Shown here: positions 1 to 64,000 of the stretch, one piece after another | How positions within the stretch are numbered: the stretch's first letter is position 1 | Layout: the number at the start of each line of letters is the position of its first letter | Source: Chitinophagales bacterium | Lineage (GTDB): Bacteria > Bacteroidota > Bacteroidia > Chitinophagales > CAIOSU01 | Direction of reading: 5' to 3' | Length of the DNA: 64,000 nucleotides | NCBI GenBank assembly: GCA_034440455.1 | Contig: JAWXCB010000062.1 | Coordinates: 3,624-67,623, forward strand | Notes under the pieces: model-generated | Told to the model about the DNA's origin: nothing | Database searches by the model: none | Seen by the model: only the letters and a program-made list of their open reading frames with translations | Made by a program: the position numbers and the translations under genes

Positions 1-262
1 AGGTGAGCGGCTGCTCGGCAAAGGTCTTCAGCGTATCGAGCAAAATCTTGGCAGGAACCGCCACTTTTCCGTTTGTTTTCGCATCCACCTCTACGCTGGT
101 TGACATTGAAGTTTCCAAATCAGTGGCTGACACAGTGAGTTTGCCGCTTTTAATTTCAAAGAGAAAATCTTCCAAAATGGGCAGCACCGAACTCGCTCCA
201 ATCACTCCGCTAATCGTTTGCAACTGCTTGAGCAGCGCGCTGGTAGATACGACAAATTTCAT
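1..262 (-). CDS. dnaN: DNA polymerase III beta subunit (sliding clamp), N-terminal 87 aa; continues beyond window start
   Basis: Minus-strand ATG at 260-262. Translation MKFVVSTSALLKQLQTISGVIGASSVLPILEDFLFEIKSGKLTVSATDLETSMSTSVEVDAKTNGKVAVPAKILLDTLKTF matches the conserved DnaN N-terminus. The listed + ORF 3..353 is its antisense shadow. Confidence 0.85.
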   Translation of the reverse strand, partial: MKFVVSTSALLKQLQTISGVIGASSVLPILEDFLFEIKSGKLTVSATDLETSMSTSVEVDAKTNGKVAVPAKILLDTLKTFAEQPLT

Positions 263-335
263 TTGGTTTCAGGTTTGCGGGCAAAGATACAGATTTGGAC
301 ATGTTTTTAGGATAATTGAACAGGCGGAAAACAAC

Positions 336-365
336 AAAGGCTCTGCTGGATAAGCAGAGCCTTTG
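336..365 (-). terminator. Intrinsic terminator hairpin downstream of the OM barrel gene
   Basis: 9-bp stem ggctctgct (339-347) / agcagagcc (353-361), 5-nt loop, flanked by A and T runs. On the minus strand it is followed by TTTGTTGTTTT. Confidence 0.6.
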
Positions 366-387
366 CGAAAAATTTGTAAAGAACCGA

Positions 388-1090
388 TTAGAAAATCAGG
401 TTAAAGCCAATTTGCGTATCTCCGAAAAAAAGCTCGCTCAGGTCGCCACCCACGTCAAAGTAGCCGCTCTTGAACTTATCCTCTGAGCCTTCCGCTTTGT
501 AGGTGTCATTGAAATACCACAAGCCAAAGCCGTTGAATGAAACTTCAAAGAAAAAGCATTTTGCCGGAGCATAATACATGCCGGGAACTGCATAGAGAAA
601 CACGCGATTAGTGCGCCCTTCACTGTCAATGGTAATCTCGTCATTAAAAAAAATCATACTCCTCATCTACGGATTTGTAGGTTGAGAAACCAAGACCGGC
701 TTCCGCAAACAATCCGAATTTTTTCTTTTCACCGATTTGCCACCAGTAGCGCGCAGCCGGTCCCAAGCCAAAGCCGGTTGACTTGTCGCTGATTTTTCTC
801 TCTTCATCGGGGTTTCCCTGAAAGTATTCAAATTCCGAATTTGACATCATGTCAAAAAACACCGTGCCACCTACGCTGATGTGCTCTGTGAGCATAAAAT
901 GCACTTTAGGACCGATGTTGAACTGGAAATCCTTGTAATCTTTGAAGACATCTCCATCCTCATTTTTTGTTTTATCTCCATCCGTTTGGATGCGGAACGA
1001 GCCACCGAGAATAATATCACCGTCAGCGGGCTGCGCGAACGCAGAAGCGAAACATACAGTTGCAAATGCAAGAACAAATAACTTTTTCAT
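388..1090 (-). pseudogene. Outer-membrane beta-barrel protein gene, frameshifted in a homopolymer
   Basis: ORFs 644..1228 (real start MKKLFVLAFATVCFASAFAQ at 1090, signal peptide) and 388..666 (ends GFNLIF, typical barrel C-terminal Phe) form one gene split by a frame change at the A8/T8 run at 646-653. Confidence 0.7.
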
Positions 1091-1241
1091 GGTTTCAAAT
1101 TTTGGGTTAGAAAATAATGCCGCAAGATAGAGCGGAAAAAAAAATACCGGATTGAGGTTTGTCAAAAAGAAGCTATATGTGTTTGCGAATTGATTTTTGG
1201 CAATTGAATCATTTTTTAACTTATTCATCTTAAATAATTCC

Positions 1242-2813
1242 TCATTTGTCCGGGTAAAATACCCCGATTCTATTTTTTTCTTTTATCTCGCCTTTCAATT
1301 CAGGCTTCAACGGATGTTTTATCTTATACAGCACTATTGAGTCAAAGTCTGCATAATCTTCTGAGATTACAAAAATCTGGCGAATGCCTGATTGTACTGC
1401 CGCGCTGTCAGCGCCAGTGTGATTTTCAATGAGAATTTCTTCTACCCTGCCTAAGTTGTAAGCGGGTCTGTGTTTAAATATTCGCTCTTTTATCTGGTTG
1501 CTGCCGAGCAGAAGCTCGCCTGTTTTATATCCTTCATAATACACATGCTCCGTTTCATGCGGCACCATCGCATCAAATGGAGGATAGCAGGCAAACGGGT
1601 AACTAATCAGTTTAGCCATTCCTAACACCAGATTGCCGCAAAGCAGGATTACTGTTATAACTAACACGCCTCTTATTTCCTTCCAAGGTACGGCAGCGGT
1701 TTCTGCTGTTTCATGCGCAACTATTTTGTTTTTCCGCACGCGGGCGAAAATTTTTTCCCAATCTATCAGCACGGCATAATTTAACAGCAGGCTGAAAAAA
1801 GATATTTTCATAAAGAGGTAAATGCCGGTGTGCATGAGCGTTCCGGTCAGGGCAATCCAGATGCGATGAGCAGGCTTCATTGCCAGAAAAATAAATCCTA
1901 ATTCAAAAGCGATTGCAAAAAGACTGCCCACTACAATCAGCGCTGGATAATTATCAATACGAAAAAAAGGCATCCAGTAATTTAAGGAAGCCCACTTGTA
2001 ATACATTTGATATGTCAGGTTGCAGCGAAAAATCCAATCAAACCCGCCATTCCATAACTTCCAGAAACCCGGGAAAAAATAAATGATGCCCAACAAAAGA
2101 ATGGATGCTTTGATGGGGAAGCCATACTTTACCGATGGGGTTTCGTCAACAGGTTTTTTGAAAATGTACTTTCGGATAAGAGCGTCTAAAGAAAGCATCC
2201 TTCCGCAATTGGAAAAAGCGAGAATGGCGGGAAACCAAATCAAATGATGTGAGCATCCAACTTTCCCAAACATTTGGTGAACGCTGAAAAGATAGTAAGC
2301 AGTTATTAAGTACACAATGGAACTGACGCGCGTAAACAACCCGAAGAACATCATGAGCGCGGAGATATTGAAAACAGGAGCCAGCGCGTCAATAATTTCG
2401 GGAGTGATGGGAATATGCAGCGAATACCATTCTGCCCATGGGATAGCCACTCTGTTTTCAGATGGAAAATACTCGTAGCCCATCGTCATTTTTTTACCTA
2501 CGTCCATTTGGAGAAATACAATCAACACAAAGTAGAGGGAGAAATGAATGACACGGAACATGGCGAGGTTCAGTGGCGACATCGGCTCAAATAAAAAGTT
2601 TTTTGCCGACTGAAGCCTGCTTGTTGTTTTTATTCCCCACAGTAAAAACAGAAAAAAAAGCAAAATCGCGACCCAACTGCGGGTGAGCCAGATTTGTACA
2701 AGGGGGCGTACGAGCAGGTATTCATTAAAAAATAACAGCAGAAAAAAATAAACAGCGGGCAGCAATACGAGCAGCAACACGCTGATGCGAAAAGGGAGTT
2801 TCGCTGTATTCAT
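1242..2813 (-). CDS. Polytopic membrane protein, possibly HTTM-domain family
   Basis: 523-aa ORF with many hydrophobic segments. The PLNLAMFRVIHFSLYF region resembles the HTTM N-terminal helix. The family assignment is tentative. Confidence 0.6.
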   Translation of the reverse strand: MNTAKLPFRISVLLLVLLPAVYFFLLLFFNEYLLVRPLVQIWLTRSWVAILLFFLFLLWGIKTTSRLQSAKNFLFEPMSPLNLAMFRVIHFSLYFVLIVFLQMDVGKKMTMGYEYFPSENRVAIPWAEWYSLHIPITPEIIDALAPVFNISALMMFFGLFTRVSSIVYLITAYYLFSVHQMFGKVGCSHHLIWFPAILAFSNCGRMLSLDALIRKYIFKKPVDETPSVKYGFPIKASILLLGIIYFFPGFWKLWNGGFDWIFRCNLTYQMYYKWASLNYWMPFFRIDNYPALIVVGSLFAIAFELGFIFLAMKPAHRIWIALTGTLMHTGIYLFMKISFFSLLLNYAVLIDWEKIFARVRKNKIVAHETAETAAVPWKEIRGVLVITVILLCGNLVLGMAKLISYPFACYPPFDAMVPHETEHVYYEGYKTGELLLGSNQIKERIFKHRPAYNLGRVEEILIENHTGADSAAVQSGIRQIFVISEDYADFDSIVLYKIKHPLKPELKGEIKEKNRIGVFYPDK

Positions 2814-2900
2814 AGATCGAAAAGATACGTCAAGTTAGCCAAGGTGCCGGAAGGAAATTTCTATTGAGCAGCGTTTTCAAAACGCTTACCGACAATCGTT

Positions 2901-3932
2901 TTACCTCTGCAAATAGAAATCGCTGTGCTTCCTAAAGATTTTTCCGAACACGAAGTTCTGGATGATGACGAAATCTTTTTCGTCATTAATCACTGCGTAG
3001 AATTTATCAATATCATACGGAAGATGTTTCCCTTCTCTGTCGAATTGCGATTTGCTGCGCTTGTTCAGCGGCATGTAGAAAACGGTCATTTGCTTTGAAT
3101 TGCCGTTGCGGTCGGTCGCCATTACGGTAGCGTAGGGCATCTCATTCGTGATGGAATCTTTTTTTGGATTGCCATTGTCATACATTTCTGCATTCAAAAA
3201 ATCGAATGACGACAAATACTTCACTACGCCTTCTTTATAGATTTTGTCTGAAACCGCGCTTGTATAATTTGCGGGCTGCGTGATAATAAAGGAGTCGGCA
3301 TTCACCGCAACAAGATTGAAGGAAAACTGCTGCTGCATGGGATATTGTACGGAAACCTGCGCAATGTCATCCATCTCATAATCGAAGATTCCCGTATCAC
3401 GCCATTCTATTTCTTCAGTGAAGTAGCGCACATCGAGCAACCCGGTGAATCCGGGAATATGCATCACATAAATTTTTTCGGCAGGCGCACCATTCAATTC
3501 CATCCGCATGAAGGTGCCCTTGCTGTCTTGCGTTGCGCCTCCAACGTAGTAAACTTTAAATGGCTTGTCCTCATCCTTGTGATACAACTCCACACGCACT
3601 GATTTTGCTGCAAGCTCGTTTGCTGCGTTTTTGGTTGCCGCTTTTGACACAGGATATTCAACGCGAATCTTTTTCAGCGTTTCCAGCAACACATCCATCT
3701 TAGGCTGCATCACTTTATACTTCCCGTTGATTTTCCAATGGTCGGCTTCCCTGCGCAAATCGGCTTTCGCGTTTTTATTCGAAAGCACAATTCTTTCAAC
3801 CACGGCAACATCTTCCACCGCAAATTCCTGGTCAGACGAAATTTTAATTTCTTCTTTCTTTTGATTCAGAATAAAAAACACAACGGCTGCCACAACAGCG
3901 AGCGCAAGCAAGTAGAGTAGATTTTTTTTCAT
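2901..3932 (-). CDS. DUF4340-like protein associated with GldG
   Basis: ORF downstream of gldG. The ATG at 3932 overlaps the gldG stop in an ATGA junction (3929-3932). It has an N-terminal membrane anchor, and its position matches the usual gldAFG-DUF4340 arrangement. Confidence 0.65.
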   Translation of the reverse strand: MKKNLLYLLALAVVAAVVFFILNQKKEEIKISSDQEFAVEDVAVVERIVLSNKNAKADLRREADHWKINGKYKVMQPKMDVLLETLKKIRVEYPVSKAATKNAANELAAKSVRVELYHKDEDKPFKVYYVGGATQDSKGTFMRMELNGAPAEKIYVMHIPGFTGLLDVRYFTEEIEWRDTGIFDYEMDDIAQVSVQYPMQQQFSFNLVAVNADSFIITQPANYTSAVSDKIYKEGVVKYLSSFDFLNAEMYDNGNPKKDSITNEMPYATVMATDRNGNSKQMTVFYMPLNKRSKSQFDREGKHLPYDIDKFYAVINDEKDFVIIQNFVFGKIFRKHSDFYLQR

Positions 3933-5629
3933 CGTGAGTAGCGTCTTTTTCGAATCCAATTAAATATAATGCCGAAAAAAGCAATCACAAACAGCGGCAC
4001 AGCCACATTGATTAATTGCCACTTTGCTGCTTCGGCTTTCACTTTCGTGTTATCGAGCAAGCGCAGCCGTACTTCTTTGTTCCTAGTTTCAATCAACTTA
4101 ATATCGTCCACGAGATATTCGATGCAGTTCAACAGGAAATCCTTATTCGCAAATGTTTGTTCCGTGTAGGGATAAAAACCAAGCGGATAAACTGAACCGG
4201 TTTTGCTCACATCATTTTTAATTACATCGCCATCAGATAGCACAATCATCTTTGAAAAGATGCTTTGTTCCAGAAATGGTTGTTCGAGCGAATCAAGCGC
4301 TTGCGCAAACGAACTTGCCACGCGGTTTTTAAACACCGACTCAAACTTTCCTTCGAGCAACGCGCCCAGCAACAGATTTTTTTGCTGAAACGTATTTTGG
4401 TCAGGAGGTTCCTTTAACATAGAAAAATGCAACCGCACCGGTGAAAGCAATGCTTTACTATACTGCGAAGAATGCAGCAGCGGAGTTTTTGAAACGCTTG
4501 CTGAATCTTTTCCCACTAAATCAATCGTGCCTGCAAAACGAAATGCAACTGCATCAAGATTGCGCACGATTGCATGTTCATTGTTAGAAACAACGAGCGG
4601 ATAATAATACCAAGGTCTCAGTTCCATTTGCGGTTGGTCACCTAACATTCCAACAACCAGTGGAATTTGATTACATTGTAGATCTTGCACTAGATCGTAA
4701 TTCAATCTAACGCCATATTTAAAAAGCTGGTCTTCCAAATTGAGATTGCGCGGCTGTGAAAAGTAAACGGGCTTGCCCTGTAAGCTATCCATCTCAGCAT
4801 CCATCGCATCAACAAGCCACAACACGCTGCCGCCATTCATGATGAATTGGTCAATCTTAAATTTCTCCTGCTCGCGAAACGGAAGTGTAGGTTTTGCAAC
4901 AATCAGCACATTGGCAGTTTGCGGAATAAATTGCTGCGTGAGGTTGATGGTGTCAACTGAATATTGCAATCCCTGCAAAGTCTTTACAAAGTCGGTGATG
5001 TTTCTGTCGGGCAACTCGCCTTGCCCGCGCGTGAACAAAATGCGCGGGCGGTTGCGCTGCGTGAGTTTTTTGATGCTGTTGGCGAATTTATATTCAAGTA
5101 ATTCCACCGAGTTGTTCAACACTTGCTGCGGACCAAAGCCGATTTGATTTTCGAGCAACTGCACCGGCAATTCTCTGCCCTGATAGGTGAAAATGGCTCC
5201 GGGGAAAATAATTTTCTGCGAATATGCTTCCTCGCCTTTCACCTGCAAATTGGTTGGCATCAGCCCTTTTGCGTTAAGTTCTTTGTAAAGCGCGTTGCGC
5301 TCTTCCGCAGTTCCAAGCGAAGGATTGATAAACACATACTCAATATTGTTGCCTGAATATGCTTTGAATTCATCCAGTGTTTCCTTTGCAGAATTTCTTA
5401 ACCGCTTGAAGCCGGCAGGAAATTCGCCTTCGAGATAAATTTTCACATACACTTCATCATCGAGGCTGTTGAGCAACTGCTTCGTAGCGGTGGAAAGCGA
5501 GTAGCGTTTTTCTTTTGTGAGGTCAAAGCGCGCGTAATATTGATTGCCGATAAAATTCAACAGAAGCAGAATTGCAACTGCAACGATGAAGCGAAACAAC
5601 GCCTGATATTTCAGCGACTTCCTTTTCAT
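3929..5629 (-). CDS. gldG: Gliding motility-associated ABC transporter auxiliary protein GldG
   Basis: 566 aa with N- and C-terminal TM anchors, directly after the gldF-like permease and gldA-like ATPase. Confidence 0.8.
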   Translation of the reverse strand: MKRKSLKYQALFRFIVAVAILLLLNFIGNQYYARFDLTKEKRYSLSTATKQLLNSLDDEVYVKIYLEGEFPAGFKRLRNSAKETLDEFKAYSGNNIEYVFINPSLGTAEERNALYKELNAKGLMPTNLQVKGEEAYSQKIIFPGAIFTYQGRELPVQLLENQIGFGPQQVLNNSVELLEYKFANSIKKLTQRNRPRILFTRGQGELPDRNITDFVKTLQGLQYSVDTINLTQQFIPQTANVLIVAKPTLPFREQEKFKIDQFIMNGGSVLWLVDAMDAEMDSLQGKPVYFSQPRNLNLEDQLFKYGVRLNYDLVQDLQCNQIPLVVGMLGDQPQMELRPWYYYPLVVSNNEHAIVRNLDAVAFRFAGTIDLVGKDSASVSKTPLLHSSQYSKALLSPVRLHFSMLKEPPDQNTFQQKNLLLGALLEGKFESVFKNRVASSFAQALDSLEQPFLEQSIFSKMIVLSDGDVIKNDVSKTGSVYPLGFYPYTEQTFANKDFLLNCIEYLVDDIKLIETRNKEVRLRLLDNTKVKAEAAKWQLINVAVPLFVIAFFGIIFNWIRKRRYSR

Positions 5630-5630
5630 G

Positions 5631-6362
5631 CTACCATTTGCGGCTTTGTAGGGAAAGATGCGTGAGCAAGAGGAAAATCACATTGAACGAGCCGAAGTAA
5701 ATCAAATCACGCGTGTCGAGCACACCTTTGCTCACGGATGCATAATGCGCGTTGATGCCGATAGACTCAACGAGGTCATCTGTTTTTGCATAAAACAAAT
5801 CGAGCTTGCTCAAAAAATCGAATGCCATGTAAAAAAAGAAACACAGGAACACCGCAAGCACGAATGCCACAATCTGGTTGTTCGTAATCGAAGATGAAAA
5901 AATTCCAACGGAAACAAATGCAGAGCCGAGCAACAGCAAACCGATATAAGAGCCATACGTAGCGCCCGAGTCAATATTTCCAATGGGCGAACCGAGTTGA
6001 TAGATGGAGATGTAATAAATGATTGTTGGCAAAAGCGAGAACAGTACCATCGTGAGCGCTGCAAAATATTTTCCAAGAATAATTCCTGATTCTTTGAGTG
6101 GGCGCGTGGAGAGCAATTCAAACGTACCGCTGCTCAACTCTTCAGAAAACATACGCATTGTGATTGCGGGAATCAAAAACAAAAACACCCATGGCGCTGT
6201 GGTGAACAGACCATCCAATGTAGCATATCCATATTCAAGCACACTCGTGTCGGGAAAAATCCAAACGAAAAGCCCAACTACAAGCAGGAATACAATCAAG
6301 GCAAGATAGCCGATGACGGAGCTGAAGAAAGCGTTGAGTTCTTTAAGGTAAATGGCAACCAA
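5631..6362 (-). CDS. gldF: Gliding motility-associated ABC transporter permease GldF
   Basis: 243-aa ABC-2 type permease. Motifs KELNAFFSS, FLIPAITMR and TNNQIVAF are typical of GldF. Confidence 0.8.
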   Translation of the reverse strand: MVAIYLKELNAFFSSVIGYLALIVFLLVVGLFVWIFPDTSVLEYGYATLDGLFTTAPWVFLFLIPAITMRMFSEELSSGTFELLSTRPLKESGIILGKYFAALTMVLFSLLPTIIYYISIYQLGSPIGNIDSGATYGSYIGLLLLGSAFVSVGIFSSSITNNQIVAFVLAVFLCFFFYMAFDFLSKLDLFYAKTDDLVESIGINAHYASVSKGVLDTRDLIYFGSFNVIFLLLTHLSLQSRKW

Positions 6363-6376
6363 GGTAAGTTTGAAGT

Positions 6377-7297
6377 TTAAGGTTTAAAGTTTGAAGTTGT
6401 TAAGGACTTAAATACTTCCTCAAGGGATGACTCCTCCACTTTCAGTGTGAGCAGCGTCAGGTTATTTTCTTTCGCATAGCGTGAAATTTCTTCGCGTAAA
6501 TCGGTTTTGCCTTCCGCAAAGAGCATCCATTCTTTTCTTTCCTGCTTCGCGCTTTTCACGCCTTTAATTTTTTGCAAACTCTCTGCTGATACATTTTCTT
6601 TAAACTCCACGCACACTGCAACGCTGCCTTTCGCGCGTTGCTGCAAATTATCAGTCGTATCATCTGCCACAAGTTTTCCTTTGCTGATGATAATCACACG
6701 GTCGCAAATTGCCTCCACTTCCTGCATGATGTGGGTGGAGAGGATCACCGTTTTTTCTTTTCCCAGCGATTGAATCAACGCTCTGATTTCCAAAAGCTGG
6801 TTGGGGTCAAGTCCTGCTGTCGGCTCATCAAGAATCAACACTTCCGGGTTGTGCAGCATCGCCTGCGCAATACCGACTCTTTGTTTATAGCCTTTTGAAA
6901 GCTGCCCGATTTTTTTTTTCGATTCGGGAGAAAGTCCCGTCACTTCGAGCATCTCACTGATTCTTGATTTTGACTCGTTACCCAACTTGTGTACACGCGC
7001 AACGAATTCCAAATACTCGCGCACATACATATCATAATAGAGCGGGTTGTTTTCCGGCAAATATCCAATGCGCTTTTTCACTTCCAGCGGCTGTTGCTGC
7101 ATATCATGCCCGCATACGGTAACTGTTCCTTCACTCTGCGGAATGAAACCCGTAATGATTTTCATTGTGGTTGATTTCCCTGCGCCATTGGGTCCTAAAA
7201 AGCCAAGCACTTCACCCTTCTGCGCCTGAAACGAAATATCGTCAACCGCGCGTTGCGAGCCATAAAGTTTGGTGAGGTGGGAGATTTGGACGGACAT
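6377..7297 (-). CDS. gldA: Gliding motility-associated ABC transporter ATP-binding protein GldA
   Basis: Walker A GPNGAGKST, signature LSKGYKQR, Walker B ILDEP. First gene of the gldAFG set. Confidence 0.85.
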   Translation of the reverse strand: MSVQISHLTKLYGSQRAVDDISFQAQKGEVLGFLGPNGAGKSTTMKIITGFIPQSEGTVTVCGHDMQQQPLEVKKRIGYLPENNPLYYDMYVREYLEFVARVHKLGNESKSRISEMLEVTGLSPESKKKIGQLSKGYKQRVGIAQAMLHNPEVLILDEPTAGLDPNQLLEIRALIQSLGKEKTVILSTHIMQEVEAICDRVIIISKGKLVADDTTDNLQQRAKGSVAVCVEFKENVSAESLQKIKGVKSAKQERKEWMLFAEGKTDLREEISRYAKENNLTLLTLKVEESSLEEVFKSLTTSNFKP

Positions 7298-7416
7298 TCA
7301 ATTTAAAGCACGCCAAAAATAAGAAAGTGGAAAGCGATTAATCACCCAGCTTACCCTGCATTAAATTATAAAATCGGGCTTGAGCCGATTACTTTAACGA
7401 AAAACGATTTGCGGTA

Positions 7417-8382
7417 TCACAGACCGGGCATATAACGATTATGACCGCCTTCAGCATTTGCTGACTGAGTTTCAACTTCGGCAACTGGTTTATAGGCATA
7501 CGCAGACTCGTGCTGCACAATTCTATTTACTGATGTTGCCGCCTCAGACAAGATTTTATTCTTGCTTTGGTAAGCAACGCGCTTCGTCAGCTTCGGATGC
7601 GTAGATAATTTTTCCGCCAGCCACGACCAAAATCCTGCTTCTGTTTCATTTTGCTCGATGAATGCGCGCACATTTACTTTTTTATACAGCTTCTTTCCTG
7701 ATGCGAGCAACACCAAGCCGTTTATCGTTCCTTTCGGACTTACTGCCGCACCGATATTATCGCACGTATATTCACAGGCGCGTGAATATGCCATGCCGAG
7801 GAATGGGATAAACATAGCGGGAAACAGCAGCAACCGCTTCGAGAGGTGTTTGCGTTTGATATGTCCCAACTCATGTGCTATCACAAATTCAACGCTATCA
7901 CGATTGCTCTCGTAGGCTTCTTCCAAGATGTCGGAATAAATCACGATGTAATCCGTTCCGAGAAAACGGGTGGCGAAGGCATTCAGCAATCCGCCTTGCT
8001 GTAGCAAATACACATCAGGAATTGATTCCATTTCAAGTTGCTGCGCCTGCTTCACAACACTGTTAAAAATATCGGGAAATTGTTCTTCGGTTATTTTCAC
8101 CGCGTTGCCTTTTAAATATCCAATCAAAATGCCCCAATGGAGCATAATGAAAGACACAATCAGTACAATATAAAAAACAATAGGTATCATCACCCACATG
8201 CTCATTTTACTGATGCTAATGATAATTGCGCCAAAGATAACGGCATACATGATTAAGCTGAAAATAAGCATGGTGCTGAAATAGAGTTTCTCTTTTGGAT
8301 GAATTTGATAACTGACTCTGTTTGTCATAAAAAATTTGTTTGCAGGTTTTAAAACCTCCATGAAAGTATTAAAATATTCCAA
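7417..8382 (-). CDS. M48 family zinc metallopeptidase (HtpX-like), membrane-bound
   Basis: HEXXH motif in IAHELGHIKRKH, with N-terminal TM helices. Confidence 0.8.
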   Translation of the reverse strand: MEYFNTFMEVLKPANKFFMTNRVSYQIHPKEKLYFSTMLIFSLIMYAVIFGAIIISISKMSMWVMIPIVFYIVLIVSFIMLHWGILIGYLKGNAVKITEEQFPDIFNSVVKQAQQLEMESIPDVYLLQQGGLLNAFATRFLGTDYIVIYSDILEEAYESNRDSVEFVIAHELGHIKRKHLSKRLLLFPAMFIPFLGMAYSRACEYTCDNIGAAVSPKGTINGLVLLASGKKLYKKVNVRAFIEQNETEAGFWSWLAEKLSTHPKLTKRVAYQSKNKILSEAATSVNRIVQHESAYAYKPVAEVETQSANAEGGHNRYMPGL

Positions 8383-8423
8383 AGATTCCTAACGATATAC
8401 AAAAAAAGGAGGAGAGCAGCGGC

Positions 8424-9302
8424 TTAGAGAGCCATTTCCTTCACTGCCGGGAAATTCGGGTTTCGTCCCGCCATTCTGCGCGCGAATTCCTGGGGAGAGA
8501 ATACTTTGAATTCGTAATCAAATGTTTTTACCCACTGTAGTCCGGCAGGCTCTTCGTGACAGTTGAAGCGGAAGAAGAACGTCTTATCGCAATGATACAT
8601 GCGCACCTGCTTCTGCTCTGTCACAAAATCATAGAAAAAATACACCGGAGGAACTTCTTTCGGTACACAAATAACTTGCAGCGCGGTGCGCGTTTTGCCC
8701 GACAAGTTTGGAAACGACCAATGTACCATGCTGTCATCAAGTACAGCAACCTGCCCGGCTTTCATCACCAGCGGCTCAAAATATTGATGAATCAACTGGT
8801 CGTGCATGTCGGCAAACACATCGCCCATGTTTGGCGGGCGCACCCCATCAAACATATCCTGACTGCCGCGCAACACACCCACCGTTCCGTTATGTTTATC
8901 TACATCCATTAAGGGTATCCATACCGAAACCGATTTATGCTCCGGCTCTTGTGAAAAAGAAGGGTTTTGATGAATGGGAACCGAACCGCTGAATTCGGGG
9001 CTTTTCTCAAAAATATTGATGAGCAGGGGCGTGTAGTTATTCAGCAGCGTGTCCATTTTAACCCCGATAAACTTCTGCACCCTGTCGAAGATGCGGCTTT
9101 TGTAAGCGTAGCCATTATTGAAAGTGCTTAACAAATATGGCGTGTCAATATGCACATCCCGCAGGTTGTGATTATCGTTTTCGCTGCGCGCAATTGTTAT
9201 TAATTCGGCTATTTCCCCGAGTAAAAGAAAAGTTCTGCTCACAGCTACGCCATCCTTCCGAAGGTCGCTGTTTAGCGCGGGGTCATTTAGTATAGCTCGC
9301 AT
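8424..9302 (-). CDS. Phytanoyl-CoA dioxygenase (PhyH)-like Fe(II)/2OG oxygenase
   Basis: 292 aa. The WIPLMDVDKHNGTVGVLRGSQ segment resembles the PhyH core. The metal-binding motif is not clearly intact (HQN). Confidence 0.45.
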   Translation of the reverse strand: MRAILNDPALNSDLRKDGVAVSRTFLLLGEIAELITIARSENDNHNLRDVHIDTPYLLSTFNNGYAYKSRIFDRVQKFIGVKMDTLLNNYTPLLINIFEKSPEFSGSVPIHQNPSFSQEPEHKSVSVWIPLMDVDKHNGTVGVLRGSQDMFDGVRPPNMGDVFADMHDQLIHQYFEPLVMKAGQVAVLDDSMVHWSFPNLSGKTRTALQVICVPKEVPPVYFFYDFVTEQKQVRMYHCDKTFFFRFNCHEEPAGLQWVKTFDYEFKVFSPQEFARRMAGRNPNFPAVKEMAL

Positions 9303-9322
9303 TTCGTAATTTTTTTTATTCC

Positions 9323-9568
9323 ATGAAATCAGCGCACGACAATGCTCCGCGCGCCTTGAAGGATAGTGAGCGCGGAACCAATGAAAACTACAATAGGCTG
9401 CTCAGGCAATATTTCCCGAAAAAAACTTCCTTTGAACATCTCACCGAAGAAGACTTGAAAGCGGTGCAAGACAAACTCAACCACCGAGAAAGAAAACGAT
9501 TAGGCTATCTGTCGCCTATTCAATATCTTCATTCCCTTTTACTCACCAAAGTTGCATTTGCAACTTGA
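9323..9568 (+). pseudogene. IS30-family transposase C-terminal remnant
   Basis: ERGTNENYNRLLRQYFPKKTSFEHLTEEDLKAVQDKLNHRERKRLGYLSPIQYL matches the conserved IS30 transposase C-terminus. Only about 80 aa remain, with no catalytic N-terminal part. Confidence 0.8.
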
Positions 9569-10005
9569 ATGTTGCGATGAATTAGTAAGCATTCTCAGAG
9601 AATACGAAATCTCATGTTGTTCCATCTTTTCTGATAAATATGAATTTCAATTTTGCGGACAAAAATTCTGTATCCCTAACAAGCCATTTTTCTATGAAGA
9701 TGATATTTGCAAATTGCCGGAAAAGTGCAATATTGGTCTTAATGACATTGAATATTTAATAGGAAGGAATCGAATGTATGGCTATGTTTGATTTTACTTA
9801 TTCCTGCTTTTGTTCTCTATATTCCTAATAGCTGGCGCGCGAGTTGCCCAAATATAATTCCCAAACCTCCTAAGTCATGCGCTACTAAAGATACCGTTAC
9901 GAAAACGAAGTCAGTACGCGCCCACCAATCCTAAATAAATTGCTGCCCCTCTTGCACCGATTTTTTATTTCAAACTTCCGTAGCTTTACCTAAACGATTC
10001 TTGTT

Positions 10006-10215
10006 ATGCTTGCTGCGAACAAACTGACTCAAATGCAATTGGAACTGCTGAAAAGTTTCAGGCATGTCACTGACGAAAAACAGTTGCAGGAAGTGAAGTC
10101 GTTGCTCAATTTTTATTTCCGCAAAAAATTAGACGCTGCCATCGGCAAGGAAGAAGAAGCCCGCAACTACACCGCAGCCATTTATAAAGAATGGCTGAGT
10201 AAATCTTCCAAGTAA
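10006..10215 (+). CDS. Putative antitoxin of the PIN toxin-antitoxin pair
   Basis: 69-aa ORF 11 nt upstream of the PIN-domain gene. Size and position are typical of an antitoxin. Confidence 0.55.
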   Translation: MLAANKLTQMQLELLKSFRHVTDEKQLQEVKSLLNFYFRKKLDAAIGKEEEARNYTAAIYKEWLSKSSK

Positions 10216-10226
10216 CTCCCCGCTCA

Positions 10227-10622
10227 GTGACTGTCGTTTTAGACACCAATTACTTCATCAGTTGCATCGGGAAGAAATCGCCTTACAGAAATGTATTTGA
10301 TGCCTTCCTTGAACAGCAATACACATTATGTGTTTCATCCGAAATGCTTTTAGAGTATGAAGAAAAGTTTTCAGAATTCTGGGGCACGGAAGTAACGCAC
10401 AACCTGCTTGGAGTTCTGCTGACAGCAGAAAACACTTCATTCTATGCGATTTACTATAACTTCCATCTTGTAGAAGGCGACACTGACGACAACAAGTTTT
10501 CCGACACCTACCTTTCGGCAGCAGCAGACCTCCTCGTAACTAACGACCGGCAACTTTTAGCATTGCGTAACAATGATTTCCCACCCATCAGCGCTATAAC
10601 CTTAGAACAGTTTCTGAACTAA
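10227..10622 (+). CDS. PIN-domain toxin (putative toxin-antitoxin system toxin component)
   Basis: VVLDTNYFIS at the N-terminus, then EMLLEYEE and LVTNDRQL: the acidic residue pattern of PIN nucleases. Non-ATG (GTG) start. Confidence 0.75.
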   Translation: MTVVLDTNYFISCIGKKSPYRNVFDAFLEQQYTLCVSSEMLLEYEEKFSEFWGTEVTHNLLGVLLTAENTSFYAIYYNFHLVEGDTDDNKFSDTYLSAAADLLVTNDRQLLALRNNDFPPISAITLEQFLN

Positions 10623-10690
10623 TCGAAAACGGACAACTATAAACCGTTCCCTACCCTTCACAATTTAAGATACTCTTTATCTTTGCCGCC

Positions 10691-12235
10691 ATGAGCCAAA
10701 CCGCTACACAAGAAGACGTTTTTAAAAGCATCATTTCACACTGCAAGGAGTATGGGTTTATTTTCCCCTCCAGCGAAATCTATGACGGGCTGAGTGCCGT
10801 GTATGATTACGGTCCGTATGGGTATGAGCTGAAAAAGAACATTCAGGAGTTTTGGTGGAAGAGCATGGTGCAACTGCATGAGAATATCGTGGGCATTGAT
10901 GCCGCTATTTTCATGCACCCGAAAACGTGGAAGGCTTCGGGGCACGTGGATGCGTTTAACGACCCGCTGATTGATAACAAAGATTCAAAGAAGCGCTACC
11001 GTGCCGATGTGCTGATTGAAAACGCGATGGATAAGATGCAGGCGAAGATTGACAAGGAAGTGGAGAAGGCGGAGAAGAAATTCGGTGATGCGTTTGATAA
11101 GGAGAAGTTTCTTGAAACGAATCCTAACGTGCTGCGCAACAAGCAGAAGATTGATGAAACGCAGGCGCGTTTTAAAAAGGCATTGGAGGAAAGTGATTTG
11201 GAGGCGCTGAAGCAAATCATTATTGATTTGGAAGTAGCGTGTGAAGTGAGCGGCTCGCGCAACTGGACGGATGTGCGGCAGTTCAATTTGATGTTTGCGA
11301 CAGAAGTTGGCGCTGTTGCGGAAGGCTCTACCACAATTTATCTGCGCCCGGAAACTGCGCAGGGCATCTTTGTGAACTTCCTCAACGTGCTGAATACTTC
11401 GCGCCAGAGAATTCCCTTTGGGATTGCGCAAGTAGGAAAAGCATTCAGAAATGAAATTGTGGCGCGTCAGTTTATTTTCCGCACACGCGAGTTTGAGCAG
11501 ATGGAGATGCAATATTTTGTAAAACCGGGCGAGGAAATGCAGTGGTATAACCACTGGAAACAAATGCGCATGAAGTGGCATCGCTCTCTTGGTTTTCCGG
11601 AAGAGAAGTTGCGCTTCCTTGACCATTTGAAAACTGCGCACTACGCAAACGCGGCAGTGGATATTCAATTTGAATTTCCATTTGGGTTTAAAGAATTGGA
11701 AGGTATTCACTCACGCACTGATTTCGATTTAAAGAATCATCAAGAGTTGTCGGGCAAGAAGTTGCAATACTTTGATGCGGAAGAAAACAAAAGCTACATC
11801 CCTTATGTGGTGGAAACATCAGTCGGATTGAACCGCACGCTGCTTGCTGTGATTTCAAACGGTTACAAGGAAGAAACTTTAGAAGACGGCTCAACGCGCG
11901 TGGTGATGAAAATTGTTCCGTTCCTTGCGCCAATTAAAGTGGCAGTGTTTCCGCTGATTAAAAAAGACGGCTTGCCGGAGAAAGCGCGCGAAATCATGGA
12001 CAAGCTGAAGTTTGATTTCCAGTGTTTTTACGAAGAGAAAGACACGATTGGAAAACGCTACCGCAGACAAGATGCTATCGGCACTCCTTATTGCATCACG
12101 ATTGACCACCAGACATTAGAAGATAACCAAGTGACCATCCGCGAGCGCGACACGATGAAGCAAGAGCGGGTTGATATTTCACGCGTGAATGAAATAGTAG
12201 CGCAGAAAGTGGATTGGAAGAAGGCAATCCTTTAA
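10691..12235 (+). CDS. glyQS: Glycine--tRNA ligase (homodimeric class II)
   Basis: 514 aa. YGFIFPSSEIYDGLSAVYDYGPYGYELKKNI and the rest are typical of GlyQS. Confidence 0.9.
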   Translation: MSQTATQEDVFKSIISHCKEYGFIFPSSEIYDGLSAVYDYGPYGYELKKNIQEFWWKSMVQLHENIVGIDAAIFMHPKTWKASGHVDAFNDPLIDNKDSKKRYRADVLIENAMDKMQAKIDKEVEKAEKKFGDAFDKEKFLETNPNVLRNKQKIDETQARFKKALEESDLEALKQIIIDLEVACEVSGSRNWTDVRQFNLMFATEVGAVAEGSTTIYLRPETAQGIFVNFLNVLNTSRQRIPFGIAQVGKAFRNEIVARQFIFRTREFEQMEMQYFVKPGEEMQWYNHWKQMRMKWHRSLGFPEEKLRFLDHLKTAHYANAAVDIQFEFPFGFKELEGIHSRTDFDLKNHQELSGKKLQYFDAEENKSYIPYVVETSVGLNRTLLAVISNGYKEETLEDGSTRVVMKIVPFLAPIKVAVFPLIKKDGLPEKAREIMDKLKFDFQCFYEEKDTIGKRYRRQDAIGTPYCITIDHQTLEDNQVTIRERDTMKQERVDISRVNEIVAQKVDWKKAIL

Positions 12236-12296
12236 AACTTCATAAGTGGGACTTGCGCCAAGAAATTTATTCTCTTGAAGAAAGGGCAAAAAAGCA

Positions 12297-13301
12297 ATGA
12301 ATTATATGCTTAACTCCGGAAGCGAGCAGCCCTTTAGCATGATGCCGGTAATTTCCATTGTAATGCCTGCTTACAACGCAGAAAAATTCATAGTTCAGGC
12401 TATTGAATCTATTCTGCGTCAAACATATTCCAATCTTGAATTGCTAATTGCAGATGATGGCTCTAAAGATGGCACACGAAAGATTATAGATGCTATCAAT
12501 GACCCGAGAGTGAAGCGTTTTCATAACGCCCAAAATATGGGTTATCTGAAAACCTGCAACAAGCTGCTTGATTTATGTACAGGAAGTTTCATTGCTTTTC
12601 AGGATGCGGATGATTACTCTGATTTGACCCGTTTGGAAATGCAGATGAACGAGTTTATAAAGGATGCTGATTTAGCAGTTTGCGGAACAAATCTCACCGC
12701 AGTGCGCGAGAATGGCGAACCCATGTTTTGCTCAAACCATTTTTGCGACCATGCCACGATAAGAGATGAAATGCTGAACGGAGTTTATTCCATGATTCCC
12801 AATTCGTTTCTTTTTAAAAGAGAAATCCTTGACACGGTTGGAAAGTATCATGAATACTGGGACAGGATAGGCGCGGAGGATTTCTATTGGACATGGCTCA
12901 TCATGGAAAAGCATAAGCTGATGAATATTCCCCAGCCTCTTTATTACTATCGTTTTAATCCGAACAGCATCTGCGCGGATTGGAGCGACAACCGGAGAAA
13001 AAAACATAACGCTAACCTCCTACACTATCTTTTCAAAACAAGGCTTGAGACAGGCTCTGACCCGATTGAAAAGAAAGACTGGGCGACATTGGATAAATTC
13101 ATCGCGAAACTTGATGAGCCTTATACCAAAGAGCCTTCTTTATATTTTAATGAAATGGCAAAAAGGGATTTCTATTCCGGAAACAAAAAAAGAGCGCTGA
13201 AACTCATTTGGAGAGCAGTGAAAAGCGAGCCGCTCAAATCCGGAAATTACCGCGACTTATTTTACTACTTCAGGAATGTTCCTCCTGAATCCACCTACTG
13301 A
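12297..13301 (+). CDS. Glycosyltransferase family 2
   Basis: ISIVMPAYNAEKFI ... DDGSKDGT ... FQDADD motifs. Confidence 0.85.
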   Translation: MNYMLNSGSEQPFSMMPVISIVMPAYNAEKFIVQAIESILRQTYSNLELLIADDGSKDGTRKIIDAINDPRVKRFHNAQNMGYLKTCNKLLDLCTGSFIAFQDADDYSDLTRLEMQMNEFIKDADLAVCGTNLTAVRENGEPMFCSNHFCDHATIRDEMLNGVYSMIPNSFLFKREILDTVGKYHEYWDRIGAEDFYWTWLIMEKHKLMNIPQPLYYYRFNPNSICADWSDNRRKKHNANLLHYLFKTRLETGSDPIEKKDWATLDKFIAKLDEPYTKEPSLYFNEMAKRDFYSGNKKRALKLIWRAVKSEPLKSGNYRDLFYYFRNVPPESTY

Positions 13302-13340
13302 CATAAACCCTAATTTCGTTGAAATACACGCAGATGTATT

Positions 13341-14270
13341 TTGCATGTGAATTTTCAGAATGACAAAGTCGCTGAACGGATGATTATCTCTTTTATTAAT
13401 GGCGGATTAGGAAACCAGATGTTTCAATACGCATTCGGCAGGAAGTTGTCGTTGAAGCGCCAAACGGTTTTTAAGTTGGACATTTTGTGGTTTCACCCCG
13501 ATTTAGATGGCACCGCTTTTCGAAACTATGAGTTGCGACATTTTACAATACCCATTGCCTCTGCAACTGCATTGGAAATAGAAAAAGTAAAAGAGCCTTT
13601 TTCAAATTTTGCGTTCAAGCATATTTTCAGCCGCTTTAACGCAAGGCTGCCTTATTATAAACGCAGGTTAGTTGAGGAAAAACATTTTCATTTTGACCCG
13701 AATATGCTTAACGCTTCCGGCAACGCTTATCTCAGGGGCTATTGGCAAAGTGAAAAATATTTTGCAGACATTCGGGAAACGCTTTTGAAAGATTTTACTT
13801 TCAAGAATGGGTTGAAGGAAAAAAATCTGGAGATGTCCCAATTAATTAATCAGTCAGAATCCGTTTCGCTGCACATTCGCAGGGCGGATTATGTGCGGGA
13901 CAAAGAAGTGAATCGCATCCTCGGGATTTGCCCGCCTGAATATTATGAGCGCGCAATTCAGCACATAGCAGGAAACACTAAGAATCCGGTGTTTTTTGTT
14001 TTTTCAGATGATATTGAATGGTGCAGAAAAAATTTAAAGCTGCAACAGGAAACGCACTTCGTTGACTATAACACAGGCGATGCAAGCTATCGTGATATGC
14101 AATTAATGAGTTTATGCAGGCATAATATCATTGCAAACAGCAGCTTTAGCTGGTGGGGTGCGTGGTTAAATAATAACCCTGAAAAAATTGTTATTGCTCC
14201 AGCGCGATGGTTTAATGATTCCACAAAAAACGATACAGACCTCAGTCCCGAAAAATGGCTGAGAATGTAA
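13341..14270 (+). CDS. Alpha-1,2-fucosyltransferase (GT11)
   Basis: GGLGNQMFQYAFG, HIRRADY and SSFSWWGAWL motifs are characteristic of GT11. The start may be the internal M near 13381. Confidence 0.8.
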   Translation: MHVNFQNDKVAERMIISFINGGLGNQMFQYAFGRKLSLKRQTVFKLDILWFHPDLDGTAFRNYELRHFTIPIASATALEIEKVKEPFSNFAFKHIFSRFNARLPYYKRRLVEEKHFHFDPNMLNASGNAYLRGYWQSEKYFADIRETLLKDFTFKNGLKEKNLEMSQLINQSESVSLHIRRADYVRDKEVNRILGICPPEYYERAIQHIAGNTKNPVFFVFSDDIEWCRKNLKLQQETHFVDYNTGDASYRDMQLMSLCRHNIIANSSFSWWGAWLNNNPEKIVIAPARWFNDSTKNDTDLSPEKWLRM

Positions 14271-14283
14271 GACGTTAGTCCCG

Positions 14284-15294
14284 ATGAACAACCCAATCGT
14301 TACCGTTTTATTACCCGTTTATAATGCAGAGCGTTATATCGCTCTTGCCGTTGAGAGTATTCTCAAACAAAGTTTTCGTGATTTCGAGCTGCTGATTATC
14401 AATGATGGCTCAACGGATAATTCACTTGAAATTATCCGTTCATTTAAGGACGAACGCATTAGGCTTGTGACAAATGAAAGCAATCAGAAACTCATCGCCA
14501 CGCTCAACAAGGGGATTCAACTTGCAAGAGGCAAGTATATTGCGCGCATGGATGCGGATGACATTAGTTTGCCTGAAAGGCTGCAAAAGCAAGTGGACTT
14601 CATGGAATCGCATCCTGAAGTTGGCGTGTGTGGCGCATGGTTTGAACCTTTGGAACTGCCGGGAAAAGCTGTGAAATATCCTGAAAGGGATGAGAACATC
14701 CGAATTATGATGCTCTATCAAACTCCTTTCTGTCATCCCGTGGTGATGCTGCGCAAAGAAGTTTTGGCGCAACAGAATATTTTCTTTTCCCCCGATTTCA
14801 TTCATGGTGAAGATTATGAAATGTGGGTGCGCTTATCTTCAGTAACGCAGTTTGCAAACATTCCCGAAGTGTTGCTTCGTTACAGGTCGCATGAAAGCAG
14901 CGTGTCCGCGTCTTATCCCTCCATTCAAAAAACGAAAACTTATGCTGTCGTTCGGATGGTATTTGAGAAAACCGGCTTGAATGTCAGTGATAGCGAGATT
15001 GAGCTTTTCAGGGATATTGTTCACGCTAAGTTTAAAGTGGATAAAGATTTTATTCAGCAGGGGGAAACTCTTTTGTTAAAGTTGCTTGAAGCAAATAAAC
15101 GCACCCACTATCAGCCGGTTGCCGAGTTGCAACAATTTGTGTCTGAAAAATGGTTTCACTTATGTTACAACACGACTTCCTTAGGCGCATGGATGTACGC
15201 GCTATATTTCAACTCAGCGTTATCGAAGTATCAAAAAATGAATTTGGGCATTCGTCTTAAATTCATCATAAAGACAATGCTGCGAATAAAATGA
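14284..15294 (+). CDS. Glycosyltransferase family 2
   Basis: VTVLLPVYNAERYI, INDGSTDNS, ARMDADD motifs. Confidence 0.85.
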   Translation: MNNPIVTVLLPVYNAERYIALAVESILKQSFRDFELLIINDGSTDNSLEIIRSFKDERIRLVTNESNQKLIATLNKGIQLARGKYIARMDADDISLPERLQKQVDFMESHPEVGVCGAWFEPLELPGKAVKYPERDENIRIMMLYQTPFCHPVVMLRKEVLAQQNIFFSPDFIHGEDYEMWVRLSSVTQFANIPEVLLRYRSHESSVSASYPSIQKTKTYAVVRMVFEKTGLNVSDSEIELFRDIVHAKFKVDKDFIQQGETLLLKLLEANKRTHYQPVAELQQFVSEKWFHLCYNTTSLGAWMYALYFNSALSKYQKMNLGIRLKFIIKTMLRIK

Positions 15295-15312
15295 ATTTGA
15301 AATCGGGAGCAG

Positions 15313-16044
15313 TTATCTTTTTTCGCAAATCAGAAATATTTCATCCCCGCGAAGAAACTGGCGTGAACTGCTAAATCCCATTCTTTTTTTCAGAGAATCA
15401 AGTAGTTTAATAATTTGGGTGTAGCGGTGGTCGTTTCGCTGAGGCCAAACGCAAAGCGTGGATAGCTGAGTGATTGTAAAACCTCCTTCAGCCAAAAAGT
15501 TTGACAGCTCTTTCGGCTGAAATTCTCTGAAATGATTCCTCCACATCCACCCGGGTTCGTGATTGAATAAAAGATTCAGGTTGTTATAGCTGCCCGCATT
15601 TGGCGTGGTGACAAACATTTTTCCTCCCGGCTTCAACACGCGATGACACTCCCGTATAAATTGCTTCAATCCCGAAAAATCAACTTCGGTGAGAATAGAT
15701 TCTTTTTGGTCTTTGATGTGTTCAATCACTTCCATGTTTAAAATCAGGTCGTATTGATTCGAGTCTTTGCTGATGAAATATCTTAAATCTTCATTTACAT
15801 AATCAATTGAAATGCCCGAAAAGAAGTGTTCAACTAAATAGGTGAAAGGTCCCGGTTCTCCCAATTCGAGCGCTTTTGTAACCCAAGGAAGCAGCGGCTC
15901 AATATACTTCAGGCTTTCAGCATAGCGCTTTGCATGAAACTGAATGTAGTATTCCTGATCATAAGACGCGTTGTGTTCGCCCGCTTTTTTCTCTCTGCGA
16001 TTATATTCTGCTAAGATTTCTGAAACTCTTTTTTCTGTAATCAT
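15313..16044 (-). CDS. Class I SAM-dependent methyltransferase
   Basis: LELGEPGP, EVIEHIKD and LKPGGKMFVTTPN motifs. Confidence 0.75.
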   Translation of the reverse strand: MITEKRVSEILAEYNRREKKAGEHNASYDQEYYIQFHAKRYAESLKYIEPLLPWVTKALELGEPGPFTYLVEHFFSGISIDYVNEDLRYFISKDSNQYDLILNMEVIEHIKDQKESILTEVDFSGLKQFIRECHRVLKPGGKMFVTTPNAGSYNNLNLLFNHEPGWMWRNHFREFQPKELSNFLAEGGFTITQLSTLCVWPQRNDHRYTQIIKLLDSLKKRMGFSSSRQFLRGDEIFLICEKR

Positions 16045-16220
16045 TCCGACTTTATTAATACGGGAGGAGAGTAAAAATACTGTAATCCTGTTATTCGGGG
16101 TTCAGGCATATTCATGCGCTCTTCGCAGCGCTTAGGATGGCGGAATAACATATTATACAAGCAGTTATTCATTAGAGAACTACCAAGGTTTTAATTAAAT
16201 TCACGCCCCAATATTATTCT

Positions 16221-17282
16221 ATGAAGCTATTGATTACGGGAGGATGCGGTTTTGTCGGTTCCAGTTTAGCTCTTCAGTTCAAAGCAAATTATCCTGCCGC
16301 TGAAGTTATTGCGTTTGACAACTTGAAGCGCAGAGGGAGTGAATTGAATGTAAACAGATTAAAACTGAACGGAATAAAGTTCATCCACGGTGATATCAGG
16401 AACAAAGAAGATTTTGATGCGATAGGGGAAATTACTTGCCTGATTGAGGCTTCCGCTGAACCATCGGTTTTAGCGGGCGTCAATTCTTCTCCGGATTATC
16501 TGATTAACACAAACTTAGCGGGAACAATAAACTGTCTGAATTATGCCCGGAAGTTTAACGCCACTTTTGTTTTTCTTTCTACAAGCAGGGTATATCCGAT
16601 TAAAACAATTGAACGGCTGAATTATGCTGAAACAGCAACCCGATTTATTTTAGAAAGTAAACAAACTGTTCCCGGAACTTCAGAACGCGGATTTTCAGAA
16701 GATTTTCCTTTAGCAGGCACAAGGTCGCTGTATGGCGCAACAAAATTGGCTTCGGAGCTTATCATTCAGGAATACAACGAACTCTACAACATTAAAGCAG
16801 TCATTATCAGATGTGGAGTAATTTCAGGACCGTGGCAGATGGGCAAAGTTGACCAGGGGGTTGTTGTATTGTGGGCGGCAAATCATTATTGGAAGGGCAA
16901 GTTGAGCTACATCGGCTATGGTGGGGAAGGAAAGCAGGTGCGTGATGTGTTGCATGTTGCAGATTTGTATGATTTGGTTGATTTGCAATTGAAAGACATA
17001 GACAAAGTGAATGGCGAAATTTTTAATGTCGGAGGAGGAATGGATTGCAGCGCCTCTTTAATGGAGTTGACTGCGCTATGTGAAGAGCGTAGCGGAAACA
17101 AGCTGAATATTGAAAAAATTTCTCAGAATCGTCCTTATGATCTAAGGCTGTATTTGACAGACAACTCAAAAGTTGAACGCATTACAGGTTGGAAACCAAA
17201 ACGAAACCTCAAAACAATTGTTCAGGAAATTTTTGATTGGATTGAGCAGAATAATAAAGAACTAATACACATACTTCAATGA
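16221..17282 (+). CDS. NAD-dependent epimerase/dehydratase (SDR, CDP-paratose 2-epimerase-like)
   Basis: N-terminal [12 protein letters not shown] Rossmann motif and a YGATK catalytic motif. Confidence 0.8.
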
Positions 17283-18340
17283 ATGTAGCATTAATTACTG
17301 GCTCCAGCGGATTAATCGGAGGGGAAGCAGTTGAGTTTTTTTCGTCAAAATTTGACACTGTCATTGGCATTGACAATGACATGCGCGCTTACTTTTTTGG
17401 CGCGGAAGCTTCCACGCAATGGAACCTGAAACGTATCGAGGAAAAGATTTCTAACCTGAAGAATTACGCGGTGGATATTCGTGAGTACGCTCAATTAGAA
17501 AAAATTTTTCACGAATACGGAAGTGATATTAAGTTGATCGTTCACACTGCCGCGCAGCCGAGTCACGATTGGGCGGCTAAAGAGCCGCTCACCGATTTTG
17601 GCGTGAATGCAACAGGAACATTAAATCTCCTCGAATTAACCCGCCTTCATTGTGCTGATGCCGTTTTTATATTCACGTCAACAAATAAAGTATATGGAGA
17701 TAACCCCAATTTTCTTCCACTTGTCGAAATGGAAAAACGTTGGGAAATAGATACGACTCATCCCTACTATAAAAATGGAATTGATGAACAGATGAGCATT
17801 GACCAGACGAAGCACTCCGTATTTGGCGCATCAAAAGCTGCCGCAGATATTATGACGCAGGAATACGGAAGATATTTCGGAATGAAAACCGGGACTTTCC
17901 GCGGAGGATGCCTTACTGGTCCGAATCATTCAGGTGCGCAGTTGCATGGGTTTCTTGCTTATCTCATGAAGTGTACTATTACAAAGACGCCTTACACGAT
18001 TTTTGGCTATCAGGGAAAGCAAGTGCGGGATAATATCCATAGCCATGATTTAGTAAATATGTTTTGGCATTATTACCAAAATCCGCGACCGGGTGAAGTC
18101 TATAACGCGGGAGGAGGAAGATTTGCAAATTGCTCTATGCTCGAGGCGATAGAACTTTGTGAAAAAATAACAGGAAACAAGTTAAAGTACAGCTATAACG
18201 AAACCAATAGGATTGGCGACCATATCTGGTATGTAAGCGATTTAAGCAAATTTAAAGAGCACTATCCTGATTGGAAGTTAGAGTATGGATTAGAGGCTAC
18301 CTTAACTCAAATGTATCGGAGTATGCATCAACGGTTATAA
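17279..18340 (+). CDS. NAD-dependent epimerase/dehydratase (SDR)
   Basis: [11 protein letters not shown] Rossmann motif and FGASKAA catalytic region. The start overlaps the previous stop by 4 nt. Confidence 0.8.
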
Positions 18341-18355
18341 TCACTTCAGCTATTT

Positions 18356-19006
18356 ATGAATTACCAAAGAATATACGAATACCGTTTTAAGGGGATTGAC
18401 CGGAACAAAAAACTCTCCGCGTGGAAGATTATTGCTGAGTTTATTTATAAAAAGTTAGGAAGCCCGGCAATTATTCTTGACCCGGCAGCAGGCGATTGCG
18501 AGTTTATAAATCTGGTTCCGGGACAAGAAAAGTGGGCGGTTGATTTAAGCGAGAATACGAAGAAGTTGGCGAATGCCGATGTCAAAGTTCTCATTGGCAA
18601 TAATCTTTCTGTAAATCTTCCGCAGGATTATTTCGATGCTGTGTTTATTTCAAATTTTCTTGAACACCTCTACACGCAGGAAGATGTTGCCGCTTTTCTT
18701 CAAAAAATGTTTGGAGCGATAAAAAAAGGAGGGAAGATTTGCGTGATGGGACCCAACTTTAAGTACTGCTATAAAGAGTATTTCGATTTTGCTGACCACA
18801 CTTTAATCTTTTCCGAGCTTTCGATTGCGGAGCATCTGTATGGCGCAGGTTTTAATATTCAAAAGTCGTATCCTAAATTTTTGCCGATTTCTTTTCGCGG
18901 CAAAATCCCCTCTGCTGATTTCCTTGTGAAATTATATCTCAGCATTCCGTTTGCATGGAATTTTATGGGTAAGCAATTTTTAGTAATTGCAGAAAAACCA
19001 AAATGA
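18356..19006 (+). CDS. Class I SAM-dependent methyltransferase
   Basis: ILDPAAGDCEF and FLEHL ... KKGGKICVMGPN motifs. Confidence 0.7.
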   Translation: MNYQRIYEYRFKGIDRNKKLSAWKIIAEFIYKKLGSPAIILDPAAGDCEFINLVPGQEKWAVDLSENTKKLANADVKVLIGNNLSVNLPQDYFDAVFISNFLEHLYTQEDVAAFLQKMFGAIKKGGKICVMGPNFKYCYKEYFDFADHTLIFSELSIAEHLYGAGFNIQKSYPKFLPISFRGKIPSADFLVKLYLSIPFAWNFMGKQFLVIAEKPK

Positions 19007-19751
19007 CATCTCAGTGAAACTTAGCGTAGTAATTCCTGCATATAACGAAGCTGAATCAATCACTGAAACAGTAACAGGCATTCGTGATAAGTTAAATCAG
19101 GACGGAATCAGCCATGAGATTATCGTAATCAACGACAATTCAAAGGATAATACGCTTGAAGTTTTAGAGCATCTTCAAAAGCAAATAAAAAGTCTTATTG
19201 TTTACACAAATGAAGGACCAAACGGCTATGGCTATGCAGTGCGATACGGACTTGAGAGATTCACAGGCGATTGCGTTGCGATTATGATGGCAGATGCCTC
19301 AGAAATACCCGAGGACCTTGTTAACTTCTACAAGGTGATGTTAAAGAAAAATTGTGATTGTGTTTTTGGTCACCGGTTTATTAAAGGAGGCAGCGTTTAT
19401 GACTATCCTTACATGAAGCTATTTATGAATAGGATTTTTAATCATTTGGTTAGTATTTCCTTCAGAATCCGATATACTGATTTGACGAACGCATTCAAAC
19501 TCTATAAGCGGGAAACGATTGAAGGCGTGAAGCCTTTTTTATCGCCACAGTTCAATTTAACATTAGAGTTGCCTTTAAAAGCTATTGTTAGGGGATATAG
19601 CTATTCCATCGTTCCAAACTCGTGGCGAAACAGAAAATTCGGAGTCGCTAAGTTGAAAATCAGAGAGATGGGAAGCAGGTATTTTTTTATTTACCTCTAC
19701 TGTTTAATTGAAAAGCATTTCTCTAAAGGAGATTATAGAAAAGATATCTAA
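18987..19751 (+). CDS. GT2 polyprenol-phosphate glycosyltransferase (DPM1/ArnC/GtrB-like)
   Basis: LSVVIPAYNEAESI, INDNSKDNT, MMADASE motifs. The start is TTG at 18987 or GTG at 19014. Confidence 0.75.
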   Translation: MQKNQNDISVKLSVVIPAYNEAESITETVTGIRDKLNQDGISHEIIVINDNSKDNTLEVLEHLQKQIKSLIVYTNEGPNGYGYAVRYGLERFTGDCVAIMMADASEIPEDLVNFYKVMLKKNCDCVFGHRFIKGGSVYDYPYMKLFMNRIFNHLVSISFRIRYTDLTNAFKLYKRETIEGVKPFLSPQFNLTLELPLKAIVRGYSYSIVPNSWRNRKFGVAKLKIREMGSRYFFIYLYCLIEKHFSKGDYRKDI

Positions 19752-19763
19752 ATAGCTCTATCC

Positions 19764-20933
19764 ATGATACTCTACTATAACTACTTTATTAATTATCTCG
19801 ATTCCTTTACGTCAAAAAAATTCTGGAAGTGGAAACTCATTCTTATTTTGGTATTGTGCATCCACCTATTCAGTATTCCGGGATACAGGTATTTAGATGT
19901 GAATGTAAGAGGGTGGGTAGAAGTAAATAAGAAAATTGAAAATTTATTTGCGCAAACAGCTTCCGACAGCCCAACTAGCGGGCACGCTGCTAATATGGTA
20001 TTCAGGCTGACAGTTCCGGCTATCGCTAAAGTTTTTCATTTGTCGTCCACAGGCATTCTGGTTGTCAATGTTTTTATTGGAATTGCGATTCTTTATCTTG
20101 TTATTTCTTTAACCATAAAAATAACGGGCGACCAGGTGGTTGCTTTTCTGATGGCTATTGCCGTAGCGGCAACTTATATTGGAAAATGCGCTTTTGGTGA
20201 CTTCTATCCGTTGTTTGACCAATGGGCTTATTTTTTCTTACTGTTATCCATGTGCTTTAGCTCTCCAGTTCTGGTTTTCTTCTCCGCATTCTTAGCTTCA
20301 TGGACTGACGAACGGGGGCTGCTTGCATTGTTTTTTGTTTATTTCTTTTGGAAGTATTTTACTTCTCCGATTCAGTCCCTGAAATTTTCTTCTTTCTTCA
20401 AGTTTGATAAATATTCGGTTGCAATAATTGCCAGCGTAGTATCATACACGATTTTGAGACTTTTTCTCAAGTATTACTACTCATTAAATCACCATGTTTT
20501 TGATATTCCCCAGCAAACCATGTTTAACATTCCTTGTCAAAGGTTAGCAACGTGGAGTTATTTTGAAGGACTATGGATTTTGATAGTATGTGCAATGTTT
20601 GTTTGCTTAAAAAAATATTCATGGAACCCTTTTTCAATTGTGCTTATTCTAGGAGCATTCGGCTACTTGGGTTTTTCTTTTACAATTGGAGATTTGACAA
20701 GAACCGGAGCGTATATGTTCCCATTGATTTTCATTGCCATGCAAATGTTGATGTCCGTAGGCGATGCATCAGAAATGAGGGTGTTAATGTTGTTTTCAGC
20801 TTTAATTTGTGTGCTATTTCCTCCCCTTGCCGTATCATGTGATGCAATTGCAAGTTGGACTCTTGGAGAATGGGTAGTCGGTGATTTTTTAAAGGCGTTC
20901 TATTATGATTTTTGGCTTGAGTATATCAGATGA
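19764..20933 (+). CDS. Polytopic membrane protein, possible GT-C-type glycosyltransferase or polymerase
   Basis: 389 aa with about 10 hydrophobic segments, immediately after the polyprenol-P GT2. Confidence 0.5.
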   Translation: MILYYNYFINYLDSFTSKKFWKWKLILILVLCIHLFSIPGYRYLDVNVRGWVEVNKKIENLFAQTASDSPTSGHAANMVFRLTVPAIAKVFHLSSTGILVVNVFIGIAILYLVISLTIKITGDQVVAFLMAIAVAATYIGKCAFGDFYPLFDQWAYFFLLLSMCFSSPVLVFFSAFLASWTDERGLLALFFVYFFWKYFTSPIQSLKFSSFFKFDKYSVAIIASVVSYTILRLFLKYYYSLNHHVFDIPQQTMFNIPCQRLATWSYFEGLWILIVCAMFVCLKKYSWNPFSIVLILGAFGYLGFSFTIGDLTRTGAYMFPLIFIAMQMLMSVGDASEMRVLMLFSALICVLFPPLAVSCDAIASWTLGEWVVGDFLKAFYYDFWLEYIR

Positions 20934-21058
20934 GCAATACGATTTTCTCAGAGGTTTCAAGATGATTTTGTAAGGAATAACAGGGTATGAAGCTTGATAG
21001 ATAGAAAATCTCCAATCCGATTTTGAGTTCAGCGTATCTTTAATCATGTATTACACAA

Positions 21059-22336
21059 ATGGAGAAGAGAGTAGGCGTGATGCACTTTGTATTAATGGGA
21101 ACGCATCTAATCAAAAGCAGTTCTCATGGGAAAAGCAGAGTGCTGCGCGATATGTTGATTTATTTATTGAAGTCTTTTGAATGGCGTCTCCGCCTATCTG
21201 TTATTGACCCGTTAAATCGTATCAGAGAGTTTTTTTTTATTCTCGCTTTTAGAAAAAGGTGCTGCAAATTTTTTCCTTCCCTGCGAAAGTATTACTCTGA
21301 AAGCGAACCTCCCGCAAATCTGCAAGACCAGCACAACGCAATATTCACAGACAACTATTATTTACTGAAACCATTAAAGCTGCTACAACTGTCTGATTAT
21401 CAGCTTTACATCACAAGTTATTTTGGAATAGCATTCAAAAATTTCAGCATACTGCCTGAATCTATTCACGGACAATGGGCGAAGAGACGCAAGGTTGTGT
21501 TTAAGAATTATTATCAAATGGTAATGGGTTCCTGGCTTTATGCCCAACACGGAAAAGAAGGAGGTGTTGAACAGTTAAATGATAAGGAACATTATCTGCA
21601 TGTGCATCACTGGTTTAACTATTATCATTGGCTCACGGAAACGATTGTCAGGTTGTGGGTAGTGAAAGAAGAGATGAGCGAATACACTTTGCTCTTGCCG
21701 GAGGGATTGAAGGAAATCAATTTCGTGAAGCAATCGCTTGAAGCATTTGGCGTTAAAAAAATTTATTGGGTAAAAGAAGGTATCCCGATTCAGGTAAAAA
21801 AATTAACCCTCGTGCAAAACAAACCCTATTGCAATCATTATGACCCGATGCAAATGAAGCAGATAGGACTTTTTTTTAGAGATTATTCCACAGAGCATCC
21901 ATGTGCGCATGAAACATTTGGTGACAAAATATTCATCACAAGAAAGAAAGCGGAAAGAAGAAAAATGGTGAATGAAGAAGATATGAAGAATCTGCTGACG
22001 GCTTTCGGATTCAGAATGGTCGCGTTGGAAGACTATACGTTACTTCAGGAAATATCCATTATGAGCAAAGCAAAATATTTAATCGGGATGCATGGCGCAG
22101 GATTGACAAATATGGTGTTCATGCCTCCCGGAGGCAAAGTGCTGGAGTTGCATCGCGCAATTCATTCTTCAAATGACATGCATAGCGATGTCTATTGGAA
22201 GCTGGCATCTGCTCTTGACCATAAATATTATTACCAATTCTGCGAACCCGCTGATGCAGCGCAAAATTTCTTTGAGGCTGACCTTTTGGTTGATAAGAAT
22301 CTGTTTGAAGAAAATCTCAAAAAATTTATTTCTTAG
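21059..22336 (+). CDS. Glycosyltransferase family 61 (DUF563)
   Basis: HWLTETIVRLW and GMHGAGLTNMVFMPPGGKVLEL motifs. The true start may be an internal Met. Confidence 0.7.
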   Translation: MEKRVGVMHFVLMGTHLIKSSSHGKSRVLRDMLIYLLKSFEWRLRLSVIDPLNRIREFFFILAFRKRCCKFFPSLRKYYSESEPPANLQDQHNAIFTDNYYLLKPLKLLQLSDYQLYITSYFGIAFKNFSILPESIHGQWAKRRKVVFKNYYQMVMGSWLYAQHGKEGGVEQLNDKEHYLHVHHWFNYYHWLTETIVRLWVVKEEMSEYTLLLPEGLKEINFVKQSLEAFGVKKIYWVKEGIPIQVKKLTLVQNKPYCNHYDPMQMKQIGLFFRDYSTEHPCAHETFGDKIFITRKKAERRKMVNEEDMKNLLTAFGFRMVALEDYTLLQEISIMSKAKYLIGMHGAGLTNMVFMPPGGKVLELHRAIHSSNDMHSDVYWKLASALDHKYYYQFCEPADAAQNFFEADLLVDKNLFEENLKKFIS

Positions 22337-22484
22337 TCCGCTGAAAATTCCTCTTTCAGGCAACTCTTATCTTTACTTCACCTGTAGTGAACAAGGAGAA
22401 GCGTCATAATAAGACTATACTGATGACATCAAAAAAATCCAAAGCGAGTTTGATTCCTCTGAAAAATATTAGAGTAGCGCAATA

Positions 22485-23777
22485 ATGAGTAAAACAGGAA
22501 AGGTTCTCGTTTTAGCTTATGATTTTCCGCCTTATCCCTCCATTGCAGGTCAGCGCCCCGCAAGCTGGCTGCGCTATTTCAAACAACTTGGAGTAGAGCC
22601 TCATGTAATTACACGCCATTGGGACGTAGAAATTAATAGCCACATAGATTGTTTTCGCGCAAGCAAAAACAAAACAGTTCACACAGAACAAACAGTCATA
22701 GGAACCATTACCCGGGTTCCCTATTATCCAAACATCAGGGATAGGATGCTAACCGGATTAGGCGAGCAGCGGTTTGTTTTTTTTAGAAAAGCGATTTCCT
22801 TCCTGCTGGAAATTCTAAAATTTCATTTCTTTTATTTTGATAACAGGTCCGACATTTTTCACGAAGCAAGAAAAGCGCTTCAGCAAAATCGCTATGATGC
22901 AATCATTGCGACAGGCGAGCCTTTTATCTTATTCAGATATGCAAGTTTGCTCTCAAAAGAGTTCGGCATTCCCTGGGTTGCAGATTTTCGCGATGGCTGG
23001 TCTATCAATCGAATCAATCCGCCAAAATCATTTGCGGAAAAATTGTTAATGCGTCATGCACATTATTTAGAAAACAAACTGATTCCACTGGCAGAATTAA
23101 TCACAACTGCATCTCCTTCCTATAAAAATGATTTGCAGCAGCTTTTTCCAAATAAGCGAGTTGAAGTTATTTACAACGGGTTTGATGATGACACATTGCG
23201 CGCGATTCCTGATATTCAGCAAGACAAAGAAATTTTCAGAATTGCTTATGCGGGTACCATTTATCCTTTCCAGCACCTTGAATCATTTCTGGAAGGGTTT
23301 CGGAAATTCATTTTGAATACCAATGCCCGAAACGTAAAAATTATTTTCTACGGAGTTGAATTTTATCCCGAACAGGTTCAGCGCGTTTTGTCATTTGATT
23401 CTTCCTTGTTGCCTTATCTTGAGATGACCGGGAAATTGTCTTATGAAAAAGTATTGATGAACCTGAAGCAAGCGAGCGTACTTCTCTTGCTTGGCGCGAA
23501 AAATAATAATACGCTTTCGGCTAAAATATTTGACTACCTCGCTTCGGAGCGATTTATTCTTTTTGTTCAAAACGACCATGGAGTTTTGCAAGAAATCATG
23601 CAAAAAAGTAACGGGGGAGCGAGTTGTGAAAATGCAGACGATGTATGTGCCGCGTTAGAGCGTAGTTATTCCGAGCATAAACTCAAAGGCGCGGTAACGC
23701 AAAATCCGTCAGGCTTTAAAGAATACTCAAGAAAACATCAAGCTCTAAGATTAGTTGAGCTGTTAAAGTCAATTTGA
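22485..23777 (+). CDS. Glycosyltransferase, GT-B fold (GT4-like)
   Basis: 430 aa with GT-B-like architecture in glycan-cluster context. Confidence 0.6.
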   Translation: MSKTGKVLVLAYDFPPYPSIAGQRPASWLRYFKQLGVEPHVITRHWDVEINSHIDCFRASKNKTVHTEQTVIGTITRVPYYPNIRDRMLTGLGEQRFVFFRKAISFLLEILKFHFFYFDNRSDIFHEARKALQQNRYDAIIATGEPFILFRYASLLSKEFGIPWVADFRDGWSINRINPPKSFAEKLLMRHAHYLENKLIPLAELITTASPSYKNDLQQLFPNKRVEVIYNGFDDDTLRAIPDIQQDKEIFRIAYAGTIYPFQHLESFLEGFRKFILNTNARNVKIIFYGVEFYPEQVQRVLSFDSSLLPYLEMTGKLSYEKVLMNLKQASVLLLLGAKNNNTLSAKIFDYLASERFILFVQNDHGVLQEIMQKSNGGASCENADDVCAALERSYSEHKLKGAVTQNPSGFKEYSRKHQALRLVELLKSI

Positions 23778-24935
23778 TTGCAGAATGCAGCGATACAATT
23801 CCAGCAGTTTATTCATTTCGATAGCGCGGTTTCCGTGCAGGTTCACGCGGGAGAAAGCTCTTTCTAGTAATTCATCCGGATAAGATTGAAGCGCTGACTC
23901 AATTGCGCTTGCCAACTGACGGGCATCGGTTTTATTTATTCGAATGCAGGTGTCATCAAAAAGAATGCTGTCATAATCTGCATCGCCCATAATTAATTTA
24001 CATCGGGCAGACATTGCTTCAAGCGCTGAGTTCGGTGTGCCGTCCGTATGCGGAACCATAATTGTAAGGCTCGCCTTTTTAAAACAAGTCCATACTTCTT
24101 TTGGAGTGAGCCTGTCGAAAATGAGATATTTTAACCCTGCTACATTTTCGATTTCGTCCTTCATTTTCAAAAAATAATCATCAGGCTCCATAAAAACATC
24201 TTTGCCGTGAATAAACACGAAGGTGTATTCCTCCAGCAGGGTTTTATTTAACAAGCGGATTGCGGCAATCTGCGTCTCCAAATTATACTGGGGAAACATC
24301 CAGCGGGGTGAGAAAATAAATTTCACACCAGCTAAAGGTTGCGGGATGTATTCGCTCGCGTCAAGTTGTGCAATTGTTTCAACATCTACGCCCGTTCTGA
24401 TGAGCCGGCAATTCCGGCTGAGGTGAAAGGTGTCCGCGATGCAGTCTATTTGTTTCTGGGATGTTGAAGTAACAAACGCTGCTTTTTGAAATGCCCGTCT
24501 GAAAATAGAAAACAAGATTTTATTGTGCCAGCCTTTAATCCCTTTTGTAGTTCTCAATCCCGGTATCACTTTTAGTATATCAGAACCTCTTGTGGTAAGA
24601 ATAAATGGAGTCGTCAGGAAAGGGGCGTATAAAGCATGAGGAGTAGTGAATAACATGTGAACGATGTCAATCTTGTGATTGTCAATCAGTCCATTTAATT
24701 TTTTAACTGAGTTGAAAGTGCTGAAAATATTTTTAAGCGAAAAGGAAGAATAAGCAGGTAAAACGGTGATCCCGTTTTCAAGAAAGAACTTTTTCGCAGA
24801 TTGATTTTCCGGTGTTTCAAAAATTGTTTCCCAAATGACGAATTGTTTTATGTCGCTGCGGTTTGAGAAAAATAAAATCCATTTGTGGTCATGAATGCTC
24901 GTAGGTGTGCAAACGTGCAGGATGTTCAAATTCAA
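23769..24935 (-). CDS. Glycosyltransferase family 4/1
   Basis: 388 aa. The C-terminal EGTPNSALEAMSARCKLI region is typical of GT4 (E-x7-E region). Confidence 0.7.
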   Translation of the reverse strand: MNLNILHVCTPTSIHDHKWILFFSNRSDIKQFVIWETIFETPENQSAKKFFLENGITVLPAYSSFSLKNIFSTFNSVKKLNGLIDNHKIDIVHMLFTTPHALYAPFLTTPFILTTRGSDILKVIPGLRTTKGIKGWHNKILFSIFRRAFQKAAFVTSTSQKQIDCIADTFHLSRNCRLIRTGVDVETIAQLDASEYIPQPLAGVKFIFSPRWMFPQYNLETQIAAIRLLNKTLLEEYTFVFIHGKDVFMEPDDYFLKMKDEIENVAGLKYLIFDRLTPKEVWTCFKKASLTIMVPHTDGTPNSALEAMSARCKLIMGDADYDSILFDDTCIRINKTDARQLASAIESALQSYPDELLERAFSRVNLHGNRAIEMNKLLELYRCILQSN

Positions 24936-25055
24936 GGTTGTTTGCGCAAATATACCTCAGAAAATAGCCGGGCTTTCAAAACTCGGGGCTATTAAAACCT
25001 TGTAATGCAGATGGAAGGTTTAAAAATAAAAGTGTTAGCGCTTGTTCCTGACGAT

Positions 25056-25093
25056 AAAAAAAAAGAGGCTGTCCCATTGAACGGGACAGCCTC
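25056..25093 (-). terminator. Intrinsic terminator of the DUF4397 gene
   Basis: Perfect 11-bp stem gaggctgtccc (25065-25075) / gggacagcctc (25083-25093), followed on the minus strand by a T9 run (25056-25064). Confidence 0.85.
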
Positions 25094-25117
25094 ACCCAAA
25101 ACATAAAACACAATTCT

Positions 25118-27568
25118 TTATTCTACAAACACAGGTTGTGAAACTTTTAGTTTTTCACCTGCCTCAATCTGCACCATGTAGTAGCCTGTTTCCAACCCGA
25201 TGATGTTTGCGCGCAACGTGTGATTGCCGGCAGCGAGTTCGCCTGCCTGTATGCTTCTCACTAATTCACCTGCTGTGGTAAAAAGATTCATGCGCACTTC
25301 GCTTGTCTTTTCCAATGCGAAGTCAACATTCACCAATTCAGTAGTTGGATTGGGATAAAATTTCACATTGCGGATGAACACATTCTGTTCATCAACGCTT
25401 GTGTAAAGCGGCAATGCAACCAATGCACCACCGGAAGGAAGCGCGGCATATAATCCAAACGCTGCGCCATTGCTGTTGTTTGCAGGATTCAGAAAGCCTG
25501 AAGCAAGCACTGTCAAAGCAGCATCTTCCAATCCTAATGTTGCGAGCGGAGCAGCGAAAGCGGCAACTGTCGTTGTGCCGGTTTCATCGCGCACTTCAAT
25601 CACGTAATCAGCAGTGCCCAATTCCAAATAGCCTGCAAAATCATTGTAAGAAGCATCGTTCACAATTTCACCTGCGCCCACGCCTGTTTCATAAATATCA
25701 ACTGTTGGAGCATCAGTAGAACCGTGATATACGAGTACATCTGTTTTGCTCATGCCTTGTTGATTTGCTTCTTCACGCGCACCGGTGAAGATGTGCAATT
25801 CAAACGGCTGTGCAGGATTATACCCTGAACCGCTGATGATGCCATTTGCAATTGCGATATACTTTTCGTCCGTTACAAGCGAACCGATGTTAATCGTTGC
25901 AACTGCCTGACTTGCGCTTGTGCTGTTTGCCGGAGCGAATGCAATGCTGAGAGGAAGATTTGACGGCAAATCAACAAATGCCGTGGCTGTTCTGAAAGCA
26001 ACATCTTCCACTTTTGCAATTTCATCTCCGATTGCGTCAATTACATACACGTCCACTGTTGCGGCAGCCGCATCAGCAGAGTTGTGAATTACCTGCACAC
26101 GCGCAGTTTCAATTTCAGGAAGCGGGAAAGTAGTGCCTGTTGGAAGCGCAACCCAAATTCCAAAGGGCGCGCCATTTGCAGGATTTAAAAACCCTGATGC
26201 AAATGCAATCGCTGCTGCACCGGAAGCAGTGCCGAGCGGAGCGTAATAGGATTTTACAGTTGTTGTGCCGGAAGCGTCTTTCACATCAATGATGTATTCC
26301 GTTGCGGGAACGCTTGCATAACCAGCGCTTGATTCAAGATAAGAAAGGTCATCAGCGAGTGTTGCAACACCGCGCGCAACAATGTCAACCGTAGGCGCGT
26401 CAATTGAACCATGATGAATTAAAATATCTGCGTTGGAAGGATTCGTTCCGGTTTCCTGCGCGGGACCAAGCGCAATCAGCGTGAAAGAAGGATTCACTCC
26501 ATCCGGATTGATGCCTGATTTGCCGGTTGTGTCAGCAAGCCCGTCAGCAATGATTACATATTTTCCGCCATCCATCAACGCAGTTCCGAAATCAATTTTT
26601 CCTAATGTGCCATTATCTGCATTTGCGCTGTTGGGCGCATTCAGGGAAACAACAGTCGGATAGCCTGTCTGTACATCAAAAAATTCTGTCGCTTCGCGGA
26701 AGGATAAATCGTTCAATGCAGTTGAACCCTGCAATCCGTTTACATATAAATCTACTGTAGCCGTAAGAGGGTCGGGAGAATTATGAATCACTTGTACACG
26801 CGCTGTTCCCGGAGTGGGCAGCGTCAGCACTGTTCCGTCAGGCAATGCTGCAAACAAGCCGAAAGCTGCGCCATTGTTATTGTTCGCAGGAGTTAAGAAA
26901 CCGGATGCGAATACAACGATTGCCGCATCAGCAGCGCCACTGAGGTCAGCTATGAACGTAGCGATAGTTGCTGTTCCTGTTTCATCTTTCACATCCAGCG
27001 CATAAGCTGCTGCGGGAATATTTGCATAGCCGGCAGTGAAATCGGTATAAGCCAAATCATTAATGAGCGCAATCGGTGCGCCACCGCCTGTGCGCGCATC
27101 TACGTCAACGGTGGGCGCATCGGTAGAGCCGTGAAACACAAGCACATCCACGTTTCCACTCACCGAACTTGTTTCGCGTCCGGCAGTAGGATAGAGGCTG
27201 AACCCAATGCTTACGCCATCAGGATTTGCAGCAAAGCCGCTGCCTACAAGACCGTTGGCAAAGAGCACATAAGTTTCGCCAACCATCAACGGACCAACTG
27301 GAAAAGTTGCGATTGCATCTCCAACTGATGTGCTTGTTGAAGGAGCAACAGCAACACTTAACGCAACACCTGCGGCAACATCCGTGTAAGGAGTTGCTGT
27401 GCGAAATCCAAAGTCATCAAGCAACAGACCTCCGTTGACATATACGTCAACAGATGCTGCCGCAGGGTCTGCTGCATTATGAATTACTTGTAGCCGCGCT
27501 GTTTGTGCGAACACGCTGCTTATGCTTGCAAGCAGAAAAGGGAGCATTGTAAAAATTTTTTGTTTCAT
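25118..27568 (-). CDS. Secreted DUF4397 repeat protein with T9SS C-terminal sorting domain
   Basis: Signal peptide. Three units of about 250 aa each open with AR(L/V)QVIHN..D...A.VD(V/L)YV. C-terminus FYPNPTT...YYMVQIEAGEKLKVSQPVFVE is a Por secretion tail. Confidence 0.8.
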   Translation of the reverse strand: MKQKIFTMLPFLLASISSVFAQTARLQVIHNAADPAAASVDVYVNGGLLLDDFGFRTATPYTDVAAGVALSVAVAPSTSTSVGDAIATFPVGPLMVGETYVLFANGLVGSGFAANPDGVSIGFSLYPTAGRETSSVSGNVDVLVFHGSTDAPTVDVDARTGGGAPIALINDLAYTDFTAGYANIPAAAYALDVKDETGTATIATFIADLSGAADAAIVVFASGFLTPANNNNGAAFGLFAALPDGTVLTLPTPGTARVQVIHNSPDPLTATVDLYVNGLQGSTALNDLSFREATEFFDVQTGYPTVVSLNAPNSANADNGTLGKIDFGTALMDGGKYVIIADGLADTTGKSGINPDGVNPSFTLIALGPAQETGTNPSNADILIHHGSIDAPTVDIVARGVATLADDLSYLESSAGYASVPATEYIIDVKDASGTTTVKSYYAPLGTASGAAAIAFASGFLNPANGAPFGIWVALPTGTTFPLPEIETARVQVIHNSADAAAATVDVYVIDAIGDEIAKVEDVAFRTATAFVDLPSNLPLSIAFAPANSTSASQAVATINIGSLVTDEKYIAIANGIISGSGYNPAQPFELHIFTGAREEANQQGMSKTDVLVYHGSTDAPTVDIYETGVGAGEIVNDASYNDFAGYLELGTADYVIEVRDETGTTTVAAFAAPLATLGLEDAALTVLASGFLNPANNSNGAAFGLYAALPSGGALVALPLYTSVDEQNVFIRNVKFYPNPTTELVNVDFALEKTSEVRMNLFTTAGELVRSIQAGELAAGNHTLRANIIGLETGYYMVQIEAGEKLKVSQPVFVE

Positions 27569-27693
27569 TGGTGTTTGTTTTTTTGGTAGAATAAATTTTT
27601 GTTTTGAATTTAACTGTTAAAACAAGCAGGGTTGAAAATTGTTTTTAGATTGCAGAAATAATTTCAAAAAAAATTAACCAACTGACTGAATCA

Positions 27694-29202
27694 ATGCTTG
27701 CAGCGCTTATTAAGAAAAGACTAAAGAATTATAAAATACAGGTTGCTGACATTGACGCATCGTTGGAGCAAAAACTGCGAAAGTCAAAAAGCGTTGCGGT
27801 AATCGGTAGCGGACTTGCGGGACTAAGCGCAGCTACTACGCTGGCAGAGCGCGGCTTCAAAGTGACTGTAATTGAAAAGAGTAATTACATCGGGGGGAAG
27901 ACAGGAGCATGGCAGCATACCTTCAAGGATGGCTACACCGTGACGATTGACCACGGGTTTCATGCTTTTTTTTATCAGTATTACAACCTGTGGAATTTCA
28001 TAGAGAAGATGCAAGTGAAGAAATTCATGCGCCCGATTGAAGAATATCTTGTGCTGAATCACCAAAAAGAGAAACTCAGTTTTAAGGGAATTGCAAAAAC
28101 TCCGTTGCTGAATATTTTGTCGCTGGGGTGGAAGGGCTTTTACAGTTTCTTTGAAATTCTTCGCAAGCCGCAAAGCATGGAAATGGCTGCGTTTCTGAAT
28201 TACAGCGAGGATACTACTTTTAAAAAGTATGACAAGCAGTCGTTTGCTGAATTTACGGGGCGATTACAACTTCCAAAAAATTTACGCTTAGTATTCAACT
28301 CGTTTTCAAGAGCATTTTTCGCAGAGCCGCAGCAGATGTCTATGGCAGAGTTGATGAAGAGTTTTCACTTTTTTTATCTCAGTCACGATTATGGAATTGA
28401 CTATGATTATTTCATGGGAAATTATGACGACTGCTTGTTGAAGCCCACAAAAGAATATCTTGAAAAATCAGGCGCGGTATTTTTTATCAATGAAAAAGTG
28501 GAGCGCATTGAAAAAACCATGCACGGAATTCGCGTCAACAACAGCGAGTTTGATTATGCGGTTGTCGCTGCGGATGTGAAAGGAACAAAGAGGATTGCGC
28601 AAAATAGCGATTGGATAAAAAAGGAAACTCCGCAGTATTACAATCAACTGAATAGTTTGCAACATGCAAATGGCTACGCAGTGTACAAGCTCTGGATAAA
28701 AGGGCGCATCGAAGAAACAATCCCGGTGTTTGTGATTACTGACCGACTGAAGGCACTTGATGCAGTAACTGTGTTTGATGCTTTTGATGCAGAAGCAAAG
28801 AAGTGGGCTGATGAAAACAATGGAACAGTATTGGAGTTGCATTGTTATTCAGTAACACCGGAATTTTATGACCGTGAAAAAATCAGCAAGCAATTTCTCG
28901 CAGAGTTGTATCATTACTTCCCTGTGCTAATTGAAAAAGAAATCGTGTATGAATATTTGCAATTAGACAACAACTTCTCTTCTTTTCAAATGAATCAGCA
29001 TGACAGCAGACCATCGTATCAATCACCATTGCCGCAGGTGAAGTTTGCGGGCGATTGGGTGAAGCTGCCAATTCCGGCAATGCTGATGGAAGCGGCATTC
29101 AGCTCGGGACTTTTTGCAGCGAATGAAATTTTAGCGCAGGAAAAGTTGCAGGCAGCGCCTATTTGGTCAGTTCCCTTAAATGGTTTGTTGCATGGAAATT
29201 AG
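27694..29202 (+). CDS. FAD-dependent oxidoreductase (amine oxidase/phytoene desaturase superfamily)
   Basis: VAVIGSGLAGLSAATTLAERGFKVTVIEKSNYIGGK dinucleotide-binding motif, next to a lycopene cyclase-domain gene. Confidence 0.75.
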   Translation: MLAALIKKRLKNYKIQVADIDASLEQKLRKSKSVAVIGSGLAGLSAATTLAERGFKVTVIEKSNYIGGKTGAWQHTFKDGYTVTIDHGFHAFFYQYYNLWNFIEKMQVKKFMRPIEEYLVLNHQKEKLSFKGIAKTPLLNILSLGWKGFYSFFEILRKPQSMEMAAFLNYSEDTTFKKYDKQSFAEFTGRLQLPKNLRLVFNSFSRAFFAEPQQMSMAELMKSFHFFYLSHDYGIDYDYFMGNYDDCLLKPTKEYLEKSGAVFFINEKVERIEKTMHGIRVNNSEFDYAVVAADVKGTKRIAQNSDWIKKETPQYYNQLNSLQHANGYAVYKLWIKGRIEETIPVFVITDRLKALDAVTVFDAFDAEAKKWADENNGTVLELHCYSVTPEFYDREKISKQFLAELYHYFPVLIEKEIVYEYLQLDNNFSSFQMNQHDSRPSYQSPLPQVKFAGDWVKLPIPAMLMEAAFSSGLFAANEILAQEKLQAAPIWSVPLNGLLHGN

Positions 29203-29716
29203 CGCGCGACTTTTTATTTTTTTCTTTTTGAGTTGGAATTCTGTTTCAGCACAATTATCGTTACCTCAACTGCGCGAACTTTATTTAGCTGCCGTAGAGA
29301 ACCGCGAGCAATCGGATAAGTTCATGCAATACATGAATTCGGTCAAACACGAAGATGCGCTGCTCCATGCTTATTTTGCGTCTGCGCAAGCGTTGGTTTC
29401 AAAGCATCTTTCCGGTCCATCCGACAAACTGAAATATTTGCGGTTAGCCGACAAATCATTTGAAGAGGCAATTCAAAAAAATCCAAACGATGCGGAAGTG
29501 CGTTTTCTGCGCTTTTCCGTGCAACTGCATTTGCCCCGCTTTCTTGGTTACAGCGATGATATGGAAAACGACATCGAAGGGATGCTGCAAAAAATTCCAC
29601 ACACGAAATCACTGCAAGATTATCCTGATTGGCTGAAGACAGTAATTGGTTTTATGCTTGATTCCGGAGAGTGTTCAGATACACAGGAAGCAAAATTCAA
29701 AGCCCTGCTGAAGTGA
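29192..29716 (+). CDS. Hypothetical secreted protein
   Basis: ORF with signal-like N-terminus MEISARLFIFFFLSWNSVSAQ. Its stop overlaps the GTG start of the next gene (GTGA at 29713-29716). Confidence 0.5.
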   Translation: MEISARLFIFFFLSWNSVSAQLSLPQLRELYLAAVENREQSDKFMQYMNSVKHEDALLHAYFASAQALVSKHLSGPSDKLKYLRLADKSFEEAIQKNPNDAEVRFLRFSVQLHLPRFLGYSDDMENDIEGMLQKIPHTKSLQDYPDWLKTVIGFMLDSGECSDTQEAKFKALLK

Positions 29717-30384
29717 AATACACATACCTCCTCATTAACATCTTCACGATTATCGGTCCGCTCTTGAGTTCGTTTGAGCGCAAGGTAAATTTTAAGGCAA
29801 AGTGGAAATATGCGCTTGCTGCAAACGTGTTCGTTGCAATTCCGTTTCTTATTTGGGATGTATTTTTTACCAAGCAGGGCGTGTGGGGCTTCAACGCGGA
29901 GTATTGCATCGGCACTGATTTAGCCGGTATGCCAATTGAAGAGTGGCTGTTTTTTTTTACTGTGCCTTTCGCTTGCCTGCTGATTTATGAAACGGTATGT
30001 ACGCTTCGACCAACTCCAACTTTCAGCAGAATTTCGCTGCATGTCGCAACGATTGCGGGAACGCTGCTGCTTGCGCTTGCAATAGTTTTCAGCAATCAAA
30101 TCTATACTGTGGTTGGTTTTTCGCTTGCAGGTTTGTTGCTGTTGACACACGGATTGATTTTGAAGCAGAAATATTTTTCCAACTTCTGGATTGCTTATCT
30201 CATCCACCTCCTTCCTTTTTTCATTGTGAATGGCATACTCACTTACCTGCCTGTTGTGTGGTACAACGATGCAGAAAACTTCGGCATTCGCATGGGCACA
30301 ATTCCAATTGAAGACAGCATTTATTCTTTACTGCTGTTGTTGGGAAATATCACGGTGTATGAGTTATTGCAGCGCAGAAACTGA
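29713..30384 (+). CDS. Lycopene cyclase domain-containing protein (fused CrtYc/Yd type)
   Basis: YTYLLINIFTIIGPLL, PIEEWLFFFTVPF and a second half with IPIEDSIYSLLLL: two lycopene-cyclase-domain repeats in a membrane protein. Start inferred at GTG 29713. Confidence 0.7.
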   Translation: MKYTYLLINIFTIIGPLLSSFERKVNFKAKWKYALAANVFVAIPFLIWDVFFTKQGVWGFNAEYCIGTDLAGMPIEEWLFFFTVPFACLLIYETVCTLRPTPTFSRISLHVATIAGTLLLALAIVFSNQIYTVVGFSLAGLLLLTHGLILKQKYFSNFWIAYLIHLLPFFIVNGILTYLPVVWYNDAENFGIRMGTIPIEDSIYSLLLLLGNITVYELLQRRN

Positions 30385-30520
30385 ACTTGTCCTGCCGGAC
30401 TACTTCCAGCATCCCCTGATTCTAAAATTTCAGGGAGAATGGAGCAGGATAGTAAAACTATTTACTCTCTTATTTGTTCAGGATTTCAACTACTTTTATT
30501 AAACAATAATTTCCTCAGTC

Positions 30521-31420
30521 TTGGGTCAATATTCTATCAGTGAATTGGAAAAATTATGCGGTATAAAGGCGCACACCATCCGTATTTGGGAGAGGCGCTA
30601 TGACCTGCGTTATCTTGACACACAGCGCACCGACACCAACATCCGCTACTATAGTGATGACGACCTGAAATACATGCTGAACCTTTCGCTCTTAGTGAAT
30701 AACGGCATTAAGATTTCAAAAGCTGCGCGTATGTCTAAAGAGGAAATCAATGCTACGGTAAATAGACTAACACAGGCTGCTGATTCGCACGAATTTGAAA
30801 TCAATACGTTTTTAGTTGCTATGTCGGAGTTTGACGAGGCGCGTTTTGACAGGCAGGCAACGGCTTGCATCATGAAATATGGCGTGGAGCAAACCGTGCT
30901 GAACATCATTTATCCCTTCCTGCACAAAATCGGCATCCTGTGGCAAACGGGTGCAATTAATCCCGCGCAGGAGCATTTTGTTTCGAACCTTATCCGGCAA
31001 AAGTTGCGTGTTGCAATTGACGGACTTGTGATTCCCGATGCGCGGCTTACAAAAAAATATTTGCTGTTTCTTCCTGAAGGCGAGCAGCATGACATCGGTT
31101 TGTTATTTGCGAATTACCTGATTCGCTCGCGTGGCTTTCACACGCTGTATCTCGGGCAGAGCGTTCCAATAGAAAACCTGCTGGAGACCAATATATTTTA
31201 CAAAGCGGATTACCTGTTCACCATCATTACGAGCGCATTTCGGGGAGAAGAGTTGATGGAGTATCTCCACCTGCTTTCAAAAACTTTTTCAAAAACTGAA
31301 ATACTTGTTTCCGGCTTGCTTTTGGAAGATAAGGAGATTAAAAAAGCGCCTGCGCATATCAAGATGCTGAAAAGTGTAGAGGATACGATGGCGCATTTGG
31401 AGAAAGAAAAGGGAAGCTGA
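30521..31420 (+). CDS. MerR-family regulator with cobalamin-binding domain (CarH/LitR-like)
   Basis: N-terminal MerR HTH YSISELEKLCGIKAHTIRIWERRY. C-terminal B12-binding signature E-x-H-x-x-G in PEGEQHDIGLLF. TTG start. Confidence 0.75.
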   Translation: MGQYSISELEKLCGIKAHTIRIWERRYDLRYLDTQRTDTNIRYYSDDDLKYMLNLSLLVNNGIKISKAARMSKEEINATVNRLTQAADSHEFEINTFLVAMSEFDEARFDRQATACIMKYGVEQTVLNIIYPFLHKIGILWQTGAINPAQEHFVSNLIRQKLRVAIDGLVIPDARLTKKYLLFLPEGEQHDIGLLFANYLIRSRGFHTLYLGQSVPIENLLETNIFYKADYLFTIITSAFRGEELMEYLHLLSKTFSKTEILVSGLLLEDKEIKKAPAHIKMLKSVEDTMAHLEKEKGS

Positions 31421-31442
31421 ATTTCATGTGCAAGCAGAAAAA

Positions 31443-31475
31443 AAAGCCCGCCTGCTTTTAGACAGAACGGGCTTT
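31443..31475. terminator. Hairpin between convergent genes, possible bidirectional terminator
   Basis: aaagcccg (31443-31450) pairs with cgggcttt (31468-31475). The loop is long, and A and T runs flank the stem. Confidence 0.45.
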
Positions 31476-31492
31476 TAAATTTGAAGACTAAC

Positions 31493-33115
31493 TTACTGCA
31501 ATACCACCTTTCCTAACCATAGATTTTTCCAATCATCATCATGACCGATGTAGGTGATACTGTTTTCGCTTTTGTCGAATACGCTCGGAAAATATTTTTT
31601 CAGAAAATATTTTTCTCCTCCCAACACTTTAATTGCTCCAAGGGAAGAGTTGCTCAAGTCAATCTTGCAGATACGCGGGAAATACAGCGCATAGAAAGTT
31701 GGCGCACCGTTGTAGGCATCCATGAAACTTTCGTAGCCTTTCGTGCCTTTCACTTCCAGCAGTTCCCAGTAGATGCTCTTGCCATCGGATGCGAGATGAA
31801 AATTTTGTTTCATTTCAAAGATTTCGCTTTTCTTGTCCATATTCATTTTCCCGATTCCGTATTGCGCTTTCAGGCTGCCGCTTTTGTCGAAGTGAAAGCA
31901 AACGATGTCGCCATAAGAGGTCACTAAGGTGCCGCCCACGTTTTCTTTTGCAGTGAGTTGTCCGGCTATCAAATAATCTCCGGAAGCGGTAACCGTGAAT
32001 TGTTCGATTAAAAACTTTTTTCCGTTGTAGGCACTTGCGCCTTTGTCACCGGGCGCGGTTTTGAATTTGCTTTTGAATTCTGCAACTGGTGTTGTAGATG
32101 CGAACGAAAGTGTGTTGGCGCTGAACTTGAACAAATGAAACTGCTCCATTTTTTCGCTTGCTCCTTTTTCCCATTTCAGGTCTAATGCATTATTAGCGCT
32201 GCCTGTAAAACCGGGGCTGACAATAGGCGCATATTCACTGAATAATTTTTCATAGGACTCTTTTGAACCTGTAGAACTGCCGCAGAAATAAACATCGCCA
32301 TCTTTCTCATAAGCAGCGGTAAGCAGCAGCGCAGAAGCGGGGCTGTTAAATTCCGCCCTGTTGATTTGGTTGCCGAGCATGTCATACTGCACATACACAT
32401 ACTTCGAAATATCCGCTGCGCCTTTCTTGGGAGCAAACACCAGCACGATGTTATCGGTGGCAAGCTGCTCGCAGAATACCAGCGAATACGCGCCTTTCAG
32501 GTCAACGATTTTTTCGGTTATCTCTAATTTGTCATTAAACAGCAGCACATAATAATTGTCGGCTGCGTTTTTTTCTTTTGATTCATTGCGAGCGATGATG
32601 AACACATCATTCTTGTTATCATCCGAAGAAACATAACTCGCATAGCCGTTAAAGGTTTTGCCGCCATCGTTCCTCGGTTTAATTGTTTCTCTTGAGAGCA
32701 CTTTTTTCGTAATGAACTTTTGATTTTCATTACTCCATGTTCTCAGTGAAACCACTTTTGTAAGTTTCAATTTCATACTCAACACATCAAACGAGGTTGA
32801 GCCGCCCACCGTGGCATAATAGGAAGTGCGCTCATAATCTACTTTCTGCTCTTTTTTCTCCTTCGTATCCTTGCTCTCTAAGAATTTCAGATTCTTGTCA
32901 AAACTGTATTCCTCGTAAGAGATGTCTTCGCTGTTCTTGTCCAATTTCATTTTGTACGTGATGTAGCTCGTGCCACCTTCATCTTTCGATACATTGTACA
33001 CGTATCCCTTTTCTGCCTTTTTTGAGAGCAACTGTACGGTTTCCTTAAATTCCTGCGCGTTTACTGCAATAGCAGCGGTGGCGATGAGTAGAATTGCGAA
33101 TGATAATTTTTTCAT
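31493..33115 (-). CDS. Hypothetical secreted protein
   Basis: 540-aa ORF with signal peptide MKKLSFAILLIATAAIAVNAQ. No family recognised. Confidence 0.7.
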   Translation of the reverse strand: MKKLSFAILLIATAAIAVNAQEFKETVQLLSKKAEKGYVYNVSKDEGGTSYITYKMKLDKNSEDISYEEYSFDKNLKFLESKDTKEKKEQKVDYERTSYYATVGGSTSFDVLSMKLKLTKVVSLRTWSNENQKFITKKVLSRETIKPRNDGGKTFNGYASYVSSDDNKNDVFIIARNESKEKNAADNYYVLLFNDKLEITEKIVDLKGAYSLVFCEQLATDNIVLVFAPKKGAADISKYVYVQYDMLGNQINRAEFNSPASALLLTAAYEKDGDVYFCGSSTGSKESYEKLFSEYAPIVSPGFTGSANNALDLKWEKGASEKMEQFHLFKFSANTLSFASTTPVAEFKSKFKTAPGDKGASAYNGKKFLIEQFTVTASGDYLIAGQLTAKENVGGTLVTSYGDIVCFHFDKSGSLKAQYGIGKMNMDKKSEIFEMKQNFHLASDGKSIYWELLEVKGTKGYESFMDAYNGAPTFYALYFPRICKIDLSNSSLGAIKVLGGEKYFLKKYFPSVFDKSENSITYIGHDDDWKNLWLGKVVLQ

Positions 33116-33450
33116 AAAAATGCTTACTGTTTTATTGTGTTAATTGATTTTTTATTTGTCGGGTAATTCTGATTATCCGGTGAATAAGAATAGGATGCCT
33201 GATAGCAGAGGAAATCCTTAACGCCTCTGTATTCGCAAATATATTGACTAAGAGAGGCATCACCAATATTTTCAGAAAATCGGTACTTCAACGTAGATGC
33301 TATCTAAACATTTGGAGGAAGGAGGGCGAAGGAAAAAAGCTTTGCACGATTCTTTTATTTCTGCAACCGCAGGATAAAGGCGAATAGCGTCTCACAAAAC
33401 AAATGTACGCCTTTAAAGTCAGGAGAGTCGTCATTGATTTATTTATTGCG

Positions 33451-33996
33451 TTAGAACTGCCTGAGTATTGAAAAACTTTTCAATGGATAATCATTTACAA
33501 CGTGCAGCACTCTTGCTTTGGGCGCTGCTTCTGCTTCCTTTTGCTTGCTTTTACTCCAGAGGAGGCGATATTCCGCCCGCAATTTTTTGGGCACATCACG
33601 TTCAGGAATTCCTGATTTCAATGCGGCTTCTTTTAAGCTCACAAGTTCAAAACAGAGCAGGTTGATGAGCGGATAACTTCCGTTGAGCGGTTTATAGCTG
33701 ACTGGTTTCAGCTTGCGCGCTTTTAAGTGTTTAAGAGTTAATCTATACGTGTGGCGGAGCAGGCAATGGCACAGCGCTGTGTAAATGCGTGAAAGCATCC
33801 TTCTCTCTTTTAGCTCCCGGAAAGTTTCTTTAAATATTTCTTCGGCTATTTTATCATCACCTGTCATGTTAAGGATAACTCCATACATCATGGGCGCATA
33901 TTTATCATGCACAATTTCCCATACGGATTCTTTGTTTTGAACAAGCATGGAAATAATGGTGGAGTCGCGGTGGTGGCTATTTAGAGAGGGTGTCAT
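33451..33996 (-). CDS. ECF-like sigma-70 family RNA polymerase sigma factor
   Basis: Region 2-like VWEIVHDKYAPMMYGVILNMTGDDKIAEEIFKETF and ALCHCLLRHTYRLTLKHLKARK. Region 4-like LCFELVSLKEAALKSGIPERDVPKKLRAEYRLL. 181 aa. Confidence 0.7.
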   Translation of the reverse strand: MTPSLNSHHRDSTIISMLVQNKESVWEIVHDKYAPMMYGVILNMTGDDKIAEEIFKETFRELKERRMLSRIYTALCHCLLRHTYRLTLKHLKARKLKPVSYKPLNGSYPLINLLCFELVSLKEAALKSGIPERDVPKKLRAEYRLLWSKSKQKEAEAAPKARVLHVVNDYPLKSFSILRQF

Positions 33997-34057
33997 TTAT
34001 TTTCATATTTGTTGGTGAGAGGCAGCCGCTAATTTTATCAGAGTTATTCGGATGCCC

Positions 34058-34098
34058 GTTACGCAATTCGTTAAAAAGGTTATATCATTCACACATTT
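34058..34098 (-). promoter_or_regulatory. Stress-module copy A (box pair only) upstream of the sigma-like gene
   Basis: Gene strand: AAATGTGTGAATGATATAAC-CTTTTTAAC-GAATTGCGTAAC. The boxes are 21 bp apart, as in all other copies. The downstream GGTTTC..CTCACCTTTGTAT part is not conserved at the standard distance (CTCACC occurs at 34014-34019). Confidence 0.7.
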
Positions 34099-34309
34099 TG
34101 GAATTCGGAGATTTTCTTTCAAATGCGGTCAATTGCATTTGAATAGATTCTAAGTATTGTTCGAAATCAACCGTGCTGATTTCTTTTTCAAGAGTAGAAA
34201 GGAACAAAGGTGTTTCGCTTAAATGCTTGTAGAGTTCAGGAAAATCTTTTTGAATAATTGTTGTAACTCTGAAGATTTCATTCATGAGTTTATTTTGCAG
34301 CGGCAGCAT
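34085..34309 (-). CDS. Hypothetical small protein
   Basis: 74-aa ORF whose stop lies inside module copy A. Its start overlaps the stop of the upstream small membrane protein. Confidence 0.4.
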   Translation of the reverse strand: MLPLQNKLMNEIFRVTTIIQKDFPELYKHLSETPLFLSTLEKEISTVDFEQYLESIQMQLTAFERKSPNSKMCE

Positions 34310-34503
34310 TATGCTTCATCTTTTGTTGTGCGCACCAATCCAATGCCGGAGATAAAAAACAGGAGACCGAGCACTCCGAAAACCAGAAGAGCTTTAACAT
34401 CATGCGCACCGCCCGATGTAGTGACGAATGCTATCGCAGTATAAATAAGTCCGCCTATTCCAAGAATAGTAAGGACTGCGCCAAAGACTCTTTTGAGGTT
34501 CAT
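34309..34503 (-). CDS. Small two-TM membrane protein
   Basis: 64 aa with two clear hydrophobic helices (VFGAVLTILGIGGLIYTAIAF and LLVFGVLGLLFFISGIGLV). Confidence 0.55.
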   Translation of the reverse strand: MNLKRVFGAVLTILGIGGLIYTAIAFVTTSGGAHDVKALLVFGVLGLLFFISGIGLVRTTKDEA

Positions 34504-34562
34504 ATTATTTGCAGCAATTTTTTATCACGGTTAGAGAATGAATACTGTCATTCCGGAAAGTG

Positions 34563-35177
34563 TCAGAGTTTAAATGAAAACCCTACGTTGACTACACTCT
34601 TGCCCCAGCCGAACTCGCCATTTACCCCAACCTTCTCGCTGAAGTAGTAACGGACACCGACATGCAGCCCACCGAAAGCCAACGGCACTATTCGCGAGGA
34701 GTTTTCATAGTAAGTGAAAGCGACACCACTGCCCACATTCGCCCCTGCATAGATGTCTAATTTGTCGGAATGAATGTTCTTGCTTGAGTTGTCTGCTATC
34801 AATTGATAGAAGTGGAAGTTGGCTATCATCCCGATGGGCACATTTATTTCGCCTGAATATTTATAATAGAGTTCATCTCTTTTTCCTTTCTTTTCTCCTC
34901 TGGTTCTTCCGCCTACTCCAGTGGTAAATCCAAGCCCCACATATTTATGAATTCCGAATTCCCCTTGGAAATTGATTTGTCCGGTTGAAGGATAATACCA
35001 TCTGTTGAAATCACCATCATGTCTGTAATAGTAATAGTCGTCTATGTGGAAGAATTTTGAGACCCCAAAGCCTAATGACAGCACTCTCGAGTTTCTTTCC
35101 CACGCCTGCGCATGAACAGGATTCGCGTTCAGCAGCAGAATAAATACAATAATCAGATGACACAAAATCTTTTTCAT
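34563..35177 (-). CDS. Outer-membrane beta-barrel protein
   Basis: Signal peptide ending VHAQA and alternating aromatic/Gly-rich strands. Confidence 0.65.
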   Translation of the reverse strand: MKKILCHLIIVFILLLNANPVHAQAWERNSRVLSLGFGVSKFFHIDDYYYYRHDGDFNRWYYPSTGQINFQGEFGIHKYVGLGFTTGVGGRTRGEKKGKRDELYYKYSGEINVPIGMIANFHFYQLIADNSSKNIHSDKLDIYAGANVGSGVAFTYYENSSRIVPLAFGGLHVGVRYYFSEKVGVNGEFGWGKSVVNVGFSFKL

Positions 35178-35213
35178 GAGGAATGTTTTTAGTTTGGATT
35201 ATCAGAAGAGAAT

Positions 35214-35246
35214 AAAAAAAGGCGGGCGCAACGCCCGCCTTTTTTT
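35214..35246 (-). terminator. Strong intrinsic (bidirectional-type) terminator
   Basis: A7 - ggcgggcg caa cgcccgcc - T7: an 8-bp GC stem at 35221-35239 flanked by A and T runs. Confidence 0.85.
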
Positions 35247-35259
35247 GAGAGGTTGTTGC

Positions 35260-35727
35260 TTACTTTTTATTGTCAACCGTCAGGTCTTTGAATGCCTTTC
35301 CAAACTCATCCATGTCGTGATTGAATTCACGCTTGAATGTTTCCCAATCGCTTTGGCTCTTTTCGTAGTTGTCAATTTTGGTACGCATGGCTTTGTTTTG
35401 CTGTTCGAGCGTATCAACCCTTTTAGCATAAACTGCGTCAAGCGTCTTGCCTGAACTTTTCATCTTTTCTCTTACTTCAGCAATGCGCACTTCATTGTCT
35501 CTGATTTTTATATCAGATTCATTCTTGAATGTTTGCCATTCAAATGCTTTAGCTGATTTCTCCTTTTCTGCATCTGCTTTTTGTTGTGCTTCGTTCAAAT
35601 CTTGTTTTGCATCTTTCACATCAGCCTGAGCGGCATCTTCTTTTTGAGCAGATGACTGGCAGCCGGTGAAGATTGTTCCTGCCATCAGCGTGGTTGCCAT
35701 GGCGAGGGTTAAAATTGTTTTTTTCAT
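35260..35727 (-). CDS. Lipoprotein with coiled-coil region
   Basis: Lipobox IFTGC after a signal peptide. The rest is K/E/Q/A-rich and helical. Confidence 0.7.
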   Translation of the reverse strand: MKKTILTLAMATTLMAGTIFTGCQSSAQKEDAAQADVKDAKQDLNEAQQKADAEKEKSAKAFEWQTFKNESDIKIRDNEVRIAEVREKMKSSGKTLDAVYAKRVDTLEQQNKAMRTKIDNYEKSQSDWETFKREFNHDMDEFGKAFKDLTVDNKK

Positions 35728-35788
35728 TATGTTTGTTTTTTATTCCTGCAAGTCTGTGCAGGACAGTTTTCTTTAAATAGAGAACTGC

Positions 35789-35971
35789 TTATGCCCCCAT
35801 GATTTTATGCAACTCCTCTTTTGTTTTGCCTAACTTGATTTGGAGTTTTCCAAGCATTTCGTCTTTTTTGCCTTCAGCAAACAACAAGTCATTGTCTGTT
35901 AATGTTGCAAATTTTTGTTTGAGCTTGCCCTTCTGCTCATCCCAGTTTCCTTTTAGTTCTGTGGTGTTCAT
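35789..35971 (-). CDS. CsbD-family general stress protein
   Basis: 60 aa. LKGNWDEQKGKLKQKFATLTDNDLLFAEGKKDEMLGKLQIKLGKTKEE is the CsbD signature. Confidence 0.85.
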   Translation of the reverse strand: MNTTELKGNWDEQKGKLKQKFATLTDNDLLFAEGKKDEMLGKLQIKLGKTKEELHKIMGA

Positions 35972-35989
35972 AATAGATGGTTTTAAATA

Positions 35990-36005
35990 GTGAAAGAATT
36001 TTCAC
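35990..36005 (-). promoter_or_regulatory. Leader palindrome GTGAAA-N4-TTTCAC (CsbD gene)
   Basis: Perfect 6-bp inverted repeat directly after the TTTGTAT box. The identical element occurs at 39501-39516 and 41440-41455. Confidence 0.6.
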
Positions 36006-36006
36006 A

Positions 36007-36079
36007 ATACAAAAGTGCGGGCTTTAACTATGGAAACCGTTACACAATTCTGTAAAAGAGTTACATCATTCACACATTT
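36007..36079 (-). promoter_or_regulatory. Stress-module copy B (upstream of CsbD gene)
   Basis: Gene strand: AAATGTGTGAATGATGTAAC-N9-GAATTGTGTAAC-GGTTTC-N13-CGCACTTTTGTAT. Box spacing 21, box-to-TTTG spacing 25. Confidence 0.8.
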
Positions 36080-36297
36080 GGAGAAGACTGTTTATGGAGT
36101 TTTTTTTGTTTTAACAATTTCGGCAGGTCTTGTGCAGGTCCGTCATTAGCGCCACTACCTTGAACTCCGGCAATTCCTTTTTTGGAATGAGCAACGCGCG
36201 GAATTTTCTCCGGTAACTTGTTCAGCGTCATACCCGGAGCATTGGGCTGTTCTTCAGCATATCCTCGTCTGATTTTTTTAATTGGTTTTATTTTCAT
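36070..36297 (-). CDS. Hypothetical small basic protein
   Basis: ORF from MKIKPIKKIRRGY, last gene of the Dps-led gene string. Its stop lies inside module copy B. Confidence 0.35.
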   Translation of the reverse strand: MKIKPIKKIRRGYAEEQPNAPGMTLNKLPEKIPRVAHSKKGIAGVQGSGANDGPAQDLPKLLKQKKLHKQSSPNV

Positions 36298-36357
36298 GTT
36301 CTTTATTTTATTTTTTTGAGCTACCGAATTCAAACGCGAATCCTATAAACTCCTATG

Positions 36358-37500
36358 TCATTTTGATTCCCTATCTTTCTTTCTGAATAGTTTTCTCGAA
36401 AAGCGGTTATCCTTTTCTGATTTATCTACCGATTGGATATTAATCGCATTATCTATGGATGGATGCAGCGCCCGGATAAAACCATTTCTCAATACTTCAA
36501 TCATTGCATACCAAATGCGCACATTCGGGTCATCCAGATTGCCGTCTAACGGAATCCGTGTTGCAATCTGATCTTTCTTTTGGTTTTCCAGCAACTCGGC
36601 AGTGGTCCCCACTATTGCCTCCCACATTTTCCGAAAAATATTATCATCCCTGTCTTCTGCGCCCACAACTTTCAGGTCGCTTATTAAAGGCTTTATATAA
36701 CCGGTGAATTGCCCTTGTTCCGATGCCACTTCAGTATAGAGTCCGAAAGTCCCCCTGCTCACATCAATCTTTGCATAGGCTTGAAAAAAATCATTGAGCA
36801 ATACCAGGTTGGTGCTATCAAGTGAAACATTAAGGTCAAAGGTGGGTTTTGAAGCCAGCGGATTGAGTTTCATATTCAGCTTAAAAAACCCCTCATACAC
36901 ATCAGCCGTCATCACTACTACAGCAGGCAACAGGCTGACTGAGTCATATACATTTCTAAGATTTGTTGCCGACATGGATATTGCTGTCATCTCAATGTCA
37001 ACCATTGGTTTGCTGGTGGAATCAATAAATCTGAGCTTGCCGTTTAGCATTTCCATGCGATTGATTTTCAAAGGCATGAAATCTTTCAGCAGTTCGCGAA
37101 AGTCGGCAGTATCCTTTTGCACTTGGGCCGGCTCCACTTTATCAAGCGTAAACCGTACTTCAGGTGAATCAAAAATCAATTCACCCACAATATTCCCGCG
37201 TAGCAAACCCTTCCATTCTACAGAGAGGTCAATTTGCCGTGCGCTCATAAAAGGTGTTTGCTTGCCGGTAGCTGAATCAACCTTATCAATATTAATAGCG
37301 CAGATTTTATAGGCTCCCCGGTAGAGCGCCAGATCAATATCCTCTATATTCCCAGTGTATCCCTTCAGCGTTTTAAGATTTTTGTTGGCAAAATGCAGGA
37401 GAACAAAAGGCAGGCTGATTCGTATTGCCACCAGCAGAACAATCACGGACAGCAAGGCTATTCCTGCTTTTTTTCTTTTAAAAAAATCGGGCAACTTCAT
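36358..37500 (-). CDS. Membrane-anchored protein, DUF748-like
   Basis: 380 aa with an N-terminal TM. The LKGYTGNIEDIDLALYRGAYKI region resembles DUF748. Tentative. Confidence 0.5.
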   Translation of the reverse strand: MKLPDFFKRKKAGIALLSVIVLLVAIRISLPFVLLHFANKNLKTLKGYTGNIEDIDLALYRGAYKICAINIDKVDSATGKQTPFMSARQIDLSVEWKGLLRGNIVGELIFDSPEVRFTLDKVEPAQVQKDTADFRELLKDFMPLKINRMEMLNGKLRFIDSTSKPMVDIEMTAISMSATNLRNVYDSVSLLPAVVVMTADVYEGFFKLNMKLNPLASKPTFDLNVSLDSTNLVLLNDFFQAYAKIDVSRGTFGLYTEVASEQGQFTGYIKPLISDLKVVGAEDRDDNIFRKMWEAIVGTTAELLENQKKDQIATRIPLDGNLDDPNVRIWYAMIEVLRNGFIRALHPSIDNAINIQSVDKSEKDNRFSRKLFRKKDRESK

Positions 37501-37601
37501 TAAATGTTCTTTTATATAGAATAACTCATCCGCTTCAATGTTTTACCAATAAATGATTGAGGAACAAAGTGTCAATTCATTCATAGACTTTTTTTGCTAT
37601 G

Positions 37602-38129
37602 CTACCTGAGCATTGAGAGGTTGAGGGTGTTCTCTTTTTCACTGTAAGTAAACTTGCAGTCACCAAAGCCGGGAGGTTTGAGCTTTGGCTTGAAATTATT
37701 TGAAAATCCATAAGGTTCTTGAGGGATGCCCATGAAATTTCTATCGCATTTTCCATCATTGTTTACATCCTGGTAAAAAGCTATCGCAAACTCGCCATAG
37801 CTGAGGTCTTTTACCTGGGTAGTCAATGTACTCCCATTGGAGTTAAACTTATATCCCTTCAGCCTGTCGGTCTTGCTCAGGAATTTATGTTTTGTCTGGT
37901 AAAAAACTACGTTCACACGTGACTTGGAAGGAGCAAGGTTTGTGAAAATAAGCGTAAGTGGTTTGCGTCCTGTTACTTCAGCCACACTATCAGTTACTTG
38001 TAAAGAATCTTCCGCAATTACATCGTCTGTTTCCGGGAGGCTTACGGGATACTTGCACCCGCTGACAAAAAGCGCGCAGAGTACAATGAGGAAGGTAATT
38101 GCAGGAATAAGTTTTTGCTTTGCTTGCAT
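37602..38129 (-). CDS. DUF2141 domain-containing lipoprotein
   Basis: FYQDVNNDGKCDRNFMGIPQEPYGFSNN is the DUF2141 signature. Lipobox FVSGC. Start taken at the internal Met (38129) after the dps stop. Confidence 0.75.
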   Translation of the reverse strand: MQAKQKLIPAITFLIVLCALFVSGCKYPVSLPETDDVIAEDSLQVTDSVAEVTGRKPLTLIFTNLAPSKSRVNVVFYQTKHKFLSKTDRLKGYKFNSNGSTLTTQVKDLSYGEFAIAFYQDVNNDGKCDRNFMGIPQEPYGFSNNFKPKLKPPGFGDCKFTYSEKENTLNLSMLR

Positions 38130-38143
38130 TTCTTTTTTTTTAA

Positions 38144-38617
38144 TCAACTTAAATATCTTCTCAAAACCCATGCGGTGGTTTCATGCTGCTTCATCAATCC
38201 TGTGAGGAAATCAGCAGTTCCCGCGTCTTTATATTTTTCGCTGCAAGCATCCACGCCTTCACGCAGTTCAACTACAGAAGTTTCATGGTCTTTCAGCAGT
38301 TCCCGAATCATTTCTTTTGAGGAAGGATATTTTCCGGGAGTTTCTTTGATGGTGGATAGTTTTGCAAACTCCTGCATGGTGCCGATGGTTTTGCTTCCTA
38401 ATTTATTGATGCGTTCAGCTACTTCATCAATGGCTTCTTCCAGTTGCTTGTATTGGCTCTCAAAAAGCTTGTGCAACTCCATGAAACTTTCACCTCCCAC
38501 GTTCCAATGAAATTTTCTTGTCTTTACATACAAGGTCATCTGGTTGGACAGCACAGTTGAAAGAAGCGTAGTGACGCGCTCTAAAGTTTTTTCAGAGATA
38601 CCGATATTAGTTTTCAT
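38144..38617 (-). CDS. dps: Dps family DNA starvation/stationary-phase protection protein
   Basis: 157 aa. LYVKTRKFHWNVGGESFMELHKLFESQY ... DEVAERI ... are ferritin-like Dps motifs. Confidence 0.9.
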   Translation of the reverse strand: MKTNIGISEKTLERVTTLLSTVLSNQMTLYVKTRKFHWNVGGESFMELHKLFESQYKQLEEAIDEVAERINKLGSKTIGTMQEFAKLSTIKETPGKYPSSKEMIRELLKDHETSVVELREGVDACSEKYKDAGTADFLTGLMKQHETTAWVLRRYLS

Positions 38618-38646
38618 AGTAGAATGTATTTAGTGAAGTTTTGAGA

Positions 38647-38719
38647 ATACAAAGTTGAACCCATGCCTTGTGGAAAGCGTTACACAATTGCAGGAAAGAG
38701 TTACATGATTCACACATTT
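38647..38719 (-). promoter_or_regulatory. Stress-module copy C (upstream of dps)
   Basis: Gene strand: AAATGTGTGAATCATGTAAC-N9-CAATTGTGTAAC-GCTTTC-N13-GTTCAACTTTGTAT. Spacings 21 and 25. Confidence 0.8.
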
Positions 38720-38998
38720 GTAAAAATTTTGTTTAGTGGAAGTCTTTCAAGAAACCGGTTAACGGGTAACAGGCTCGCGTACCTTTTCGTTGGTCATAGA
38801 AAGAAGATTGGAAAATTCCCATGTTCCTGATTTATCCGTTTAGCCAACCTGACAAACCGGGAAAGACTCCACTAAACAAAACTTTGTGACATTTTATTAT
38901 AGGCTTGGTGTGAAATACTGCTGAAAAATTAAAGTGAGGAGCAAAGCGGTGACTTGCGTACGGTTACCCCTCACTTTAATCTGATGATTAATCAGCAA

Positions 38999-39463
38999 TC
39001 AATTTTTCTTATCAGTCCGCTTGTTAGCATTCTGATTTTGGTTACCGCTCTTGTTGGAGATTTCATCTTTGTTTGCATCACGAACGGTGCTTTCACGCTG
39101 ACTTCCTTTCTGATATTCTTGCTGGCAATTGCGCTCATCTGAAGTAGCCTTGTCACCGTTCTGCTGCTTTTTGCCCGGATACTCATTCGGAGTTTTCTGC
39201 TGATCTTCATCCTCCTCAGCAACTGTTGTATCCTCTCTTTGGCGATTACGCTGGTCTGAAGGAGCCTTGTCACCATTCTGCTGTTTTTTACCGGGAAATT
39301 CATTCGGAGTATCTGTTTGTTCCTCATTTTCATCAACAATTGAAGATGATTTTTCTGTCGGAGCGCCCTTTTTTCTTTGATTGTCGCGATTGAACTGACC
39401 GCCTTGATTTTGCTGACCACTCTGGTTACCTGTAACCTCTTGGTCTTTTTGATTTTTTGACAT
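38999..39463 (-). CDS. Intrinsically disordered hydrophilic protein with internal repeat (hydrophilin-like)
   Basis: Start MSKNQKDQ at 39463. 154 aa rich in Q/N/K/E/D/G. Tandem TPNE(F/Y)PGKKQQNGDKA(P/T)SD(Q/E)RN repeat. Confidence 0.65.
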   Translation of the reverse strand: MSKNQKDQEVTGNQSGQQNQGGQFNRDNQRKKGAPTEKSSSIVDENEEQTDTPNEFPGKKQQNGDKAPSDQRNRQREDTTVAEEDEDQQKTPNEYPGKKQQNGDKATSDERNCQQEYQKGSQRESTVRDANKDEISNKSGNQNQNANKRTDKKN

Positions 39464-39500
39464 TTCGTTTAATTTTTTTTGCCGCGACTGGCGGAACAGT

Positions 39501-39516
39501 GTGAAAGAATTTTCAC
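39501..39516 (-). promoter_or_regulatory. Leader palindrome GTGAAA-N4-TTTCAC (hydrophilin 1)
   Basis: Identical to 35990-36005. Followed in the leader by a short CCGC-N5-GCGG hairpin (39482-39494). Confidence 0.6.
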
Positions 39517-39517
39517 G

Positions 39518-39590
39518 ATACAAAGGTGAGTGCTTAGTTGTCAGAAACTGTTATACAATTCTTAAATAGAATTGCATCATTCACACATTT
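39518..39590 (-). promoter_or_regulatory. Stress-module copy D (upstream of hydrophilin 1)
   Basis: Gene strand: AAATGTGTGAATGATGCAAT-N9-GAATTGTATAAC-AGTTTC-N13-CTCACCTTTGTAT. Spacings 21 and 25. Confidence 0.8.
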
Positions 39591-39613
39591 TTCGATTTGC
39601 TGAAAAAATTAAT

Positions 39614-40834
39614 TCAGGTATTTAAAAGCCCATAAATCGTGTAGGCTGTCAGCAGCAGCGTCAGTAAGATGGCGCATACGCTAATCACAGGAATGTTCTT
39701 GATATTGCCCGGGATGCGGAAAGGGCGTTTCAAATTTTTATTTGTAATCCGCAGAACGATAACGGAAGTATTCACCAATAGGAAGGTGATGAAAATGGAA
39801 AAATTAGCAATGAGCGCAACGGTTTCAATTTTCCCTATCAGGGAAAAGGCACTTGTAACCAGCAAGATGAGCAACAGGGCAGGCACAGGCGTTTGCCGTG
39901 AAGCCCATACCCATGAAAACCATTTCATAAAAGAAACTTCCTTTGCCATGCTTAAAATAACACGGGAGCTGCCCATCATATTTGAAAGAATGGTGTTTGA
40001 AGTAGAGAACAGCGCGATGATCACGATAACGAGAGCGCCTGTTTTTCCAAACCTGTTGCTCACAATATCAGCTAAGGGGCTATCCGACTCACTTAGTTCT
40101 TGCCAGGGAATGGCGCTCACGGCACAAATGGCAACCAACGTGTAAACAACCATGACGATTGCGCTTGCAATGAATAACGCTTTGGGAATATTCTTCTCGG
40201 GCTTTTTTGTTTCTTCAGCGAGCTTCACTATTTCTTCAAAACCGAGATAAGCAAAGTAACTTAACGCAGCCGCAGCGAGTACACCGTTGAATCCGGAGGG
40301 AGGCAACTCTAAATAATCTACTTTTCCTAAATCAGGAAAGGCTGCATAGATGACAAAAAGCAATCCGCCTGTTTCGATAACGGTAAAAATAATGTTGATG
40401 ATGGATGATTGCCTGATGCCGCTGATATTAACCAGAAAAACCAACACAAGGATTCCCGGAGCAACCGCCAGCAGGGGCAGTTCAATCAATCGGGTGAAAT
40501 AGCCTGCAAACCCCAGTGACACAGTTGCCCCGCTGATGATGCCGTTTAAGGAAATGATAAAGCCAAGAATAATTCCCGCTTTCTTTCCTAAGGCATTTTT
40601 AGCATATACATATTCCCCGCCCGCCTTCGGGAAAGCAGCGCTCATTTCTGCATAAGAAAAAGCGGATAGCAATGCGGTGACAGATGCAATGAGAAAAGCA
40701 AGCCATATCATGTTGCCTCCAAATCCGGCCACCTTGCCCACCAGCGCATAAATGCCTGCTCCCAGAATGGAACCCACGCCAAAGAAAACGCATTCGGCAA
40801 GTCCTAAGGTCCTTTTCAGTTTTTGAGTAGGCAT
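39614..40834 (-). CDS. APC-family amino acid permease
   Basis: 406 aa with about 12 TM segments. N-terminal LGLAECVFFGVGSILGAGIY is typical of the APC superfamily. Confidence 0.8.
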   Translation of the reverse strand: MPTQKLKRTLGLAECVFFGVGSILGAGIYALVGKVAGFGGNMIWLAFLIASVTALLSAFSYAEMSAAFPKAGGEYVYAKNALGKKAGIILGFIISLNGIISGATVSLGFAGYFTRLIELPLLAVAPGILVLVFLVNISGIRQSSIINIIFTVIETGGLLFVIYAAFPDLGKVDYLELPPSGFNGVLAAAALSYFAYLGFEEIVKLAEETKKPEKNIPKALFIASAIVMVVYTLVAICAVSAIPWQELSESDSPLADIVSNRFGKTGALVIVIIALFSTSNTILSNMMGSSRVILSMAKEVSFMKWFSWVWASRQTPVPALLLILLVTSAFSLIGKIETVALIANFSIFITFLLVNTSVIVLRITNKNLKRPFRIPGNIKNIPVISVCAILLTLLLTAYTIYGLLNT

Positions 40835-40924
40835 TTTTTTTGGAAAGGGAAATTTCCTTTCATTCTTTTATTTTATGACGGATACGGCAGTGTTGAAGGC
40901 ACAGGAGCGCAGTAATTTTTCAGG

Positions 40925-40996
40925 TTCTAAAAGTGAGCGTATTCCTTCATAAACTTTCACACTATTCTAAAATAAAGTTGCATCATTCACACATCT
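40925..40996 (-). promoter_or_regulatory. Stress-module copy E (upstream of APC permease), more divergent
   Basis: Distal box GATGTGTGAATGATGCAAC and proximal GAATAGTGTGAA are 21 bp apart. The core reads CTCACTTTTAG with 24-nt spacing. Confidence 0.65.
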
Positions 40997-41070
40997 TGTC
41001 AGCAGGTTTTCTCTGACTGTTTTGTTGCCGAACATTCGTGTGCGCCCGCTGGATTGACGGAGTACCGACT

Positions 41071-41098
41071 AAAAAAAATCCCCGCGAGAGCAGGGATT
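41071..41098 (-). terminator. Intrinsic terminator after hydrophilin 2 gene
   Basis: Minus strand: AATCCCTGC-TCTC-GCGGGGATT (9-bp stem with one G-U pair) followed by T8. Confidence 0.8.
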
Positions 41099-41121
41099 CT
41101 TGAGTAAATAGTTTTACCTGC

Positions 41122-41403
41122 TTACTCTTTATGATTTTTATTACCTGTTTTGTTCTCCTTCTGCTTTGAATCAGAACCTGTTCTTCCTGCACTGCCTGCA
41201 CGCTCTTGGGTATTCTTAATATCCGTACCGGCTTTAGCTTGCGGTGAAGTCGCAAGCTGACGTTGCTGGTCGCCTTGTTGCTTACCCTGATTTGGAGTTG
41301 GGTTTTTAGCGTTCGTTTCCTTTTTGCGGTCACCATGTGCTGATGATTGATTTGACTTGCTGCCGATTTGCAGATTGCCTTGGTCTTTTTGTTTGTCTTT
41401 CAT
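41122..41403 (-). CDS. Intrinsically disordered hydrophilic protein (hydrophilin-like), paralogous 5' region to 38999..39463
   Basis: 93 aa starting MKDKQKDQGN, rich in Q/K/N/G/S/T with no hydrophobic core. Promoter and leader are nearly identical to copy D. Confidence 0.65.
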   Translation of the reverse strand: MKDKQKDQGNLQIGSKSNQSSAHGDRKKETNAKNPTPNQGKQQGDQQRQLATSPQAKAGTDIKNTQERAGSAGRTGSDSKQKENKTGNKNHKE

Positions 41404-41439
41404 TTTTTGAATTTAAATTCCCGCTACTGGCGGAACAGC

Positions 41440-41455
41440 GTGAAAGAATTTTCAC
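41440..41455 (-). promoter_or_regulatory. Leader palindrome GTGAAA-N4-TTTCAC (hydrophilin 2)
   Basis: Identical to the other two. Followed by a CCGC-N5-GCGG hairpin (41421-41433). Confidence 0.6.
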
Positions 41456-41456
41456 A

Positions 41457-41529
41457 ATACAAAGGTGAGCGTACTATTATCAGAAACCGTTATACAATTC
41501 TTGAAAAGAGTTGCATCATTCACACATTT
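41457..41529 (-). promoter_or_regulatory. Stress-module copy F (upstream of hydrophilin 2)
   Basis: Gene strand: AAATGTGTGAATGATGCAAC-TCTTTTCAA-GAATTGTATAAC-GGTTTC-N13-CTCACCTTTGTAT. Spacings 21 and 25. Confidence 0.8.
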
Positions 41530-41563
41530 CAACGCACACGATTTTTTGTACTTCAACACGTTG

Positions 41564-42001
41564 TTATTTGCTTGTTGAACCGGAATCTTTCATCGTTGTA
41601 ATTCTTCCTGAAAGGTCAACATGGTCGCCTTCTTTCATCCACATCTCCGTTCCATTTTTTTTTACGATGGTTCCATCGCGCTTCACTTTTGTGCTATTAC
41701 TCATAATGATACCTTTTTTCAAAAATTTCATTGTGCCTCCGAATATCAGCATCATTTTGCCGTTCAGCATTATCACGCCATCAGGATGTGACTTTATCTT
41801 TTCGCCCGGTGCGTTTTTAACAGGGCTGTTTTGCATCTTGTCCTCCGTATTGGAATTCGTGTTTTTTGGAGTATTATCAAAATCAGGAGGGATGGTTTTG
41901 ATAAAGGAGTCAGGCGGGAGAGAATTTATTAAGGAGTCGGCTTGAGCATTAACGCACAACGTGATTGCAGTGGCTGCAAATGCGAAGATTAGTTTTTTCA
42001 T
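41564..42001 (-). CDS. Hypothetical secreted protein
   Basis: 145 aa with signal peptide MKKLIFAFAATAITLCVNAQA. Repeated DG(V/T)I..NGK/DGTIVKKNGTEMWMKEGD-type segments. Confidence 0.65.
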   Translation of the reverse strand: MKKLIFAFAATAITLCVNAQADSLINSLPPDSFIKTIPPDFDNTPKNTNSNTEDKMQNSPVKNAPGEKIKSHPDGVIMLNGKMMLIFGGTMKFLKKGIIMSNSTKVKRDGTIVKKNGTEMWMKEGDHVDLSGRITTMKDSGSTSK

Positions 42002-42034
42002 TTGGTTTGAGTTTTCATGTAAAATATTTTGCGC

Positions 42035-42107
42035 TTACAAATATGCTTCTATTGATTCCGGAAAGCGTTATACTATTCTGATGAAGAGTTACATCATTCA
42101 CACATTT
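42035..42107 (-). promoter_or_regulatory. Stress-module copy G (upstream of secreted 145-aa protein)
   Basis: Gene strand: AAATGTGTGAATGATGTAAC-N9-GAATAGTATAAC-GCTTTC-N13-AGCATATTTGTAA. Spacings 21 and 25. Confidence 0.75.
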
Positions 42108-42135
42108 TTCAAAGTGATAAATGAACAGCATGCGG

Positions 42136-42208
42136 GAATGTGTGAATCATGTAACTCTTTCCCGCAATTGTGTAACAGTTGTGAAAGCAGGCGGCAGCAC
42201 CTTTGTAT
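42136..42208 (+). promoter_or_regulatory. Stress-module copy H (only + strand copy; upstream of lipoprotein and OM barrel genes)
   Basis: GAATGTGTGAATCATGTAAC-N9-CAATTGTGTAAC-AGTTGT-N13-CAGCACCTTTGTAT. Spacings 21 and 25. It lies back to back with copy G, 28 bp apart. Confidence 0.8.
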
Positions 42209-42224
42209 TGATATGAATATTCAG

Positions 42225-42386
42225 ATGCGCATTTCAATATTGTTCCTGCTTCTGGTATTTCTTTTGATATCATGCACAGGGTGCTTATCAAGAAAAATTG
42301 AACTGGATAAGTTGGATGAACTTGTGCCGGCAATTTCCAAAGACGAGCCGGCAGACAGCGTAAGACAACAACATACTGACAAATAA
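42225..42386 (+). CDS. Small lipoprotein
   Basis: MRISILFLLLVFLLISCTGC (lipobox LISC), 53 aa. An alternative in-frame ATG lies at 42213. Part of track ORF 41961..42386. Confidence 0.55.
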   Translation: MRISILFLLLVFLLISCTGCLSRKIELDKLDELVPAISKDEPADSVRQQHTDK

Positions 42387-42398
42387 AAAACACGAACC

Positions 42399-43025
42399 AT
42401 GAAAACTTTCAAATGTACCGTACTGCTCTGCATTGCAGCATGTTTAATAACTATTTCCGAAGCGTACGCACAGCCATCTGTCGCACTGGGCGGAAAAATA
42501 GGAGCTTCCTTCAGCGGGTTTCGAGGTGATGATGCCGGGGATGTTTCCTTTCGCAAGGGAGTAGCGGGTGGTTTGTTTGTAGCTATCAGCCCTGCGGGAT
42601 TTTTCACGATACAGCCAGAGCTTCTCTTTCAGCAAAGAGGCGCAGTGAGTGAAAATAAAACACTCAACATAAAGTCAGATGTGAAGATTGGCTACATGAA
42701 TATCCCGGTGCTGTTCAAATTAAGGCTGCCCATCGCGGAGAAATTTTATCCGCACGTTTATATCGGTCCGCAGTTTTCATACAAGTTGAAAAGCGAAACT
42801 TCCATCGAAGCGTTTGACCTGGGCACCATAACGAGCGATATCAACCTGCGCAATTATGACCTTGGGGGCGTATTCGGTTTCGGACTGGATGTTGAAATCA
42901 ATCATCTTTTTCTCACCGTTGATTTTCGTTATGCATTGGGAGCGCTGGATATAGAAGAGTCGGACGATTTCCAGATAAAGAATAAAGACCTTTCCATTAT
43001 GGCAGGCGCTGGATTTAAATTTTAG
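42399..43025 (+). CDS. Outer-membrane beta-barrel (porin-family, OMP_b-brl_2-like) protein
   Basis: Signal peptide ending EAYAQ, alternating strands, C-terminal AGAGFKF. Confidence 0.75.
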   Translation: MKTFKCTVLLCIAACLITISEAYAQPSVALGGKIGASFSGFRGDDAGDVSFRKGVAGGLFVAISPAGFFTIQPELLFQQRGAVSENKTLNIKSDVKIGYMNIPVLFKLRLPIAEKFYPHVYIGPQFSYKLKSETSIEAFDLGTITSDINLRNYDLGGVFGFGLDVEINHLFLTVDFRYALGALDIEESDDFQIKNKDLSIMAGAGFKF

Positions 43026-43032
43026 GCAGTGT

Positions 43033-43140
43033 CTCAGTTTGAAGTTGCCGATAGGATGTCACCCTGAGTTTATCGAAGGGTTGCGATTGCCTGCGCCATG
43101 CCTCGATAAACTCAGCATGACGGCTTGCGCTCAAACTGAG
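43033..43140. repeat. Nested inverted-repeat (REP-like) element
   Basis: Outer 10-bp IR ctcagtttga (43033-43042) / tcaaactgag (43131-43140). Inner perfect 13-bp IR ctgagtttatcga (43064-43076) / tcgataaactcag (43103-43115). Confidence 0.7.
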
Positions 43141-43196
43141 GAACAGAATAGGTTCGTGATGCAGTAACACACAAACCACAATAGAAGCCGTCATCC

Positions 43197-44051
43197 ATGA
43201 GCAAACCCGTTTTAAATAAAATGACTGAACCGCTTCTTCTATCAAAGAGCAAGAGAGACGCTGTTACTTTGAAAAATAAAAATGATACCTTAAAAGGCAT
43301 GAAAGCGTTTTTCACGGAGGTGACGTCACTCACGTTTTTCACGGGAAGGTTTTTCAAAGAATTATTCCAACCACCATATGAGTTCAATGAATTAGTGAAG
43401 CAAGCGTACCTGATTGGCAATAAATCTTTTTACCTCGTTGCCATCACTGGCTTTATCATGGGCTTGGTGCTCACGATACAATCCGCACCGACCTTGTCGC
43501 AATTCGGAGCGGAGTCATGGCTGCCCGCCATGGTTGCTGTTTCCATTATTCGGGAGATAGGACCTGTTATCACTGCATTGATTTGCGCGGGCAAAGTAGG
43601 CTCCGGCATCGGGGCGGAATTAGCCTCCATGAAAGTAACCGAGCAAATTGATGCGATGGAAGTTTCAGGCGCCAACCCTTTCAAATATCTTGTGGTGACG
43701 CGCGTAGTTGCTGCCACGCTCATGATTCCCGTGCTCGTGATTTTCTCTGACGCTATTTCTTTGGGGGGCGCATTCATGGGCGTGAATATCACGGGTGATG
43801 TGAGTTTCTCTTTATTCTTTTCCCAAGTGGTTGAGGCGGTTGATTTCGCTGATGTATTTCCTGCTTTTATTAAAACATTTTTCTTCGGCTTTATCATCGG
43901 GCTTGTAGCCTGTTACAAAGGTTATCATTCCAATAAGGGTACGGAAGGAGTGGGAGCGGCAGCCAATGCGGCTGTGGTGATGGCTTCCTTATTGGTTTTT
44001 ATTATTGATATGATTGCCGTGCAGTTTACGAACCTGTTAATTAACTATTAA
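43197..44051 (+). CDS. mlaE: MlaE-family ABC transporter permease
   Basis: REIGPVITALICAGKVGSGIGAELASMKVTEQIDAMEVSGANPFKYLVVTRV is the MlaE signature. The start may be an internal Met. Confidence 0.8.
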   Translation: MSKPVLNKMTEPLLLSKSKRDAVTLKNKNDTLKGMKAFFTEVTSLTFFTGRFFKELFQPPYEFNELVKQAYLIGNKSFYLVAITGFIMGLVLTIQSAPTLSQFGAESWLPAMVAVSIIREIGPVITALICAGKVGSGIGAELASMKVTEQIDAMEVSGANPFKYLVVTRVVAATLMIPVLVIFSDAISLGGAFMGVNITGDVSFSLFFSQVVEAVDFADVFPAFIKTFFFGFIIGLVACYKGYHSNKGTEGVGAAANAAVVMASLLVFIIDMIAVQFTNLLINY

Positions 44052-44052
44052 C

Positions 44053-44790
44053 ATGGAAGCAACGCAAAATGCCACGGTGGTAAAGATGGCGCACCTCCAA
44101 AAATCCTTTGGAGACAACGAGGTGCTGAAAGACATCAGCCTCACGATTCACAAAGGAGAAACTGTTGTGGTGCTGGGCAAGTCAGGCTCAGGGAAATCGG
44201 TATTGATTAAGTGCATGGTGCGGTTGCTGGATGTGGATGAAGGCAAGGTGTCTATTCTTGGAAGCGATATTTTTTCTTTGAATAGAAAAGAGCTGAATCT
44301 GCTCCGAATGAAAATTGGTTTCCTGTTTCAAGGCGCAGCATTGTATGATTCTTTAACAGTGCGGGAAAATCTGGAGTTTCCGCTGCGACAATCGGGCAAG
44401 CCACGGGAAGAAATTGATGCGCTGGTGATGGAAGTGTTGCAAAGCGTGGGGTTGGAAGATGCTGTTGACTTAATGCCATCGGAACTCTCCGGGGGAATGA
44501 GAAAAAGAATAGGCTTGGCACGCTCAATGATTCTGAAGCCGGAGATTATGCTTTATGATGAACCAACCACGGGGTTGGACCCAATCACCGCGAAGGAAAT
44601 AAGCAACCTGATTTTAGAAGTGCAAAAGAAATACAATACCACTTCCATCATCATTACGCATGACATTCAATGTGCGCGGATAACAGCTAACAGGATGCTG
44701 ATACTGAACAATGGGGTATTTGTGGCAGAAGGTGCTTTTGATGAATTGAAAAAATCAGAAGATAAATTGGTGCATTCGTTTTTTGAATAG
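44053..44790 (+). CDS. mlaF: ABC transporter ATP-binding protein (MlaF-like)
   Basis: Walker A GKSGSGKS, signature LSGGMRKR, Walker B MLYDEPT. Adjacent to the MlaE and MlaD genes. Confidence 0.8.
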   Translation: MEATQNATVVKMAHLQKSFGDNEVLKDISLTIHKGETVVVLGKSGSGKSVLIKCMVRLLDVDEGKVSILGSDIFSLNRKELNLLRMKIGFLFQGAALYDSLTVRENLEFPLRQSGKPREEIDALVMEVLQSVGLEDAVDLMPSELSGGMRKRIGLARSMILKPEIMLYDEPTTGLDPITAKEISNLILEVQKKYNTTSIIITHDIQCARITANRMLILNNGVFVAEGAFDELKKSEDKLVHSFFE

Positions 44791-44882
44791 CTACAAGTAG
44801 AATATGCCCGGCTTGCAGCTTGTAGCTAACAGCTTGAGGCTTTAAATAATTATCAGATTAACTCATTGATAAAAAAAGTATC

Positions 44883-45608
44883 ATGAAAAAAAATACAAAC
44901 TACAAAGTCAGGCTGGGAATATTAATTACCGTTGGGATAGCGCTTTTTGTATTTGCCATCTACTTTATAGGCAGCAGGCAGCACCTGTTCAGCAGAACAT
45001 TTGAAATCAGCGCGGTATTCAAAGATGTGAACGGGCTACAGGTGGGCAACAACGTGCGGTTTTCGGGCATCACGGTTGGAACGGTGAGTAAAGTTGAAAT
45101 CATCAGCGACACTACGGTGCGTGTAAGCTTAGTGATTGAGGACAGGACGCAACAGTTCATCAAGAAGGATGCTACCGCAGTAATCAGCTCCGATGGACTG
45201 ATGGGAAACAAAGTGATGACCATCAACCCCGGCACCGCAGGGGCGGGGGAAATAGAAGACAACGATGTGCTCGCCACCATTCAGCCGGTGAACATGGATG
45301 ACATCATGCTGAAAATAAAAATGACTGCCGATAATGCCGCCCTCATTACCAGCGACCTTGCAACGGTGATGAACAGCGTGAGTATGGGAAAAGGTACGAT
45401 CGGAAAACTGTTCATGGATTCAACTCTTGCTGAAACACTCGACCAAACACTGATGAGCGTAAAGGGCGCTGCCGAAGGCATGGATGAAAATATGGAAGCG
45501 GCAAAAAGTAACTTTCTCCTGAAAGGATATTACAATAAAAAAGAAAAGGAGTTGGAGAAAGAAAAAGAGTTTGAGCAGAAGGAAAAAGAAACGAAGGACA
45601 AAGATTGA
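44883..45608 (+). CDS. mlaD: MlaD-family (MCE domain) protein
   Basis: N-terminal TM, then FKDVNGLQVGNNVRFSGITVGTVSKVE (MCE domain). K/E-rich tail. Confidence 0.75.
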   Translation: MKKNTNYKVRLGILITVGIALFVFAIYFIGSRQHLFSRTFEISAVFKDVNGLQVGNNVRFSGITVGTVSKVEIISDTTVRVSLVIEDRTQQFIKKDATAVISSDGLMGNKVMTINPGTAGAGEIEDNDVLATIQPVNMDDIMLKIKMTADNAALITSDLATVMNSVSMGKGTIGKLFMDSTLAETLDQTLMSVKGAAEGMDENMEAAKSNFLLKGYYNKKEKELEKEKEFEQKEKETKDKD

Positions 45609-45628
45609 AGCTGGCGTTTTTTACATGT

Positions 45629-48055
45629 TCAGAACGTCACTTTGTATTGCATGGCGATGCTTCGCTGCTCACCGATGTTGCCGGGTAAAATCATATACTG
45701 ACTGTTAAGCGCATTGAACAGGTGGAGGGAAAGCGTGTGTTGGTTGTTAATTGTACTGGACAAGATGAAGTCAACCAAATGCCAGCCGTTGAGATGGTCG
45801 TTGCGGAAAGCATAGGTGCCGGGAATAGCAAACAACAGCAGCTTGTCCACGTTCTCCATCCTGCTGAGGTAGCGGTAATTTGTTGTGAAGATCATAATGC
45901 CCCATCCAATGGTGAGGGACTGCGTGGCGGTGATTTTGCTGCGGTATTTGAGCGTGTAGGGAACATCGCGAATGTATTTATAAAAATCAGGGTCGGTGAT
46001 GCCCACAGGAGGATTGAGGACGAGGATGGTTGCAGAATCGCCATCGAGTTCTTTCAATCCATCATAATTCACGGGTTGCAACAGGGTGACCCCTCCATTG
46101 TATGCAATAAGCAATTTGCGATGCTCAAAACGAAAACCAAGATTGCCTTCAATGCCCTGAATACTCACGTTTGCGAGGTTTTGTGCTTTGAACGACAGGT
46201 TGGTCAATGATGATTTCGGAATATCAATCAGGAACTCAATCATATCCTGAAAGCGCATTAGAAATGCCGCTGCATCCAAGTAACCGCTGAATTTGGATGC
46301 AGCGCCCTTTGCTCCAAAATATTGCGTGATTCCTATTTCTGCGCTATACCCTGTTTCGGGGTTGATATTCGGTGCGGGGTTGGTGCGTAATCCGCCCAAA
46401 CTGATATTGGAAAAACGCTCATTGAGCGAAGCCGCGCGAACTCCCTGGGTGATGGATGCCCTGACGCGGGTGAATCGCAACACCTGATAGTTGATGGTGA
46501 AGCCTGCAAGCGGATGTCTTATCGTCAAGAGTTTTTCGGGTTGAAAGATGTAATTGATTTGAAACGTATCTCCAAACATTTTTTCATACTGAAACCGCGC
46601 GCCCGTTGTGATAATGATGCGATAGTCTGAAGATTCGAACTTGGACTTCAGCAGACGAAAAGTGGCGATGCCAAACTGCGCGAACTGCTGACTTGACGCT
46701 TCTCCCTGCGGGTTGTTGGTAGGATTACTGAAGCTATATTGATAGTTGCCCCCGGCAATGATGCTGAACCAGGGCTTAAACTGGCGGCTCCACGTAAATT
46801 CGTTCCAGCTTTGCAATGAATAGCCGCTGAGACTGGTGCTGCTCTCTGTATTCTGCCAACTGAAACGGCATTGCAGATTGTAAATATTCCCATTGGGTGA
46901 TATGTATTTTAAGGAAGGGTCGGCTATCACATAGTCGAGCGTCTGCCTGCTCAACGAGTTCAATCCGGGTTCGTGCGTATAGTTTGGATAGTCTTTCCAA
47001 AAAACAAACACGGCAGACTGTTCCCTGAGATACTGGACATTGAATCCGATGGTGAGCCGGTTTCTTTTAAATGCGTTGTGCCATTCGTTGAGCGCCAGCA
47101 CGCGGACACGGTTGTTGTATTCCTCGTTTCTATAACCAGCGTCTCTCACGAGGTCGCCCTGAGCGGTAAAATCCCAGGTCTTTCGGATGCGCTGGCTGCG
47201 GCTGAAGTGAAGCGATGAAACATAGGAATTTTTTATTCCTTCCCAGTTGCGCACGGATGAATCCGGGGGCAGGAAAAAGCGCTGCGCAAATCGGATAGTG
47301 GTGCGTGGCGTATCCGAAGGTTTATCCATGATGACATTCACCACTCCGCCCAGTGCGCTGCTGCCATAACGCAACGAAGCGGAGCCTTTAAGAACTTCCA
47401 CGCGCTCGATATTGTCCGTAGCCAGCAGGTTGAAGTTGACAGTTGCTCTTTCCGCATTCATAGCGGGCATTCCATTGAGCAAAACCAAAACCCTTGAACC
47501 TGTGCCGTAGTTGAACCCGCTGCTACCGCGAATATTAATCTGGTTGTCTATAATGGTAACGCCCGTGACCATTTGCAAGCCGGATTTCAAATTAGTAGCT
47601 GCCTGTTGGTCGAGTTGTTGCTGCGTTATTACTTCGATAGTTTGTCCCTCCGTTCCTCTTTCCGGCATTTTGCCTCCTTCTATTTCCACCTGTGGCAGAA
47701 GCAGATTTTCTTCCGTGAGCAAAGCATCACAGGTCAGGTTTGTTTTGTTGTTCAGCGAAAGTCGGATGATGAATTTTTTAAAGCCAATCAAAGAAAATTG
47801 CAATAGAACACTATCAGATGATGGGATAGTTAAACTGTATTTGCCATTTTCATCTGCCAGGGTTACAATAGTTGTTTGCGCGCCAATAGCCTGTACAGTT
47901 GTGCCGGGTAGGGTAGTTCCGGTTGTTTTGGAAAGTATTTGACCGCTTATGCTTACATCCTGCGCCAACAACGGCACTGCGGTAAGCTGTAGCAATGTCA
48001 GGCAAAAGGATAGCAGCAACAACTTACCAAATAAAACGCTTTGTGCTGATTCCAT
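45629..48055 (-). CDS. TonB-dependent receptor with carboxypeptidase-regulatory-like N-domain
   Basis: 808 aa. ISGQILSKTTGTTLPGTTVQ (CarbopepD_reg), a plug region with IERVEVLKGSASLRYGSSALGGVVNV, and C-terminal YKVTF. Confidence 0.85.
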   Translation of the reverse strand: MESAQSVLFGKLLLLSFCLTLLQLTAVPLLAQDVSISGQILSKTTGTTLPGTTVQAIGAQTTIVTLADENGKYSLTIPSSDSVLLQFSLIGFKKFIIRLSLNNKTNLTCDALLTEENLLLPQVEIEGGKMPERGTEGQTIEVITQQQLDQQAATNLKSGLQMVTGVTIIDNQINIRGSSGFNYGTGSRVLVLLNGMPAMNAERATVNFNLLATDNIERVEVLKGSASLRYGSSALGGVVNVIMDKPSDTPRTTIRFAQRFFLPPDSSVRNWEGIKNSYVSSLHFSRSQRIRKTWDFTAQGDLVRDAGYRNEEYNNRVRVLALNEWHNAFKRNRLTIGFNVQYLREQSAVFVFWKDYPNYTHEPGLNSLSRQTLDYVIADPSLKYISPNGNIYNLQCRFSWQNTESSTSLSGYSLQSWNEFTWSRQFKPWFSIIAGGNYQYSFSNPTNNPQGEASSQQFAQFGIATFRLLKSKFESSDYRIIITTGARFQYEKMFGDTFQINYIFQPEKLLTIRHPLAGFTINYQVLRFTRVRASITQGVRAASLNERFSNISLGGLRTNPAPNINPETGYSAEIGITQYFGAKGAASKFSGYLDAAAFLMRFQDMIEFLIDIPKSSLTNLSFKAQNLANVSIQGIEGNLGFRFEHRKLLIAYNGGVTLLQPVNYDGLKELDGDSATILVLNPPVGITDPDFYKYIRDVPYTLKYRSKITATQSLTIGWGIMIFTTNYRYLSRMENVDKLLLFAIPGTYAFRNDHLNGWHLVDFILSSTINNQHTLSLHLFNALNSQYMILPGNIGEQRSIAMQYKVTF

Positions 48056-48845
48056 TGGGCGTTATCACCTGAAGCATGTAAACTCCAGTCGGATTTGAAA
48101 AGTCGAGTATGGTTTGGTTTCTCCCGGGCTGAATGAGGAGTGAACTGTTGAGAATTGTTCTGCCGGTTAAGTCAATTATCAGAAACTCAGAAAGGCAGCC
48201 GGTGACGGCTTGAAAATCAACCTGAATTTTTTTGCTTTGTACATGAGGTATCACCGAAATATTTTTCACAGGTTGAATGGAAGAAGTTGATAGCGTTTCT
48301 TCAATGGGAACCCTGTAAATAACGGGCCAAGGAAAATCACCGCAAAGCACACCGCCAAGAACACAGCCGTGTGGTTTCGTATAGATTGTCGCTCCGTTTG
48401 TAGCGCTGGTGTTAGCCTCTGTAGGCAAACCATATAAATGGATGCATCCGAAGGCTTTGTTGCTGTTGGCGGGGGAAAACATTCCGGGAGTGTCCGATGG
48501 GTTGCCGCTGTACATTTCGTAAGTGATGCCGGGCGGCAATCCTCCGATTGAATCGAAAACCATATACTCCAGCATGGCGGTGACCGGAAAAGGTAAAGGT
48601 TGTCCCGTTTGCGGATTGGAAGATACTGTGATGGAGTTTTCAAAAATAAAATGGATGTGACGGTCATAAGGCTCGTTGACCAATGCGGGGGACATTTCAT
48701 TCGAATCAGGAATCATGCACAAGGGGTCAGTGGCAACCTGAAGGGTGCAAGCAGAAAGACTAGGCACACATTGCGCTAACGAATGTTGAATCGCCATTGG
48801 GAACAAGACGGAAAAAGCGATGAATAACTTTACTAGTTTTTGCAT
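48024..48845 (-). CDS. Secreted protein with T9SS C-terminal sorting domain
   Basis: Signal peptide. C-terminal GVYMLQVITPNGISTKRFIW-type Por secretion tail. Confidence 0.7.
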   Translation of the reverse strand: MQKLVKLFIAFSVLFPMAIQHSLAQCVPSLSACTLQVATDPLCMIPDSNEMSPALVNEPYDRHIHFIFENSITVSSNPQTGQPLPFPVTAMLEYMVFDSIGGLPPGITYEMYSGNPSDTPGMFSPANSNKAFGCIHLYGLPTEANTSATNGATIYTKPHGCVLGGVLCGDFPWPVIYRVPIEETLSTSSIQPVKNISVIPHVQSKKIQVDFQAVTGCLSEFLIIDLTGRTILNSSLLIQPGRNQTILDFSNPTGVYMLQVITPNGISTKRFIW

Positions 48846-48922
48846 TGATGTTATATTAAAATTATATGGCTACTAAATTAAGTGAATTCCCGGGTGAACC
48901 CTAATCTGATTTTTTAGATGCA

Positions 48923-50080
48923 TCATTTAAGAATATCTTCTTTTATCTCCTTTTTCTTTCTGAAACGCGAGAAGAATCCCGGCAGTTTTTTAGAGGTATC
49001 CTTGAAATTGAAATCCAGTTTTACGAGCGGAGGTATGGTGTCGCCCAGCAGAAAGCCCCAGGGTTTGAGGGATTCGATGCGGTCGAAGATGAGTTTGATA
49101 AGCGCAGTGAGCGGAATGGCGAGGAACATGCCGGGGATGCCCCACAGGGCGGCTCCTGCAATGACAGCGAGGATGCAGACAAGGGCATTGAGCTTCACTT
49201 TTGAGCCGACTATTTTAGGGACGAGGAAGTAATTATCTAAGAACTGAATGAATCCATACAGCAGAAAAACGTAGAGTATATAAATGGGTGCTTTGGTAAC
49301 TAAGGCAATGATCATGAAGATTAAAACTCCGATTAGCCCACCGAGATAGGGGATGAGGTTGAGGAACGCCCCGGCAATGCCGAGCAGGATGGCGTATTCA
49401 ATACCAAGAATGAGCAACCCCGCGGAATTGAGAACGGCTAAGATGACAAACTCCGCAAACAGACCAACGAGATAGTTTTGGATAATCCCTTTTGTTTCGG
49501 TTAATATTTCGCGCACTCTCTTGTCGTTGCCAACGCCAAAGAGCTGATGGATGAACTCAAGCAGGTGGGGCTGGTAAAATAAAATCATGAAAACATAAAC
49601 GGGGGTGAGGAAGGTTGCCGTGAGCATGCCGCCCATCGAAGTGAGCGTGGAGCCGATGGCAGCGCTGCTGTTTTTCAGCAATTCGTCTTTTTCATGGATA
49701 ATCCACGCGTTGATTTTCTGGGCGCTGATATTGAAATAACCGGAAGCCCATGCAACGGCACTTTCAATCAATTCCTGAAATTTATCTGTCAATTGCGGCA
49801 ATGCTTCCCTGAACCTGCTTGCCTGTGATGATAATAAGGCGATAAGCCCGGCAACTATCAAAAGGGTGATTAACAAAACGCCTGTGATAGCAACAGCGCG
49901 GTTTATTTTTTTCCTCACGAAGAAATTCACCATCGGGCTAATGAGGATGGCGATGATGATCGCAAAAATCAAAGGAAGAATTATAGTCTGCCCGATGGAC
50001 AACATGCTAACCAACACATAGAACCCGATAAAGAGGAGCGATGTCTTTATGTAGAAAGGGAATTTGAAGGGCGTGTTCAT
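48923..50080 (-). CDS. AI-2E family transporter (PerM/UPF0118)
   Basis: Polytopic. The PYLGGLIGVLIFMI ... VPKIVGSKVKLNALV region is typical. Start taken at MNTPFKF. Confidence 0.8.
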   Translation of the reverse strand: MNTPFKFPFYIKTSLLFIGFYVLVSMLSIGQTIILPLIFAIIIAILISPMVNFFVRKKINRAVAITGVLLITLLIVAGLIALLSSQASRFREALPQLTDKFQELIESAVAWASGYFNISAQKINAWIIHEKDELLKNSSAAIGSTLTSMGGMLTATFLTPVYVFMILFYQPHLLEFIHQLFGVGNDKRVREILTETKGIIQNYLVGLFAEFVILAVLNSAGLLILGIEYAILLGIAGAFLNLIPYLGGLIGVLIFMIIALVTKAPIYILYVFLLYGFIQFLDNYFLVPKIVGSKVKLNALVCILAVIAGAALWGIPGMFLAIPLTALIKLIFDRIESLKPWGFLLGDTIPPLVKLDFNFKDTSKKLPGFFSRFRKKKEIKEDILK

Positions 50081-50125
50081 TTGTGTGCGCAGCTTGTAAG
50101 CGTAGCAACATGCCACGCCCGTGGA

Positions 50126-50425
50126 TTACTTGTGCTTCTTTTTCAGTAATACATTTTTCAAAATCAATTCCAAATCTTTCCAGACCTGCATCAGGAATAC
50201 GGGAAGAATATTTTTGACGTTCGAACTATAAATTCCGATGATAGACAGCGTGAAGAAATACAAGCTGGTCATTAAAATCAGGATCCCTATCACCATCGGG
50301 TTGATGTTAGGCAGCGTGCTGGAAGAGTAACACCCGCTGGAACTGCAATTAATGTTCATGATGGGAACAGATATAATCAGTAAGAAAAGACTGACAATCA
50401 AGCCAATGATTGATAACACTTTCAT
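50126..50425 (-). CDS. Small membrane protein
   Basis: 99 aa with two hydrophobic helices and a basic tail. Confidence 0.45.
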   Translation of the reverse strand: MKVLSIIGLIVSLFLLIISVPIMNINCSSSGCYSSSTLPNINPMVIGILILMTSLYFFTLSIIGIYSSNVKNILPVFLMQVWKDLELILKNVLLKKKHK

Positions 50426-50474
50426 AATTGCCTCCTTCTTTTAAACTCCTGCGAATGAACATGCTGCTAATGGC

Positions 50475-50624
50475 TCAAGCATTCCTGCGAATCATCCGAA
50501 GCAGCACAGCAATCACTGCAATTACCAATAAGATATGGATGATTCCACCCGCATGAAAAGCAAAGAATCCCACCGCCCATCCTATTACCAGGATTACGGC
50601 AACAAGATAAAGTAAATTGATCAT
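50475..50624 (-). CDS. lmo0937-family small membrane protein (not in ORF track, 49 aa)
   Basis: Minus-strand ATG at 50622-50624. MINLLYLVAVILVIGWAVGFFAFHAGGIIHILLVIAVIAVLLRMIRRNA matches the conserved two-helix lmo0937 pattern (GG.IH.LLVIA). Confidence 0.7.
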   Translation of the reverse strand: MINLLYLVAVILVIGWAVGFFAFHAGGIIHILLVIAVIAVLLRMIRRNA

Positions 50625-50754
50625 GATTTTGCATTTTTCGTATCTCGCAAACTGACGGGTCAGGAGGTTAAAAATTTTTTAACAACACAAACATAGATCG
50701 CTACCTGTTTAAAAGTAATGATATAAGTCATTTAATGGGTAATCCAACCCGCAT

Positions 50755-51603
50755 TCATTGAAGAGAGTTCTTGTCACTTCTAATAATTATCTCAACAGTG
50801 TCCTGCGGCTCATCTACCATCGAAACATGCAGCTTGCCATAAAGGCTATATTCTATTTCATCTTTTTTGAAAGCGAAGTTCCAGGCAGTGCGGGCAATTT
50901 TCAGGTCGCCTACTTGCACAGCGGTTTCTATAAAAGTCGTATCGGTTTTTTTCAGTTGCACCGGTTCGGTTATTGAAATGGCGCCATCAAACAATTTAGG
51001 AAAGTCAAGTTTGAACGAACCGTCAAGGAGCATGAATTCAAACTGATTAAGATTAATGACTTGCAAAACAGCGCTCAGGGATATTTCGTGTAACCGTAGT
51101 TTTTCAAGGTCAATATCCCGGATTGTAACTTCCGGAGGTATCGGAACCTTGATGCGCTTGGTAATTGTAAATGGGACCAAATTATTTCCCTTGCCTGGCA
51201 AGCGCAAGTATGGTTCGAGTTTTATGATAAGGTAGGTGCTGTCTTTTACCTGCAATTTATCTATCGTGGAGAAAAGCCTGTCTTTATCCATGCCCAGCGG
51301 AAGGTCAATGATGGTGTCGGCAGTTTCACTGCCAAATTCTTTTATGCCGCTTGAAAATTCAACTGAATCAAACGAAACAATGTAACGCATGCTGTCAAGC
51401 AGCCTGTCTGCGATGGCATTGTTAGGAACGACCACTCTTATTTTTAAAAAAATGCTATCAGGTTCCAACGTGATATAAACGCGGCTGATTTTAATCTGCT
51501 CAGGGAGCTTGATAGTTATCCAACGCCTTATTCCGAAAACCAGAAGAACCAAAGCCCCAAGCAAAATGGATACAATGAGGATAATCCGATTCCTCTTTTT
51601 CAT
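50755..51603 (-). CDS. Membrane-anchored hypothetical protein, possibly LEA-2/WHy-like
   Basis: 282 aa with an N-terminal TM followed by beta-rich repeats. The family is a guess. Confidence 0.55.
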   Translation of the reverse strand: MKKRNRIILIVSILLGALVLLVFGIRRWITIKLPEQIKISRVYITLEPDSIFLKIRVVVPNNAIADRLLDSMRYIVSFDSVEFSSGIKEFGSETADTIIDLPLGMDKDRLFSTIDKLQVKDSTYLIIKLEPYLRLPGKGNNLVPFTITKRIKVPIPPEVTIRDIDLEKLRLHEISLSAVLQVINLNQFEFMLLDGSFKLDFPKLFDGAISITEPVQLKKTDTTFIETAVQVGDLKIARTAWNFAFKKDEIEYSLYGKLHVSMVDEPQDTVEIIIRSDKNSLQ

Positions 51604-51613
51604 CGGAGATGAT

Positions 51614-51730
51614 TCAACATTTGCCGAGCAACCAGTAGAGCAGAACGAAAATCAGGATAGTAGAGAAGCATCCACCCCCCAACTTATAAGCTCCAAAACC
51701 GGCAAAGAGTGTTTTGAAAAAATTATTCAT
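51614..51730 (-). CDS. Very small membrane protein (38 aa, not in ORF track)
   Basis: MNNFFKTLFAGFGAYKLGGGCFSTILIFVLLYWLLGKC. Its stop is 10 nt before the next start. Confidence 0.35.
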   Translation of the reverse strand: MNNFFKTLFAGFGAYKLGGGCFSTILIFVLLYWLLGKC

Positions 51731-51849
51731 ACATGCGGAGTTAATTTTTCATTCCTACACCTAAAATACTGATACCCTGTTGAAAAACAAACAATTGGTT
51801 GAAGTGAGTTTAGGCAGAAAGTAAATTTAAGATGCGCATTCATTCAATT

Positions 51850-52266
51850 TCAGAAAATGGTTTCATGATTGGCAGCGCCATTTATCTTCGCTTCCCGCTT
51901 GCTCCTGATGATTCTTAAAAGCCCTTTTCCCATTGATAGAGCAGCTTCAGGATTTTTTGTTACACTGGTAATTCCGAATAATACAACAGAAGTGAACAGT
52001 TTCTTTAGTGGAGTGTTTGATACGCTTTCAAGTGAAATTTTTAAAAGATAACCTGCTGTGAGACCGACAGAGGTGTTGAGGATGTCGTGCTTTAAATCCT
52101 GTGATTCTGCTGCTTCTTTGAACGTGCTTTTGATGAGGTTAATCGGCTTGATGCTTTCAAAGGCGAACTTGAATTGTTCTTTCAGCATCTGCCCTTCCTC
52201 TGCGTGTTTGACTTCTAATGCAAGGATGGCAGCCCGGAGCTTTGTTGATGAATCTATATTTTTCAT
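51850..52266 (-). CDS. Hypothetical protein, third gene of the YtxH operon
   Basis: ORF from MKNIDSS with an amphipathic N-half and a hydrophobic segment LFTSVVLFGITSV. Confidence 0.55.
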   Translation of the reverse strand: MKNIDSSTKLRAAILALEVKHAEEGQMLKEQFKFAFESIKPINLIKSTFKEAAESQDLKHDILNTSVGLTAGYLLKISLESVSNTPLKKLFTSVVLFGITSVTKNPEAALSMGKGLLRIIRSKREAKINGAANHETIF

Positions 52267-52274
52267 GCTGTTGC

Positions 52275-52616
52275 TTATTGAAGCGCGTGTGTGATGATTA
52301 ATTCGCTGACAGGTTTTTTTATCCATTTGTGCAGAAAAAAATGCAACACGATTCCTCCCACAAGATAAAATGCCGCAACAATAAAAAAACCATAATAAGA
52401 TTTGCCGAGCATCTCACCCAGCATCAGCGCAATGCCGATGTTCAGCACCAATGCGAACAGGGAGAGCATGATGATGGCGCTGAGGCGTGAGACCAATTCA
52501 GTTATCACTAAGGTGAACATCTCTACGGTTTTCAACTTTGAAAGCTCGTAGCTTGTTTTACTGTATGATTCAACCCGCTCAAATAAACTTTCAATTTGGC
52601 TTGCTGGAATTTCCAT
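52275..52616 (-). CDS. Phage holin family (Holin-X/DUF1469-like) membrane protein
   Basis: Start MEIPASQIESLFERVESY at 52616. Two TM helices. This partner commonly follows YtxH genes. Confidence 0.6.
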   Translation of the reverse strand: MEIPASQIESLFERVESYSKTSYELSKLKTVEMFTLVITELVSRLSAIIMLSLFALVLNIGIALMLGEMLGKSYYGFFIVAAFYLVGGIVLHFFLHKWIKKPVSELIITHALQ

Positions 52617-52853
52617 GTTGCTTATTTTTAGTTGTGAGAGAAGATGCAGGCGGGTAACAGGAGATAAAGCACACGGAATTCGCCCGCTGCTACATAGCAC
52701 CACAAGCCTTTGTTTGACCAATCTTGTTCAATTTCAATAATGATAGGGTATTTGATTTGGTAATCAGACACAAACACATCCGGTAGCAGTTCTTCCATGT
52801 TGCTGTTTTTTTGATTGAAGAATATGCGCCAGGAATTACCCTGGCGCATTCTT

Positions 52854-53135
52854 TTACCTTGAGGCAGCGTTCACCACTGCTTCAACTTCTTCCGGTTTTG
52901 GTTGTCCATCTTTCGACATGCGGTGTGTGACTTCTTCTTTCACCGTTTCATATTTCTTGTTGATGCTTTCAATGAACTCATTGAATTTCTCTTCCAGACC
53001 TTCAACGTACTCATCGCTTTTTTTGGAAATTTTCTTCCGCGTGTTTGAACCTTTATCGGGAGCGAATAAGATTCCTAAGGTAGCGCCAACGGCAGCTCCT
53101 GCCAGTAAGCCTAATAATACTTTTCCTGAACTCAT
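52854..53135 (-). CDS. YtxH domain-containing general stress protein
   Basis: MSSGKVLLGLLAGAAVGATLGILFAPDKGSNTRKKI is the YtxH signature. Start at the internal Met (53135). Confidence 0.85.
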   Translation of the reverse strand: MSSGKVLLGLLAGAAVGATLGILFAPDKGSNTRKKISKKSDEYVEGLEEKFNEFIESINKKYETVKEEVTHRMSKDGQPKPEEVEAVVNAASR

Positions 53136-53171
53136 GTTATTTGATTTTAATTGTGATTTAAATAATGACAA

Positions 53172-53244
53172 GTACAAAGGTGAGTCCATCTCTGATGATT
53201 ACCGTTACACAATTACGGGAAAGAGTTACATCATTCACACATTT
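53172..53244 (-). promoter_or_regulatory. Stress-module copy I (upstream of YtxH operon)
   Basis: Gene strand: AAATGTGTGAATGATGTAAC-N9-GTAATTGTGTAAC-GGTAAT-N13-GACTCACCTTTGTAC. Spacings 21 and 25. Confidence 0.8.
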
Positions 53245-53323
53245 GATGGGTGAAGGAAGGAGGAGATAACTTCAACTTTTCAAAAATTCATCACATAGAT
53301 GCGATGAAAATGATGCAATGTTT

Positions 53324-53947
53324 TTATGAAATGAATTCTTTAAATTGTTCCAATATCATGTAAGATGCCGGAGGCGAACCCCATTCCGTATGAGCATCAA
53401 CCCAATCATCAAAATACGGAGTAGCTAATAATGCTTTTACTTCTTCTATCAGGTACTTTCTCAATTCAGGAGCGCTTTGACGTAATTCTTCCCAAATATT
53501 TGCTCTGTTTTCAAGGATGTACACAATGTCCTCAAAATCTTTACTTGTTATTCCATTTCCTTTACCTCGTTCTTTAAAGGCTTCCAGTTTACTTGCAATA
53601 AAAAAAGGCGCATCGAATATTTTCACAACATGCTCTTTATCTATCGTATAATCTATAGCAGTCTTAAAGCCTTCTGAGTACCAGCGACTTTTGAATCCTA
53701 AAACTTCTCCTGTTGTTGGCATCACATCAACAATAATATCCTGCACGATGTACCTGCAAATGATATTGGATGTCATATCGTTTTTGAAACCAAGCTCTAT
53801 GAATTGTTTGTCAATTTCTGCGTAGCTGCTATATGTCATTACCTCCACAACCACGTCCACATCTTTCGTAGGTCTTGCTTCTGAGGAGAAATCATCTGCA
53901 TATAAGGAAACACTTGCACCGCCAACGAAAACTATTTTTTCCCGCAT
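53324..53947 (-). CDS. Nucleotidyltransferase-fold protein (AbiEii-like or MNT-like toxin candidate)
   Basis: FVGGASVSLY...RPTKDVDVVVEV fits the GS...DxD nucleotidyltransferase motif. 207 aa in an AT-rich segment. Confidence 0.5.
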   Translation of the reverse strand: MREKIVFVGGASVSLYADDFSSEARPTKDVDVVVEVMTYSSYAEIDKQFIELGFKNDMTSNIICRYIVQDIIVDVMPTTGEVLGFKSRWYSEGFKTAIDYTIDKEHVVKIFDAPFFIASKLEAFKERGKGNGITSKDFEDIVYILENRANIWEELRQSAPELRKYLIEEVKALLATPYFDDWVDAHTEWGSPPASYMILEQFKEFIS

Positions 53948-53953
53948 CGTCCC

Positions 53954-53975
53954 AAAAGCGGTCTAGACCGCTTTT
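53954..53975. promoter_or_regulatory. Perfect 22-bp palindrome between the wHTH and nucleotidyltransferase genes
   Basis: AAAAGCGGTCTAGACCGCTTTT. As RNA it gives a 9-bp stem with a CTAG loop, in the 40-nt intercistronic gap. Confidence 0.6.
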
Positions 53976-53987
53976 ATGTTATCAATA

Positions 53988-54515
53988 TTAGCCTGGTGAC
54001 TCATTCAGCAGCATTTTATCCAATTCAGAACTTGCAATCTCAATCTCTCTTGTTCGTCCTATCCTAAGAACATCCGTTAACGCCAACAGCTTATATAGTA
54101 GTTCATCATTGTGAACAGCGAGTATCTGATTGGGATAATAGAGTTCAATAACATTACCTCTAACTGAACCTTTAATAGAAGGACAGACATATATCAAATC
54201 ACTGTTAAAATGCTGTTTCATGAAAGGGTGCGCATGAGCGGTTGGGATCCCTTTTGCCATCGCGCCTCCAGTAGGCGGAAAAACATACCGGAGACCATGT
54301 TTAAGAAACTCAAAGAAATTTTTTCGTTTAACACGGGTTTTGTTGTAATCCATCAAATCCGCAAAGCTGCTCCTGTTTATAGATTCTGAAACCTCCGAAG
54401 GACTGATATGGAGAGATTAAGATAAGTCTTTAAATTTCCATTCCTTTTCACCGATAGCAACTATTTTGAGCAGTATTACTATATCTTGTGGACGCATGCT
54501 CCTGTGCTTACTCAT
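53988..54515 (-). pseudogene. wHTH regulator/antitoxin-like gene interrupted by an in-frame TAA
   Basis: Minus ATG at 54515 gives MSKHRSMRPQDIVILLKIVAIGEKEWKFKDLS, then TAA at 54417-54419. The same frame continues SLHISPSEVSESINRSSFADLMDYNKTRV... into track ORF 53988..54356. Confidence 0.6.
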
Positions 54516-54532
54516 AAGACAACCTAAACAAT

Positions 54533-54551
54533 AATTCGCAATTTGCGAATT
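54533..54551. promoter_or_regulatory. Perfect 19-bp palindrome, candidate operator of the wHTH/NTase pair
   Basis: AATTCGCAA-T-TTGCGAATT, located 18 nt upstream of the ATG at 54515. Confidence 0.5.
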
Positions 54552-54718
54552 GCCATAAAACCGACCATTGAATTTCATCTAATCCACCTGATGCTTCGAT
54601 CTGATAGATGGAAGTTGCTTCAAGAAGAATTAAGGGTGCAGAATATTAAAGATTACAGGATATGGGATGATGTGTGGGACATCTTCCACTCAGGCTTGTG
54701 ATTCGGTATAAACCAATT

Positions 54719-56011
54719 TCAATACACCTCATTCACCCCGAAATAAAATCCTTTATCCTCTTTGGTTTTACCATGCGCATAATCCATTCTGATCATATTT
54801 CTTTCTTTTGGATTGACGACAAAACGAAGCCCGACCCCCACCGCCCAATTTATTGTTTGAAAACTGAAGTCTGACGGCACACGGGCAACATCTCCTGCCG
54901 ATGTAAATAAGGTACCCCTGAAACGCCACACAAGCGGGAACCGCCATTCCACCTGCGCGAGCCACATTTCCATGTCGCGATAGCGCCCTTCATAATATCC
55001 TCTGCCCAGATATTGCCCGCCATGCAATGCCATCAACCGGAAAGGCGGCTCACCGAAATTTGCCGACATGTAAGCGCGCACAGCGAGTACGTGTTTGCCT
55101 TTTTTGGGATTAAAAAAATGCCTGTAGTCAAACTCAAGATTGTAAAAACTGAACTGCTCTTCACTTGACCACTTTGGATGGTTATAGTTTGACAAGGAAA
55201 TGTAATAGCCCTTGTACGGAAATATGTTGTTGTCTCTCGTATCTAAAACCAGCGCTGCGCCAATTCCAACGGTTTGGTATCCGTTTTTTCCTGAAACATC
55301 AGCTCTGGCAAAAGTGGAGTCGGCAGCATACTGCATATCAAAAATTTTGCTGAACCTGACTTGCGGTCCGATATAGAGCTTTTTGATTTTGTATAAAAGC
55401 CGAAGATCAGAATACCAATGCTGGAATTCAGTAATCTCGCGGCTTTCATATTCCGTATTATTTCCGATTCCATAAAAGTCCTGAAGCCAATTTTGATATT
55501 GCACGATTCCATCCATCCAGATGCGGTTGTTCTTGCCGAGAAACAGTTCATACTCCATGAAAGCCTCGTACTGCTTGTTCAACGTGTATTGACCTTTGAA
55601 ACGAAAAACGGATTGGTGGTTGTCGGGAGTTTTTCGCTGGCGGAAATAAAGCTGAAGCGTTCCTCCGAATGACAGGTTGGTTTCGGGCAGATATGCGACA
55701 ATCGGAAATCCAATCACGTTGAAGTTTATAGTCGAATCTTTTTTGAAAACATGTGTCAGTTTTTTCCATTTCTCCTTGTCCGCGCCATTTTCAGTAGTGA
55801 TAACTGCCGCTGAATCGCCACGCCCTTGTGTGCTGATAGAATCTTCACTTATTCGAATAATGGTGTCATTTATCGTGATGATGGTGTCTTTTACTGTAAG
55901 GACAGTATCCTGATTCTCCTGTGCGAACGCGGCATGAGGCAAGCACATGAGCAATGCGCTCACGAGCATGCTTAAACTATTGACGAAGATGTTAGGATAC
56001 TTTTCCTTCAC
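54719..56011 (-). CDS. BamA/TamA (Omp85) family outer-membrane protein
   Basis: 430 aa with a signal peptide and a C-terminal surface-antigen barrel (GVGLRFVVNP...MDYAHG...GFYFGVNEVY). Confidence 0.7.
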   Translation of the reverse strand: MKEKYPNIFVNSLSMLVSALLMCLPHAAFAQENQDTVLTVKDTIITINDTIIRISEDSISTQGRGDSAAVITTENGADKEKWKKLTHVFKKDSTINFNVIGFPIVAYLPETNLSFGGTLQLYFRQRKTPDNHQSVFRFKGQYTLNKQYEAFMEYELFLGKNNRIWMDGIVQYQNWLQDFYGIGNNTEYESREITEFQHWYSDLRLLYKIKKLYIGPQVRFSKIFDMQYAADSTFARADVSGKNGYQTVGIGAALVLDTRDNNIFPYKGYYISLSNYNHPKWSSEEQFSFYNLEFDYRHFFNPKKGKHVLAVRAYMSANFGEPPFRLMALHGGQYLGRGYYEGRYRDMEMWLAQVEWRFPLVWRFRGTLFTSAGDVARVPSDFSFQTINWAVGVGLRFVVNPKERNMIRMDYAHGKTKEDKGFYFGVNEVY

Positions 56012-56062
56012 AGAATGTTTAAAAAAAATAACTGGGTTTCAATTCGGGATATACAGAACTCC

Positions 56063-59000
56063 TTATTGCAATCCCAGCTTGAATATTTTCCGGTATTCTG
56101 TATGAGCATCATAATCTAATTCGAGAAGATAAATTCCACCCGGCAAAGTTTTATCAAGGGAAAGGATTTTCTTGTTTTCACCATTTTGAAATTTAATTGT
56201 TTCCGTTGCAACAGTTTGTCCAAGTGAATTTAAAATGCGGAACCTCGCGGTTCCTTCATTTTCGGATGTACAATCAAGCATCAATTCATCGGTAAATGGA
56301 TTGGGATAAATTTTTAAATCACCAAAAAGATGTGGAGGAGAAACAACTTCATCTTCAATCAATTCACTTCCTTCCATTTTTGCCGCGCTGTTTGTGATAG
56401 TAAAAGAAACTGTCTCGCTGACTCCTGCTGTGCCGCTGCCATTCGTAGCTGAATAGGGCATGCCTTGAAGCGTATAGTAGCCGGGGTTTGGATTCCACGG
56501 AGTGTAAGTTGCGCCATTATTAAAATCGCTATTGATGGAATAAGGCGCGTAGTTTTCCGTTTGGATAATGCTTCTATTTAACGTAAATCTTACGCTGCCT
56601 AACGGCTCGCCACAGGCATTTGCTCTTACGCTGAAATTTCCAAGAATAGATTTGTTAATCACCATTCCGTTAATCAGTTGACTTATCTCTGTGCCATTTG
56701 ATGCACGAACCAATGTGAATGAAACAACTTCAGGCTGCGTGCAGAACTGATTACAATCAGGGTCAGTCTGGTGCACGCAAACGCCATTGTTACAAATCTC
56801 AATCGTACACGAATTGTCATCATTGCAATCTATGGGAGCGCTGATGCATTGATTGCTGATGCAATCATCCACTGTGCATGCATTGTTGTCATTGCATTGC
56901 GCGCGGTCTGTGCTGCATCCCGATGGTGTCGCCACTACGGAAAAGGTTACAGTCAGACTAACGCCTGTAGTTCCATTGCCATTAAAGGATGAATAGGGCG
57001 TTCCGGTGAGCGTGTAATTTCCGGGTGCAGGGTTCCACGGAATATAAGTAGCGCCATCATTGTAATCACCTTTCAGGGAATAGGGCGCATAGTTTTCCGT
57101 GCGTACAATACTTCCGTTTAAAATAAATCTTACACTCCCGACAGGCGCATCACACATGTCAGTCCTGATGCTGAAACTGACGATGGATGATTTATCAATC
57201 ACCATTCCATTGACAAGTTCACTTATCTGTGTTCCATTTGAGGCGTTAACTAAAACGAAAGCAGTCACTTCCGCCTGTGTGCAAGATTCGTTACAATCGG
57301 GATTGTGCTGATGTGCGCAGACGCCATTGTTGCAGGCATCAATCGTGCAGGCATCCGCATCATCGCAATTTAAAAGCGTGTTGGCGCATTGCCCGCTGAC
57401 GCAATTATCAACGGTGCAGGGATTGTTGTCATCGCATTGCAGATTGCCCGTGCATCCGGGAGACTGCTGCTCCGCCACGGTGAAGTTGACAATTTCGCTG
57501 ATGCCTGTTGTGCCGCCACCGCCTGAACCGGAATATGGCGTAGCGGTGAGCGTATAATTTCCGGGTGAAGGATTCCACGGAGCAAAGTTTCCGTTTGAAT
57601 CTCCATGGATGGAATAGGGAATTCCATTTTCAGTGCGCAGGATATTTCCATTCAGCGTAAAGCGCACGCTGCCCACGGGGTTGTTGCAAACATCTGCTCT
57701 TATGCTGAAGTTGCCAATGGATAAAAGGTCAATCTCTGTTCCGTTAACAAGCGTTCCGATTTCTGAGCCGTCCGTATGCACGAGTGTAAAAGAAACTACT
57801 TCCAATTGGATGCATGAACCATTGCAGCCGGGGTCCGGCTGATAGGTGCATACGCCACTATTGCAGCCATCAATCGTGCATGGATTTGCATCATCACAAT
57901 TTAATGTTGCACACAAATCACTGCTTGCCCCTGCCGTAAAGTAAACGGTGCGCACCCTTGTGGTTCCTTCAATCTCAGCCCTGATGCTATGACTGCCGGG
58001 AGTGAAACTGGCAGGATTATAGTTGCCGTTATTGTCGCCAAAAACGCTGAAGGGAGCCGTGTTCTCAAAAGAGGTTTGTTGTCCATCATAAAACATTCTT
58101 ACAGTCGCCTGCACTCCGGGACCATCCACAACAACATTAATTCCTGTGGAATTGCTAAAGGTCATGTTATCGGTGATTTCAAACAGTATCGCATTGTTTG
58201 ATGCGTTGACGAGCCAAAACCGGATGGCATTCGATGAGGAGGCGCAGGGCGTGATGCCAGTATTGCCTCCCGCGCATATTCCGCAGGAATCAGTTTGCGC
58301 GTTTCCGTTGCATACGTTGTTGCAATCCAATGTGCCGTTGCATGTTTGGCAACTGCCATCATCCACGGTGGCACTTGGATTATAGTTTGTGGCATTGGGG
58401 TCGGTGCAACCAGATATTACGTTAACAGAATTTCCTGCAAGCTGCGCAAGGCGGGTGTAAACGGGTTCATAAGCTCTGTACCAATTATCAGAGGTGTTGC
58501 GCTGGTCGCAACAAGAAATATAAACGCCTACCCCTGCATTGTATGGTTGCGCGGCATTGAAGACGGTTTCAGCCTTGGCAATATCATTGGTTTGAAAACC
58601 TCCGGTCATTTCGGAAGCGTAACCTGTTGTTATTTGTTGTGTGAATTTCAACACTTCGGTTCGAATCCTGTTATTGAATGAATTCGTGCTTTCCTGGAAT
58701 GAGAGGAACTGAATCAAATCAGAATTGTAATGATCTGACCATGGGTTTTGTGATGTGTTGTTGTGCATTCCCCGCAGGTTATCAGAATCAATGCTTTTCA
58801 GGTATGCGTATAAATCATTGATTTGGCTGGTTCTTCCGTTGGGGTATTCTTCTCTGTCCCAAATTATATTTCCGGCAACCGGGGAAAATTTCTGCACGAG
58901 GAACGACATGATTTGCTTTTGCGTGGCAGCAGTATATTTATCGTGGGTTTCCTTTTCAGAAAGCAAGATGTGCATGATGCCTTTGCCATTCCATAATGTA

Positions 59001-59371
59001 TTCACCCAATAGTTTGACATCGCCACCCATTGGTCAACTTTCACATTATCAAATCCGCTGTTCTGATTATTATTGATGTAGGGAGTTGTGGTGATGCCGC
59101 CATCCGTTCCGTTTGTAGTGCAATACAACGTGTTTACGCCTTTGCTTCTAAGCCAATTCATCCAGGCATAATCATTAAAGTGAAAAGGCGTTTCCGGAGA
59201 ATTAGCTTCAACAATTTTAGCCATAGTTCCATCGCTCCATTTCAACACGCTATTGTCCACTGTAAGATTTAATCCTGTTGCTGTTTTGGAAAACAGAAAA
59301 AAATAAATGAGCAGGCAGAAACCTGCATGAGTAGTGAATTCCGATAGGAATAATTTTATTGTAGTTTTCAT
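56063..59371 (-). CDS. Large secreted multidomain protein with Cys-rich modules, four beta-sandwich repeats and T9SS sorting domain
   Basis: 1102 aa with a signal/anchor. Repeated C..DDN.CT.D.C..G.C modules alternate with F.LV.A..G..I..L.NG..I......FS.R......GSVRF.LN....TEN.APYS domains. C-terminal KIYPNPFTDEL...GGIYLLELDY Por tail. Confidence 0.8.
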   Translation of the reverse strand: MKTTIKLFLSEFTTHAGFCLLIYFFLFSKTATGLNLTVDNSVLKWSDGTMAKIVEANSPETPFHFNDYAWMNWLRSKGVNTLYCTTNGTDGGITTTPYINNNQNSGFDNVKVDQWVAMSNYWVNTLWNGKGIMHILLSEKETHDKYTAATQKQIMSFLVQKFSPVAGNIIWDREEYPNGRTSQINDLYAYLKSIDSDNLRGMHNNTSQNPWSDHYNSDLIQFLSFQESTNSFNNRIRTEVLKFTQQITTGYASEMTGGFQTNDIAKAETVFNAAQPYNAGVGVYISCCDQRNTSDNWYRAYEPVYTRLAQLAGNSVNVISGCTDPNATNYNPSATVDDGSCQTCNGTLDCNNVCNGNAQTDSCGICAGGNTGITPCASSSNAIRFWLVNASNNAILFEITDNMTFSNSTGINVVVDGPGVQATVRMFYDGQQTSFENTAPFSVFGDNNGNYNPASFTPGSHSIRAEIEGTTRVRTVYFTAGASSDLCATLNCDDANPCTIDGCNSGVCTYQPDPGCNGSCIQLEVVSFTLVHTDGSEIGTLVNGTEIDLLSIGNFSIRADVCNNPVGSVRFTLNGNILRTENGIPYSIHGDSNGNFAPWNPSPGNYTLTATPYSGSGGGGTTGISEIVNFTVAEQQSPGCTGNLQCDDNNPCTVDNCVSGQCANTLLNCDDADACTIDACNNGVCAHQHNPDCNESCTQAEVTAFVLVNASNGTQISELVNGMVIDKSSIVSFSIRTDMCDAPVGSVRFILNGSIVRTENYAPYSLKGDYNDGATYIPWNPAPGNYTLTGTPYSSFNGNGTTGVSLTVTFSVVATPSGCSTDRAQCNDNNACTVDDCISNQCISAPIDCNDDNSCTIEICNNGVCVHQTDPDCNQFCTQPEVVSFTLVRASNGTEISQLINGMVINKSILGNFSVRANACGEPLGSVRFTLNRSIIQTENYAPYSINSDFNNGATYTPWNPNPGYYTLQGMPYSATNGSGTAGVSETVSFTITNSAAKMEGSELIEDEVVSPPHLFGDLKIYPNPFTDELMLDCTSENEGTARFRILNSLGQTVATETIKFQNGENKKILSLDKTLPGGIYLLELDYDAHTEYRKIFKLGLQ
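56390..58220 (-). repeat. Tandem coding repeats (period about 530-545 bp) inside the 1102-aa gene
   Basis: DNA blocks such as ...tagttttccgt...aaatcttac.ct.cc recur near 56541, 57083 and 57613. At protein level there are three full units of about 180 aa and one partial unit. Confidence 0.7.
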
Positions 59372-59391
59372 TGTTTGATTTAGGAATTACT

Positions 59392-59464
59392 CAACAAAGG
59401 TGAGTCCACTAATTCCCAATAGTGTTACACGATTCTTGAAATGAATTGCATGATTCACACATTT
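59392..59464 (-). promoter_or_regulatory. Stress-module copy J (upstream of the 1102-aa T9SS protein)
   Basis: Gene strand: AAATGTGTGAATCATGCAAT-N9-GAATCGTGTAAC-ACTATT-N13-GACTCACCTTTGTTG. Spacings 21 and 25. Confidence 0.75.
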
Positions 59465-59628
59465 CAGAAGAGCATTGCGCAGTTGCGCAACGACTATTAC
59501 GCCAATTAGAATAGGCTAAGAGAAATATGTTCTCCTTCTAAAATTCTCATAAAGAGGAATTTAATTTCCGTTTTGAAGAAAACAATTAGGGAGGCTAATT
59601 GGCTACAGAGCGATAAGAGTTACATCTT

Positions 59629-60882
59629 TCACACAATTTGTGAAGATGAAACGGGCGTATCTTTTCCAAAGAGAAGGGAATAAAATGGTTTGCCGATGCC
59701 TGTTTTTACAAGAAAAAATAAACCAACGCAATACAGCGTGCTGAACAGAATTACCGAATAACAGACTGATTGGATAATGATGCCGTCAGGATGTCCCTGC
59801 TGCAAAGGAAGCAAGGCGATAACGGCTGCGCCAAGTCCTTTGGGTATCATGATAGAAAGCACCGTTTTGTCAAGCAGCGGTGTTTGCTTGGAAATGACGA
59901 ACCTCACTACCACGATTCTCACGATAAACAGAACGAACGTAATCCATGCGCCCCAAAACAGCCAGTCAAAGCGGTTGATTTGAATGCTGATGCCGATGAA
60001 CACAAAAAAGAAGGTGCGCAGGAGAAAAACGATCTGACCAAAAAAGTCCTTTTCGCCAGGCGGCAATATGATGCTCACTTTAGGAACGAAAGGCTCTAAA
60101 ATTTTTGGCTCGAAATATTCCAGATTGCCAATGGCTATGCCGAATGAAAGCGCGGTCAACGGACCGCTGAAATGCAAATACTCCGTAATTCCATAGAGGA
60201 TAAAAAGAAATGCAGGCGTTGAAAATTTTGTTTCCTTCAGCGTGGGAAATCTGTTGATGATGAACGCCCACAGGAATGCGCCACCGATGCCAATCAGCAG
60301 CGCGATTACCAGGGAGGCGATGAATTGCGCAATCACCACATCTGCCTGCATCTGCCCGGTAATCATTAATCCTAAGATGCTCAACGGGATGGCAAGCGTG
60401 AAAATATCAGATTCTGCTGATTCAATAATCAGCGTGGTGGATGTTTTTGCCTGCACTGCTATCTTTTTTACCAAGCCCACCACAACGGCTGATGAAGTGC
60501 CACCGAGAGTAGAACCAATAAACAGGCAGGTTAAAATCGGCAATCCGAAAATCAATTTGCAAAGCAAAAACACCGCAATCATTGTTGTGATAAAACCGAC
60601 AAATGTGATGGCTGCTGAGTCTTTAAAAGATTCTTTTATCTCCGCGATTTTCAAATCCGTTCCGCTTTCAAACAGGATGAAGATGAGCACGAGGTTGCTG
60701 AACAGGGAGCCGAATTTTCCAAATGAAGCGGGGTCGAAAAGATGAAAAACGGGACCTAAAAGAATTCCGATAAGCATCAGTCCGAGCACATCGGGAATGC
60801 TTCTGCGCTCAAACACCCCACTGAGGAAATGCCCGCAGAAAATAAAAAGTCCGATGATGATAATGATGACGGGCGTTGGCAT
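59629..60882 (-). CDS. Cation:proton antiporter (Na+/H+ exchanger family)
   Basis: 417 aa with about 12 TM segments. N-terminal GLMLIGILLGP and FILFESG are typical of the CPA1/2 families. Confidence 0.75.
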   Translation of the reverse strand: MPTPVIIIIIGLFIFCGHFLSGVFERRSIPDVLGLMLIGILLGPVFHLFDPASFGKFGSLFSNLVLIFILFESGTDLKIAEIKESFKDSAAITFVGFITTMIAVFLLCKLIFGLPILTCLFIGSTLGGTSSAVVVGLVKKIAVQAKTSTTLIIESAESDIFTLAIPLSILGLMITGQMQADVVIAQFIASLVIALLIGIGGAFLWAFIINRFPTLKETKFSTPAFLFILYGITEYLHFSGPLTALSFGIAIGNLEYFEPKILEPFVPKVSIILPPGEKDFFGQIVFLLRTFFFVFIGISIQINRFDWLFWGAWITFVLFIVRIVVVRFVISKQTPLLDKTVLSIMIPKGLGAAVIALLPLQQGHPDGIIIQSVCYSVILFSTLYCVGLFFLVKTGIGKPFYSLLFGKDTPVSSSQIV

Positions 60883-60885
60883 TTT

Positions 60886-61230
60886 TTATCCTTGCGGGAT
60901 TTGAGTTTTTTCAGAAGCAGGTTTGCCATTGGAATAATAACGGTAATAGCTGTTCAATCGGTTTTTGAGTTGATAGAATCTAAAAACGCCTATCACCAAA
61001 AGGAGGATGCTGAGGGCAAGAGAGAGGTAGCCTATCCACTTTATATTATCGAAGCCCTGCAATTGTAAAAACGCGATTCCGCCCAGCAGCAGGTAGAGTG
61101 AAGTGCGGAGGTAAGACAGCAGCGTTCTTTCATTCGCCAATTTGGTGCGTTGCAGCGCCAGATAATCGCGGAGGATAATTTCTTCCTTGTTTTCAAAATC
61201 AGATCCGAAACTGATGAAGCGCTTTACCAT
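60886..61230 (-). CDS. DUF202 (YidH-like) membrane protein
   Basis: LANERTLLSYLRTSL motif and two more TM helices. Its stop is 4 nt before the antiporter start. Confidence 0.7.
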   Translation of the reverse strand: MVKRFISFGSDFENKEEIILRDYLALQRTKLANERTLLSYLRTSLYLLLGGIAFLQLQGFDNIKWIGYLSLALSILLLVIGVFRFYQLKNRLNSYYRYYSNGKPASEKTQIPQG

Positions 61231-61322
61231 GGTGAATAAGCGATGATAAGTAAGTTTTGAGATTCAGGCAAGGCTGTATGGAATTTTGCTTTTTTAAAAA
61301 CAGCAATAAGTTGCTTGAATAC

Positions 61323-61353
61323 AAAACCCGTCCACTTGAGGAGAACGGGTTTT
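61323..61353 (-). terminator. Intrinsic terminator after OM barrel gene 61396..62148
   Basis: aaaacccgt (61323-61331) pairs with acgggtttt (61345-61353). On the minus strand the stem runs into TTTTGTATT. Confidence 0.55.
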
Positions 61354-61395
61354 GCATTTATCTAAGCAACTACTTTAATTACCCAAGCGATTTTA

Positions 61396-62148
61396 TCAGA
61401 ATAAAAATGACAATCCAGCATAGAGTGAATAAGTCTTTACATGCGTACGGTCAAGCACATAATATTGGTCTGTAGTTTTTGTCCGGCTGTCGTCACTAAT
61501 ATCAATTAAGCCGTAAACACCTCGAAACCCAAGGTCGAATTTCACCTGATGCCCGAATTGAAGCCCGGCACCGTAAGCAAATCCAAGGTCGCCTCCTCTC
61601 ACTGCCAGAACAGCCACGTCTTCATTCCCATCCACAGTTTTAATATCTGAGCCTACATTAATTCCGAATTGGGGACCAACGACTACATTCAAGTTGACCA
61701 CTTTTGTTTTACCGGTGTTCAGCGCAAACAATAAGGGAATATTGATGTAGTGGAGTTTGACTGTATAGTCCAAATCCTGATCACGGTACTTTTGCGCAAT
61801 GGAACTATAAATAAGTTCGCCTTGTAATCCAATGTGCTCTTGGAAATTTACCCCTATCACGGCTCCGAATCCGTAGCCGAAGCTAAAATCGCCATCCACT
61901 TCACCACCTCCTGAATCCTTCAGTTGAAAGGAAGAGAAGGTCGGCATAAATCTAAAACCGATTTCCATCATGGGGAAGTCAGCATCAGATGCGCTGGCAT
62001 TTTTCCCTTCACCCTTGGGGCTATCATTATTTTGTTGAATTTGAATGTTTTGTTGATTCTCTTGCGCCTTTACAGGGTTTAAAGACAATACAACCATTCC
62101 GGCACTCAGTAGAACCACTGCGCACAGGTAATTTTTTGTGTTTTTCAT
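61396..62148 (-). CDS. Outer-membrane beta-barrel (porin-family) protein
   Basis: Signal peptide ending VKAQE, a Q/N-rich linker, then barrel strands. C-terminal YAGLSFLF. Confidence 0.75.
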   Translation of the reverse strand: MKNTKNYLCAVVLLSAGMVVLSLNPVKAQENQQNIQIQQNNDSPKGEGKNASASDADFPMMEIGFRFMPTFSSFQLKDSGGGEVDGDFSFGYGFGAVIGVNFQEHIGLQGELIYSSIAQKYRDQDLDYTVKLHYINIPLLFALNTGKTKVVNLNVVVGPQFGINVGSDIKTVDGNEDVAVLAVRGGDLGFAYGAGLQFGHQVKFDLGFRGVYGLIDISDDSRTKTTDQYYVLDRTHVKTYSLYAGLSFLF

Positions 62149-62173
62149 TTTGTTTTTTATTTTAAAATTTGTG

Positions 62174-62246
62174 ATACAAAGGTGAAGCTCTCTATGCTGC
62201 TAACCGTTACACAATTGCAGATAAGATTTACATGATTCACACATGA
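62174..62246 (-). promoter_or_regulatory. Stress-module copy K (upstream of OM barrel gene)
   Basis: Gene strand: TCATGTGTGAATCATGTAAA-N9-CAATTGTGTAAC-GGTTAG-N13-CTTCACCTTTGTAT. Spacings 21 and 25. Confidence 0.75.
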
Positions 62247-62352
62247 GGAAGAACAAAGTATCATGCCGGACTTATTCCGGCATCTCCTATTATCAGAAAC
62301 TAACTTGAGTTCGAGATAGGAAAATGTTTTCTCTTGAGAACCTCACCCCGCC

Positions 62353-62435
62353 CCTCTCCCACAGGGAGAGGATGTCCGAACATTCTTGCATTTTTTTGAA
62401 CGAAAATCTGAGTGTCCCTCTCCCGGAGGGAGAGG
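62353..62435. repeat. Two copies of a GC-rich hairpin repeat CCTCTCCC-N3-GGGAGAGG
   Basis: 8-bp stem and 3-nt loop at 62353-62371 and again at 62417-62435, in a non-coding gap. Confidence 0.7.
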
Positions 62436-62492
62436 TTAGGAGAGGTTGACGAAGCAAAAGGAGAAAAGGAGAAATTCTTTACTATCCCAAAC

Positions 62493-62801
62493 TCACGTTA
62501 ACTTATCCTCCTCACGGTCAATTAAAGTGAGGCTCTTGCGGTTACCGGGTTGTCCAACCGTAGTGGTATTATTATCAAATTCCGAAAGTTCTCTTTCACC
62601 CAGCGAACGGAGCTTATCAGGATTTTGTCCGCAATCTTTTGTGCTGAGGTTTTCCTGTCCCCAGCGTGAACTGCTGGCGTCTCCCCCTTTTTTCTTATCG
62701 CCATCGCCTCCGCCATTTTTTGAAAGATTCTTTTCGATATTGTCAGAGCGTTCGCTTATAGGATTCTTATTGTCGGCATTTGAATTATTTGTTTCGCTCA
62801 T
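62493..62801 (-). CDS. Intrinsically disordered hydrophilic protein (third hydrophilin-like gene)
   Basis: 102 aa rich in N/D/K/G/S/E (MSETNNSNADNKNPISERSDN...GGGDGDKKKGGD...). The antisense ORF 62446..62832 is low complexity. Confidence 0.55.
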   Translation of the reverse strand: MSETNNSNADNKNPISERSDNIEKNLSKNGGGDGDKKKGGDASSSRWGQENLSTKDCGQNPDKLRSLGERELSEFDNNTTTVGQPGNRKSLTLIDREEDKLT

Positions 62802-62952
62802 GGTTATATTTTTTTTAAGTTCATTTCATTAACGTCTTGTTGTTGCAAGGTAAAGTTCTTTGAAAGTATTGACAAATCAGGTGTTGGGAGGAGTTGAGAG
62901 TTTAAACGATTTGAATTCAGTTTGAGCATCTGCCAAGGATTACTTTACCTGA

Positions 62953-64000
62953 ATGAATCAAGGTAATATGTCTTTGCTCAGGTCGCTTCATTTCTTGCTC
63001 ATAATGATTTTACTGGTTGTGTAAGCAAATATAGTGGCAACTACAAGGTGCAACATTTTACATGTTGGCACCAATTGATGTGCATGATGTTCGGGCAACT
63101 CACCAATCGTGAAAGCCTGAGCGATTTAATGATCTGCCTTTGGGCACAACAGCAAAAATTCTATCACTTGGGTATGGGCAAAGGCATCTCCAAAGCCAAT
63201 CTTGCCAAAGCCAATGAGAGAAGGGATTATCGCATCTATGAATCCTTTGCTGCCGTGTTGATTGAACAAGCGCGAGTGCTTTGCCTGAGTGAGAGTGCTT
63301 TTGATTTGAAGATAGATTCACCCGTGTACGCCATTGATGCGACCGTGATTGATCTTTGCCTGAGTGTGTTCTGGTGGGCGAAATTTCGCAAGCACAAAGC
63401 GGCTGTGAAGCTGCGCACCTTGTTCGACATCAAAACCAATATCCCCACATTCCTTCATGTGACCAGCGGAGCAGTGCATGAAGTAAATTTCTTAGACCTG
63501 ATTTCATTTGAGGCGGGTGGCTTCTACATCATGGAAAAAGGATTCATTGACTTTGAACGTCTGTACGCCATTCACCAGTGCGATGCCTATTTCGTCACGC
63601 GTGCAAAAGAAAACTTTCAGTTTGTTCGATTGTATTCCCATGCAGCCGATAAGCACAAGGGTGTGAGGTGCGACCAAACGGTGAGATTAAAAAATCACCC
63701 GGTAGCCCTGATATTCCCTGACCGCATCAGACGCATCAAATATTACGATGCGGGTACGCAGAAACAGTTTGTGTTTATGACCAATAACTTCGAGCTTTCG
63801 GCAACTGACATCGCTCAACTCTACAAGTACCGCTGGAAAATAGAATTGTTCTTCAAGTGGATCAAACAACACCTTAAGATCAAATCATTCTGGGGACACA
63901 GCAACAATGCCGTGAAGACACAAATCTATATTGCCATCATCACTTACTTACTCGTTGCTATCATCAAACACAAAATGAAACTCCAGCAATCGTAATACGA
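62953..64000 (+). mobile_element. IS4-family (DUF4372 + DDE) transposase gene with a 5' frameshift; element runs to or beyond the window end
   Basis: ATG at 62953 gives MNQGN. The conserved continuation YVFAQVASFLAHNDFTGCVSKYSGNYKVQHFTCWHQLMCMMFGQLTNRESL is in the next frame from 62967 and joins track ORF 63048..63995 (YRWKIELFFKWIKQHLKIKSFWG). One base seems missing after GGTAA. Confidence 0.75.

Follow-up and report, generated by a model that had tools for sequence, protein, structure and literature searches.

Introduction

Does a sigma-factor-like gene that lies behind a repeated stress-promoter element control this element, or is it controlled through it? The question is raised by a stretch of 64,000 nucleotides from a Chitinophagales bacterium (the window), in which a 181-aa ORF at 33451–33996 on the (−) strand is preceded by a pair of GTAAC-containing boxes. 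A preliminary description regarded the gene as a candidate autoregulated master regulator and offered two promoter models, in which the boxes are either the −35 and −10 elements for the encoded protein or tandem activator sites in front of a Bacteroidota-type core promoter. To our knowledge, RpoS, SigB and EcfG, the established sigma factors of the general stress response, are all absent from Bacteroidota, whose stress coordination is largely obscure. A literature search with incomplete coverage returned no description of the promoter module, of the HMA-AraC regulator discussed below or of the sigma-like family. We consider it probable, with modest confidence, that the sigma-like gene is a target of an AraC-activated Bacteroidota stress promoter, with the switch being a conserved regulator of the AraC type and not the sigma-like protein itself.

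Results and Discussion

The 181-aa ORF is real, and the ORF list together with profile and fold comparison presents it as a truncated ECF-sigma-like gene. Pfam gave no match for the window protein at E values up to 0.1, neither to sigma2 (PF04542) nor to sigma4 (PF04545/PF08281). The former label of a sigma-70 region 2/4-like protein hence has no backing from Pfam, while profile and fold comparison uphold it. Among 74 family members, PF04542 was matched weakly by seven (best E 1.5e-4) and the sigma4 model PF04545 by one; the NCBIfam ECF models match the protein weakly as well (E about 1e-3). When the family profile was compared with the PDB, SigW was found at 4.8e-07 and AlgU at 1.7e-06. The AF2 model (pLDDT 81, pTM 0.76) has ECF sigmas as its best Foldseek matches, and its sigma2 part superposes on region 2 of sigmaE at 1.6–2.1 Å with a TMt of 0.75–0.80. 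By profile and predicted fold, the protein is a remote relative of the ECF sigmas.

The protein is built from a sigma2-like domain (about residues 11–93), a coil of about 15 residues, which the AF2 model places between H75–93 and H109–116, a three-helix sigma4-like HTH (residues 109–157) and a disordered tail behind the HTH. In the profile alignment, SigW residues 92–136 have no counterpart in the family, and at the sigma4 end the family profile aligns to SigW 137–183 only, that is, to the last three helices. Relative to SigW the protein is short by about 40 residues, which correspond to the sigma2–sigma4 linker and region 4.1. Basic residues are kept in the recognition helix, and the Q/E pair of region 2.2, conserved in ECF sigmas, is variable within the family. 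A sigma3 domain is absent according to Pfam, the AF2 model and the profile alignment, and a receiver domain according to Pfam and the AF2 model. The ECF criteria that we applied are those of Casas-Pastor et al. 2021 (PMC7826278), which ask for Pfam sigma2 and sigma4 domains. Because both matches are required, ECF classifications would miss these proteins, and the family is unannotated. Its size, at least 300 clusters at 50% identity (E<1e-10), was taken from an exhaustive HMM search and is not fairly comparable with the at least 8000 matches of the AraC proteins; a word-indexed search returned just 10 and 22 sigma-like relatives.

As had been proposed, the two boxes that precede the gene belong to a repeated module. 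TATAAC-N15-CGTAAC, at 34058–34084 (−), gives one match against 0.02 expected, and a search of the window for the 20-mer AAATGTGTGAATGATGTAAC, with up to three mismatches allowed, gives 11 sites, compared to 0 in 100 shuffles. Altogether the window holds ten full module copies, the copy in front of the sigma-like gene and one half copy. On the (−) strand, full copies are located at 36010–36079, upstream of csbD (35789–35971) and a lipoprotein gene (35260–35727); at 38650–38719, upstream of a Dps/ferritin gene (38144–38617) and DUF2141; and at 39521–39590, upstream of the gene of a 154-aa hydrophilic protein (38999–39463). A weaker copy at 40927–40996 (−) fronts an amino-acid permease gene (39614–40834), and the copy at 41460–41529 (−) the gene of a 93-aa hydrophilic protein (41122–41403). 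Two copies are divergent: 42038–42107 (−) precedes a DUF6799 gene (41564–42001) and 42136–42205 (+) an OMP beta-barrel gene (42399–43025). The (+) strand genes that follow the latter (43197–45608) read as an MlaE/ABC/MlaD set, for which MlaE has direct Pfam support and the other two assignments come from synteny with locus L147. The remaining full copies, all on the (−) strand, lie at 53175–53244, upstream of a YtxH-like gene (52854–53189) and a membrane-protein gene resembling Phage_holin_3_6 (52275–52616); at 59395–59464, upstream of the gene of a 1102-aa T9SS-sorted protein (56063–59371); and at 62177–62246, upstream of a further OMP beta-barrel gene (61396–62148). The half copy, 59619–59638 (−), consists of the distal block and overlaps the stop codon of a Na+/H+ exchanger gene.

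Three other explanations of these repeats were set aside. A mobile repeat (MITE) is at odds with the placement of every copy at a fixed distance 5′ of a start codon and in gene orientation; an RNA element or leader is at odds with the lack of an Rfam match and of conservation in the 22 nt that follow the proximal box; and a CRP-like palindrome in TGTGA lacks its second half-site, as is plain from the sequence.

Across 177 unique metagenome copies, the module consists of three blocks at fixed spacing, namely AAATGTGTGAATnATGTAAC, AATTGTGTAAC and, 22 nt further on, AnCTTTG. The first two carry direct repeats of AATnRTGTAAC, 21 bp apart, of which the distal one is extended to the 20-mer AAATGTGTGAATnATGTAAC; the same sequence in duplicate at this distance suggests two copies of one DNA-binding domain. 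The AnCTTTG columns, which lay outside the module search pattern, are conserved (A in 165/177, TTT in 160–177/177), and a purine stands 5 nt after the G in 129 of the 177 copies. The ATG lies a median of 35 nt behind the predicted TSS. Genes fronted by the module encode CsbD, Dps, YtxH, MlaE, OmpA, DUF5670 and ice-binding-like proteins, and MAGs placed in several lineages of Bacteroidota were seen to contain it.

Sigma-A promoters of Bacteroidota have the form −33 TTTG / −7 TAnnTTTG, and in Flavobacterium the −7 box occupies −12 to −5 (PMC9723704). The module resembles them in its A-nn-TTTG about 5 nt before a purine and in 5′ UTRs of about 35 nt, but differs in that the first T is not conserved, that an extra C is conserved and that a GTAAC box is found at −33. 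The −7-like box begins with C in 10/10 window copies and in 86/177 overall, with T in 48/177, and a second C, two bases on, is also conserved, giving the consensus cAnCTTTG. In these loci TAnnTTTG is 3.7-fold enriched upstream of genes, at ATG distances in the same range as for the module; for CAnnTTTG no enrichment was found in these loci outside modules. Because AnCTTTG resembles the Bacteroidota −7 box and is followed 5 nt on by the purine-rich position, we place the boxes near −59 and −38 (predicted centres), which agrees with the geometry of tandem activator sites in front of a Bacteroidota-type −7 element put forward in the preliminary description. AnCTTTG would then be a sub-optimal −7-type box with the start about 5 nt behind it, and the box pair the putative activator site in a promoter module that fronts stress genes across Bacteroidota.

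In the copy that fronts the sigma-like gene, the distal 20-bp block AAATGTGTGAATGATATAAC (34079–34098 (−), predicted −74 to −55) covers positions that are conserved in the 177 copies, and it overlaps the last 14 nt of a 74-aa ORF. The proximal box AATTGCGTAAC lies at 34058–34068 (−), predicted −44 to −34. The claim that nothing except the box pair is conserved here is essentially true, with the reservation that a degenerate −7-like box, AAAATTAG at 34029–34036 (−), keeps 4/6 conserved positions at the standard distance; its register was set with the 177-copy profile and an alignment of the sigma-upstream copies. The TSS of the gene is accordingly predicted near 34024, which would be 28 nt before the ATG and thus at a normal distance, and on this reading the −7 box of the gene appears weakened in this genome. 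At another locus, L007, the promoter of the sigma-like gene keeps one box and CACCTTTG, and the second box is absent.

These details also bear on the other promoter model, in which the distal box is the −35 and the proximal box the −10 element of an ECF promoter read by the sigma-like protein, while the downstream CTCACCTTTG is a leader or a second promoter. In the window copy, spacing and letters (AAC-N15-CGT) indeed look like those of sigW/sigX-type promoters. However, the C that produces CGT in the proximal box is peculiar to this copy, as TGT or TAT is found at this place in the other ten sigma-upstream copies, and both boxes are one and the same sequence 21 bp apart. Furthermore, AnCTTTG as the third block keeps a fixed distance, a purine-rich +1-like position and an ATG at a median of 35 nt; the TSS that it demands would fall into the unconserved 22 nt after the proximal box; and the L007 promoter dispenses with the second box and yet retains CACCTTTG. 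We regard this model as very improbable.

What, then, could bind the boxes? Among 120 loci chosen by the module alone, 25 encode a conserved 179-aa HMA-AraC regulator (27 genes in all). In 16 cases its stop codon is within a module (...AAT GTG TGA AT), and a module also precedes four of the genes. The reverse test gave the same picture: 3/3 contigs picked via the AraC protein alone have a module that starts at the stop of the gene. The protein combines a double-HTH DNA-binding domain, with matches to SoxS, MarA and AraC, and an HMA-like N-terminal domain of 65 residues with a CxxC motif in which C10 and C13 are conserved. An HMM search of the 64-kb window and of 8 kb beyond its right end detected no AraC-type gene, despite the 12 modules there. 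The 21-bp direct repeats had also suggested a LytTR-type response regulator as box binder. This candidate was set aside, since neither the surroundings of the window modules nor the Pfam-annotated contexts contain such a gene and the case for AraC is much the stronger.

Activators of the AraC/XylS family that belong to class II bind in tandem over the −35 region and recruit RNA polymerase. Like the sites of this class (AraC at araI1–I2, RhaS, MelR, MarA/SoxS/Rob), the module has direct repeats about 21 bp apart, the proximal one over the predicted −35 region, next to a poor upstream element, and a double-HTH AraC protein is genetically tied to it in other genomes. Unlike in this class, the sensor is an HMA-like fold with CxxC in place of a cupin or receiver domain, the core promoter is of the Bacteroidota −7 type and the stop codon of the regulator gene lies inside its presumed site. 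The linkage of gene and site, together with this analogy, leads us to infer that HMA-AraC binds the boxes. As a one-component regulator encoded outside the window, it would occupy the repeats in tandem, overlap the −35 region and presumably recruit the housekeeping sigma-A RNA polymerase.

The position of the sigma-like gene fits this arrangement. A module is found 72–200 nt upstream of it in 11/22 loci, which supports control of the gene by the module in a good number of genomes, and in 5 more of the 22 a same-strand module lies 0.5–2.5 kb upstream. In L009, L010, L019 and L021 the gene is inside a conserved stress operon, with the order DUF5670, YtxH, sigma-like and membrane protein resembling Phage_holin_3_6 in L009. 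Given the upstream module in 11/22 loci, the gene is most likely a regulon member or a second-tier factor, and its product would most probably act downstream of, or alongside, the AraC regulator. The role of master regulator is not supported: the sigma-like protein is encoded in only 1/120 module-selected loci, compared with 25/120 for HMA-AraC, and its linker and region 4.1 are missing.

The sigma-like protein might nevertheless be a compact alternative sigma. With GTAAC being typical of ECF −35 cores and basic residues kept in the recognition helix, the protein could itself contact the boxes. The proximal box, located where a −33/−35 element would be, would then be the −35 and AnCTTTG a −10-like element at long, Bacteroidota-type spacing, while AraC on the distal 20-mer co-activates and the gene regulates itself positively. 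The fold and profile kinship to ECF sigmas, including the superposition of sigma2 on region 2 of sigmaE, agrees with this idea, and so do the conserved module upstream of the gene and the single box plus CACCTTTG in L007. The conserved C bases of the −7-like box lie outside the sigma-A consensus, and a different sigma could recognise them. In addition, sigma-like and AraC genes are neighbours in several loci (no more than 2 kb apart in L009 and L020; in L010 the neighbour is an AraC remnant and on the P0002 contig a fragment of an AraC-type gene), which is compatible with both proteins working together. Against this, about 40 residues of linker and region 4.1 are missing, and with sigma2 placed on the −10-like box, a 15-residue coil would be unlikely to let sigma4 reach a box 22 bp upstream. 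The Q/E pair of region 2.2 varies, and the gene is present in 1/120 module loci only, while contigs from MAGs labelled Bacteroidales carry the same module, −7 box and AraC genes with no sigma-like gene in 20 kb. Finally, ECF promoters mapped in Flavobacterium carry a CGT −10 box (PMC9723704). On balance, we find a compact alternative sigma unlikely.

The comparison with group 4 ECF sigmas (B. subtilis SigW, P. aeruginosa AlgU, E. coli sigmaE) is similarly divided. Shared features are sigma2 plus sigma4 with no sigma3, and a gene behind a conserved GTAAC promoter. Unlike these sigmas, the protein has no Pfam sigma2/sigma4 match and lacks about 40 residues between the domains, its gene has no adjacent anti-sigma gene (typical there, not obligatory) and a promoter of the AAC-N16-CGT type is absent in 10/11 orthologous sigma-upstream copies.

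Less probable still is a non-sigma modulator, a sigma4/sigma2 mimic that would compete for the GTAAC boxes or titrate the AraC activator or another partner, giving feedback as in PhyR mimicry. The compact predicted fold (pTM 0.76) with its very short interdomain coil would suit such a role, as would the loss of linker and region 4.1, which the usual holoenzyme geometry needs, and the location of the gene behind the very module on which the feedback would act. PhyR sigma-like domains do appear among the Foldseek matches, but these are weak (TM 0.22–0.42, E 0.7 or worse), and there is neither a receiver domain nor a conserved NepR-like or anti-sigma-like neighbour. The module genes recall the alphaproteobacterial EcfG–NepR–PhyR system in the flavour of the regulon (CsbD, Dps, YtxH-like and envelope proteins), which in both cases includes a sigma-like protein. 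The differences are that receiver domain, NepR and GGAAC-N16-17-CGTT promoter are all missing and that the candidate master here is an AraC-type protein.

If the regulon is indeed switched by HMA-AraC, as we favour, the rigid and easily spotted stress promoter module and the very conserved regulator yield a hypothesis about both a regulon and a thiol/metal sensor. A more daring and rather doubtful idea is that the family forms a linker-less "mini-sigma" class, which either directs RNA polymerase to GTAAC/AnCTTTG promoters through a geometry not seen in known sigmas or has become a sigma-derived non-sigma factor (sigma4 mimic, co-activator or anti-activator). Were it true, these proteins would constitute a layer, specific to Chitinophagales and Saprospiraceae, on top of a Bacteroidota stress regulon under HMA-AraC that is itself ancient and so far undescribed.

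The surroundings of the gene are largely as they had been described. No anti-sigma-like Pfam domain occurs in the neighbours, and across 21 loci no neighbour of the family is conserved, be it NepR-like, anti-sigma-like or another small partner. An anti-sigma role for the small 5′ ORFs or for the downstream 540-aa protein was rejected, as relevant domains are absent from all three and none of them recurs beside the homologues. Read-through from the csbD module into the sigma-like gene was likewise dismissed, since a strong terminator at 35214–35246 separates the units. On the 3′ side, the 335-bp gap at 33116–33450 contains ORFs of 44–55 aa only. On the 5′ side, the two small overlapping ORFs noted before are present at 34085–34503 (−): a 64-aa ORF (34309–34503 (−)) with two hydrophobic (TM) segments, and the 74-aa ORF (34085–34309 (−)), which has a homologue of 58% identity in L004.

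Results and Discussion

The preliminary description of 33451-34098 was correct in what it observed. The ORF at 33451-33996 (-) encodes a 181-aa remote ECF-sigma-like protein and has the box pair TATAAC-N15-CGTAAC upstream at 34058-34084 (-) (1 match vs 0.02 expected). The pair is part of a longer repeat, since the 20-mer AAATGTGTGAATGATGTAAC (≤3 mismatches) recurs across the window, with 11 occurrences vs 0 in 100 shuffles. Repeat finding together with PWM and HMM scans gave ten full module copies, a copy preceding the sigma-like gene and one half copy (59619-59638). The full copies start at 62246, 59464, 53244, 42107, 41529, 40996, 39590, 38719 and 36079 on the minus strand and at 42136 on the plus strand; one further copy lies just past the right end of the window. 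Each full copy in the window points at a gene; the products are CsbD, Dps/ferritin, DUF6799, YtxH, an amino-acid permease, hydrophilic small proteins, a 1102-aa T9SS-sorted protein and two OMP beta-barrel proteins, one of them followed by MlaE and probable ABC and MlaD partners.

Module anatomy and core promoter

Scanning metagenomes with the pattern GTGAATnATGTAAC-N14-RTRTAAC gave at least 120 loci, with 177 unique copies among those listed. Outside the search pattern, fixed columns are conserved in these copies: AAATGT upstream of the pattern, TyTTT 3' of the distal box and AATT 5' of the proximal box. Both boxes are the same 11-mer AATnRTGTAAC, set as direct repeats 21 bp apart, and a third block, AnCTTTG, also outside the search pattern, follows 22 nt 3' of the proximal AAC (A in 165/177, each T of TTT in 160-177/177, G in 127/177). 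A purine stands 5 nt 3' of its G in 129/177 copies, and the first long ORF starts at a median of 35 nt beyond this purine. Among the window copies that match the search pattern, the same distance separates the proximal box from the last block in every case (9/9).

One earlier proposal took the two boxes for the -35 and -10 elements of a promoter read by the sigma-like protein, another for tandem activator sites upstream of a Bacteroidota-type core promoter. Flavobacterium ECF promoters carry a CGT -10 box (PMC9723704). CGT is found only in the window copy, while the ten other copies upstream of sigma-like genes have TGT or TAT, and one such gene (locus L007) retains a single box plus CACCTTTG. 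Additionally, the boxes repeat one sequence in direct orientation, the stretch where the start site would fall is unconserved, and it is the third block that is conserved and followed by a +1-like purine. We hence regard the -35/-10 assignment as highly improbable.

The geometry of the activator-site arrangement fits. With the G of AnCTTTG at -5, the proximal box would lie at about -44 to -34, with the distal 20-mer beyond it at about -74 to -55, and transcription is predicted to start about 5 nt 3' of the block. The sigma-A -7 box of Flavobacterium, TAnnTTTG, occupies -12 to -5 (PMC9723704). In about 790 upstream regions of the fetched loci, TAnnTTTG is 3.7-fold enriched vs coding sequence, with most occurrences 10-50 nt 5' of the ATG; outside modules, CAnnTTTG showed no enrichment there. 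The C bases of the module's -7-like box depart from the sigma-A consensus. The weakest -7 box (AAAATTAG) belongs to the window copy that precedes the sigma-like gene, which suggests low basal expression and strong activator dependence of this gene.

In a subset of modules, an inverted repeat, GTGAAAnnnnTTTCAC, starts at the predicted +1, directly after TTTGTAT (35993-36009, 39504-39520 and 41443-41459, all (-), plus copies in loci L004 and L006). Its role may be that of an operator, or it may form a 5' stem-loop. At 39468-39590 and 41407-41529 (-), the similarity between two modules extends into a paralogous leader (about 123 nt, with a CCGCCAGTnGCGG hairpin) upstream of genes for two hydrophilic, Q/G/K-rich small proteins.

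An HMA-AraC regulator linked to the module

A 179-186-aa AraC-family protein is encoded in 25 of the 120 module-selected loci (27 genes among the loci listed). Sixteen of these genes, including that of L009, end in AAT GTG TGA, which puts their stop codon inside a module's distal block. The end of the reading frame hence shares sequence with the presumed binding site, and the two are passed on as one. A module stands upstream of four of the AraC genes, and upstream of six there is a divergent one. As an independent check, we fetched three MAG contigs via their AraC proteins (NCBI-labelled Bacteroidales or similar) and not via the module. In 3/3 the module begins at the stop of the AraC gene (L147 at 10531, L148 at 10550, L150 at 10552 and 12019). 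Cupin-like, DUF5670, Ice_binding and OmpA genes stand behind additional modules of these contigs, and MlaE/ABC/MlaD, Usp, LEA_2 and YceI genes also lie within these loci. The C-terminus of the AraC protein reads L-E-N-V-TGA, with the stop in the distal block, in L082, L100, L098, L053, L102, L009, L147, L148, L150 and others. In the window, an orphan distal block, AATTGTGTGAAAGATGTAAC, overlaps the TGA stop of a Na+/H+ exchanger gene at 59619-59638 (-), 174 nt 5' of a full module, which is the same arrangement.

The AraC family is very large (at least 8000 matches) and very conserved (mean column identity 82%). A MarA/SoxS/AraC-type double-HTH domain makes up its C-terminal 100 residues, while the N-terminal 65 residues have a beta-alpha-beta-beta-alpha-beta fold matching CopZ, Atx1 and other HMA domains, with a conserved CxxC (C10, C13).

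From this data we can conclude that the module is a rigid tripartite element tied to stress-type genes and to the HMA-AraC gene. We consider it on balance probable that the AraC protein activates the module, with the sigma-like gene as a target. AraC, RhaS and MarA activate from a class II position; by analogy, the protein would bind the tandem repeats and activate the sigma-A polymerase from there, and its HMA/CxxC domain would sense a thiol-reactive or metal signal. Against this stand the C bases of the -7-like box and the fact that our search of the window and its 8-kb extension found no AraC gene.

The gene of a truncated sigma-like protein as module target

Among 22 loci centred on the sigma-like gene, 11 have a module 72-200 nt upstream and 5 more a same-strand module 0.5-2.5 kb upstream. 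In L009, L010, L019 and L021 the gene sits within a conserved stress operon (L009: DUF5670, YtxH, sigma-like, membrane protein resembling Pfam Phage_holin_3_6). The sigma-like gene is thus a conserved target of the module.

Profiles and fold bear out the protein's ECF-like identity. A 10-sequence family profile matched ECF sigmas in the PDB marginally, a 74-sequence profile clearly (SigW 4.8e-07, AlgU 1.7e-06, SigL 5.5e-05). The AlphaFold model (pLDDT 81, pTM 0.76) has ECF sigmas as top Foldseek matches, and its N-terminal domain superimposes on sigmaE region 2 at 1.6-2.1 A (TMt 0.75-0.80). Pfam gave no match for the 181-aa protein and NCBIfam only weak ECF matches (E ~1e-3). Because published criteria require Pfam sigma2 and sigma4 matches (PMC7826278), the family would not count as an ECF sigma. 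The protein is truncated. Family positions 13-96 correspond to SigW 8-91 (sigma2) and positions 101-147 to SigW 137-183 (last three helices of sigma4), so that about 40 residues, the linker and region 4.1, are absent; in the model, the two domains are linked by a coil of 15 residues. The region 2.2 Q/E pair is variable in the family.

That the protein is a compact true sigma working with the AraC protein seems rather unlikely to us. AraC and sigma-like genes do lie <2 kb apart on the same contig in L009 and L020; L010 has an AraC remnant next to its sigma-like gene, and the P0002 contig has an AraC-type gene fragment in that position. Recognition-helix basic residues are retained, and the plausible DNA-reading helix could itself contact GTAAC, which also counts against activation by AraC. 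The truncated protein, however, would be unable to take the usual holoenzyme geometry. Only one of the 120 module-selected loci (721 kb, among the loci listed) encodes the protein, and none of the 20-kb loci L147, L148 and L150 contains its gene. That it is a modulator and not a sigma is improbable. A small share of the probability goes to none of these readings.

All named family members are 'hypothetical protein' without a Pfam domain. The family comprises 300 clusters at E<1e-10 (50%-identity library), with close relatives in GTDB MAGs assigned to Saprospiraceae, Chitinophagales, Chitinophagaceae, Ferruginibacter or broader Bacteroidia/Bacteroidota. A literature search of incomplete coverage turned up no published account of the module, of the HMA-AraC regulon or of the truncated family, and one may exist. 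The components are of known kinds (ECF-like fold, AraC activator, Bacteroidota -7 promoter); their combination and the truncation appear to be new. A 9-codon upstream ORF, MKINDTLSK, at 33977-34006 (-) overlaps the sigma-like start codon in another frame.

Other features in the window

In the gap that separates the 154-aa gene from the dps module, 38755-38864 (-) is a full-length match to the Rhizobiales sRNA family Rfam RF02496 'Atu_At1' (64.4 bits, gathering score 60, E 2e-8). Many of its pairs are compensated, and a Bacteroidota genome is a surprising place for this family. At 27694-31420, a MerR + B12-binding regulator (CarH/LitR-like, 30521-31420 +) adjoins lycopene cyclase and phytoene-desaturase-like genes, probably a carotenoid cluster under light control and without relation to the module. 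The gene of the 1102-aa T9SS-sorted protein, 56063-59371 (-), contains 540-bp tandem repeats, and an IS-type DDE transposase gene (DUF4372 + DDE_Tnp_1) lies within the stress-gene island at 63078-63995 (+). Finally, a 207-aa gene with a faint AbiEii-like match and its 121-aa partner gene, at 53324-54353 (-) between two module-driven units, may be a toxin-antitoxin pair.

Follow-up and report, generated by a model that had tools for sequence, protein, structure and literature searches.

A conserved two-site module in Bacteroidota is a predicted activator-dependent promoter of stress-protection and envelope genes

Module copies and their predicted target genes in the window

The window, by which we mean the whole 64-kb stretch of DNA analyzed here, contains 11 copies of a 73-nt module, ten on the minus strand and one on the plus strand (42136-42208). 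A 73-nt weight matrix built solely from 130 instances in other genomes recovered exactly the 11 copies of the original prediction, at the same coordinates and on the same strands, with scores of 39 to 81 bits. No further match above 8 bits was found in the rest of the 64 kb, and the peak score in five shuffles of the window was about -20 bits. Positions 1 to 34000 carry no copy, and eight of the 11 copies are packed into 34058-42208, in line with the clustering within 8.2 kb that had been claimed. Each copy contains two boxes (AATnnTGTAAC) that are direct repeats with a spacing of 21 bp, or two helical turns, in 11 of 11 copies. The AAC of the proximal box is separated from a downstream TTTG by 25 nt in nine copies; in the permease copy the separation is 24 nt. 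Both spacings are as first described. The repeat unit of the two half-sites is AATnnTGTAACnCTT. With the T of TGTGTGAAT as reference, conservation runs from -3 to about +79, and the flanks carry zero information. For ten copies the TTTG lies 24-93 nt from the start codon, within the 20-95 nt first proposed; the small lipoprotein ORF at 42213, at 8 nt, falls outside that range. An IS-type transposase gene (63048-63995) is located close to the module cluster, which spans about 30 kb.

Except for copy 8 and its genes, the copies and their principal target genes are on the minus strand. Copy 1 (34026-34098, 44.8 bits; site 1 at 34078-34095 and site 2 at 34057-34074) precedes an ECF-sigma-like gene of 181 aa (33451-33996). 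This copy had been described as a box pair only, but a degenerate -7 box, AAAATTAG, is present at 34029-34036 at exactly the canonical spacing, with a predicted transcription start site (TSS) at ~34024. Copy 2 (36007-36079, 80.6 bits; -7 box CACTTTTG, predicted TSS ~36005) precedes a gene for CsbD (35789-35971, Pfam CsbD); a 155-aa lipoprotein (35260-35727), whose family was found near modules in 11 loci, a 204-aa protein (34563-35177) and two small ORFs are probable further targets. Downstream of copy 3 (38647-38719, 78.2 bits, predicted TSS ~38645) are genes for Dps (38144-38617), a DUF2141 protein (37602-38129) and a DUF748 protein (36358-37500), assigned from Pfam and gene calls. Copy 4 (39518-39590, 70.4 bits, predicted TSS ~39516) precedes a gene for a 154-aa hydrophilic repeat protein (38999-39463), and its leader has a 5' hairpin (GTGAAA/TTTCAC) followed by a second hairpin (CCGC-CAGTC-GCGG). 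This two-hairpin leader recurs at copy 6 (41457-41529, 77.4 bits, predicted TSS ~41455), which precedes a gene for a 93-aa hydrophilic protein (41122-41403). The weakest copy, copy 5 (40924-40996, 39.2 bits), has the proximal box AATAGTGTGAA and a spacing that is 1 bp shorter, and its target encodes an APC amino-acid permease (39614-40834, Pfam AA_permease_2).

Copy 7 (42035-42107, 70.2 bits, predicted TSS ~42033), which precedes a gene for a secreted DUF6799 protein (41564-42001, Pfam), is divergent from copy 8 (42136-42208, plus strand, 73.2 bits, predicted TSS ~42210). The plus-strand targets of copy 8 are a 57-aa lipoprotein ORF (42213-42386, lipobox LISC) and an OMP barrel gene (42399-43025), with a probable extension into MlaE/ABC/MlaD genes (43197-45608, plus strand, Pfam); Mla genes recur near modules. 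Copy 9 (53172-53244, 78.5 bits, predicted TSS ~53170) precedes genes for YtxH (52854-53135, Pfam), a holin-like 113-aa protein (~52278-52616) and a 138-aa protein (51850-52266), three families that are found together at other module loci. The target of copy 10 (59392-59464, 74.1 bits, predicted TSS ~59390) encodes a 1102-aa T9SS-sorted protein (56063-59371, Por_Secre_tail). On the same strand, 174 bp upstream of copy 10, is an orphan distal-type half-site, ATTGTGTGAAAGATGTAACTCTT (59615-59637), which scores 25.7 bits with a distal-site sub-matrix compared to a shuffle maximum of 8.9; it overlaps the stop codon of a Na+/H+ exchanger gene and is accompanied by neither a proximal box nor a -7 box. 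Copy 11 (62174-62246, 69.9 bits, predicted TSS ~62172) precedes an OMP barrel gene (61396-62148, Pfam), and possible further targets on the minus strand are the genes for a DUF202 protein (60886-61230) and the Na+/H+ exchanger (59629-60882), both assigned by Pfam.

Occurrence of the module in other Bacteroidota

We found at least 120 module stretches in a species-representative genome set. The search pattern has 19 fixed and 3 two-fold positions and should match roughly once by chance over 1.2e12 sites. The matches listed are almost all from Bacteroidota and represent several orders. A comparative set of 132 instances, drawn from the genomes of about 110 other Bacteroidota species, has the 21-bp box spacing throughout, by construction or conservation. 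Of 114 usable instances, 92 are followed by a co-oriented ORF, whereas 17 have an ORF on the divergent side; the ATG is a median of 42 nt from TTTG. The original prediction had named a scattered, MITE-like repeat as its refutation; the comparison instead revealed a bias in orientation and position, and the interpretation stands.

The genes that recur phylum-wide behind the module encode CsbD, Dps, YtxH and lmo0937-like and Thivi_2564-like small membrane proteins, along with OMP barrels, lipoproteins, Mla proteins and cupins; a small stand-alone cupin is the commonest target. Genes for PAS/HisKA kinases, CheB/CheR-PAS proteins and receiver-domain proteins also recur near modules. Together, the CsbD, Dps, YtxH, hydrophilic, membrane, OMP, lipoprotein, Mla, cupin and ECF-type cargo points to a set of protective and envelope functions that is shared across the phylum and would behave as a stress or quiescence regulon; it is this cargo that suggests the label "general stress" and the predicted inducing conditions. 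The original prediction knew of no described equivalent in Bacteroidota, and our literature search on the motif and regulon, including the box sequences, the stress cargo and AraC/HMA proteins in Bacteroidetes, likewise found no description. A TSS atlas of F. psychrophilum describes the sigma motifs SM1-6 and not the 73-bp cassette (PMC9723704).

Architecture of the predicted promoter

In canonical Bacteroidota sigma-A promoters, a -33 TTG precedes the -7 box by about 19 bp. We did not find it in the 132 instances or in the window copies; in the 132 instances the expected positions 37-39 read C/T, A/G and C, and a weak cTTTc instead precedes the -7 box by 15 nt. We rejected GGTTTC as a -33 element because 15 nt from the -7 box is too close; given that proximity, and since nCTT also follows the distal box, GGTTTC is likelier to be part of the repeat unit. 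A CRP-like palindrome (TGTGA-N6-TCACA) was dropped by eye because the boxes are direct and not inverted repeats.

The sigma-A box TAnnTTTG spans -12 to -5 (PMC9723704), and the module carries this Bacteroidota -7 box, as (C/T)AnnTTTG, at a fixed distance from both boxes. The box comprises A60, C62, T63, T64, T65 and G66, positions that the search pattern had left free; its distance is invariant in about 130 of the 132 other-genome instances, and A60, T63 and T64 are each present in at least 117 of 132. Start-codon distances also fit the mapped 5' UTR lengths of Bacteroidota sigma-A promoters (-33 TTG/-7 TAnnTTTG; PMC9723704). The module differs from those promoters in lacking the -33 TTG and in the first base of the -7 box, which is C in nine of the 11 window copies, giving CAnnTTTG rather than TAnnTTTG; this counts against the explanation that combines sigma-A with an AraC-type activator. 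Sigma-A would start transcription about 5 nt after the G of (C/T)AnnTTTG. With the -7 box at -12 to -5 and the spacing fixed, the distal site, TGTGTGAATnATGTAACT, would lie at about -71 to -54 and the proximal site, nnnnnnAATTGTGTAACn, at about -50 to -33 relative to the predicted TSS, so that the proximal site borders or extends into the -35/-33 region of a core promoter whose -35 element is poor. We conclude from these sequence features that the module is a promoter and not a mobile repeat, and that it is most likely an activator-dependent sigma-A promoter rather than an alternative-sigma promoter.

A candidate regulator

Unbiased clustering of all ORFs around the matches listed identified one gene as the commonest module neighbor, in 34 of 120 loci. 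It encodes a protein of ~185 aa whose N-terminal domain is HMA-like and whose C-terminal domain is a two-HTH AraC DNA-binding domain, the latter assigned from Pfam HTH_18 and from the similarity of its fold to those of MarA, AraT and Rns. To this we added a motif-blind sample of 81 AraC genes from metagenomes, recovered by protein similarity only. A full module is present at the 3' end of 62 of the 81 (77%), and in 51 of the 81 the stop codon is inside the distal box, with TGA forming bases 4-6 of TGTGTGAAT. The linkage of the module to this regulator gene is thus near-obligate. Three other homolog neighborhoods, chosen independently of the motif, contain 5-6 modules each per 20 kb, including one just upstream of the regulator gene. 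Autoregulation of the common AraC subtype was rejected, as a co-oriented module occurs within 500 nt upstream in only 4 of 61 genes; the L078-type paralog alone looks autoregulated.

We consider it probable, by a modest margin of confidence, that the module is a sigma-A promoter activated by the HMA-AraC regulator at both boxes and driving stress-protection genes. A dimer, or two protomers, of the regulator would bind the two direct-repeat sites, and the promoter-proximal protomer would stand in for the absent -33 contact and recruit RNA polymerase. A conserved CxxC/SxxC loop in the HMA-like domain could, speculatively, mediate redox or metal sensing. Two observations count against the HMA-AraC explanation: of the two sub-sites that a two-HTH protomer should require, the proximal half-site conserves only one, and the first HTH (residues 83-100) has low confidence in the AF2 model. 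Linkage of the AraC gene is not binding, and the gene could merely be an island member. We found an HMA-AraC homolog neither in the 64-kb window (tblastn E > 0.4) nor in the adjoining 10 kb to the right, so for this genome the factor is unseen.

Alternative explanations

One alternative retains the sigma-A promoter and has the boxes read by another regulator, such as a LytTR- or OmpR-type protein fed by PAS kinases, with the HMA-AraC gene as a co-located member. LytTR-type sites are two direct repeats of ~9 bp separated by ~12 bp, located upstream of a weak -35 and linked to a LytTR regulator gene. The 21-bp phasing of the module boxes is compatible with this geometry; with part of the neighbors domain-scanned, the 25 most frequent neighbor clusters included no LytTR-like family. 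Genes for PAS/HisKA kinases, CheB/CheR-PAS proteins and receiver domains cluster near modules, and the window itself has 11 modules and zero AraC genes. However, we found no enrichment of any further DNA-binding family around the modules. The receiver proteins, at about 144 aa, have no evident output domain, and co-membership hardly explains why 77% of motif-blind AraC genes end in a module. We regard this alternative as unlikely, if a serious contender.

It is considerably less plausible that an alternative ECF sigma factor reads the module directly, with TGTAAC as the -35 and the CTTTG region as the -10 element. The candidates would be the 181-aa protein encoded behind copy 1 (33451-33996) or the GFO_1088/PG0214-type sigma factor of loci L111 and L065. 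The 181-aa protein has no Pfam match and sub-threshold NCBIfam sigma matches. Its AF2 model (pLDDT 81, pTM 0.76) has top Foldseek matches to AlgU, SigW, SigK and sigmaE region 2, and on the basis of this model the gene does encode a divergent ECF-sigma fold (sigma2 and sigma4). Many ECF -35 elements contain AAC, as does the box, and an ECF-like gene is located behind a module in the window, L129, L111 and L065, as autoregulation predicts; a homolog of the 181-aa protein, P0005, is encoded in an operon behind a module. Nevertheless, what is conserved downstream is the -7 box of sigma-A, and it starts 22 nt after AAC, compared to ECF spacers of about 16-17 nt; the positions 16-18 nt after AAC have zero information content in the 132 instances. 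An ECF promoter with an AAC -35, a 16-17 nt spacer and a CGT-type -10 was rejected on this spacing. In addition, a sigma factor leaves the second identical box 21 bp upstream unexplained, and the 181-aa family is rare, as only about 10 homologs could be detected, in contrast to the occurrence of the module throughout the phylum. The ECF-sigma-like gene looks like a regulon member or target rather than the recognizing factor.

A MITE-like mobile or selfish repeat, or a structured RNA element, would fit the many near-identical copies within about 30 kb beside an IS-type transposase (63048-63995), but this reading is largely refuted and its probability is negligible: the flanks are unconserved, there are no terminal inverted repeats, orientation and start-codon distance are fixed in the window and other species, a scan of 2.9 million viral contigs gave just 3 matches, the boxes repeat directly and are not complementary, and Rfam gathering and permissive scans gave no family over any module or leader. 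The module thus does not fit the profile of a MITE, which would combine terminal inverted repeats and target duplications with a lack of orientation bias relative to genes.

Discussion

The module resembles class II sites of the AraC/XylS family (araI1-I2 at PBAD, XylS at Pm, RhaS at rhaBAD), which likewise have two direct-repeat half-sites with about 21-bp phasing, a proximal site that abuts or overlaps the -35 of a promoter without a good -35 and a footprint of about -71 to -33, making a two-HTH AraC domain the candidate reader. It differs from them in that its core promoter is of the Bacteroidota -7 type, its targets are stress and envelope genes and not a catabolic operon, and the stop codon of the candidate regulator lies inside the regulator's own predicted target site. 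Moreover, the N-terminus of the candidate is HMA/ferredoxin-like and not a cupin, while a small cupin is encoded separately as the commonest target. MarA, SoxS and Rob are likewise small AraC-type activators of dispersed stress genes with asymmetric sites at fixed, helix-face-dependent positions. However, a Mar box is a single 20-bp site to which a monomer binds, while the module has two phased sites and its candidate regulator an extra N-terminal domain.

The original prediction compared the module to the SigB regulon of Bacillus and the EcfG/PhyR regulon of alphaproteobacteria. The comparison holds for the cargo (CsbD, Dps, YtxH, hydrophilic/LEA-like and envelope proteins) and for the many dispersed promoters with one rigid signature. 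It does not extend to mechanism: SigB and EcfG promoters are alternative-sigma promoters under partner switching, whereas the module has a housekeeping -7 box and would owe its specificity to predicted activator sites upstream. RsbV/W and PhyR/NepR were not found among the annotated window genes or the enriched neighbor families. If the mechanism is, as seems most likely, activator-dependent sigma-A transcription, the likeness to SigB and EcfG is functional and not mechanistic.

We know of no equivalent of RpoS, SigB or EcfG described for Bacteroidota. The general stress response of this phylum, whose members include dominant bacteria of gut, soil, freshwater and sea, is poorly understood. We tentatively propose that the cassette and the HMA-AraC regulators may form the core of an undescribed Bacteroidota general stress or quiescence response, namely a housekeeping-sigma regulon with a redox- or metal-sensing "split AraC", self-propagating regulator units and a hairpin-leader layer. 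If so, the HMA-like domain would be the sensor, and the ancestral cupin would now be a separately encoded target, with possible feedback. Regulator genes would spread as self-contained units because each has its stop codon within the operator of the gene that follows, an unusual physical fusion of a regulator gene to its target site, and the common 5'-terminal hairpin leader would provide a further, post-transcriptional level of control. Since the 73-bp signature can be scanned for in any genome and a candidate regulator family is named, the regulon would be predictable in silico. Maribellus, Ancylomarina, Draconibacterium and Deminuibacter are examples of carriers in culture. The module would also serve as an inducible promoter part for Bacteroidota, where tools are scarce.

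Module copies in the window

The module is a 73-bp cassette in which a distal and a proximal direct-repeat box are followed by a -7 box, (C/T)AnnTTTG. A degenerate box-pair search of the 64-kb window gave exactly 11 matches, none of them in its first 34 kb. All 11 copies, 10 of them minus-strand and one plus-strand, lie where they were originally predicted. Their geometry also agrees: the boxes are 21 bp apart in 11 of 11 copies, nine copies have 25 nt between the proximal AAC and TTTG, and the permease copy has 24 nt. With a 73-nt weight matrix trained solely on instances from other genomes, leaving the window copies out, the 11 copies scored 39-81 bits; nothing in the rest of the window exceeded 8 bits, and the maximum in shuffled sequence was near -20. 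Information content across the 11 copies is limited to -3 to about +79, counted from the T of TGTGTGAAT, and the sequences flanking the copies are unrelated to one another. A repeat finder, which recovered the same families, detected no terminal repeats at the copies. The copy preceding the sigma-like gene had been described as a box pair only, a description that needs revision: AAAATTAG occupies the exact -7 box position and retains the three most conserved bases of that box, so all 11 copies may be complete promoters.

A twelfth module (L134:5774-5846, +; 62.4 bits), upstream of an OmpA/TSP_3 gene, lies about 4 kb past the right end of the window, indicating that the island continues beyond the window, across an IS-type transposase. 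A DDE_Tnp_1/DUF4372 transposase (63048-63995, +) is found at the island edge. An orphan distal-type half-site (59615-59637, -; 25.7 bits), located 174 bp upstream of module 10 (59392-59464, -), might serve as an auxiliary site or represent the remains of a module; it overlaps the stop codon of a Na+/H+ exchanger gene.

Most of the gene labels originally assigned behind these copies were upheld by Pfam and NCBIfam scans, namely CsbD; Dps followed by DUF2141 and DUF748; an APC permease; a DUF6799 secreted protein; YtxH; the 1102-aa T9SS-sorted protein; an OMP barrel followed by MlaE, an ABC ATPase and MlaD; and a second OMP barrel. The lipoprotein label of the small plus-strand ORF is backed by a lipobox. 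The two “hydrophilins”, which are low-complexity and charged, had no family match in either scan. No Pfam match was obtained for the 181-aa “sigma-like” protein, for which only about ten homologs are detectable. Its confident AF2 model (pLDDT 81, pTM 0.76) matches the ECF sigma factors AlgU, SigW and SigK and sigmaE region 2, and profile matches were also obtained; this resemblance identifies it as a highly divergent ECF-sigma-fold protein.

Other features of the region include a ~117-nt unit duplicated in tandem (39123-39342, -) within the gene for a 154-aa hydrophilic protein, three ~540-nt repeats (56451-57904, -) inside the 1102-aa T9SS protein gene, and an AbiEii-like nucleotidyltransferase fragment (53324-53947, -) adjoining the YtxH module. 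Immediately upstream of the stress island is a carotenoid cluster (27694-31420, +) encoding a phytoene desaturase-type oxidase and lycopene cyclase, which adjoins a MerR/B12-binding regulator of the light-sensing CarH/LitR type.

Conservation across Bacteroidota

Species-representative genomes were scanned with a pattern of the two boxes alone (19 fixed and 3 two-fold positions). At least 120 stretches matched, compared to a chance expectation of roughly one match in about 1.2e12 sites. The matches listed are almost all from Bacteroidota, including Bacteroidales/Marinilabiliales-type families, Chitinophagaceae, Saprospiraceae, Flavobacteriales, Sphingobacteriales and Cytophagales; a Chlorobiales MAG and a short contig of a “Syntrophales” MAG, one of each, are also among them. 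Cultured carriers of the module include Maribellus maritimus 5E3, Ancylomarina salipaludis SHSM-M15, Draconibacterium aestuarii Z1-6 and Deminuibacter soli. Outside the search pattern, 132 instances strongly conserve AA before TGTGTG, TCTT after the distal box, and A-C-C-T-T-T-G at +60..+66, the last without any variation in length. This last element is the Bacteroidota sigma-A -7 box, TAnnTTTG, which lies at -12..-5 from mapped starts in Flavobacterium (PMC9723704). This position predicts a transcription start 5 nt past the G of TTTG, relative to which the module has two 18-bp sites at about -71..-54 and -50..-33; TTG is absent at its expected -33 position.

The distance from TTTG to the start of the co-oriented ORF has a median of 42 nt, and a co-oriented ORF is present within 110 nt in 92 of 114 usable instances, compared to 17 of 114 for divergent ORFs and 44% for random positions. 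Families recurring downstream in other genomes are CsbD, a ~116-aa cupin, Big_5/ice-binding lipoproteins, a “PPWGPxGY” secreted family, lmo0937- and Thivi_2564-type small membrane proteins, YtxH, Dps, OMP barrels, OmpA/glycine-zipper lipoproteins, fatty-acid desaturase and an ECF sigma.

Leader structures

A hairpin, GTGAA-N6-TTCAC or GTGAAA-N4-TTTCAC, would form the start of many module-driven transcripts, at predicted +1..+16, as at 39500-39516, 41439-41455 and 35989-36005 (all -) in the window and at many other loci. An exact 5-bp stem closing a 6-nt loop occurs in 44 of 354 instances, compared to 2-8 in slid controls, and compensatory variants (GTAAT/ATTAC, GTGAT/ATCAC and G-U wobbles) are found. 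This hairpin may stabilise the mRNA as a 5' stem, and it lends indirect support to the predicted start. A second hairpin 3' of the first, CCGC-CAGNN-GCGG, is conserved in six leaders (39470-39498 and 41410-41437, both -, in the window, and L039, L056, L076 and L107 elsewhere) that precede unrelated genes, for hydrophilic proteins, CsbD, a lipoprotein and a 279-aa relative of the Big_5 lipoprotein family. It has no Rfam match and is a candidate cis-regulatory leader.

A full-length match to the Rfam model Atu_At1 (38755-38864, -; 64.4 bits, gathering score 60) was found in the interval that separates the terminator of the gene for the 154-aa hydrophilic protein from the dps module (38647-38719, -). 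Atu_At1 is a Rhizobiales sRNA family, unexpected in a Bacteroidota genome, and scans of ten other module loci did not detect it.

Linkage to a candidate HMA-AraC regulator

Three of the module-downstream ORFs encode small AraC-type proteins, and searching back against the loci recovered homologs in 34 of the 120 listed. Unbiased all-against-all clustering of every ORF in these 120 loci ranked HMA-AraC, a candidate regulator of ~185 aa, as the top neighbour family, followed by the cupin (24 loci), PAS kinases (17), an AI-2E transporter (12) and YtxH (11). The AI-2E family transporter of the window (48923-50116, -) has no module directly upstream; the family lies at most 8 kb from modules in 12 other species. 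No HMA-AraC homolog was found in the window or the 10 kb past its right end.

Most HMA-AraC genes encode the C-terminus ...KRRxxLE(D/N)(V/M)*, with the TGA stop forming bases 4-6 of TGTGTGAAT. Because the 120 loci had been chosen by motif, we searched a metagenome collection with the regulator protein alignment only. A full module (>20 bits) was present at the 3' end of 62 of the 81 genes with enough downstream sequence, and in 51 of the 81 the stop codon ends exactly 6 nt into the distal box. This motif-blind sample contained 120 modules in 80 loci, with the cupin as the commonest first gene (29), then lmo0937 (8), a radical-SAM/B12 protein (7) and CsbD (5). A module preceding the gene is rare in this common subtype (4 of 61 genes). 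For the second subtype, typified by locus L078, three further homologs picked by protein search each lie in a 20-kb region with 5-6 modules, one of them just upstream of the regulator gene. Each gene is followed by HisKA/HATPase and CheB/CheR-PAS genes. In L130, L132 and L133 (10.5-16.9 kb) the conserved set, which may form a signalling module upstream of the regulator, consists of a HisKA/HATPase kinase of about 302 aa, a CheB/CheR-PAS protein of 972 aa and another protein of 183 aa.

Pfam HTH_18 covers HMA-AraC residues 106-174, and PDB sequence matches are to AraC-type domains. The AF2 model combines a confident beta-alpha-beta-beta-alpha-beta N-terminal domain, for which Foldseek returned CopZ, Atx1 and GolB, with an AraC DNA-binding domain (AraT, YesN, MarA, Rns and ToxT). 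One subtype has an invariant metal-loop motif, M-V-C-x-R-C; in the other subtype the motif reads C/S-x-R-C. The gene most often found immediately behind the regulator-embedded module encodes a stand-alone cupin of 116-130 aa with weak AraC_binding similarity (L014, L017, L059, L115 and 29 metagenome loci). In classical AraC, the cupin is part of the same polypeptide; the separate cupin here thus looks like a split arrangement, and may be a co-regulator.

Proposed mechanism

The module is best read as the site of a class II, AraC/XylS-style activation complex, following the activation logic of araI1-I2 and Pm. Two protomers would occupy the two direct repeats, which are two turns of the helix apart, with the proximal protomer standing in for the missing -33 contact of the sigma-A holoenzyme. 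The conserved second recognition helix (YSSVAHLSxQFK) would read the conserved TGTAAC, and the upstream sub-site, which varies more, would be read by the first helix, likewise the more variable of the two. The variant motif nTGTGAAT/nCGTGAAT ... AGTTATGTAAC of L078-type neighbourhoods is consistent with this pairing, although suggestive only. Beyond the sequence pattern, we infer binding, activation, transcription starts and inducing signals.

A different activator, such as LytTR or another response regulator fed by the neighbouring kinases, is possible; the 77% physical coupling of the module to the AraC gene argues against it. Recognition by an ECF sigma factor fails on geometry, as nothing is conserved 16-18 nt after AAC, the conserved element is a sigma-A box 22 nt away, and the duplicated box would be left unexplained. 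A MITE or RNA element is effectively excluded. The fixed -7 box, the co-oriented ORFs and the recurring downstream families bear out the original prediction that the module is the promoter of a regulon rather than a mobile repeat, and only 3 matches occurred in 2.9 million viral contigs.

The predicted likeness to the SigB and EcfG regulons lies in the cargo; there is no support for membership in the alternative-sigma stress systems. In the literature searched, the phylum-wide cassette, the HMA-AraC architecture, in which the cupin is a target encoded by a gene of its own, and the stop-codon-in-operator arrangement all appear to be new. The module system should be of high interest to those working on Bacteroidota regulation.
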